Shown: piece by piece, positions 1 through 34,555 of the stretch
How the letters are laid out: each line of letters begins with the position of its first letter
Position numbering within the stretch: position 1 is the first letter of the stretch
From: a virus
Lineage: Duplodnaviria > Caudoviricetes
Direction: 5' to 3' (one strand)
IMG/VR virus record: IMGVR_UViG_3300015203_000020
Span: 1-34,555 of that record
Length of the DNA stretch: 34,555 bases
Translations under genes and position numbers: made by a program
Notes under the pieces: generated by a model
Seen by the model: only the letters and a program-made list of their open reading frames with translations
What the model was told of the DNA's origin: nothing
Database searches by the model: none

Positions 1-135
1 CATCGATGTTGCTGTTAGAGTTGCATCAATTCCAGTAAAAGGAATCGGAGCAAAATAAGTTGCATCTATATTTGAATCAGATAATAACCGGCAAGAGGTC
101 AATTGCTCTGGGATCGTATAATTACTAATTGTCAT
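1..135 (-). CDS. N-terminal part of the tail-fibre gene that continues at 34554..32542 across the circular junction
   Basis: ATG at 135 behind an AAGGA SD reads MTISNYTIPEQLTSCRLLSDSNIDATYFAPIPFTGIDATLTATSM with no stop. It continues in frame into MGQLSLDG if CATC is counted once, and the fusion aligns with paralog 2358..2792. Confidence 0.88.
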   Translation of the reverse strand, partial: MTISNYTIPEQLTSCRLLSDSNIDATYFAPIPFTGIDATLTATSM

Positions 136-150
136 ATATTAAATTCCTTT

Positions 151-1875
151 TTAGATATAATCATCAAACCCATTTACTATTAAACTGACCGTATCACTCG
201 CATTTGAAACGAGATACTGAACAGAAGGGACATTATTGATACCCGTTACTCCGCAAATAATTCGTTTATTATTTATAGCAACCCCAATAAGTGCCGCTTG
301 GCATATTTCAAAAATAACACTTCCGCCTGGGCCAGTTCCTGTCGATCCCGTTGCTCTTATTGATAAGAAGTTCCCAGGTGTCGCGCCAATATAAACACCA
401 CCCATATAGACTGGGCAAATTCTTGGAATGCTTCCTAATTCAATTGCAAAATAACCCGTAGAAGAACCACCATTTAATACAAAATGACCTTGGTCATAAT
501 AATAATTACGAGTGTTATAAATTCCGGTTTGTCTGAAAGTGCGAATAAAATTAGAAGCTGTACAATTGATCCAACCAATTAAACGATAAGTATCATAACC
601 AGCAGGTAATACAGATGGGCCTAAATTACCGTCATATATATAAAGAGAAGCAAGTGTTGCAACAGGATTCACGCTTGTTGAGTCACTGATTAGAAATATC
701 TTATACATATTAAAAGGGCCAAATGTAAAAGTACCTGTATCTAATCCATTTGCTCCACTGGCTGCCACATCTAATGTAATCGGCGCACCATTTATCATAT
801 TTGTTGTATTAGAAGAATCGATACATTGACCGGCTGATATTGAGATAGTTGTATTGGATAACCAACTTAAATTTAATTGATATATGAAATTAAAATTATC
901 CACGCCTGCGGTAGGAGGGATAGCATATACACCATCACCTCTTAAAAATGTTGTATTAGTTGGAGTTGATCCCAATGAAGCAGGTGACCATCTAATGCCC
1001 GTAGGTAATATTGCTTGATTAATAGCAGTTGTAGTTGCATTCATACCTAAAGCAATAGAATTAGAAAAATTAGCAGTAGAATGACTTCCTATTGCCACAT
1101 TTCCAGCACTTCCAGTTGCCGCTGTATCACCGATAGCAATTGATTCTGTTGGCTGATTTGTGGCACCCGCTGCAACGCCAATTGCGATTGCACTTTGACC
1201 TTGATTGCTGCTACCCGCATCTAATCCGATTGCAATTGCTTGCGCAGCTTGTCCGTCCAGCGCAGCAGAGTTACCGATTGCAATAGCATTAATATCTTGA
1301 GGAGTATTAGCGCCCGCTTGTAATCCTAGAGCAATTGAGCCAGCACCTTGAATTAAATTACCTGCATGATTACCAATTGCTATACCATTTGGGTTGCCCG
1401 TTTTAGCAGAAGGCCCCAAAGCCATGGAATTAATACCACCGGCCCCAGCTTGATTGCCCATAACAACTGCATTCACATTGTTTGCTATGCTATTAGAACC
1501 TATGGCAATAGAATTTGCGCCTTGATTAGCGGGTGATGCCGCATTACCTATTGCAATTGCTCCACTACCTTGATTAGTGACTGCAGCACCTAAACCAAAC
1601 GAAAGAGCATTTGCACCTTGTGTACTTCCAGCTTGTGATTGTTGACCTTCATAAAACCAGCCATTCACACCAGCAGAAATATTTTTTAATACATAATTCG
1701 GAGTGATACCAGCACCAGTAAAAGCATAACGAGTATCAAATGTAGTTTGCAGGGCAGTACGCATTTGCAATCGTGTTTCTTTTTGCGATCCCGCACCATT
1801 TAATGAATTTTCATAGAGGTCAGTGTCGTTAGGCGTGACTTGCGCAGTTAAATCTATAATTCGTCTATCAGCCAT
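151..1875 (-). CDS. Tail fibre/adhesin with YadA-head-like (trimeric beta-roll) repeats
   Basis: Many tandem Q-G-x-x-A/S-I-A-I-G repeats, a TFLRGDG fibre motif, a distinct C-terminal domain, and position in the tail cluster. Confidence 0.8.
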   Translation of the reverse strand: MADRRIIDLTAQVTPNDTDLYENSLNGAGSQKETRLQMRTALQTTFDTRYAFTGAGITPNYVLKNISAGVNGWFYEGQQSQAGSTQGANALSFGLGAAVTNQGSGAIAIGNAASPANQGANSIAIGSNSIANNVNAVVMGNQAGAGGINSMALGPSAKTGNPNGIAIGNHAGNLIQGAGSIALGLQAGANTPQDINAIAIGNSAALDGQAAQAIAIGLDAGSSNQGQSAIAIGVAAGATNQPTESIAIGDTAATGSAGNVAIGSHSTANFSNSIALGMNATTTAINQAILPTGIRWSPASLGSTPTNTTFLRGDGVYAIPPTAGVDNFNFIYQLNLSWLSNTTISISAGQCIDSSNTTNMINGAPITLDVAASGANGLDTGTFTFGPFNMYKIFLISDSTSVNPVATLASLYIYDGNLGPSVLPAGYDTYRLIGWINCTASNFIRTFRQTGIYNTRNYYYDQGHFVLNGGSSTGYFAIELGSIPRICPVYMGGVYIGATPGNFLSIRATGSTGTGPGGSVIFEICQAALIGVAINNKRIICGVTGINNVPSVQYLVSNASDTVSLIVNGFDDYI

Positions 1876-1892
1876 TCCATGGCCTCCTTTTG

Positions 1893-2045
1893 TTAATCAA
1901 AATCTACTATACGAGTATCCAAATCATCAGTGATACGTTTTTCCAAAGCATCAGTAATACGGTTGTCAGATGGGGGAGGGGGTGGGCCTCCTCCTCCGCC
2001 AAACATTCCATAAATAAGCATTACTATATTGCCTAAGTAAGTCAT
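1893..2045 (-). CDS. Small 50-aa tail-associated protein (not in ORF track)
   Basis: MTYLGNIVMLIYGMFGGGGGPPPPPSDNRITDALEKRITDDLDTRIVDFD. The start overlaps the upstream stop (TAATG) and the ORF fills the gap. Confidence 0.7.
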   Translation of the reverse strand: MTYLGNIVMLIYGMFGGGGGPPPPPSDNRITDALEKRITDDLDTRIVDFD

Positions 2046-2338
2046 TAGCTTCCCCAGCGTAGAGAGGCAGCGGGGATAGTTGTTCCCGCAGCATTACACA
2101 TAATGGTATGGATTGGATGCCAAACACCGGCCGCTAAACCGATTAAATTTTCAGTAGTTCCATCCCATTTCACATAAGATAAATTGCCGGTCGTTCCAAC
2201 ATATAACCATCTAGCAAATTCACCATAAGGCGTACCAAAAACCACAAGCCCAGTTCTTACAATGCCAGCAAGTTCCCTTACCGGCCCTGTAAAATTATTA
2301 GGATCAAGTGGTGTCGATTGAACTGTCATCAATGACAT
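2045..2338 (-). CDS. Small virion structural protein (tail/spike-base type)
   Basis: Beta-rich RWLYVGTTGNL...GVWHPI pattern typical of small phage tail accessory proteins, with an AAGGAG SD. Confidence 0.6.
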   Translation of the reverse strand: MSLMTVQSTPLDPNNFTGPVRELAGIVRTGLVVFGTPYGEFARWLYVGTTGNLSYVKWDGTTENLIGLAAGVWHPIHTIMCNAAGTTIPAASLRWGS

Positions 2339-2357
2339 AACTACTCCTTGTTAATCT

Positions 2358-2792
2358 TTATGGTGCAACAAAAGTAACTGGATCAGTTCCAATAACTTGT
2401 GGCACTGGTTCAACTAACATTGCCATATGGCCGCCATGAGCTGCACCGGCTCCAATAGGAGCGTGCATCCCAGCACGTAATTGGCCGCCAGATTGGAAGT
2501 CACCACGACGAATCAACTGCCATGCGCTGCTTGTAGAACCTGGGACTAATACTTCATAAATTCCATTCTGAGCGGGCGCTGTTTGGTTGGCTACGAGAAC
2601 AGCATCATTTAGATTGAGCGTCACAGTATCAATAACTAATGCAGCTAAACCGCCTGAGTTAGTTAATGTTGCGTTAATACCACTGTTTGGAAATGCTGGA
2701 TTATAAACAGCAGTTAAGTTAGCTGTGGTCATTACACGGCATGGGGTTAACAATGATGGGTAAACATAATCACTTGGTCTTGTTACTGACAT
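2358..2792 (-). CDS. Virion protein; stand-alone paralog of the N-terminal domain of the 714-aa fibre
   Basis: VLVANQTAPAQNGIYEV motif and clear similarity to 135..1 plus the start of 34554..32542. Confidence 0.75.
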   Translation of the reverse strand: MSVTRPSDYVYPSLLTPCRVMTTANLTAVYNPAFPNSGINATLTNSGGLAALVIDTVTLNLNDAVLVANQTAPAQNGIYEVLVPGSTSSAWQLIRRGDFQSGGQLRAGMHAPIGAGAAHGGHMAMLVEPVPQVIGTDPVTFVAP

Positions 2793-2828
2793 AAACTTAC
2801 TCCTTTAAGTTAAAAAAATATTCCATTG

Positions 2829-4412
2829 TTACAATTTTAAAAATACATTCGCAAAAGATGTGGGTTGCATATTTCGCCCTACACCAGTGACACCAGTAGG
2901 ATTGATGACAAGAGGTCTATCAAATCCAGGGCCTAAAGTAACACCAGCACGTGCTGTACTGTTGCCTCCTGTAGTCGTAGTATCAGTTGGGATGATTACA
3001 TCACCAGTATGTGTATGAGAAACCACTACCGCATCCTCAAAACCAATATTTTGTCCCAGTCTTCTTGCTGTTAATCCAGCACCACTACCCGCACTAGCAA
3101 TTGTTCTTCCTAATTGTTTAGTTAAGGTTAATGAATTTCCAGCATCAAAATCGGCGGCTGCGCTTGCTCCACGCAAAGGTAATAATGCACCCGTCGGACT
3201 ATATCTTTGGACATCAGCATCATTTAATGTCCACAAAATACTATACAAATAAAATGTATCTTGATTAGCTCGAGTTACAACTTGCCCAGGAACTACAGGT
3301 TGATTTCTATTAATAACTCCATCATTCATAGGCACCCAACTAAATGGTTGAAATGAATTCAAAGAAATACGATGATCACCTGTTCTAGGCATATTAATAT
3401 CTGAATAAATCTGATCATCCGATTCAAATTCTGATATGGCATTCAAATTTCCATAATAACAAGATGGTTTGCAGAAATTTACATTAACTGATTGATCGAT
3501 AGGCATGTTAACTCTTAAATAACTGCCATCATTTCCGCACGTCCCTAACACCTTTCCAGCGGTAGAGCTTATAGGAAGGGTAGCTCTAAATTGAGTCCAT
3601 GCTCCCGATCCAGGAAGTGCAAAAGTTGCAATGGTTTGAAAATCTGGCGCACTTGCGCCACCACCATCGCCATAATATTTATACAAATCTAATCTTATTG
3701 ATGAAGCTGCCACATTTAAATTTTGCGCCCAAATAGTAAAAGTAAAAGTTTGATTTTCCATTACTTTAACTTTTGGCTGAATTGGGAATTGGAAGGCTTT
3801 AACGCTTTCACCAACTACAGAATTTGAATTGTAATTTACATAAACCAATGGCGTATTATCACCTGATAAAGGTGTATTACCTTGACCAAATGGAACAAAT
3901 CTAAGTGTATCGGCTGCGGTCGATGCGCCTTTAATAAATAGAGTTTCAGGAAATTGAAATGCTGAATGTGCCCCTGGAGCAAGAATAGTATTTCCAACAG
4001 GGACAGGAGCCGGATTAAAGTCATTGGTATGGTTTAAAAATACATTATTAATGATGTAATTTTTATTAGGAATAATAGTTGTACCGCCGCCACCACCTCC
4101 GCCACCAGAAGGTGCGCCAAAATCATCTTGTGTAAACACTTCATTGCCAGCGGCATCTTGAACAACAAGAAAGTAAAGATCATTTGGCATCGTATCATCA
4201 AATTTCCAATAGAATGGCCCTTGTGTCCCGTTTAAATCCCAAGGCACAGGATTAGGCCAAGGAATATTACCACCTGGATCTTGAAATACTGGCTTATCTG
4301 CCACTTTATTCAAAGAAGACCGAGTAAACATTCTACCACCACCAAGCGGTCGGCCAGTCAGGTCAGCCAAATACCATTTGGGTATTGGTAGTAAATTATA
4401 AGTTATTGCCAT
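2829..4412 (-). CDS. Primary tail fibre/tailspike with particle-binding N-terminus and tail-collar-like C-terminus
   Basis: N-terminal DLTGRPLGGGRMFT...PVFQD...PNPVPWDLNG resembles podovirus head-binding domains. A Gly linker follows, and the C-terminal SHTH...NMQP is a collar/tip motif. It lies after the ejection genes. Confidence 0.75.
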   Translation of the reverse strand: MAITYNLLPIPKWYLADLTGRPLGGGRMFTRSSLNKVADKPVFQDPGGNIPWPNPVPWDLNGTQGPFYWKFDDTMPNDLYFLVVQDAAGNEVFTQDDFGAPSGGGGGGGGTTIIPNKNYIINNVFLNHTNDFNPAPVPVGNTILAPGAHSAFQFPETLFIKGASTAADTLRFVPFGQGNTPLSGDNTPLVYVNYNSNSVVGESVKAFQFPIQPKVKVMENQTFTFTIWAQNLNVAASSIRLDLYKYYGDGGGASAPDFQTIATFALPGSGAWTQFRATLPISSTAGKVLGTCGNDGSYLRVNMPIDQSVNVNFCKPSCYYGNLNAISEFESDDQIYSDINMPRTGDHRISLNSFQPFSWVPMNDGVINRNQPVVPGQVVTRANQDTFYLYSILWTLNDADVQRYSPTGALLPLRGASAAADFDAGNSLTLTKQLGRTIASAGSGAGLTARRLGQNIGFEDAVVVSHTHTGDVIIPTDTTTTGGNSTARAGVTLGPGFDRPLVINPTGVTGVGRNMQPTSFANVFLKL

Positions 4413-4438
4413 TATTCACGTCCTTGTGAAATCATTAA

Positions 4439-5584
4439 CTATTTGGATTCCATGTATTTTATTCCACCTAAGGCTCCAGCAGCTAATAATGCAGGAGGTA
4501 ATACATATTTTTTTAAACCTAGCAATGCATTTTTAGATAAATTATATCTTGATAAATTCTTCTCAAGATCAGGATGAAAATCTCTTAATGCTTGCATTGG
4601 TTTTGATTCTTCCTGTAAAACATTTGCCAAATTTTTAGGAATTTTTCTAGTATTTTTATCAACCATATTAATAATTGATCTATTCATTTTTGGATTATAA
4701 TAAACATCTTTTAAAATTCTATAATCATTACGAGCTTGATTTAAGGTATTACTCAAATCAGTATGACCGGTATTTAATAAATGATTTGAAATAGCCTGAT
4801 TAATCTCATCTCTATGTTCAAGCATTTCCTCGCCTCGATCTCTCTCTGATGCCAAAGGAGAACCCAAAGATTTATTTCCTTTAGTATATAAATCAGATTG
4901 AATTTTTCTAAGAGAATTATAATCTCCAGATTTAGCTTTATCTATTAATGCATTATTTTGCTTTGTTCTAGAAAAGAAATCTTTTAAATTATTTAATACA
5001 TTCGATTCAACAGGAATATTTGTTATTCCTCTTTTGTTTATTTCATTTGATACGGTTTCAAATCCTTGAACAGCTTTGTTTTCCAAAGCATCATGCGTAT
5101 CTAATATATTTTTAACTAAAGCATTTTTAGGAGAAGATATTGCTCCTTTAATAGCATTAATACCTTTTCCTGCTAATTTCGCTACACCTGCACCTATAGG
5201 AACAACATCAGATAAAACATTTCCTATTTGAGCGCCTGTTGTTTGAGGAGCTGCATTTAATTCCGGAATTTTAGGAACATTAGTTCCATATAATTTATTA
5301 GATGCGCCAATGCCTAGATTCATCAATCCAGGAAGAGCATTGACTGTTCCTTGAGCAAATCCTTGTATAGGATCACCAATATATTTTCTAAATGGTTCAT
5401 TAAAATTTTGTTCGACACCTTGGCCAGCGCGTTGCAATAAATTTTGAGGTTTCTGCTCTGGTTGCATTTGTGGTTGCGCATTATGAGGGAATTGTTGATT
5501 AACAACAGAAGTTATCTCTTCCTGACTTGCATCATCAGGAAATTCATGAACTTCACCATTTTCTAACTCAACAGTTTGTGCCAT
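4439..5584 (-). CDS. Putative DNA ejection (internal virion) protein
   Basis: Third gene of the ejection cluster, helical, with an N-terminal VHEFPDDASQEEI motif and a hydrophobic C-terminal segment. Confidence 0.6.
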   Translation of the reverse strand: MAQTVELENGEVHEFPDDASQEEITSVVNQQFPHNAQPQMQPEQKPQNLLQRAGQGVEQNFNEPFRKYIGDPIQGFAQGTVNALPGLMNLGIGASNKLYGTNVPKIPELNAAPQTTGAQIGNVLSDVVPIGAGVAKLAGKGINAIKGAISSPKNALVKNILDTHDALENKAVQGFETVSNEINKRGITNIPVESNVLNNLKDFFSRTKQNNALIDKAKSGDYNSLRKIQSDLYTKGNKSLGSPLASERDRGEEMLEHRDEINQAISNHLLNTGHTDLSNTLNQARNDYRILKDVYYNPKMNRSIINMVDKNTRKIPKNLANVLQEESKPMQALRDFHPDLEKNLSRYNLSKNALLGLKKYVLPPALLAAGALGGIKYMESK

Positions 5585-6705
5585 TATTCTGCCTTCACCA
5601 ACTGACCATTAACTCTTTTCCATTTCACAGTATTACCTTTTTGTTCTTCAGGAGATGATGCAGTAACGCCATGTTTTACTTTTTCCATTAACATATCTCT
5701 ATTCTTTTGTACTCTTTTCATAACAGAATCCCAATTCATTTGAACTTGTTTTGGATCATTCCAAATATCATCATTGGGATTAGAAAGTTTTCCTAAAGTT
5801 TTATAAACATAATCTGGAACAACAGAAGTTCCATATGCTTTTCTCATGGAATCCATATTTGCAACAACATCATTTAAACCAGAAAAATAACGTCTAGCAA
5901 CAGGATCAATATTTGGATCATCTGGATTAGTTGCCATTCTAGCTTTAGCAAACATTAAAGCTGCTTTACCTGAAGGACCAGCAAAATTCTTAAAAGCATC
6001 TATATCAAAACCTTTTAAATCACTTAATAATATATCTATATTAGCAGCTTGATTTTTCAAGGCGGCAGGTGCATTCTTACCTGTAATTTTTGTTACTTGA
6101 TCATTAGTTAATCCAGAAACTTTTACATTAGATGGCATTGGTTCACCTGCTATTAAAGCACTTGCAGCTTGATTCGCGGCAACAGGATCCATGCCAGGAT
6201 TATCCATCATAATTTGATTTTGCAATGCTGAATAATTTTTCTGATCAGCGCTAGTTCGACCACCACCCATTTGATAATAACTAGATTTTGCCTTTTCTTC
6301 CGCAATACGAGCTTCTTCAGATTGAGGTAAAAATTTATTTAATGTTGCTTGTTTTTGATTTCCTAATTGCATTTGTTGAACTTCTTGCGGCGTCATTTGA
6401 TTCAATCTATTAGTTTGTGCTTGTCTGGATGCAATCTCAGATTGAATGTTAGGAGCATAGAATTGATTTTGTTGCGCAGCCATTTTATTAGCTTGCGCTA
6501 ATCTTTCAGGACTAAATTGATTTTCAATATTTTGACCTTGAGTTAATGCATTACGTTGTTCAATTTGAGATTGCATATTAGGGCCATAATATTGATTTTC
6601 TAACCCAGATTTTATGAGCGCATTAACACCCTGTGCGCCAGTGACTAATGGCCCACCAGGCCCAACATCATAAACTGTTCTCGGTAATACACCTGAAAAT
6701 GCCAT
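5584..6705 (-). CDS. Putative DNA ejection protein (P22 gp20 position)
   Basis: Gln/Asn-rich repeats (ENQYYGP, ENQFSPE, QNQFYAP), synteny, and translational coupling to the next gene. Confidence 0.6.
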   Translation of the reverse strand: MAFSGVLPRTVYDVGPGGPLVTGAQGVNALIKSGLENQYYGPNMQSQIEQRNALTQGQNIENQFSPERLAQANKMAAQQNQFYAPNIQSEIASRQAQTNRLNQMTPQEVQQMQLGNQKQATLNKFLPQSEEARIAEEKAKSSYYQMGGGRTSADQKNYSALQNQIMMDNPGMDPVAANQAASALIAGEPMPSNVKVSGLTNDQVTKITGKNAPAALKNQAANIDILLSDLKGFDIDAFKNFAGPSGKAALMFAKARMATNPDDPNIDPVARRYFSGLNDVVANMDSMRKAYGTSVVPDYVYKTLGKLSNPNDDIWNDPKQVQMNWDSVMKRVQKNRDMLMEKVKHGVTASSPEEQKGNTVKWKRVNGQLVKAE

Positions 6706-6712
6706 AATTCAC

Positions 6713-7339
6713 CTATCCGAATATTCCGCCAGTCAACATTCTCAATCCACCGCCAATCATATTAGATGTATCTTGTTGACGACCCGCTTGTTGTCCATAA
6801 GCACCTTGAGCCATGCTATTACCCATATTTCCATACATATTCGTCAATTGATTAGCTGCCCCTTGTCCCATGCCAGCCATTTGGCCAAGTCCAGCACCAT
6901 ATTGTGTATTAAGACCTAACATATTCTGTAACCAATCATTCATTCCTTGTTGGCCAATATTTCCAGCATTCTGCTGCATTTGCATCATCAAAGGAGTGCT
7001 ACCCGTTAAACCACTAGCAGATCCTGCATTTTGTGCAGCACGCATAGCTTGTTGTTGTAAAAATTGGTTATATGGAGACTGTTGATATTGACTCATCATA
7101 TTATTAAGAAATTGCGATGGATTACTTTGTTGCTGTAACCAATTTTGCATTTGAGGTAAAGCTTGTCCGCCAGCCTGTAAAAAAGGATTTTGCGCAGCTG
7201 CACCTTGTTTGCCATACTTTTCTATTTGATGCATTCCAGCTTCAAATGGGGCGCCAGAATCTCCGAACATTCCACCCAGAAATTGCGTGAGACCACCGCC
7301 CATTTGGCCGCCCATTTGCATCATCATTCGTGGATCCAT
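6713..7339 (-). CDS. DNA transfer/pilot protein (P22 gp7-like)
   Basis: G/Q/M/A-rich 208 aa with a SPYNQF...AAQNAGSASG...GST segment and Gly-rich hydrophobic ends; synteny. Confidence 0.7.
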   Translation of the reverse strand: MDPRMMMQMGGQMGGGLTQFLGGMFGDSGAPFEAGMHQIEKYGKQGAAAQNPFLQAGGQALPQMQNWLQQQSNPSQFLNNMMSQYQQSPYNQFLQQQAMRAAQNAGSASGLTGSTPLMMQMQQNAGNIGQQGMNDWLQNMLGLNTQYGAGLGQMAGMGQGAANQLTNMYGNMGNSMAQGAYGQQAGRQQDTSNMIGGGLRMLTGGIFG

Positions 7340-7354
7340 CCGTGGATCTCCTTT

Positions 7355-7663
7355 CTAAGGTGTTGTCGTAAACGTTCTCCAAGCACCAATACCGAGCTTA
7401 ACTTGCCAAACTTGTATGGCTGCTGATCTTGGTGGCCCAGGAGTCGCATCTATATTATATATTAATTGTCCCTCTTGGGGACTCTGAATCGTATTTCTTT
7501 GTGCTGTTGTCAATCTTGGAATTAACATTCCAAATTGAGTTAAGTAAGATGTCAGTGTTTGTATTTGAGTACAAAAATACATATACCAAACATTACTAAT
7601 ATGATCTTTATCTTCTATCGTTAGAGGATCATTTACCGGTGGTAAGTCAAAATCTACTGACAT
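7355..7663 (-). CDS. Small tail-associated protein
   Basis: Follows the tail hub and has an IPRLTTAQRNTIQSPQEGQLIYN motif common in phage tail proteins. Confidence 0.6.
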   Translation of the reverse strand: MSVDFDLPPVNDPLTIEDKDHISNVWYMYFCTQIQTLTSYLTQFGMLIPRLTTAQRNTIQSPQEGQLIYNIDATPGPPRSAAIQVWQVKLGIGAWRTFTTTP

Positions 7664-7666
7664 CGT

Positions 7667-9457
7667 TTACTCCGGCATATCTTCAAAATCCCAGGCAGCA
7701 CCTAAAATCACAAATGGAATTTCATTAAAAAATTGTATGCGTGGCGTAACATATTGCCCACGTTGGATGGTGCCTAACTTACGCCAAACAGTTCTAAAAG
7801 TTCGTTGTCCAATTTGACCCATCGTCGCTAAATATTCATTACCATAAGATTGTCCACCATCTCGTGATAGCGCTAAAAATACAGTGGGCGCAGTATTATT
7901 TGGAATGTCATCGACTTGACCTTGAACTAAATCTAAATGAATGCGATCTATTCTTCGTCTGACATAAGTTGGATTACCCATCGGTCTGCCAATTAACATT
8001 CTTCGAATAGGCTCACCATCATTAGTATTAAAAGTAGTATCAACAAGGTAAAGTATTGGACTAGAGTAATGACCATAATAATTCTTCCCATTAAAGAAAC
8101 CATGCGTTTGTGCTGGATGGCGATTACCGTTTAATACTTCTTCTTCATGCCATAACTTACCGGCTTCTTGAGTTGGATTACTTAATGTCACATTGTAAAC
8201 ATAAGTATGATTAACTAAGGTGAAGTTAAGTCGATAAAAGATGATTCCATTTTCTTTAATCAATACACCCGTGGCATCAGCTACCCCTTGCGTATTAGTA
8301 GAAGCATAGTTCGCCAATGTGAAATCTAACGCGTAATTACTAATTGGAATTGCTTCCGTACCAATAACCATCATGACAGCACCAAGACCGTCTTTATCTT
8401 GAGATAAGAAAAACATCTTATCAAAACCTACTCTGATACTTGCGCGAGCAGCGCAACCATATTCCATCAATGCTGAATTGTTACGTCGGAAAGGTAAGTT
8501 AGTTCCTATCCCTGCATTTTCCCAAACTTCAGTAAAGTTTTGCGAGAATAGAAACAATCTGCGATGTAATGTGTAACAAGCAACGATTGTACCTGGATGA
8601 GTAGTAATAGAACCTTTTTGTAACTGTCCGCTATTAGTTACAAAGATAGGCGCTATCCCAGTAGTATTGAAATTTAAAGTTGCGCCACCATCTGTTCTAG
8701 AGATAGTAAAAGTTGTTCCATTAACAACGCCTGAAACAAAATAAGTAGTTACTGTATCAAGCGCTGGCCCCGTAGTTGGTGTTGGTAATGTTCCGCCGCC
8801 GTTAAATACAATAGGTGTTCCAATTTGATATGTTGTTGTTGATCCAGTCGATAAAACTAAATTTGGCGAGCCACCACTTGTCGCTAAAAATGCATTACCA
8901 GTTCCAGTTACAAAATCAGGCCCCCATACTAATCCTTGATTGAAAGAGGAAAGATAAAAATCATTTGTTCCGCCATTAGCTACAACAAAGAATCCATCTA
9001 AATAACAAACATCAATGGGATTACCATTAGGAAATTGCGGAAATGCAGGATCTGTTATTTGAGAAAATACCGTTGTATTGGTATCGTAAATATAACCTTT
9101 CTGCCCATCCACAATAATAATTTGAAATGTATTAGCATCAATCCCCACATAACCTGATGTCGTGGTTAATGGTAAAGAGGGATTAAGCAAAGTTGGAATA
9201 TCAGCAGCATCCACACGCCAAAAATCATGTCCAATAACCTGATACATGTATTGATTAAAAATAAATTGCTGACGAAAGCCACCTGTTGTCAGGCCAAATA
9301 CAATTTTACTATTTTCCAATCCAGAAGTAGGAAGTGAAACCTTTGGTTTTTTACCCTCAAGATCAATATAGACGAACTGATTCACCGAGCGTGCAGCACT
9401 AATGCTGCTTACTCGTTGATTATCATATCCAGTAATAATGTCATAATCTTGTCGCAT
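7667..9457 (-). CDS. Tail hub/nozzle, packaged-DNA stabilization protein (P22 gp10-like) with an inserted domain
   Basis: Beta-propeller-like motifs (IIIVDGQKGYIYD, VCYLDGFFV, TEVWENAG, SRDGGQSYGN...WRKLG); synteny. Confidence 0.85.
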   Translation of the reverse strand: MRQDYDIITGYDNQRVSSISAARSVNQFVYIDLEGKKPKVSLPTSGLENSKIVFGLTTGGFRQQFIFNQYMYQVIGHDFWRVDAADIPTLLNPSLPLTTTSGYVGIDANTFQIIIVDGQKGYIYDTNTTVFSQITDPAFPQFPNGNPIDVCYLDGFFVVANGGTNDFYLSSFNQGLVWGPDFVTGTGNAFLATSGGSPNLVLSTGSTTTYQIGTPIVFNGGGTLPTPTTGPALDTVTTYFVSGVVNGTTFTISRTDGGATLNFNTTGIAPIFVTNSGQLQKGSITTHPGTIVACYTLHRRLFLFSQNFTEVWENAGIGTNLPFRRNNSALMEYGCAARASIRVGFDKMFFLSQDKDGLGAVMMVIGTEAIPISNYALDFTLANYASTNTQGVADATGVLIKENGIIFYRLNFTLVNHTYVYNVTLSNPTQEAGKLWHEEEVLNGNRHPAQTHGFFNGKNYYGHYSSPILYLVDTTFNTNDGEPIRRMLIGRPMGNPTYVRRRIDRIHLDLVQGQVDDIPNNTAPTVFLALSRDGGQSYGNEYLATMGQIGQRTFRTVWRKLGTIQRGQYVTPRIQFFNEIPFVILGAAWDFEDMPE

Positions 9458-10497
9458 TAATATGCCAAAATGTTAGGCCAATAGAACGGTTGAGGAGCAT
9501 TCAATATGACACTTGGTCTTAGCGTCAAATCAGTTTCATTAGCATTTTTCAAATTACTAAAATAATCTTGGTATTCATCTTCGTTAGTTTGTGGCCAATT
9601 ACCAGATGGATAATAAGCAAGGAATTTACGTGCTAAAGCATATTTCATAAATCCATAGTAATAAGGTGGAATAGATGAAATATCAGTATTGATTTCAAGT
9701 GAATCAATCATTCCTTTGACTTGAATAAAGCAAGGATACGGTTGATCAGGAGTTGGATAAACAGTAATAAAACTTTCATTAGGTTGTTTATCTAAAAATA
9801 TAAATCCAGGTCGTGCCAATAGATTTTCTAATCGCACAATATTATAAAATTCAGCTTTACTAATAACATAAATTGGATAAACGATATTAGTAATTGTAGG
9901 CGGTAATTGAGGGCTATTCGTTGAAACAATATTAACAGGTAATCCATCAGTTAATAATGTAATTGGAATATTAGCCAGCGCATCAGCAAGTGTTAAGGCA
10001 ATCGCTAAAGTCGTGGAATTTACATTAATAGCGTAATAAACACTTCCCGCAAATAAAGGCGATGGGACAGTGCCTGTGGTTGAAAATACAATCGGTGTTC
10101 CAGTGGGGAAAGCTAATGTCGATCCAAGTGTAATCGTATTACTCAATGTATCAGCGGTATATGTAAATGAAATAGGAGGAGGCGCACCAGCTACACCAAT
10201 TCCAGGAACTTTGTAATTTGCGAATGACAAATCAACGATACGATTAGAAATAATGTCATGTGGCCCAGCCAAATTTGAAATTGAATAAGTTGGCTGTCCC
10301 ACAATGAAATTAAAATTAATCGTCGTTAAGAACGGGATATAAATACTATCAGATGAAAACTTATCTAATAGCTCATTAATAAGCTCTAAACCTGATGACA
10401 ACATGAAGCTGTCGGGTGCTTCACCGACAGCCAGCTCGCCAAGAAGATAGAGCGAATTAACAATAATATCTTGTGTTATTCGCGTGACCTGGGTCAT
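9457..10497 (-). CDS. Head-tail adaptor (P22 gp4-like) enlarged by an inserted domain
   Basis: N-terminal DIIVNSLYLLGELAVGEAP...GLELINELLD and C-terminal IPPYYYGFMKYALARKF match the gp4-type pattern; it lies upstream of the hub. Confidence 0.75.
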   Translation of the reverse strand: MTQVTRITQDIIVNSLYLLGELAVGEAPDSFMLSSGLELINELLDKFSSDSIYIPFLTTINFNFIVGQPTYSISNLAGPHDIISNRIVDLSFANYKVPGIGVAGAPPPISFTYTADTLSNTITLGSTLAFPTGTPIVFSTTGTVPSPLFAGSVYYAINVNSTTLAIALTLADALANIPITLLTDGLPVNIVSTNSPQLPPTITNIVYPIYVISKAEFYNIVRLENLLARPGFIFLDKQPNESFITVYPTPDQPYPCFIQVKGMIDSLEINTDISSIPPYYYGFMKYALARKFLAYYPSGNWPQTNEDEYQDYFSNLKNANETDLTLRPSVILNAPQPFYWPNILAY

Positions 10498-10512
10498 AAG
10501 AACCTCCCATTA

Positions 10513-10779
10513 TTATTTAACGGGAAAAGCCTCTTTATCCAAACCTTTAGTCAATGCACGACCAAGTTCTTGCGCATGAGCGCCATTGTTCATCATCTCA
10601 GCGTCAAACATCATGTCTTTTTCTTCAAGACGTGGAGCGCGACCGCCTAATTTAGCAAGTCTAGCTTCCTGACTTTTAACGAAAGAATCAGTGCCGCTAT
10701 GTTGCGCTTCTTCCATCCCGTGCCTTTTGTTCGCTATTGCTGCTTCCTTTCCGTCTCGCATTGTGTAGTCTTTGCTCAT
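10513..10779 (-). CDS. Hypothetical protein
   Basis: ORF in the late operon with an SD; fills the gap. Confidence 0.6.
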   Translation of the reverse strand: MSKDYTMRDGKEAAIANKRHGMEEAQHSGTDSFVKSQEARLAKLGGRAPRLEEKDMMFDAEMMNNGAHAQELGRALTKGLDKEAFPVK

Positions 10780-10906
10780 ATTTTTCCCTCATTGCTTTTG
10801 CTTCAGTTGGGTGCTTAAACCAAACGCCCGTTGTCAAAAGATCTTCATACTCTTCATCCTCAACCACTTTCATTTCATTCACAGGATGATAAATACAATT
10901 CAACAT
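10697..10906 (-). CDS. Hypothetical protein downstream of coat
   Basis: AAGGA SD and a short acidic domain ending GVWFKHP. Confidence 0.6.
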   Translation of the reverse strand: MLNCIYHPVNEMKVVEDEEYEDLLTTGVWFKHPTEAKAMREKYEQRLHNARRKGSSNSEQKARDGRSAT

Positions 10907-10920
10907 TAGGCGTTTCCTTA

Positions 10921-12138
10921 TTAAGAAATTAACTTAACTGCATACTCTGGATGCCATGTGAAACCACATAGGACGTCAAGACGCATAAAGTTTTGATATC
11001 CAAGAATGTCACCAGTTTGTGTAACTGCAAGTGACAATCCAGTTTCGGGATCAACCGCTACGGATGCGTATGGAACTTGTAGTTTATAGAGTGGTGGGCA
11101 AACGATATCTAAGGCACGGGTAGGATAAGCAACGTTTACGTTGTAACCAGATGTGAGAACTGGAGTAACAACGGCACCGTTTGGCACTGGATTGCTTACA
11201 TTACGACGTGGGTTATTCGGATCGGAAATAATTACTGGGGCCACTTGGACTGTTATCGCACCGGCACCATTTGAGGAGGCGGGAGCTTGAACAACAAATT
11301 GCATGTTTTGACCAGTTGCCTTACGACCAACAGGGTTAACAGATTGTACGCCAGCAATGGAAATCAAATCACCTGGTAAGAAATAATTGGTGATGTTGAT
11401 AGTAGCGCCAGCTAATACGAGAGTATTACCAGAAGCCACAGCACCGTTCACAGTTAGAACGTCACCTGGGAAACCAGCAGGGCCAGCACCGTTAGTATGA
11501 CGAATAATATTCTGAGATTGGAACACATCAAAATAAGATAAGTGACCAATAGCTGATTGGCGTACGATTTCTTCGTTAAACACTGGGGTGAATTGATTTA
11601 GCAAAGAACCTTTCAGCGCAGAACCATCGCGAACGGTCATTGCAAGATAAGCATCAGCAGAGATATTAACACCTTGTTCTAACAATTTAGCACCAGCTAA
11701 ATCGACAGTCGTATAAGAGTTAATTGGCGTACCAGCATTACCAGTGAAGAAGTTCAATTGCACTTCAGCAGCAGCGCCGATGTCTTTTTCCATCTGGGTG
11801 ATAATTTCTTGAATCGCAGGTTGAATAAATAAGCGACTGAAGTCTTCAATCTTCAATGTTAAATCTTTAATCGTATAAGCAATCAAAGCATTGTATTGAT
11901 GAGCGACAGTGATATTTTCAACTTGTTCAACGATATCTTGCGGAGTTGCTACGGCGCCGTCACCAACTAAAAAGTGATTTTGTCTGCGAACTTGCAAGGT
12001 GTCACCGATCTTATATCCAGAAGACATAAAGTCATCTTGATAAATTCGGCTAGCGGTCATTGTGAAAGGGTTGTTGTTAGCAAACATTGCAAGCGCAGTG
12101 TTACTAACTAACTGGGTAGTGATAAATTGATTAGCCAT
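10921..12138 (-). CDS. Major capsid protein (P22 coat gp5 family)
   Basis: MAN start, KIGDTLQVRR, SRLFIQPA, an insertion domain (PGDLISIAGVQSVNP) and C-terminal RLDVLCG; follows scaffold. Confidence 0.92.
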   Translation of the reverse strand: MANQFITTQLVSNTALAMFANNNPFTMTASRIYQDDFMSSGYKIGDTLQVRRQNHFLVGDGAVATPQDIVEQVENITVAHQYNALIAYTIKDLTLKIEDFSRLFIQPAIQEIITQMEKDIGAAAEVQLNFFTGNAGTPINSYTTVDLAGAKLLEQGVNISADAYLAMTVRDGSALKGSLLNQFTPVFNEEIVRQSAIGHLSYFDVFQSQNIIRHTNGAGPAGFPGDVLTVNGAVASGNTLVLAGATINITNYFLPGDLISIAGVQSVNPVGRKATGQNMQFVVQAPASSNGAGAITVQVAPVIISDPNNPRRNVSNPVPNGAVVTPVLTSGYNVNVAYPTRALDIVCPPLYKLQVPYASVAVDPETGLSLAVTQTGDILGYQNFMRLDVLCGFTWHPEYAVKLIS

Positions 12139-12197
12139 TATAGCTTCTCTCCATTAGTTATTAATGGCGAGCTTCAGTAATTCCATTACTTTAAGTC

Positions 12198-12989
12198 TTA
12201 CTTCCAGCCCGCTTTGAGTTTCCTTCTCAACTCACCGACCGAGGTGTTCTCGTTCACTGAGCCTTGCGGTGTTACTGGATTGCTTTTAACACTTCCTAAT
12301 TGGCGTGGGACAGACGTACCTTGAGACGACCCACCCTGGAGAGCAACCGACAGTTTCACCATCTCTTTTGCTTGATCTAGGGGGTGGAGTTTAGCGACAC
12401 GTTTCAATTCTTCAGGGTTCTTACCAAGTTTATATAGAACATCACCGGCATTAGGCAGTAAGAGTGCAGCACTTTTCATGGCTTCGGTATAAGGTGCATC
12501 CGGCGCCTTAACCACGTCATTAAAATCCTCGTACTTATCAGACATATTATCAAGATGGTCATCCAGTGCTTGATACTGTTTGTGTACGTGAGCCTGTTGC
12601 TCGGCTTGTCTTGCTTGCGCTTCTTGCTGATCCTTAGCTTGAAGTGCAGCTTGTACAGCTCTATGTATATGCGACTCAATTCCTTCGCCTGCGACTGGCT
12701 GAGAATTGTATGTATTCGCTGGTTGATTCTGATCCGGCATAGTTTGTGAGCCAAAGCGACTGTGCAGTTCTTGAATCTGAGCCTGCATAGCGCGTAATTC
12801 CTTTTGGTGCCTCTTCTCTTGTCTACCCAGCCGTTCCTTAGCTGCAAGAGGCAATTCGTCCTTTGAGTCCTTTCCTAGTGCGCCGCTTTCAGCAGCATCA
12901 ATAGTCTCTTGGGGCTCACCCAAACTATCCATCGTCTCACCAGCTACCGCATTTTTCTCTTGGTTAGACATCATTTCTGATTGATCCAT
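12198..12989 (-). CDS. Capsid scaffolding protein
   Basis: Acidic coiled-coil protein directly upstream of coat with YEDFNDVV and DVLYKLGKNPEEL motifs. Start moved from the GTG at 13061 to the ATG at 12989, which has a GGAG SD. Confidence 0.8.
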   Translation of the reverse strand: MDQSEMMSNQEKNAVAGETMDSLGEPQETIDAAESGALGKDSKDELPLAAKERLGRQEKRHQKELRAMQAQIQELHSRFGSQTMPDQNQPANTYNSQPVAGEGIESHIHRAVQAALQAKDQQEAQARQAEQQAHVHKQYQALDDHLDNMSDKYEDFNDVVKAPDAPYTEAMKSAALLLPNAGDVLYKLGKNPEELKRVAKLHPLDQAKEMVKLSVALQGGSSQGTSVPRQLGSVKSNPVTPQGSVNENTSVGELRRKLKAGWK

Positions 12990-13234
12990 ATCTTTATTGC
13001 TCCACTCGGCACTTTTATCTGCCCCAAGGATGTACTGCTGGTCGCCTTGTACCGACCCCACGACTAGCTAATCGTGTCAATGTATCTATTTTATACTTAG
13101 TTTTTTTAAATGATATCGCCAGGGGTAGGGTTTTTGTCTATAATAAACACTCAAATCTAGAGCCTGCAGCTCGAACGGGTGGAATATCTCACCACCCTGA
13201 TTTGTTCCTTCATGAGATCACTAGAGAGGTGAAT

Positions 13235-13747
13235 ATGTCTAATATTGTCAAAATTTGCTCTATTCATGGATCATTAGATCAAAAAGATATAAAAATAAGA
13301 AAAAAATTAAATAATAAAAGTAAAATTCAATATCGATGCAATATTTGTCATTTACATAGTGGACGTGTTTCTTATCAGCAAAAGCGGTTAAGAGAAGGAT
13401 ATGAGTTAAAAGGAAAGCTAATTGAAAAATTAAGACTTCCCAAAAGAATTAAAATTTCTAGAAAAGATCAAATGAGAAAAATCAAATTAATGTATAAATA
13501 TAGGATATCTATTGAACAATATAATGAAATGGCAATAAATCAAAATAACTTATGCCGAATTTGCAAAAAACAAGAACAAGGAAAAGCTCCATCTGGAAAA
13601 TTTAGAGATTTAGCAGTAGATCACTGTCATAAAACAAATAAAATAAGAGGCTTATTATGTGGAAAGTGCAATAGAATGCTTGGTTATGCAAAAGATTCCA
13701 TAGAAATTCTTCAATCAGCAATTGAATATCTAAAAGCCTCTACATAG
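13235..13747 (+). CDS. Endonuclease VII-like (His-Me finger) free-standing endonuclease
   Basis: QNNLCRIC...LAVDHCHKTNKIRGLLCGKCNRMLG. GAGG SD before ATG 13235; very AT-rich and antisense to its neighbours. Confidence 0.88.
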   Translation: MSNIVKICSIHGSLDQKDIKIRKKLNNKSKIQYRCNICHLHSGRVSYQQKRLREGYELKGKLIEKLRLPKRIKISRKDQMRKIKLMYKYRISIEQYNEMAINQNNLCRICKKQEQGKAPSGKFRDLAVDHCHKTNKIRGLLCGKCNRMLGYAKDSIEILQSAIEYLKAST

Positions 13748-15929
13748 AGGCTTTTTCTTTCTGCTGGGGACTGTGGTGCTTATGCAAATCCGTAATCAAA
13801 GCAGCAATCTTAGCCGAATGATCCAATTCAGACTTATGCAGATTGATAGCATGGCCTGTCTGAGCTACTTTATTCTTCTCCGACATCTCATGCGCTTTCA
13901 TTACCATTTCGAGTTTCTCTAATTGATGCTTCTCTTGCCTGATCTTCAACTCTTCCGCACGTTCTTGTAATGCCATTTCTTCAACATGCATTTTCTGTTC
14001 TTTCAATGCCATCTCCTGTTGTGCCATCTGCATCTGTTGCTGCATCATTTGTTGTTCAGGATTTGGTTTTGGAGGAGGAGGTGGCTCACCAGCTTCTTTA
14101 GCTAATATTTCAGGTGGCACAAGATTTTTTAAGCGCTCAACAATCTGCGGCATCCATTGAACATCCAAGTTCTTAGCCCATAGATCAGCAACCAAGTTAA
14201 ATACTTGTGGATCAGCAGAAACAGTTTGTTGTAAGAACTCCAACGCAATTTCTTTCTGTACTGCAAATGAAGGCCCAGCATCAATTTCAATATCAAACTC
14301 ACCACCTTGTAACGAATTAAGAATTTGATCATCACCTTTGCGTTGGTTTAATACCATGTTTTGAGTCTTACCATCTGCTTTAGACACGACAACATGACGT
14401 TCTTCATCACCATAAATCACTGGTAATAAATCCAATACCACACGCCCAGCTTGTTCTATAGCTTGATTCAAGTTATCAAAGAAGATGTAAGCAGACATAC
14501 TGCCTTCCATCTTACGTTCACGACGAGCCTTACCAGATATATCTTTACCTTGTAACTGTTCAGCCTCTGAGAAACCTAATATTTCTCTCATGTCCTGACC
14601 AGCTCGTTGGAAGTTGGCCATCAATGCAGGTGATACATCCCAAGGTGGTTGCTTCATTGGCATTTGGCCCGTCTTAGGGTCAGGTTTGGCCATTAAAATA
14701 CCTAATTGTTGCTCAGGATTGCGCCACATTTGTTCCTGACCAATGATGTTGTCGGGCGTTCCCAACCATTGTTCACGACGACGATTCTTCACCTCAGCGG
14801 CAATTTCCGTGCCAACAAAGTTAGCAAAGCGTTGCGCATCTTTGGCTTCATGAATAAATGATCTTGTGTATTGTCTACCTTCAATAAAGCATGAATCGCC
14901 ATCCACAAATACGATAGGTAAATGTTTAGATGGCCACTCAGAGAAATCAATAATGCAGTCATGAGTCATCCTATAGTGCATAATCTTGTAATCTTGCGTT
15001 TGTCGTTCAGCAACAATAGTGGGGATTTCTTTCAAGATCAGTCCGCCAACCACAACAGAATCTTGGGCCAATTCTTTCATCATCCTGAATTTCTTTTGCA
15101 TCGAGACCCATTCAGCTTCACTGACAGTCATACCATTAGATAACTTATAAATAATGGTAGAGAACCATTCCTTCTGAAAGTAATCACATACAACTATGGT
15201 GTCTCTTGTCTCCCATTGAAAATCCAATAATGTTCTAGGATCCATATAAGACACAGGATTCTTGATATAAGGATAGGTTGCGGCAAATTCATCTTTACGG
15301 AACACATGATTTCTAGCGCAGTAATTACCATCACCTTTATGAGGTTTCAATGCCACTGGATCAAAGGTAGTTCTAGTCGCGTCAGGAATAATTTGATATC
15401 GTAAAACTTGATTGAAACTACGCGGAGATTCATATTCTAATGAAATCTGAAAGGCCCCAAAACCCGAATATAGAGCCGACCGAAACGCTGTCTGGTACAC
15501 AAGGTCGTTTTGTGATTGATAAGATATCGTCCTTACTAAATCAGCTCGGAGGTCTATTTGATCTTGGGTGGCTTTCCCCGTTAGAGATCGAACTATTAAA
15601 TCAGGCTTATTCTTCCGTTGCTCGCCTGCAATTTTCTTTGTTACATCGTATAGCTTGTTAAACGTCATGCAAGGTTTAAACAAACGCTGAAACTCTGATC
15701 TCTCTACTGCTGTCCATTGATCTCGTAATAGAAAGTTCTGATCTTCCTTACCTCTAGTAATGTTCTCGTTAAAATAAGAGTTCCAAACATTGAGATTGTC
15801 TCGTGCTTTAGCCAGTACATCATGCTCATTGATCCCAGCTTCTTTGAGATCACTAAGCCTACGTTCTTCCATTTCGTTAACATCATCAGCGGATAAATCA
15901 GAATCTACATCATAGGTGTCGTGCTTCAT
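13740..15929 (-). CDS. Portal protein (P22 gp1-like)
   Basis: About 730 aa with DQW...PCMTFNKL, AKDAQRFAN, DISGKA, FFDNL, GEFDIEIDAGPSF and a long C-terminal coiled-coil barrel. Start at 15929 or 15944. Confidence 0.92.
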   Translation of the reverse strand: MKHDTYDVDSDLSADDVNEMEERRLSDLKEAGINEHDVLAKARDNLNVWNSYFNENITRGKEDQNFLLRDQWTAVERSEFQRLFKPCMTFNKLYDVTKKIAGEQRKNKPDLIVRSLTGKATQDQIDLRADLVRTISYQSQNDLVYQTAFRSALYSGFGAFQISLEYESPRSFNQVLRYQIIPDATRTTFDPVALKPHKGDGNYCARNHVFRKDEFAATYPYIKNPVSYMDPRTLLDFQWETRDTIVVCDYFQKEWFSTIIYKLSNGMTVSEAEWVSMQKKFRMMKELAQDSVVVGGLILKEIPTIVAERQTQDYKIMHYRMTHDCIIDFSEWPSKHLPIVFVDGDSCFIEGRQYTRSFIHEAKDAQRFANFVGTEIAAEVKNRRREQWLGTPDNIIGQEQMWRNPEQQLGILMAKPDPKTGQMPMKQPPWDVSPALMANFQRAGQDMREILGFSEAEQLQGKDISGKARRERKMEGSMSAYIFFDNLNQAIEQAGRVVLDLLPVIYGDEERHVVVSKADGKTQNMVLNQRKGDDQILNSLQGGEFDIEIDAGPSFAVQKEIALEFLQQTVSADPQVFNLVADLWAKNLDVQWMPQIVERLKNLVPPEILAKEAGEPPPPPKPNPEQQMMQQQMQMAQQEMALKEQKMHVEEMALQERAEELKIRQEKHQLEKLEMVMKAHEMSEKNKVAQTGHAINLHKSELDHSAKIAALITDLHKHHSPQQKEKASM

Positions 15930-15974
15930 TCTGTAACCTTCCATGGTTAAATGAGTTTAAGTATAGCTTATATT

Positions 15975-16271
15975 TTACTCTGAAACTTTTTTTCTACCCA
16001 TAACTACCTCAAGTCCTTTGATGACATTGCATAATCTCACTAGATTGAAATGAACATCGCTGATGCCTAATGTATGTAGTTCATTTATTAGTCTATGATT
16101 CCCATCATATTCTGATTGTTTGAGAGCACGGAAGATGGCTTGAGCATTTTCTAGATGAGTATGGGCTATTCTTAAATTACTCATGATGTCATCTTTGGAT
16201 TGGGTCAATCTGATTACCCTCGCAATATGTGCATTTCTCAACAATATATTTAATATTATTTTCTTCATCAA
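15975..16271 (-). CDS. Hypothetical protein
   Basis: ORF track; co-oriented small-ORF block. Confidence 0.45.
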   Translation of the reverse strand: MMKKIILNILLRNAHIARVIRLTQSKDDIMSNLRIAHTHLENAQAIFRALKQSEYDGNHRLINELHTLGISDVHFNLVRLCNVIKGLEVVMGRKKVSE

Positions 16272-16464
16272 TTCCTAAAGAACCATGCTCACCTGCGCCA
16301 TTACATAATAAACAGTTTTTATTTGGTGAGCAGATATTGCAAGGATGATTGCATTTTCTTATATGGCCTTTCTGAGTAGTGATTATGGTTTCATATATAT
16401 GTTTATCAAAATCACGGCGTAAATTAACGATATAAGATAAATTAACACTTATGTTCTCCTGCAT
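16189..16464 (-). CDS. Hypothetical Cys-rich protein (CxxCxGxG, DnaJ-type Zn-finger-like)
   Basis: CNIC, CLLCNGAG and CTYCEG motifs. Confidence 0.5.
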   Translation of the reverse strand: MQENISVNLSYIVNLRRDFDKHIYETIITTQKGHIRKCNHPCNICSPNKNCLLCNGAGEHGSLGIDEENNIKYIVEKCTYCEGNQIDPIQR

Positions 16465-16533
16465 GGTAATTAATTTATTGTATAAATCTTTATTAACTTC
16501 AAATTCATCTAATTCATTTAATCTTTCTGTAAT

Positions 16534-16803
16534 TTATAATACTTCTTGATCCCAAATATTTAGCCTAAGAGAATCTTTTTCACAAATAGATTCTAATTTA
16601 TTTAATCTATCTTCCATTTTATGGACAATAATTGCCAAATCTTTAATTTGTATGAAACCATTATTCAGTGTTCTTTCGAAATGAGAAAGTTGATTAACGT
16701 AAAAGTTTTCTAATTTATCTAGTCTTGCTGTGATTTTATCAAAATCGCAAGTGACGCAATGAAAACCTAGAAGTAAATTATGTTTGCATGTTTCAAGATT
16801 CAT
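16534..16803 (-). CDS. Hypothetical protein (Zn knuckle plus coiled coil)
   Basis: CKH...CVTC followed by heptad repeats; ATGA overlap with the upstream ORF. Confidence 0.6.
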   Translation of the reverse strand: MNLETCKHNLLLGFHCVTCDFDKITARLDKLENFYVNQLSHFERTLNNGFIQIKDLAIIVHKMEDRLNKLESICEKDSLRLNIWDQEVL

Positions 16804-16955
16804 TTCTTATTTCCCACTTTATTCTCTTCCTTCACTTTTTCTTTCATAATCTCGAAACCTTTCCTGATTTCATCATCAAGCTTCTTAAGATCCTCGAGTT
16901 CTTGTTGAGTACGTTTGATTTTTATTTTTGGATGATAGAATTTGTCTCGGAACAT
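16800..16955 (-). CDS. Hypothetical 51-aa protein (not in ORF track)
   Basis: MFRDKFYHPKIKIKRTQQELEDLKKLDDEIRKGFEIMKEK..., with a GAGGG SD and ATGA coupling to the next ORF. Confidence 0.55.
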   Translation of the reverse strand: MFRDKFYHPKIKIKRTQQELEDLKKLDDEIRKGFEIMKEKVKEENKVGNKK

Positions 16956-16965
16956 GTTAAATCCC

Positions 16966-17100
16966 TCAAGTAACTCTTTTGAATTTTTTACATCTTTTAC
17001 AATAAATTACAATGTATTTTGAGTAGGTAGATGTTATCGTTGTAAAAAGATTCATGTTATAATCATGCCCCCACAATAAGCAAATCAGCCATTTAATCAC
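16966..17100 (-). CDS. Small C/H Zn-binding phage protein (DUF1660-like pattern; not in ORF track)
   Basis: GTG start; MIKWLICLLWGHDY...YCKRCKKFKRVT. Confidence 0.55.
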   Translation of the reverse strand: MIKWLICLLWGHDYNMNLFTTITSTYSKYIVIYCKRCKKFKRVT

Positions 17101-17281
17101 TGAATATTTCCCCAGATTCTATTTCTTCTAATAATGAACCAAGTTGTTCATATGCACCTGATTCATAATGAATTTCACTACATGTTAGTGTTTTATTCTT
17201 ATCACGTAAAATACGCCTTTGAAGGGCTAATAAATTTTTTATTCGTTTTTTTATCTTTTGCACTTTCTGGTCTTTAATCAT
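17093..17281 (-). CDS. Hypothetical protein
   Basis: ORF track; overlapping chain of small ORFs. Confidence 0.55.
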   Translation of the reverse strand: MIKDQKVQKIKKRIKNLLALQRRILRDKNKTLTCSEIHYESGAYEQLGSLLEEIESGEIFSD

Positions 17282-17410
17282 TCACAGCCTCAATCTCTCT
17301 CAATACATTCATCGCATCACATGATAAGCATTTGCATACATTACAGCATGATGCGCCTCGGACATATTTAGCGAATGCTAATAGTTTTTCGTATTTTTCT
17401 TCTAAAGTCA

Positions 17411-17611
17411 TTATGAATTCTCTAAAATCACTTTCCCTTTGAAGGGTTTGAAATTATACATTTCCCAAAAATCAGAGTAATTCCCATTTTCAAGATCCAC
17501 ACCACATTTATTCTCACAAAATAAAACAATCCGATTTGTAGAATGGGATATCATCAAACAAGGATACTCAATTTCTTTCTCTTTTGATTCATTTTGGATT
17601 TCAACTTTCAT
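17411..17611 (-). CDS. Hypothetical protein
   Basis: ORF track; overlapping chain. Confidence 0.6.
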   Translation of the reverse strand: MKVEIQNESKEKEIEYPCLMISHSTNRIVLFCENKCGVDLENGNYSDFWEMYNFKPFKGKVILENS

Positions 17612-18011
17612 TCGGCACCCATATTTTGTTTTCGATTAGGTGGATTAGCATAGCAGCCCTGGAGTCTGCTTCAATCTCATAATCTAAAGTACTAGGCCAG
17701 ATTTCTTCTTTTATATCCATGGTTTGATAGTAAACATTTAAATCACAACTTGCTGCCAGGTAATATCTTTTATCATGAAAAGTAATACATCCGGGTAATA
17801 ATTTACCTAATTCAGAGACTGTGAATGCTGAAACAACATGTGGATTATTATTATCAGGATTAAATACTTCAGTATATGGCTTAATCTCCCATTCAAAAGA
17901 TTCTTTTTGATAAACAGGAAAAAACCATACGAAATAACTATCTTGATTAACACCCAATTCTTTTAATTGTTTAGCCAATTCTAATGAACAAACTTGATCT
18001 TCAATCTTCAT
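17601..18011 (-). CDS. Conserved-type phage hypothetical protein
   Basis: QVCSLELAKQLKELGV...SAFTVSELGKLLP...EADSRAAMLIHL, a pattern recurrent in phages. Confidence 0.7.
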   Translation of the reverse strand: MKIEDQVCSLELAKQLKELGVNQDSYFVWFFPVYQKESFEWEIKPYTEVFNPDNNNPHVVSAFTVSELGKLLPGCITFHDKRYYLAASCDLNVYYQTMDIKEEIWPSTLDYEIEADSRAAMLIHLIENKIWVPNES

Positions 18012-18247
18012 TCAACAATATTCCATTTATCAGAAGTAAAGTCTCGAGCAAAAAAATCATGCGTACAATCATTCTCATCATAAATACCATGCTCACCAAG
18101 ATATATGTATTTATGAAACTCCGAATTATATGCGCCTTTTCCTTCTCTCAATGCAGGTATTATATCTTCAATCTTCATGCGCTTTTCCATTAGGCAAAGA
18201 TGGCAATGGCATCCAATGAGTAACCTCCAGAGAATCCCATTTCCCAT
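18008..18247 (-). CDS. Hypothetical protein (true start probably the internal MKIEDI)
   Basis: MKIEDIIPALREGK...SDKWNIVE resembles small phage proteins that end in D-x-W-x-I. Confidence 0.5.
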   Translation of the reverse strand: MGNGILWRLLIGCHCHLCLMEKRMKIEDIIPALREGKGAYNSEFHKYIYLGEHGIYDENDCTHDFFARDFTSDKWNIVE

Positions 18248-18353
18248 ACCTCAATGAACACACACCAATCCAATTATATTTATTGCCCTCATATACTAGA
18301 TATCGGCCATCTTTGTCCGGCATTCTTTCTTTGCATTTAATCCAATTTGTCAT
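18168..18353 (-). CDS. DUF551-like phage protein
   Basis: WIKCKERMP...VTHWMPLPSLP signature. Confidence 0.85.
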   Translation of the reverse strand: MTNWIKCKERMPDKDGRYLVYEGNKYNWIGVCSLRYGKWDSLEVTHWMPLPSLPNGKAHED

Positions 18354-18522
18354 TCTCTAATCTCATTAATTCCTGTTGTATTTCTTCATATCTGGCACGA
18401 TCTTTAGGCTTAACTTTATCAAAATCATAAATTAATAATGATCTTTCGAAGAGTAAAAATTCTTTCATATAATAGTCATTTATTATCTTAATAGTATTTT
18501 TTCTTAGCTCACCATTATTCAT
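18337..18522 (-). CDS. Hypothetical protein
   Basis: ORF track. Confidence 0.5.
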   Translation of the reverse strand: MNNGELRKNTIKIINDYYMKEFLLFERSLLIYDFDKVKPKDRARYEEIQQELMRLENDKLD

Positions 18523-18819
18523 TTATTCAAAGCCCTATAAAACAATTCTTCATTCTTTACACAAACTCGCAATGGATCAGCATTAAACTTCTTCATTTCT
18601 GATCGTTCTTTATTGTTCTCAATGTAATAAAGCTGATCTTTTATCTTGTTTTCTTCTTCGATAATATTATTCATTTCTTATCTCCTATATCAACATAACG
18701 AACTAATTCAATAAACTCTTTCAATTTAATTCCCAAAGTAGAACTACTCATTGAGAAATGGATGAATGTATTTTTATACATATCATAAAATTCTTGTAGT
18801 ATTGCTATTTCTGATTCAG

Positions 18820-19044
18820 TCATTTCTTGTTCTCAATTAATTTCTTACCATCAACTTCAACAACTTCAAATTCAGCATCGATATAATTATCTGGTCTTTT
18901 GGGTTCAGCATCAAATTGAGACCTTCTTATTGCTTCTTGATATTGTTGTTGATAGGCCTGTGCATTAGCTAACTGGGAAAGATATCCACGAGGATGTCCG
19001 CCCCTTAATCGCCATTGTGATTCTTGATCGTCAAATAGCCCCAT
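18820..19044 (-). CDS. Hypothetical protein
   Basis: ORF with SD and a YIDAEFEVV motif. Confidence 0.6.
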   Translation of the reverse strand: MGLFDDQESQWRLRGGHPRGYLSQLANAQAYQQQYQEAIRRSQFDAEPKRPDNYIDAEFEVVEVDGKKLIENKK

Positions 19045-19052
19045 GATCCCAC

Positions 19053-19316
19053 CTAATCAAATAATTCTCTATGCAATAAAAATCCCGCCTCAAATCCTTT
19101 GGCATAATGTCTATTCATGCATTCGTCAATCTGAATTTTCATTCTTTGGATTTCACCCATTAATTTATTCATTTCTGAAAAAAATTTATCCTCAAAGATA
19201 GATATTCTTTGTTGATCAGTCATTGTATAAATATCTTTTCCTGCGCATAATCCAGTGCATAATAAAACATTACTGCCATCTTCATTTTTGCATTTACAAG
19301 ACATTACATCTCCCAC
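19053..19316 (-). CDS. Hypothetical protein
   Basis: Overlaps the terL stop; Cys-rich N-terminus and coiled coil. Confidence 0.55.
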   Translation of the reverse strand: MGDVMSCKCKNEDGSNVLLCTGLCAGKDIYTMTDQQRISIFEDKFFSEMNKLMGEIQRMKIQIDECMNRHYAKGFEAGFLLHRELFD

Positions 19317-20866
19317 CTAAAGTTAGGATTAAACATATCTACCACTTCCTTCTTAGCCTTCTTCTCCGCAATACTATGAGCCGCATGCTCCAATGCCCTA
19401 TATTGTAGACAATCGTGAACATGCGAAGAACCATTTTTAAATGGCTTATCTTTAAATCTTTCTTCACCTGATACAGCTAATCTCTGAAAGTAATAATCTT
19501 TAATAAACCCCTTGCGTAATGTCTGACAATGCTTGCGATCCAAACAAAATGCTGGCTTACCATCTATCATTGTTCCCAAAAAGAACCGTACAGAAGATAG
19601 ACGAGGATCAAGCTCATTACTACGAGCCCCGACAGTATTAATTCCCAGCTCATTTAATTCTCCGATACATGACATTTCCTCGAGTATTTGATCTCTTGAT
19701 GCGCCTGAAGGATCAGCTACGTTACTGACTCCAATAGTTGAATAAGGAAAATCCCTCGCTATTCCTGGTAATACCACTGACTCAACAAATGTACGTATGC
19801 CCATCCCTTCTGAGCAATATTCTTTTAACGCCATCAGCCTTCCACGTGGCGTCATTTGTGTAACTAAGCAAGTCGGTGTCAATCCAAAGTCAAATGACAA
19901 ATCCACAGACTCACCTTGAATTGCTGTTAAGCCATCAGCCGAATGAAGATCATCGTTATATTCTGGGTAAACAAGCTTACCTGATCCCACAGACCCCCAG
20001 TCTCCCAAACAGAAGACTTTAACAAAGTTCTCTGTCTGTCCTTGTGATAGCTTTGAATAGTAATCATGTGATTGAGATAAATTATTAATATTGTCAGCAT
20101 TAAGATTCTCTTGCCATTGTCCATCTTCATCTTTTATTAACCCAGGTGGTTGTCTAAATAATCTATAATTTTCGACAGGCTTTTCGTAAAAATCTCGATA
20201 GATCCAATGATCAGTTTCACAAGGATTAGTATCAGCAATAATACCAGACCAATAGGGATCACTACAAAATTGACGACTAGGATAACGGCCGTTAATACGA
20301 CCTTTAAAATGTGATAAAGCATTTTGCGGAAGTTCCGATAATTCATTCAAATACACACCCGTTAATTCAAGAGATTTAATTTTACGTACATCGTCTGGTC
20401 TATCAAGAGCTAAAAATATGATCTCAAGCTCGACCATTCCATCGCCATCATTAAATAGATGTTCATAAGTTAATATTGGCTTCTGACGCTTCCTTATGTC
20501 TCCCAGATCACCGAACCAGGCAAGCCAAGTCTGGAGGGTTGTACTTTGTAACTCTCCGCTGGTATTTCGCACGATTCCCCATCTTGCTCGTCTTCTTCCG
20601 TTGTGCCACTTGGGCATTTCGCAGGTTCTTCTGACAATTTTTTGAATGCACATTGTTGACTTGCCAGACCCGTAAGGCCCAACCACGCAACTAACAAATG
20701 AATTATCATTCCCAAACTGAAGGCCAGTAGGGCTAGGAATATAGACTTTAGGTTTATCTTGAGCATGTATGATCGTCCTGTCTTCCAAGAATGTAATATG
20801 TTGCATCGAAGATTGATTCTTAGATTGTTCTAATTTTATTACTCTATCAAGTAGCTCACGTTTCAT
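19304..20866 (-). CDS. terL: Terminase large subunit
   Basis: Walker A GPYGSGKS, Walker B variant GVYLNE, coupling motif DTNP, RNase H-like SFDFGLTP and SHVHDCLQY. ATG 20866 preferred over GTG 20938. Confidence 0.92.
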   Translation of the reverse strand: MKRELLDRVIKLEQSKNQSSMQHITFLEDRTIIHAQDKPKVYIPSPTGLQFGNDNSFVSCVVGPYGSGKSTMCIQKIVRRTCEMPKWHNGRRRARWGIVRNTSGELQSTTLQTWLAWFGDLGDIRKRQKPILTYEHLFNDGDGMVELEIIFLALDRPDDVRKIKSLELTGVYLNELSELPQNALSHFKGRINGRYPSRQFCSDPYWSGIIADTNPCETDHWIYRDFYEKPVENYRLFRQPPGLIKDEDGQWQENLNADNINNLSQSHDYYSKLSQGQTENFVKVFCLGDWGSVGSGKLVYPEYNDDLHSADGLTAIQGESVDLSFDFGLTPTCLVTQMTPRGRLMALKEYCSEGMGIRTFVESVVLPGIARDFPYSTIGVSNVADPSGASRDQILEEMSCIGELNELGINTVGARSNELDPRLSSVRFFLGTMIDGKPAFCLDRKHCQTLRKGFIKDYYFQRLAVSGEERFKDKPFKNGSSHVHDCLQYRALEHAAHSIAEKKAKKEVVDMFNPNFRWEM

Positions 20867-21023
20867 TTGATTTCTTTTCTTTGGGTGGTCTAAGTTGTTC
20901 TTGAGTTGTAAATCGAAAGCCGCAACGCAAGCATTCACGTCTGCGACTTATAGTATTGGTTTTTTCATTTTGATTTGTATCAACGACTCGATTGGTGGGA
21001 TATCCGCAGTGCGTGCAATGCAT
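20856..21023 (-). CDS. NrdR-N-terminal-like zinc-ribbon protein, 55 aa (not in ORF track)
   Basis: MHCTHCGYPTNRVVDTNQNEKTNTISRRRECLRCGFRFTTQEQLRPPKEKKSNET, with an AGGA SD. Confidence 0.85.
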   Translation of the reverse strand: MHCTHCGYPTNRVVDTNQNEKTNTISRRRECLRCGFRFTTQEQLRPPKEKKSNET

Positions 21024-21047
21024 TTATCATCCTAAAATGTTTCTCAA

Positions 21048-21063
21048 TGTTTCTCGTGGAACA
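21048..21063. promoter_or_regulatory. parS-like palindrome
   Basis: TGTTTCTCGTGGAACA; its reverse complement TGTTCCACGAGAAACA is one mismatch from TGTTNCACGTGAAACA. Intergenic. Confidence 0.55.
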
Positions 21064-21073
21064 ATGTAACAAT

Positions 21074-21250
21074 TTAAAATCCGTCGTAATTTGCGTCTTT
21101 TTGATCGCCAGTGGTTGAAAGCTTTGGCCGAGGTTTTAATAAATAAGCTGGATAAGTTTGACCTGGAGTGTCATGACACATTTCTTTAGTGCCATCTTGA
21201 TGTTTCGGAAGTGATGCATTCATGCCGACCATTTCTAATGCTTTATCCAT
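21074..21250 (-). CDS. Hypothetical 58-aa protein (not in ORF track)
   Basis: MDKALEMVGMNASLPKHQDGTKEMCHDTPGQTYPAYLLKPRPKLSTTGDQKDANYDGF; overlaps the terS stop and has an AAGGA SD. Confidence 0.6.
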   Translation of the reverse strand: MDKALEMVGMNASLPKHQDGTKEMCHDTPGQTYPAYLLKPRPKLSTTGDQKDANYDGF

Positions 21251-21686
21251 TGCTATTATCCTTTTGAGATTTCTCTAATTTCTCTAGTCTTTCGCGCATT
21301 TCTATTTCTACAGAATCAGCAGTAAATTGCTTACGCCATCTGCGTTCTAATAGCCATGCTCTTGCTTGCCAACGCTCTGTTTGGTCTTCCAAAGCAGCTA
21401 TGTGAGATTTAACTTTCGTCATCTCTGCTTCTTTAATATCCTTGGAAAATTTTGCAAATTCGGAATCATTATTTCCGTTCTCTCTATCTTTTATTCCGCG
21501 ATTAATCCAATCATATAATGTGGATTCATCTATGCGAGCACTCCATGCAGCCATTTCGTATGGAAGGTTATGTAAAATAGCATCAATGATTTTAGCCCTA
21601 ATTTTTGGGCACATTTTGGTTGGTCTACCAACATCATTCATTCGAGCAATTCCATTGTAATTGATTACTAATTGTCCTCTTAACAT
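21243..21686 (-). CDS. terS: Terminase small subunit (HTH type); probable start 21641
   Basis: GRPTK, an HTH (YEMAAWSARIDESTLYDW) and WQARAWLLERR; upstream of terL. Confidence 0.78.
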   Translation of the reverse strand: MLRGQLVINYNGIARMNDVGRPTKMCPKIRAKIIDAILHNLPYEMAAWSARIDESTLYDWINRGIKDRENGNNDSEFAKFSKDIKEAEMTKVKSHIAALEDQTERWQARAWLLERRWRKQFTADSVEIEMRERLEKLEKSQKDNSNG

Positions 21687-21729
21687 AAAGATATTGCAAG
21701 GGGGAGAATGAAATATATGACAACAAATG

Positions 21730-21758
21730 TTGACATAGGGAAATAGGCTTGATATGAT
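21730..21758 (+). promoter_or_regulatory. Sigma70-type promoter
   Basis: TTGACA, 17 nt, TATGAT, upstream of the AAGGA SD and ATG 21781. Confidence 0.8.
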
Positions 21759-21780
21759 GCCGGAATAAGGATAAATAAAA

Positions 21781-21978
21781 ATGAAATTCAGATTAATTAA
21801 AGAAAAACGTTTTGTATGTTATACATTAGAAGTTTTTGAAAATAATGAATGGAAATATATTGAAATGGTAAGCGGTACAGAAGATGAAGCAAAACAAACA
21901 GCAAAATATTATATTGAAAAATATAAGCAGGAAATTTTAAAACCAGATATGAATATTATTCAAGAATGGGAAGAATAA
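21781..21978 (+). CDS. Hypothetical protein
   Basis: First gene behind a near-consensus promoter, with a good SD. Confidence 0.7.
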   Translation: MKFRLIKEKRFVCYTLEVFENNEWKYIEMVSGTEDEAKQTAKYYIEKYKQEILKPDMNIIQEWEE

Positions 21979-21980
21979 AA

Positions 21981-22130
21981 ATGATATCTACAATAACAAA
22001 TATAATTGTGGCATCTATTTACAGTGTTCTTTGTTTTTGGTTGAAAAGTCCGGCATATGTAGCATTTATGTTATTTGTGGTGAGTTTTTTGGGGCTTGAG
22101 ATTATTGACGCAATAAGAGGAAGAAGATAA
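21981..22130 (+). CDS. 49-aa membrane peptide with two hydrophobic segments (not in ORF track)
   Basis: MISTITNIIVASIYSVLCFWLKSPAYVAFMLFVVSFLGLEIIDAIRGRR. Confidence 0.6.
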   Translation: MISTITNIIVASIYSVLCFWLKSPAYVAFMLFVVSFLGLEIIDAIRGRR

Positions 22131-22216
22131 TGAAAAACTATTTTTACAAAAATTTAATTTGGTGCATAATCATCGGTTTAGGAATTTACGAATGTTTAAG
22201 ATTAATTACAAATTAA
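22130..22216 (+). CDS. 28-aa single-TM peptide (not in ORF track)
   Basis: MKNYFYKNLIWCIIIGLGIYECLRLITN, with TAATG coupling and a GAGG SD. Confidence 0.5.
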   Translation: MKNYFYKNLIWCIIIGLGIYECLRLITN

Positions 22217-22225
22217 GGAATTAAA

Positions 22226-22459
22226 ATGATTAAAAATAAATTTTCATCAAAAATGTATCGCGAAGGGTTTGCAGACGCATTAAATTTAGTTATTAAAATA
22301 ATAAGTAGAAATCCAGTAATATTAGGTCATGAAATAGCTAAATTTCTCCATGAACATTTTACGGAAAAAAAATGCCTGCACATCGGACAGGAAGCACAGG
22401 CCAAAGACAAAACGAGAATAAACAAATCAAGGATTTTGTTTCAGGAATCAGAGCGATGA
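22226..22459 (+). CDS. Hypothetical protein
   Basis: AAGGA SD; last gene of the plus-strand cassette. Confidence 0.6.
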   Translation: MIKNKFSSKMYREGFADALNLVIKIISRNPVILGHEIAKFLHEHFTEKKCLHIGQEAQAKDKTRINKSRILFQESER

Positions 22460-22608
22460 TACGCTGAGACTTCGCATACTTCAATAGATGGGGAGGATAA
22501 ATTATTTTTAAAATCCCTCCAATCGGACAATTCTAGCTCATGGTGTGCCAAGATGACGATGACAAATGTCACCCAAAGAATTTTGAATATATTCCACAAC
22601 CATTGCAT
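22441..22608 (-). CDS. 55-aa membrane-anchored protein after the holin (not in ORF track)
   Basis: MQWLWNIFKILWVTFVIVILAHHELELSDWRDFKNNLSSPSIEVCEVSAYHRSDS; starts 2 nt after the holin stop. Confidence 0.5.
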   Translation of the reverse strand: MQWLWNIFKILWVTFVIVILAHHELELSDWRDFKNNLSSPSIEVCEVSAYHRSDS

Positions 22609-22610
22609 AG

Positions 22611-23048
22611 CTAGCTACCGAAATAAAGTTTAAAGACCGTCTTTAATTCAGATAATAGTACGCCAATGCTGACGAGTAAGAAATGGTTTAGATTGGAATC
22701 TTTTACAAATATTAAAGCAACAATATTGAGGGCAGTGAGCACGAGCAATCCAGCCACTAGGAAGTTACGCATCTTTTCCACATTTGTCATTCCACGAGCA
22801 GAGATTGTGTCATCCACAGACAGCTTTTTTAGCGCTTCTTCATGTTTAGCTTCAATATCTTTTAGCTTTTCTTCTGCCTCAGGGTCAGAAGATATTTTGG
22901 CTAGCATTTCGGGCAGAGATCCGCCGCCAAAAGCTTCTGAGATCAGAGAGCCCGCAATACCACCCCATGGGCCACCCAATACACTGCCCAATAACGGAGC
23001 TACCTTTGTTACAGTTGAAACAAGATCGGTCATCCAAGCTTCAGTCAT
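22611..23048 (-). CDS. Holin-like membrane protein (3TM / GTA-holin type)
   Basis: VAPLLGSVLGGPWGGIAG, DDTISAR, two C-terminal TM helices ending YFGS; in the lysis cluster with an ATGA overlap to the HNH gene. Confidence 0.72.
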   Translation of the reverse strand: MTEAWMTDLVSTVTKVAPLLGSVLGGPWGGIAGSLISEAFGGGSLPEMLAKISSDPEAEEKLKDIEAKHEEALKKLSVDDTISARGMTNVEKMRNFLVAGLLVLTALNIVALIFVKDSNLNHFLLVSIGVLLSELKTVFKLYFGS

Positions 23049-23650
23049 AAAATATTCCATCCTTTATTCGAAACTATTCTATGGATAGTACTCTTTGCAA
23101 CATTAAATTCATTGGCTAATTGTGACAATGAGCATTGGGGATATTTTGTTCTTATAGATTTTATGTCTATATTTTTTAATTTAGAAGCAGGATGACCCTC
23201 GCCTTTCATTCTTGGCGGAGTAGGAATTGTTCCATGAAGATACATATCATTCATATTGTTTTTGTGAGTGTCCCATCTTAAATTATGGATATGATTATTT
23301 TTATAATTACCATCATTGTGACAGGCTTCTTGATCTTTTAAAGGGAACCCACGAAAAGTTATTAATACTAATCTCGCTACTGTTTTTACATATGTTTTAT
23401 TATTTTTTCGTAAAGTTACCTTAGTTACTTTTTTATAGTTATCGTTTCTAAAATAAAGTTTTAATAATTTTTCTTTTTTATTAATAATTCTTGTTTCTAC
23501 TTTATAATTTTTATTAGATGTAAGATAACCAAATTCATCACGGCGAATAAAAAATTTTATTGTTCTAGCATTAGATTTAACTCTTCCAAATGAACTTATT
23601 TGATAATCTGGAAATTCCTCTATTGTTTTCCATATTTCATTATTTTCCAT
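23045..23650 (-). CDS. NUMOD4-HNH homing endonuclease with C-terminal HTH
   Basis: EIWKTIEEFPDYQISSFGRVKS (NUMOD4); ACHNDGNYKNNHIHNLRWDTHKNN (HNH). Confidence 0.92.
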   Translation of the reverse strand: MENNEIWKTIEEFPDYQISSFGRVKSNARTIKFFIRRDEFGYLTSNKNYKVETRIINKKEKLLKLYFRNDNYKKVTKVTLRKNNKTYVKTVARLVLITFRGFPLKDQEACHNDGNYKNNHIHNLRWDTHKNNMNDMYLHGTIPTPPRMKGEGHPASKLKNIDIKSIRTKYPQCSLSQLANEFNVAKSTIHRIVSNKGWNIL

Positions 23651-23658
23651 TTTATATC

Positions 23659-24081
23659 CTATGATTCTAATAAAAATGCATATTTTTGATATCTATTATG
23701 TAAAAGTCTTGCCGCTTCAGAATCCAGTAATTCACTGGCCGCCATTTTAAAATCAGAATTTTCGATAGCATTTAACATTTTACGAAAATTCATCAATCCT
23801 ATTATGCCTAAATTATAGGACAAAGCAAGAAGCACAGACTTTCTTGTATCGTCTAGTTTTAAATAAGTTGGATAAGATTTTATCAATTCTTCTTCGCAAA
23901 CAGAAACATCTTCTAATAACATTGCTTCTGCAATGCTTTTACTAATACCATTTGCAGTCAAATTATGACCGAACCCACAAGTCATATGGCCAGTGGTGTC
24001 TTGATAAACATACTGACGAAACCCTTCATCAGTTTTAAGACCTTCTAAAAATTGATCAAACGCACTGCCTGTTAATATCAT
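23659..24081 (-). CDS. Endolysin, GH24 (T4-lysozyme-like) muramidase
   Basis: DEGFRQYVYQDTTGHMTCGFGHNL with the E-x8-D-x5-T catalytic triad, plus YNLG and FRKMLNA. Confidence 0.92.
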   Translation of the reverse strand: MILTGSAFDQFLEGLKTDEGFRQYVYQDTTGHMTCGFGHNLTANGISKSIAEAMLLEDVSVCEEELIKSYPTYLKLDDTRKSVLLALSYNLGIIGLMNFRKMLNAIENSDFKMAASELLDSEAARLLHNRYQKYAFLLES

Positions 24082-24223
24082 CTAAACTTTCCTCCTCATC
24101 CATGGCTCCTAAATCAAATGATAGCATACCGTCACACGCCCTACCGCATCGGTCACACACGTAATAATGTGTTGTATGTCCATCAACAGTCATATCAGCT
24201 CGACAACATCTTGACACCATCAT
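24056..24223 (-). CDS. Small Zn-ribbon protein (not in ORF track)
   Basis: MMVSRCCRADMTVDGHTTHYYVCDRCGRACDG...; bridges the VRR-NUC and lysozyme genes. Confidence 0.6.
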   Translation of the reverse strand: MMVSRCCRADMTVDGHTTHYYVCDRCGRACDGMLSFDLGAMDEEESLDDINRQCV

Positions 24224-24623
24224 TAAACCTGCCATCCAAATAAGTAATTATTGTTTTAATTGCAGCCTCAGCCCCCCAGCACACCCTAGCCGCATATCCC
24301 GAATCTGAGAGCCACTGTAGCCATTCATGCTGTTCGGGGGATACTATCCCACCCCCTGACCGTTTTAATTCAATGTAGAGGCCGTGGTAAGGCTCTATTG
24401 GCATCGGTATGCAAATGTCTGGCACGCCAGGACTCACTCCGCTGCGTTTTAAGTTAGCCGCCTCAATCAAAGTACGCCATGATCCATTAGGGATTGCATA
24501 ATGTTTGATCTTCTTTATTTTCATCCAGTCGACCAGAGCTATTTGTTCCTGTAGCTCGGTTGCTGTCAAAGCTCTCTTTCTGCGTTTCTTTATCTGAGCT
24601 GATTTTAGATCCACTATTTCCAT
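24195..24623 (-). CDS. VRR-NUC domain nuclease
   Basis: AIPNG...GVSPGVPD...GLYIELK...SPEQHEWL, a PD-(D/E)xK motif. Confidence 0.9.
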   Translation of the reverse strand: MEIVDLKSAQIKKRRKRALTATELQEQIALVDWMKIKKIKHYAIPNGSWRTLIEAANLKRSGVSPGVPDICIPMPIEPYHGLYIELKRSGGGIVSPEQHEWLQWLSDSGYAARVCWGAEAAIKTIITYLDGRFNDGVKMLSS

Positions 24624-24771
24624 ATAGTGCCTTTAATCCTTCAAAGTAATTTGTAGTAAAGATACGTTTCATTTCATCAATCCTTGTAACCATATGGCTT
24701 ATAAGATTTTGAATATTGTTTATGTTGCTCTTGTGGCTCAGTTGGAACATATTCTCGTCTGTTTCTTTCAA
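24487..24771 (-). CDS. Hypothetical protein
   Basis: ORF track; overlaps both neighbours. Confidence 0.35.
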   Translation of the reverse strand: MKETDENMFQLSHKSNINNIQNLISHMVTRIDEMKRIFTTNYFEGLKALYGNSGSKISSDKETQKESFDSNRATGTNSSGRLDENKEDQTLCNP

Positions 24772-24940
24772 CCATTTCCCATGCCTCGATTTCTCTTAGC
24801 CAGCGATTTCGATCATATTTGTCATCATTGCTCAACGTTCTAATGGCTTCCAATTCCGGGATAGCTATTAATCTTGCTCTTCTCACTTTTTCTTTTTCAA
24901 TCACTGATTGGGCGTGTGCGCCACAATCCAATATGATCAT
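24677..24940 (-). CDS. Hypothetical protein downstream of the initiator
   Basis: ATGA overlap with the initiator gene. Confidence 0.55.
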   Translation of the reverse strand: MIILDCGAHAQSVIEKEKVRRARLIAIPELEAIRTLSNDDKYDRNRWLREIEAWEMVERNRREYVPTEPQEQHKQYSKSYKPYGYKD

Positions 24941-25590
24941 TGTAGCTTTCCTTCTTCCTTGAGCTTAAGTCCTAATTTTTTTAATGCTTCTTTTGAATTT
25001 ATCATTTCTTGCTCATGTTTATGATCATACCCATTGGATTTATATTCTCCAATTTCATTCTTTCCGAAAAATGATTTCAGACGTATTTTATTGTTTCTTA
25101 ATTGATCATCCTCGCTTTTAGCTTTTTGCTTTTGGATTTCAGGTGCAACCTCGCCGTTAGGCGCACTGATAGTTAATACTGATAAGTCAATATTGATCGT
25201 GTCAACTGGGGTTGACCGGTGCGGTCTACTGCAGTTGACCGGTAGCGCAACTGCAGTTGACCGGTCAGGAGTTATACAGCGGTCAACTGCAGTTGACTGG
25301 TCAAGGAGGAAATTAAGTATGTATTGATGCGCTTTACCTGTCTTTCTTATGACCGAAATGATATTTTTTTCATCAAGTATATTGATACGCATTTTGATAT
25401 AAGTGGGAGTTTTTCTGAGCAATTTTGCAAGAGTAGCGGTAGATGGAAAGATACCTTTAGGGCCATAAAATTTAGCCAATAGTATTAATATATGTTTATC
25501 AATATCTAAGATATGGTATTTGTCTATTTCTTCCGAATAAACAAAATTCATTACTTGAAATACGACGTGGACGTCTTTTTGTTTAGCCAT
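24937..25590 (-). CDS. Replication initiator/replisome organizer (N-terminal winged HTH)
   Basis: IFPSTATLAKLLRKT...INILDEKNIISV HTH followed by a linker encoded by DNA repeats, as in lambda O; AAGGAGG SD. Confidence 0.75.
   Translation of the reverse strand: MAKQKDVHVVFQVMNFVYSEEIDKYHILDIDKHILILLAKFYGPKGIFPSTATLAKLLRKTPTYIKMRINILDEKNIISVIRKTGKAHQYILNFLLDQSTAVDRCITPDRSTAVALPVNCSRPHRSTPVDTINIDLSVLTISAPNGEVAPEIQKQKAKSEDDQLRNNKIRLKSFFGKNEIGEYKSNGYDHKHEQEMINSKEALKKLGLKLKEEGKLQ
25201..25297. repeat. Four palindromic 16-bp iterons (GTCAACTGCAGTTGAC consensus); putative replication origin
   Basis: Copies at 25201, 25224, 25246 and 25282, each followed by C/TGGT. Confidence 0.8.
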
Positions 25591-25609
25591 ATACCCTCCT
25601 TGGTATTAA

Positions 25610-25846
25610 TTAACTCATATGACTAAATGGCGGTAATCTCTTTTGATTAAAAATGAAATAATTAATTTCATCAACAAGTTGTTTTGCTGAAATTTCTACA
25701 TAATAAAAATAATCTTTATAAGTATTAAAAGAACAACAAATTCTATCATAAGGCTCAATAGATTTAATTTCAGTTAATTTGATAAAACATTCTTGACGTG
25801 ATTTGATATTGGTAGCTTGGATGAACGCACCATCTATAATAGACAT
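25610..25846 (-). CDS. Hypothetical protein
   Basis: AAGGA SD; upstream of the initiator. Confidence 0.6.
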   Translation of the reverse strand: MSIIDGAFIQATNIKSRQECFIKLTEIKSIEPYDRICCSFNTYKDYFYYVEISAKQLVDEINYFIFNQKRLPPFSHMS

Positions 25847-25931
25847 TTAATTGTTCCTTACAGAGTATTAATACTTGATTTAATCCTTCAATATATTAAA
25901 ATACTCTTACACAGTTTATAGGGATATTCTC

Positions 25932-25963
25932 ACAGGCGCGGTTTATCACACCACGCCTGTTTT
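25932..25963. terminator. GC-rich hairpin, possible terminator or attenuator
   Basis: ACAGGCGCGGT-N7-ACCACGCCTGT followed by TTT on plus; fully paired with one G-U on minus. Confidence 0.5.
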
Positions 25964-26003
25964 CACATCATACTCCCTCAAATCATTAATTTAAAATACA
26001 TTT

Positions 26004-26183
26004 TTACCCACGATAAGCCTTAAACTTTCGCCTCTTTATTATTTCTGGACCACCAACAATACCTGTTCTGTAATACCTCATCGCATGCGCCGTACACAAC
26101 ATATGCTTCAATATATATACCTTTCTTGGGCAACCTTTAATTGAGCAAGGATAAGGATGAAGCTTAATTTTTTTTGATTTCAT
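26004..26183 (-). CDS. Basic 59-aa C3H zinc-finger protein (not in ORF track)
   Basis: MKSKKIKLHPYPCSIKGCPRKVYILKHMLCTAHAMRYYRTGIVGGPEIIKRRKFKAYRG. Confidence 0.7.
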   Translation of the reverse strand: MKSKKIKLHPYPCSIKGCPRKVYILKHMLCTAHAMRYYRTGIVGGPEIIKRRKFKAYRG

Positions 26184-26257
26184 GGTAAATAACTCTTGTA
26201 AGAGATAGAAAAATAGTTATACTGAATGCAATCAGGTAAGTCAATTAGGGAATTAAG

Positions 26258-26605
26258 ATGGATATCAAGAGGGATATGACAACAAAAGAAATCACTGAAA
26301 TGCTGACAGAAGATAGTGAGATTTTAGGCAAATCAATGATCAATATAATTAATTCTAATTATGTTATCAAAAATAAATATAGCCCTATATCAATAAAAGA
26401 AATGGATAAATTATTAATAATATTTGAGTCTGTTTTTAAATCATGTTTTCTTTTGATTAATGACGGAGACGAAGAGAATTTAGAAAAAAATATAACAGCA
26501 ATGAAAGAATTGTTTTTAGAATTTGGACGAATTGTAACTTGGGCACGCGAGGCTGAGGTGGAAGCAAAAAAAGAAAGTAAAAAAAAGAAAGTAGTTTTAA
26601 ATTAG
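26258..26605 (+). CDS. Hypothetical helical protein
   Basis: AGGGA SD; AT-rich. Confidence 0.65.
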   Translation: MDIKRDMTTKEITEMLTEDSEILGKSMINIINSNYVIKNKYSPISIKEMDKLLIIFESVFKSCFLLINDGDEENLEKNITAMKELFLEFGRIVTWAREAEVEAKKESKKKKVVLN

Positions 26606-26649
26606 TTGTTAATTAGTTGTTAAATTAAATCAATCAAGAGGGAATCAAA

Positions 26650-27060
26650 ATGAAAAAGTTACCACGTATAGCGTTTTTATCACTGTTTTTGATGAGTGGG
26701 TCTTTGTTGGCAGAAGAAGTTCAATATGCTGATGAGGCTATTAATGCTCAATGTAATGCAGTTAATTCGGGGTCACCCATGGTGAGACTTTCGGGGACAC
26801 ACTCGGTATATATTCACAATTCAACGCATAAACAGAAAAACTATCATATATACTATTTCATCCGTGATGGTTTAGGGCATGAGTCACGCACTGATTTTGA
26901 TGTGCATGTTGCAGCCGGGCAAAGTTATCAAGATAATAGAGGCACATTCTTGGATGACAGCTTTCCAGGAAATGGGCAGTATAAGTTCTTTTGTGGGGTT
27001 AATATGACGGGTGATGCTAATGGACAGCTTATGTCTGTTGGTGTAGCCAATATAGGTTAA
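26650..27060 (+). CDS. Secreted/periplasmic protein with Sec signal peptide
   Basis: MKKLPRIAFLSLFLMSGSLLA-EE, then a beta-rich mature part with two Cys. Confidence 0.75.
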   Translation: MKKLPRIAFLSLFLMSGSLLAEEVQYADEAINAQCNAVNSGSPMVRLSGTHSVYIHNSTHKQKNYHIYYFIRDGLGHESRTDFDVHVAAGQSYQDNRGTFLDDSFPGNGQYKFFCGVNMTGDANGQLMSVGVANIG

Positions 27061-27068
27061 AAGGTTAT

Positions 27069-27151
27069 GGAAGAAGTAGTTTAGTAAGTAGTCAGAATGA
27101 CAGCTCTGAGTGCACTCATCTGTAGGCACAGGTAAAGTCCTGTCTTCTTCC
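27069..27151 (+). ncRNA. tRNA-like RNA 1 (extended anticodon arm, degenerate T loop)
   Basis: GGAAGAAG/CTTCTTCC acceptor, TA, GTTT/GAAT D stem, ACAG/CTGT stem capped by TGAG-TGCA-CTCA, AGGC variable loop, ACAGG/CCTGT T stem. Confidence 0.6.
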
Positions 27152-27153
27152 TC

Positions 27154-27225
27154 TCATTTATGGATTAAATGGTTAAGTCACTTTCCCTCTGGAAAGAGCT
27201 CTAGGTTCGAATCCTAGTAAATGGG
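27154..27225 (+). tRNA. tRNA-like gene 2 (Gln-CTG-like pseudo-tRNA with 6-nt anticodon loop)
   Basis: TCATTTA/TAAATGG acceptor, GATT/AGTC D stem with GG, CTTTC-CCTCTG-GAAAG, perfect CTAGG-TTCGAAT-CCTAG; no encoded CCA. Confidence 0.75.
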
Positions 27226-27234
27226 AAAATTTAT

Positions 27235-27335
27235 GGTCGACGATACTAGGCCTTGGAGCATAAAGCGGTTGCTGCGCAAACAGTGTAAATTCCGTTATAA
27301 AATCCGAGAATGGGCTGTGGGAAAATAGACCACCA
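27235..27335 (+). ncRNA. Rod-like RNA 3 with paired ends and ACCA tail
   Basis: GGTC/GACC plus ACCA; nested helices TTGGA/TCCGA, AGCGG/CCGTT and TGCTG/CAGTG. Confidence 0.5.
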
Positions 27336-27341
27336 ATTTAT

Positions 27342-27457
27342 GACGCAGGAACTCGAAAAGACATTGATCGAAGAGCGCATCATTGTGCAGTAATGCGAGG
27401 TCTATTATTAATAGGCTAACGATGCAGGTGCAGGCGAAAATCCTGAATGCGTCACCA
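27342..27457 (+). ncRNA. tRNA-like RNA 4 with a branched insert replacing the anticodon loop and an ACCA end
   Basis: GACGCA/TGCGTC plus ACCA, CTC/GAG D stem, GCATC/GATGC stem, AGGT, CAGG-CGAAAAT-CCTG T arm. Confidence 0.68.
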
Positions 27458-27715
27458 AATCCGAGGGCATCCTTCCTTATGTCCTAATATCATCTCCGCC
27501 GGTAGATGGGATAAAACCGGCATTAATTCTCATAATGTAATTGTCAATGATATACAGATAAAATAAGTAGAAAATTTTGATAGTTACACACAGTTTCTGT
27601 ATATAACTTTCTAACAACCTGTTGATAAAGTTAGTTGCCCGCTCGGACGTTAACTAACTAAAAAGGCTGTCATGGACGATAGGGACTTTAAGTGAGACGA
27701 ACGGGCACTTATAGA

Positions 27716-27937
27716 TTACTCTTCTGACACAATATCTTCAATACCCAACGTAATCCCTTTCCTTAAAAAAGCTTTTTGAATCTTACGAATGGTGACGTAA
27801 GAGGGTTTATTTCTACCACTTGTCCAACAACGTATGGTTTCATATGACACGCCGATGAACTTAGCAAACTGTCTTCCGGACATTTTTGAATTTATTAATA
27901 GAGTTTTTAACTTATCTTTAGTGAGCACTTCTTGCAT
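27716..27937 (-). CDS. XRE/Cro-family HTH regulator
   Basis: MSGRQFAKFIGVSYETIRCWTSGRNKPS. Confidence 0.88.
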   Translation of the reverse strand: MQEVLTKDKLKTLLINSKMSGRQFAKFIGVSYETIRCWTSGRNKPSYVTIRKIQKAFLRKGITLGIEDIVSEE

Positions 27938-27959
27938 ATTATCATCCTTATTTTAAGTG

Positions 27960-28019
27960 ATTATAGACTAAAATATTTGTGTCAACAAGTGTTGACAAGA
28001 TAAATAATCCTGCTATCAT
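27960..28019. promoter_or_regulatory. Divergent promoter/operator region
   Basis: Palindrome TGTCAACA-AG-TGTTGACA (27980-27997). Rightward TTGACA-16-TATCAT with TG extension; leftward TTGACA-14-TATAAT (short spacer). Confidence 0.65.
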
Positions 28020-28054
28020 GGTTATGTTAACTAATTAATTATGGAGATAGGACA

Positions 28055-28282
28055 ATGGACACATTAGGTATATATGATGATTCACCTGGTTTTGACAACT
28101 ATGCTGTATTGGTCACTATATCAAATGCTTTTAGAGATTTAGGCGTTGATATTACTGTCGATCAACTTATCAAAGAACCTGAACCTGTGATAGCTAAATA
28201 TATTAATTGGATTGTTCATCAAGCTATTAGAAAATCTCATGAACATATTTTAGAAGCATTTCAATTTGTGGGGGTGATCTAA
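28055..28282 (+). CDS. Hypothetical protein
   Basis: First gene of the rightward early operon, with an SD. Confidence 0.65.
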   Translation: MDTLGIYDDSPGFDNYAVLVTISNAFRDLGVDITVDQLIKEPEPVIAKYINWIVHQAIRKSHEHILEAFQFVGVI

Positions 28283-28620
28283 TGGATAAGGTCAGAATAA
28301 AGATTCATGAAATTATTAAATCGTATCTTGTGTTGAAAAAAGATGAATATATTTTTAATTGGGCAGATGTTTGCGACCATGATAAAGAAGAATTAGCAGG
28401 CCTCATTATAGCTAAAAATGGCGGAAATACTGATGATTTAATTATTAGATTGCAAGATGACATTGTTAGTTTGCTCATTGGCACAATATCTGCATTAGAT
28501 GTCGCCCAATCAATTAAACAGGAATCTGTAGATTACTATAATAATTACATGCAATTTATCGTAAATATAGAAATTCCTGAAGTTTATCATGAAATGAAGG
28601 AGGGTTATCTAGATGAGTAA
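28282..28620 (+). CDS. Hypothetical protein
   Basis: TAATG coupling to the upstream gene. Confidence 0.65.
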   Translation: MDKVRIKIHEIIKSYLVLKKDEYIFNWADVCDHDKEELAGLIIAKNGGNTDDLIIRLQDDIVSLLIGTISALDVAQSIKQESVDYYNNYMQFIVNIEIPEVYHEMKEGYLDE

Positions 28621-29284
28621 CTCAGTATTAATCATTGGCGAAAGCGGTACAGGGAAAAGTAGCTCAATTAGAAACTTAAATCCTGCTGAAACTTTTGTGA
28701 TAAATGTTTTGGATAAACCATTGCCTTTCAAGGGATTCAAAAAGTCTTATTCTATTTATAGCAAAGATACGCCAGAAAATAATTACTTTTCCACTGATAA
28801 TCCTCAGTGGATAGTGAAATTAATCCAAACTATTAATGATAGTCGTCCAGATATTAAAACTATTATTGTAGATGATTGGCAATATGTAATGGCTAATGCT
28901 TTTATGAGAAGAGCATTGGAGAAAGGATATGACAAGTTTTCGGAATTGGCCAAAAATGCCTGGGAAATTATTAATGCACTTAATGCTCTTCGCTCTGATC
29001 TTTTGTCTATCGTTCTATCTCACTCTGACACTGATCAGTTCGGTAAGTCAAAGTGCAAAACAATTGGAAAAATGTTGGAAGACAAAATTTGCGTCGAAGG
29101 AATGTTTACTATAGTTTTGCATTCTTTAGTCATCGACGGGAATTATAAATTTTTAACACAAAATGATGGGGCTCATTTAGCTAAGAGCCCTATGGGAATG
29201 TTTGACAGTAAATTAATTGATAATGATTTAATATTTGTTAAACAAAAAATTGAAACTTATTTAAATGAAGATGTATTAATGTAG
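28613..29284 (+). CDS. Sak4-like P-loop ATPase (single-strand annealing recombinase, AAA_24 type)
   Basis: Walker A GESGTGKS, Walker B IIVDD, GYDKF, KTIGKML and AKSPMGMF; adjacent to an SSB-like gene. Confidence 0.82.
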   Translation: MSNSVLIIGESGTGKSSSIRNLNPAETFVINVLDKPLPFKGFKKSYSIYSKDTPENNYFSTDNPQWIVKLIQTINDSRPDIKTIIVDDWQYVMANAFMRRALEKGYDKFSELAKNAWEIINALNALRSDLLSIVLSHSDTDQFGKSKCKTIGKMLEDKICVEGMFTIVLHSLVIDGNYKFLTQNDGAHLAKSPMGMFDSKLIDNDLIFVKQKIETYLNEDVLM

Positions 29285-29292
29285 GAGTAATC

Positions 29293-29742
29293 ATGTTTAC
29301 TTACACGCCCGTATCAGAAATAGAAGCACTCGACCTCATGCCAAAAGGTGAATATCAGGCAATCGTAAGATCTTGCGAATCAACTACCTCTAGCAAAGGA
29401 AATCCGCAATTAACAGTTGTCTTGCTAGTATATGACTCCAAGGGTAAAGAAAAAATAGTCACCGATTACTTATCTGAATTTCATTTTCAGTTTAAGTTGA
29501 GACATTATTTGGTAAGCCTATTTGGAGAAGAAGCATATACAAAAGGAGTCAATCCTTTGAAAAGCGAAGGAATGGGATTGATAGTTAAAATATATATACA
29601 AGAAGATAAAAATGGAAAATATCCACCCAAAAATGCTGTTGCTGATTATTTACCTTTAGAAGAAAAGACTTTTGAGCAAGCTATAAAAAAAGCTATTGAT
29701 GGCTCTATTGATCCAAATTTCAATGATGATGTGCCCTTTTAG
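29293..29742 (+). CDS. Single-stranded DNA-binding protein (DUF669-like)
   Basis: PKGEY...SSKGNPQL OB-fold start and an acidic DDVPF tail. Confidence 0.8.
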   Translation: MFTYTPVSEIEALDLMPKGEYQAIVRSCESTTSSKGNPQLTVVLLVYDSKGKEKIVTDYLSEFHFQFKLRHYLVSLFGEEAYTKGVNPLKSEGMGLIVKIYIQEDKNGKYPPKNAVADYLPLEEKTFEQAIKKAIDGSIDPNFNDDVPF

Positions 29743-29752
29743 CGTGACCAGA

Positions 29753-29772
29753 GGCGCGGCTCTAACCGCGCC
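29753..29772. terminator. Hairpin between convergent early and late operons
   Basis: GGCGCGG-CTCTAA-CCGCGCC; U-tract weak. Confidence 0.6.
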
Positions 29773-29780
29773 CCTACCCT

Positions 29781-29924
29781 TTATTTCTTCTTAGCTTTCT
29801 TCTTTGATTTTCCAGCCACAGAGTATGCTATTGCCACAGATTGTTTTTGTTTTTTTCCTTGATGCACTTCAGTTCTAATATTTTCTGAAATGGCTTTCTT
29901 ACTAGTCCCTTTCTTCAATGGCAT
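29781..29924 (-). CDS. 47-aa basic protein (not in ORF track)
   Basis: [47 protein letters not shown], a recurrent phage mini-protein pattern, with an AAGGA SD. Confidence 0.8.
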
Positions 29925-29927
29925 AAC

Positions 29928-30101
29928 TTATCCTTTCTTTGATGGACGACCGCGCTTCTTGGCAACATGATGAGTTTCTTTTAATTCGACCATTCCAGCA
30001 ACTTTCTGGGCATGTTTTTCGTGCATTGCCGCTAATTTTAAATGATGTTCTTTTTGCTTTAAATGATGTTTATGTAAAGCATTAGATTTAGGATAAGCCA
30101 T
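29928..30101 (-). CDS. 57-aa His/Lys-rich protein with AT-hook motif (not in ORF track)
   Basis: MAYPKSNALHKHHLKQKEHHLKLAAMHEKHAQKVAGMVELKETHHVAKKRGRPSKKG, with a GGAG SD. Confidence 0.72.
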   Translation of the reverse strand: MAYPKSNALHKHHLKQKEHHLKLAAMHEKHAQKVAGMVELKETHHVAKKRGRPSKKG

Positions 30102-30172
30102 TAAAATACTCCAAAATTAAATTAATAAAATTGGAGTATAGATTAATTAATCAACTAATTCAAATTAGCAAA

Positions 30173-31267
30173 TTAAAATGAACTAAATACAGCAAGTGCA
30201 CCTGCGCCTGCGGTAATCGTACCTTCAACTAACCAATGATCAGCAATATAGTCAGTTAATCTAATTACGTCACCTTGTGCGCCACCTGTACCGGCTATAC
30301 CATTCAAGAGTGTCATACGATTATGATTACCTGCTGCTGTGCCATTCTGATTTAATACCGCTGCATCAGATCCAGCATAACGAGTTAAATCACTATCGAA
30401 GCGATCGAGAGTACCTGTCGAATCGCAATTGAAAACATAACCATTCGAAGTTGGCATTAGACCGCAGAAAAATGTTAGAACTACGCCCGACCCTGTTGCG
30501 GGTGGCAAAGTAATCGGAACACCTGTTGCAGAAGATAAAACATATCTGTATTGGCCAAGTGCTTCGTTTGCAGTGATATCAGCCGCAGTCAAAGCAGTAG
30601 CATCCGATCGCATTTCTGGAGCAGGTACTGAACCAGCACTTGGAACTGGGCCACCGTCGGTAATCGTTCCTAAAACATCTGAGTATGTAGCTATGTGTCC
30701 AACAACCACAGCGCCATTCACAGAGGCAACTTTAGCTTTGGTTGCATCAGAAGGTGAAACACCCAAATCTCTAATAGTCCCCAAAACATCTGAGAATATT
30801 GCTATATCACCGACAACGGTTGCGCCATTTACAGAAGATACTTTTGGTTTTGTAGCATCAGAAGGAGAAACGCCAGAATCTTTAATTGAGCCTAATGTAT
30901 CTGCCGCTGCTATTAAATCATTTACAACAAATGCGCCAACCGTGGAAGAAACATTTGGCTGACTATTATCAGTAGCATTTTTACCAGAAGCTGTACCGCC
31001 GCCCGCAGAAGCTTCAGGAGATAAAGTAATAATACCTGTGAGTAAACTAACTGAAACAGCTAAAACAATGTTAACAGGTGATATTGTTGCAGAATTATAA
31101 ATAGTTTCGATCAAATCATTATTTACAAATGTATTTCCGCCAACGCCTTGTTTTAGATAACCAGCAGTTGTAACAGTTGATAAGTTATCTGTGGTAACCA
31201 TTTTAAAAGATCCAGGTTGTACACCAACTTGCATCATTTTAATTGGAGTTAATTGTGTAATTCCCAT
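30173..31267 (-). CDS. Virion fibre/decoration protein with internal repeats
   Basis: Repeats of VSPSDATKxKVxSVNGAxVVGxIAxxSDVLGTIxD shared with 32542..34554; C-terminal ITLPPATGSG domain. Confidence 0.72.
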   Translation of the reverse strand: MGITQLTPIKMMQVGVQPGSFKMVTTDNLSTVTTAGYLKQGVGGNTFVNNDLIETIYNSATISPVNIVLAVSVSLLTGIITLSPEASAGGGTASGKNATDNSQPNVSSTVGAFVVNDLIAAADTLGSIKDSGVSPSDATKPKVSSVNGATVVGDIAIFSDVLGTIRDLGVSPSDATKAKVASVNGAVVVGHIATYSDVLGTITDGGPVPSAGSVPAPEMRSDATALTAADITANEALGQYRYVLSSATGVPITLPPATGSGVVLTFFCGLMPTSNGYVFNCDSTGTLDRFDSDLTRYAGSDAAVLNQNGTAAGNHNRMTLLNGIAGTGGAQGDVIRLTDYIADHWLVEGTITAGAGALAVFSSF

Positions 31268-31285
31268 ATAAGTAAATCTCCTAAG

Positions 31286-32530
31286 TTATAAAAGTAATTC
31301 ATAAATTGAATTTAATGTTTGACTGCCCGCACCGGAATTAACTACTTGATAGCTTTGTCCTACCGGTACAACAAATGAAAATGATGATTGATTTGCAGCA
31401 ACAACATCTGTACTACTGAATTTTAATACAGTATCAGAATTAATAGTAATAGATACAGTTGATGTTTGTGCGGCGATATTTGTAAAACTAAAGATTACGT
31501 TAACAAAAGCGTCATTAGTTGTGCTTGGTGTGTAAGAAGTGCTAAATGCTGCTCCTCCACGAGCAACATAAGATCGACTCACGCCCGCATTCATTCCGCC
31601 ATACACATTCAGAGTACCAGCAGTTGTTGTGATTTTAGTATTGTCAGGTAGGCTTGCGCGATTTACTGTTGTCGTAGCGCTTGCGCCTGTTGTGGATAAA
31701 GTCGTACCTGTTCCAAAGCCTACACCTTCAATCTCCATAGTAATAGCTGAATTAGAAGTCCAAGCATTTAAGTAGTTACCATCATTTCCCCCACCAACAA
31801 TTTGAAAATCGGATGTTGTGCTTGCTGCGGCAGATGAATGATTTTCATAAGTTCCCCCAGCATTATAACTATTGGCAACTTGAGTGATACATCCTGTATT
31901 TTTCACGCCCGAAAATAAATAACAACCGTGAAAAGTGACTTGATTAATTTGACTAGTGCTCAATCCAGTAATTGCGGGCTGATCACTGAATCTAACATCA
32001 AAGAAATATAATTTTCCGCTGTCATTTCCGGCTTGAGCGGTGAAATCAAAAATGCTCGTCCCAGTGCGATGCTCAATGCTTCTTAAACCAGAACGATTAT
32101 CAGCGCCTGGCACATTCCAACTTGCATCATTAATATCAATATTACCTGTTAATCTTGTTTCAACCGGAGAGGTTGCCACAATAAAAGTATTCGCTTTTAA
32201 ATGAATATTTTCTGGATAAAAGCCAGGTTGAACAAAAATAACATATCGCTTAGTTGGCGATTGATCAGAGTAAGTGGACATTGCAAAAGTAATCGTAGCA
32301 TAAGGATTAATTGCAGTACCATTTCCTGTGATATCCGATCCTTGCAAGCTCACATATATTTGTTGTGTTGTTGCAACCGTAATTAAAGAATTAACATTTG
32401 CTGTATTAAGACCTGTTGGCTGTGTTGAATCATAAATCACGACATTATTATCTGCACCAGCTGGTAAAATACCAAATTGATTTAATATTCCCGTTCCTGC
32501 TTCCATGTCACCTTTATTTAATGTAGTCAT
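31286..32530 (-). CDS. Tailspike-like protein, probable right-handed beta-helix
   Basis: IYVSLQGSDITGNGTAINPYATI...IFVQPGFYPENI is the usual cap of pectin-lyase-like domains. Confidence 0.7.
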   Translation of the reverse strand: MTTLNKGDMEAGTGILNQFGILPAGADNNVVIYDSTQPTGLNTANVNSLITVATTQQIYVSLQGSDITGNGTAINPYATITFAMSTYSDQSPTKRYVIFVQPGFYPENIHLKANTFIVATSPVETRLTGNIDINDASWNVPGADNRSGLRSIEHRTGTSIFDFTAQAGNDSGKLYFFDVRFSDQPAITGLSTSQINQVTFHGCYLFSGVKNTGCITQVANSYNAGGTYENHSSAAASTTSDFQIVGGGNDGNYLNAWTSNSAITMEIEGVGFGTGTTLSTTGASATTTVNRASLPDNTKITTTAGTLNVYGGMNAGVSRSYVARGGAAFSTSYTPSTTNDAFVNVIFSFTNIAAQTSTVSITINSDTVLKFSSTDVVAANQSSFSFVVPVGQSYQVVNSGAGSQTLNSIYELLL

Positions 32531-32541
32531 AATTTATTCCC

Positions 32542-34554
32542 TTAAGCTGGTTCAAAACATTCCCAGGCAACAACACCGTTGTCAGTATTGAGACTTGAAG
32601 TAATTGTAAAGCTAGCACCGACAGTTCTAGCGCTTATACGAAGCGCACCTATTGAATTGTTATCTTGTGCAGTTAGAAATATCCTGGAATTTGCAGTTAT
32701 CGAAGTATTAGAAACTGTGGCAACACCTGCTACTAATGTTGCAATACCTTGTTTGCCATTAGCAGCCTCAGAAACTCGCAAACCTTGAACACCAATACCC
32801 GCCGCATTAGACCAATCTAAGGCAACAACAACGCCGCCATTTGCATATAAACTTCTGTTAGACCATACGCCAGCATTGAACCCAGATGAATCGAAAATCT
32901 GCGTAAGATCCCAATTCATAACTTCTTGGCCTGCTGCATTAAACATTTGTCTAGCCATAAAGCCTATGGACAAAACGTTAGATGCATCTCGCAGAACGGT
33001 TGACCCTGAAACGGTGGTGCCCGCCGCTGCATATACCGCAACCTCATTAATTGTTCCGGCGCTTACATTCCCACTGGCCGCAGGAGCTTGCCATGTAGCA
33101 GTGGACGCGCTTGTTGCTGTTGGTATATATCCAACAGCGGGAGTGCCTGTAACTTGCACGCCATTAACAATTACACCAGCAGGCGAATTCCAATCTAAAT
33201 TTACTGTTGTGCCATCACTTGCATATAGACGTCTAATATGCCAATCAAGAGAAATATTGCTTGAAGCATCATTTAGCTGACGAAAAGCAGCAGTATAATT
33301 AATAGCTAAAGCACCTACTTCATCAACTAATTGTCTATTATCCCAATCGAGTGATACAGCGGCTGCAGCATCATATAATATTCTTGCATTCCAATCTGCC
33401 GACAACACTTGAACATTATCATTTAAATGTTGTGTACTCCAATCAGCAACAATTGAAGTGCCAGCAGTATTATATAAACGTCTTGTTCCCCAATTTACCG
33501 ATGTTAATGCGCCAGAAGTTCCATATAGAACACGGGCGCTCCAACCTGCTGCTATGACACCACTAGCATCAAATAATTGTCTGAAATTGGCATAAACTGT
33601 TAAAGCACCAGTTGCATCAAAAAGTTGTCCAAGCTGCCAGTTGTAAGCAACAGTAGTTCCATCACTATAAAATAATTCTCTATTTTGATAATCTAATGAA
33701 AGGACGCCAACGCCAGCATATACTTGTCTCATGGTGTAATTTATTGAATTAGCACCAGCATTATCATGTAAAATAGCATTTTGCCAATCAAGAGATGTAA
33801 TGCCGCCAACATATGTTAATAATTGAGTATTCCAATTTAAAATGGATTGATTGGCACTGTTATATAATTGCCTAGTCATCCAATCCATTGAAGAATTACC
33901 AGCAGCATCTTGGAGAATATTTACTCCATTAACAGTTGTTCCCGCCCCTGGATATGCCGCCACTTGATGTATGGTTCCGGCTCCTACAGTTCCACTTCCT
34001 GTTGGGACTGGCCCACCATCAGTAATGGTTCCCGCAATATCGGAAAATACCGCCAAATGACCTATAGTAGCTGCGCCATCAACAGAGGATACTTTTGGTT
34101 TGGTTGCATCAGAAGGTGATGTGCCAGAATCTTTTATCGTTCCTAATACATCAGCCGCAATAATGATGTCATTTACTACAAAGGCACCTTTGACAGATGC
34201 AACATCTGGCTGAGTATTATCAGTCGCATCTTTGCTAGCAGCCGTTCCGCCACCCATGGCAGCGCTAACTTTTTCAAATGTAATAGGGCTTAATCCCACT
34301 TGCATAGGAGCTGGCTCAACAAGAACTAACATTTCTCCCGCATTTATAGTGCCAGCAGAAATTGGCAAATATAAACCAGGTTTCATTTGTTGTTGAGATT
34401 GAAAGTCATCTGATCTTATTAATATTCCGAACTCAGATGAGCTACCACTATTTAAAACTTCATAGATCCCGTTCTGAGTTGGATCGGTTTGCCCCATCAC
34501 TGCAATTCTGTCGCCCACCACAAGATCAACACCATCCAGAGATAATTGACCCAT
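32542..34554 (-). CDS. Long tail fibre (714 aa with 1..135) containing about 16-aa Trp repeats
   Basis: Tandem S-x-D/N-W-x-x-R-x-L-Y/F-D-x-x-G repeats, two GTxxxVAxY segments, and a C-terminal GIATLVAGVATVSNTSITANSRIFLT domain. Confidence 0.82.
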   Translation of the reverse strand: MGQLSLDGVDLVVGDRIAVMGQTDPTQNGIYEVLNSGSSSEFGILIRSDDFQSQQQMKPGLYLPISAGTINAGEMLVLVEPAPMQVGLSPITFEKVSAAMGGGTAASKDATDNTQPDVASVKGAFVVNDIIIAADVLGTIKDSGTSPSDATKPKVSSVDGAATIGHLAVFSDIAGTITDGGPVPTGSGTVGAGTIHQVAAYPGAGTTVNGVNILQDAAGNSSMDWMTRQLYNSANQSILNWNTQLLTYVGGITSLDWQNAILHDNAGANSINYTMRQVYAGVGVLSLDYQNRELFYSDGTTVAYNWQLGQLFDATGALTVYANFRQLFDASGVIAAGWSARVLYGTSGALTSVNWGTRRLYNTAGTSIVADWSTQHLNDNVQVLSADWNARILYDAAAAVSLDWDNRQLVDEVGALAINYTAAFRQLNDASSNISLDWHIRRLYASDGTTVNLDWNSPAGVIVNGVQVTGTPAVGYIPTATSASTATWQAPAASGNVSAGTINEVAVYAAAGTTVSGSTVLRDASNVLSIGFMARQMFNAAGQEVMNWDLTQIFDSSGFNAGVWSNRSLYANGGVVVALDWSNAAGIGVQGLRVSEAANGKQGIATLVAGVATVSNTSITANSRIFLTAQDNNSIGALRISARTVGASFTITSSLNTDNGVVAWECFEPA

Positions 34555-34555
34555 C

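Follow-up and report, generated by a model that had tools for sequence, protein, structure and literature searches.

Hairpins that present an ANGGAN hexaloop stand at gene starts in the window (the whole 34,555-nt stretch of phage DNA analysed, whose genome is a closed circle) and are biased towards virion and packaging genes, namely portal, coat, pilot, fibre, terS and VRR-NUC. On portal, coat, pilot and tail-fibre genes, such start hairpins are common to most relatives examined. We consider it probable that host CsrA represses late translation through them. The preliminary description had called them CsrA/Rsm-type sites, and this designation holds up, as the hairpins are loop- and register-specific, covarying and clade-specific, and its caveat about SD sequences has been answered.

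Hairpins in the window

All 11 hairpin strings of the preliminary description were recovered at their coordinates on the minus (mRNA) strand, with four loops matching CANGGANG exactly, as it had stated. A strict class was defined by an ANGGAN hexaloop and at least five Watson–Crick pairs, and a scan of the window returned six members, every one at a gene start (2794–2811, 4415–4430, 7333–7348, 15934–15949, 25591–25606 and 24612–24629, all on the minus strand). The sites and their genes are as follows.

140–153, minus strand: 4-bp SD hairpin of a fibre-like gene starting at 135, which runs over the circular junction into 34554–32542
1871–1883, minus strand: start hairpin of a YadA-like fibre gene (151–1875), just 3' of an AAGGAG SD; few orthologues
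2338–2353, minus strand: SD hairpin with an 8-nt loop (gene 2045–2338); present in 15/28 of the family; absent from the minimum-energy fold
2794–2811, minus strand: 6-bp SD hairpin of a fibre/decoration-like gene (2358–2792); family 41/78
4415–4430, minus strand: main fibre SD hairpin (gene 2829–4412), ACA-AGGA-C-GU, near the SELEX consensus; present in 34/64 family members with ANGGA, the family including gp4-like members
7333–7348, minus strand: pilot/ejection hairpin over the start codon (gene 6713–7339); family 26/34; a second ANGGA, which is the SD, at 7348–7353
10921–12138, minus strand: P22-like coat gene (PF11651, phrog_283)
12151–12167, minus strand: coat SD-proximal stem, its 3' arm overlapping the SD; family 19/34; loop without GGA in the window, ANGGAN in many relatives
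12176–12190, minus strand: non-SD coat-leader GGA hairpin, placed ~40–50 nt before the coat start; in many relatives an AAGGAT hairpin stands at a comparable distance
13740–15929, minus strand: P22-like portal gene (PF16510)
15934–15949, minus strand: portal SD hairpin of 5 bp with a C-G-closed ANGGAN hexaloop; orthologues covary
19304–20866, minus strand: large terminase; family without hairpin (0/41)
21647–21657, minus strand: weak terS SD hairpin (start 21641)
24612–24629, minus strand: VRR-NUC hairpin, 6 bp, start codon in the loop; absent from the preliminary list
24631–24646, minus strand: second VRR-NUC site, with an AAGGAT loop closed by G-U; 18 nt upstream of the hairpin at 24612–24629
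25591–25606, minus strand: initiator SD hairpin (gene 24937–25590); little conservation

From the position of the portal hairpin, the true start of that gene was taken to be 15929 and therefore not the ATG inside the loop. The hairpins had been described as lying over ribosome-binding sites, and 10 of the 11 do touch the SD or the start codon, the coat site at 12176–12190 being upstream of both; two of the ten, 7333–7348 and 1871–1883, cover the start codon just 3' of an AAGGAG SD rather than the SD itself. The two sites ranked as weaker fared differently: 21647–21657 is weak, yet it matches a site kept in terS relatives (14/34), and 25852–25862, with 3 bp and no orthologue, is unsupported.

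Strict stems flanked 6 of the 38 ANGGAN motifs near starts (counted with 60 hand-picked starts) against 0 of 193 elsewhere in the window (Fisher p 1.4e-5). Shuffling that keeps the SD had been proposed as a check. Over 100,000 rounds each, no more than 2 strict hairpins arose when genes exchanged flanks around a fixed loop, and no more than 3 when the 5' flank was shuffled, against the 6 observed. Six control loops near window starts gave 0/30, 0/6, 0/10, 0/19, 0/8 and 0/29. The objection that an SD contains GGA anyway was rejected because of these loop-keeping nulls, the register controls and the non-SD coat hairpins.

The window hairpins are thermodynamically marginal: the local minimum-energy fold contains 8 of 12 sites and lacks the other 4, with z from −2.3 to +1.6. 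Marginal stems, together with AAGGA being the usual SD of the clade, early genes included, would suit a protein-free arrangement in which weak hairpins at AAGGA-type SDs set stoichiometry, coupling or temperature response. We regard this as distinctly improbable, given that passive damping needs neither the 5' A, nor a 6-nt loop, nor a single register, and would hide the SD in a stem, whereas here it is displayed in the loop; moreover, the non-SD coat-leader hairpins retain the loop, and other P22-like phages manage without hairpins.

Conservation across relatives

Among 41 related genomes, strict ANGGAN hairpins were found at 116/1524 motifs near starts versus 43/9608 elsewhere. GGA registers other than ANGGAN are near background in these genomes: near starts, altered or shifted loops gave 4/1029 (BNGGAN), 1/729 (GGAGNN), 4/1204 (AGGANN), 4/2564 (NNNGGA) and 7/2555 (NGGANN), and NAGGAG, the register of which overlaps AAGGAG, gave 7/338. 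The commonest strict loop is AAGGAT (65/159). Exact matches to the SELEX core ACARGGAUGU number 14 near starts, compared with 7 in the rest of the sequence. A C-G closing pair is present in 28 of the 116 strict near-start sites; by family, C-G closure reaches 50/67 in portal and 36/39 in fibre. Within-family swaps gave, observed versus swap mean, 21 vs 3.6 for portal, 26 vs 5.4 for pilot and 19 vs 4.8 for coat. The idea that an AUGGA start commonly provides a second site was rejected, as no enrichment was seen overall (33/263 vs 67/616, p 0.49; 0.74 vs 0.62 additional sites per gene); in portal, a second nearby site is present in 28/32.

Site positions peak at −14 to −12 relative to the start, where ribosome occlusion is expected. 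This argues against a decoy, in which abundant late mRNA would soak up host CsrA and free host targets, with self-repression incidental. Such a decoy would fit the location of the sites on the transcripts presumably made in greatest amount (coat, fibres, portal), the coat-leader hairpins lying far upstream of the SD in some cases, and the failure to find a dedicated sponge RNA; it has no need of overlap with initiation regions, and non-start sites are near background (43/9608). On balance, we hold it to be unlikely.

Portal leaders were aligned by anchoring on ANGGA, structure not being used for anchoring. Their stems were 74.7% paired versus 54.6% in shuffled sets, with 80 two-sided changes versus 35.9, and the score was 0.48, slid alignments giving at most 0.22. 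On the portal tree, at least 8, 12, 15 and 16 pair-type changes were counted. The earlier remark that stems vary while the loop is kept, for which covariation had been suggested as a check, is thereby confirmed: the arms are free and pairing is kept. DNA inverted repeats bound by a transcription-factor dimer, for instance one of the ribbon-helix-helix-like proteins of the clade, would likewise have palindromic arms and a fixed 6-bp spacer, and genes for such proteins occur in 18/41 genomes (fold judged by eye). However, arm sequence drifts freely with pairing alone retained, the conserved and strand-specific part is the spacer, and positions follow start codons, not promoters, so that this reading appears extremely improbable. 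A promoter scan gave chance level (66 vs 74.5).

The hairpins are not a general P22-like trait, which is ruled out by 0/186 strict hairpins in ten cultured P22-like phages and by 20 distant portal loci, with 3/190 near starts versus 7/1533 far from them. The uncultured window phage resembles P22-like podophages in virion gene set and order and differs from the cultured ones in coat identity (at most 30.5%) as well as in its hairpins. Within the 41 genomes, 8 carry 0–1 late hairpins, all three csrA carriers among them.

The preliminary description had assigned the sites to replication and virion genes. The virion part stands; the replication part is not supported as worded, since two replication-like families have the initiator-type hairpin in 2/14 and 1/4 members, and early genes with an ANGGA SD are mostly stemless (SSB 2/31). 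Early genes are near background for hairpins, and the initiator site is largely confined to the window genome. Lysis genes lack hairpins in the families of relatives (lysozyme 0/12). The terL and gp10 genes directly adjoin their upstream genes and have no site; they would follow the upstream gene via translational coupling.

csrA, sponge RNA and host

The claim that the phage has no CsrA homolog was upheld: the closed window genome holds 0 csrA candidates, and a profile HMM of four CsrA proteins had no match in its six frames. An Rfam search of the window gave no match, and no stretch of 120 nt exceeds three GGA hairpins, the densest being a tRNA-like cluster. HMM, Rfam and hairpin-density scans of the window found neither a phage csrA nor a sponge. 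Since no phage csrA is detectable, host CsrA is the likely binder of the hairpins.

Phage proteins such as T4 RegA and MS2 coat protein bind their own RNA operators, and small conserved proteins of unassigned function occur clade-wide (10513–10779, 10697–10906, 29781–29924), one of which might recognise the ANGGAN hexaloop through another fold. We assign little probability to this, in view of the agreement of the motif with the contacts made by CsrA/RsmE (A, GGA, 6-nt loop), the presence of the full SELEX core, the lack of an RNA-binding match for the small proteins in family searches, and the failure to find a CsrA-like protein in hairpin-rich genomes.

In the 41 genomes, a custom CsrA HMM matched only three (G004, G012, G042); overall, csrA was found in 3/48 relatives, within the early Sak4/SSB operon, and these relatives are almost devoid of hairpins. 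Vibrio phage VvAW1, annotated with COG1551, also has no hairpins. The tie between csrA gain and hairpin loss is suggestive, resting on two independent pairs with no significance. The three csrA-bearing relatives suggest that the group infects hosts using CsrA.

For the growth-phase and Legionella link drawn in the preliminary description, there is one weak hint: the csrA of a relative points, weakly, to Dot/Icm- (IcmS-) bearing genomes. A coat search of GTDB matched one phage-sized contig in a 0.5-Mb 'Buchnera sp.' MAG, which has no csrA match. A terL search matched in 0/2 genomes and, among IcmS-bearing genomes, in 1/68, the contig being a different phage; accessory-protein searches were mixed, with 2/7, 1/1 and 4/32 of the hits falling in IcmS-bearing genomes. 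An atlas search of 26650–27060 gave nothing above 0.80, and a sequencing-run search for the phage matched one soil metagenome, which may be the source, with no RNA run among the matches listed. The cultured Legionella phage LME-1, which integrates at dif, has a T7-like portal-tail; the window phage is P22-like.

Discussion

The reference sites for CsrA/RsmE include the RsmE-hcnA hexaloop and the SELEX consensus RUACARGGAUGU, and those of top affinity have a C-G closing pair and ACA/GU flanks (PMC7652899). As in CsrA/RsmA/RsmE targets described there, the candidate sites pair an ANGGAN hexaloop with a short weak stem over the SD or start (PMC7652899). In such targets a second site 10–63 nt away is usual, not required (PMC7652899). 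Second sites occur here in VRR-NUC (18 nt), pilot (10 nt) and coat leaders and in portal relatives, with no enrichment overall. They differ from known targets in belonging to phage virion genes and in many being A-U/U-A closed or having 7–8-nt loops; binding is predicted. From CsrA biochemistry (PMC7652899), the protein is predicted to bind these hairpins and to repress translation at those that cover an SD or start codon. The ANGGAN hairpins on virion and packaging starts would probably serve as operators for host CsrA/RsmA, which would block ribosome loading until titrated away. Because no phage sponge RNA was found, two release routes are proposed, each a threshold switch: host Csr/Rsm small RNAs would titrate CsrA, or accumulating late mRNA would out-titrate it. 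How repression lifts is inferred and is the weakest part of the proposal. Silencing its own capsid genes carries a cost for the phage if there is no release signal, and no such signal was identified. Against repression by host CsrA also count the C-G closure in only 28/116, the unenriched second site, the 8/41 hairpin-poor genomes, the lysis genes without sites and the 4/12 window sites outside the best fold.

A parallel is the ColE7 lysis gene cel, which CsrA represses (PMC2896534): host CsrA, here as a prediction, acts at the SD of a late, costly gene of a mobile element, with about ten phage genes instead of one plasmid gene and with phage lysis genes untargeted. Phage-encoded CsrA homologues were reported in 30/2517 phages (PMC7366521), and PTXU04_00028 knockdown led to smaller plaques (PMC11879866); the passages concerned propose host genes, not phage virion leaders, as targets (PMC7366521, PMC11879866). 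The three csrA-bearing relatives resemble those phages, unlike the window genome. In Salmonella, host CsrA likewise dampens phage output, csrA overexpression reducing prophage release indirectly via cI and with small effect; unlike the candidate sites here, the relevant passages report no CsrA sites on phage mRNA (PMC12371270). Our literature searches returned no paper showing CsrA-type hairpin sites of this kind on phage DNA.

A bolder version, which we find doubtful, holds that a large integrase-less podophage clade (family searches gave no integrase match in the window genome) ceded its late switch to the Csr system of a Dot/Icm-type host, operators being lost where the phage has its own csrA. 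The phage would idle in a replicating intracellular bacterium with virion mRNAs silent, and particles would be assembled only once host Rsm RNAs freed CsrA at entry into the transmissive stage; late mRNA would sponge leftover CsrA, making the switch one-way, and lineages that gained csrA would have shed the operators.

Phage late timing is usually attributed to phage-made transcription factors. If host CsrA does repress late translation, a host growth-state regulator would gate particle assembly at the level of translation, and CsrA would acquire a testable role in phage life cycles, one that a passage of PMC11879866 calls previously untested. The leaders, at ~50 nt, lend themselves to assays in E. 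coli K-12, with no need for the native host, and the motif may help to indicate CsrA-using hosts of uncultured phages.

Genome and gene content

The window is the entire virus record (G000; CheckV 99%) and very likely represents a closed circular genome: the record ends have 4 bases in common, and a 45-codon frame from 135, similar by eye to the start of a paralogue at 2792, reads on without a frame change into the fibre-like gene at 34554. P22-like coat, portal, scaffold, gp10-like and ejection genes and a terminase pair were identified, together with lysozyme, VRR-NUC and an HTH initiator; the Sak4/SSB early operon lies in the opposite orientation, and family searches gave no integrase match among the genes.

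1-135 and 32542-34554, minus strand: one fibre-like gene divided by the contig ends, the genome being circularly permuted (4-base overlap)
13235-13747, plus strand: endonuclease VII gene, an antisense insertion between portal and scaffold (family matches)
23045-23650, minus strand: NUMOD4-HNH gene adjoining lysozyme (family matches)
27070-27151, plus strand: Rfam tRNA match (35.6 bits)
27153-27226, plus strand: ARAGORN tRNA call, anticodon unreadable

The tRNA entries belong to a cluster of at most four tRNA-like elements (27068-27440, plus strand), including two longer closed stems with ACCA ends found by eye; the elements are probably degenerate tRNAs. A stand-alone NrdR-like zinc ribbon directly before terL (20856-21023, minus strand; 18/41 genomes) is a candidate late transcription regulator, and an inverted repeat (27980-28019) that overlaps a sigma-70-like promoter (11/12 match) in the region separating the divergent HTH repressor from the early operon is a candidate operator. 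A 136-aa protein without family (26650-27060, plus strand) has a signal-peptide-like start and Atlas matches of at most 0.80; 29781-29924 and 29928-30101 (minus strand) encode two small basic Lys/His-rich proteins, the former kept in 27/41 genomes.

Hairpins at gene starts

All 11 strings that the preliminary description had cited as GGA-loop hairpins over ribosome-binding sites are present; some lie on the start codon instead of the Shine-Dalgarno sequence (SD), and the coat site lies upstream. Under a strict definition (ANGGAN hexaloop, at least 5 Watson-Crick pairs), the window holds six hairpins, every one at a gene start: 6/38 ANGGAN motifs near starts formed them vs 0/193 elsewhere (Fisher p 1.4e-5). 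The proposed SD-keeping control, in which the loop and hence the SD was held constant while only flanks were swapped or shuffled, gave at most 2 (swap) or 3 (shuffle) in 100,000 rounds. None of six control loops formed a hairpin near a start, and 6/7 perfect hexaloop hairpins near any start were ANGGAN. The VRR-NUC site (24612-24629), with a partner 18 nt upstream, had been overlooked. The stems are weak, the local best fold including 8/12 window hairpins, in agreement with the ligands selected for CsrA by SELEX, the majority of which contain at most 4 pairs (PMC7652899). The SD-proximal coat stem (12151-12167, minus strand) is a natural variant in which pairing is retained but, unlike in many relatives, GGA is gone from the loop.

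Conservation and covariation

Scans with coat, portal and gp10 gave 173 partly redundant loci. Strict hairpins occurred at 127/1555 motifs near starts vs 102/13182 elsewhere in 153 close loci, and at 3/190 vs 7/1533 in 20 distant ones. Across 41 genomes (the window plus 40 fetched of 48 relatives), the counts were 116/1524 (7.6%) vs 43/9608 (0.45%), although these genomes are related and pooled counts are not independent draws. The near-start signal disappeared when the loop was changed (BNGGAN 4/1029, ANGAAN 6/1637) or its register shifted (GGAGNN 1/729, AGGANN 4/1204, NNNGGA 4/2564, NGGANN 7/2555); NAGGAG gave 7/338 but overlaps AAGGAG. Ten cultured P22-like phages, several from CsrA-using genera, had 0/186.

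For stem covariation, portal leaders were aligned on ANGGA, structure not being used; of 75, the 67 with the motif at -24 to -4 were retained and 8 left out. Paired cells reached 74.7% vs 54.6% shuffled (0/500 shuffles as high), two-sided changes 80 cells vs 35.9, and the covariation score 0.48 vs at most 0.22 when slid. On a portal tree, with loop length picked per row and hence a bias towards pairing, the four inner portal pairs switch type at least 8, 12, 15 and 16 times, and those of the fibre only 3, 1, 5 and 1 times. Hairpin structure and its conservation are both shown.

When the definition was relaxed (loop 6-8 nt, at least 4 pairs, G-U accepted; background 595/9605), the share of ANGGA-bearing genes with a hairpin was high for pilot (26/34), portal (21/36), coat (19/34), fibre (34/64), orthologues of gene 2045-2338 (15/28), terS (14/28) and VRR-NUC (9/25), and low or zero for terL (0/9), gp10 (0/3), lysozyme (0/12) and SSB (2/31). 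In the 33 genomes with at least 3 late hairpins, hairpins occurred in 187/399 virion genes, compared with 55/279 other genes on the late strand and 21/201 on the early strand, a choice of genomes that leaves out 8 genomes with fewer and inflates the virion share. Wiring of replication genes is not supported in the form suggested, the initiator site being poorly conserved (2/14 and 1/4 in two replication-like families). Among the coat leaders listed, many place the loop on the 5' side of a distinct GGAG SD and carry a second hairpin, with AAGGAT, further upstream; the loop is therefore kept where an SD role is impossible.

Candidate binding partner

PF02599 searches found csrA in 3/49 records, all three passing the NCBIfam CsrA cut-off; G000 had no match, as previously noted, and a custom HMM found none further among the 41 genomes. 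A CsrA-family partner in hairpin-rich members would therefore have to be the host's.

L174 1459-1659, L175 1450-1656 and L176 1465-1656: csrA of three relatives, located within the early operon

Two GGA motifs directly before the L174 csrA start are a possible autoregulation site. The three carriers have 0/6, 0/7 and 1/8 late hairpins, and five genomes without csrA are likewise hairpin-poor; the tree offers only two independent contrasts for csrA vs hairpin loss. Against the CsrA reading count the lysis genes, which are free of sites, the failure to find a mechanism releasing repression, the poor conservation of the initiator site, the C-G closing pair in only 28/116 strict sites, and second nearby sites, which showed no overall enrichment. 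Searches of the window for a sponge-like RNA were negative.

Host and biological reading

IcmS is a Dot/Icm chaperone, and Legionella has a biphasic switch. For csrA of one hairpin-poor relative, top matches were IcmS-bearing in 6/6 and 14/21, vs 68/300 genomes sampled, the matched genomes being non-independent and the sequence identities of the matches nearly alike; accessory-protein matches to IcmS-bearing genomes were mixed. A coat search of GTDB and terL searches including IcmS-bearing genomes found no prophage of the clade. One IcmS-bearing genome holds a 35.6-kb contig (L280-L281; G060:C26) that resembles a phage of a different type and has the terminase family alone in common with the clade. 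In a hairpin-poor subclade (L051 of G049, with G013, G014 and G016), one member (30% GC) falls into a 0.5-Mb MAG that gave no csrA match, which hints weakly that operators were lost in a host lacking CsrA. The Legionella phage LME-1 is T7-like, and the main text of the paper describing it does not mention CsrA (PMC12407071).

Phage-related translational operators include those of T4 RegA and MS2 coat protein. No title or abstract found reports CsrA operators on phage virion leaders, most subscription papers lying outside coverage. Judged from sequence, the predicted sites are likely bound by a CsrA-family protein, and the best reading, a reasonably probable one, is that host CsrA would repress late translation; that this serves as a growth-phase switch in an intracellular host seems unlikely.
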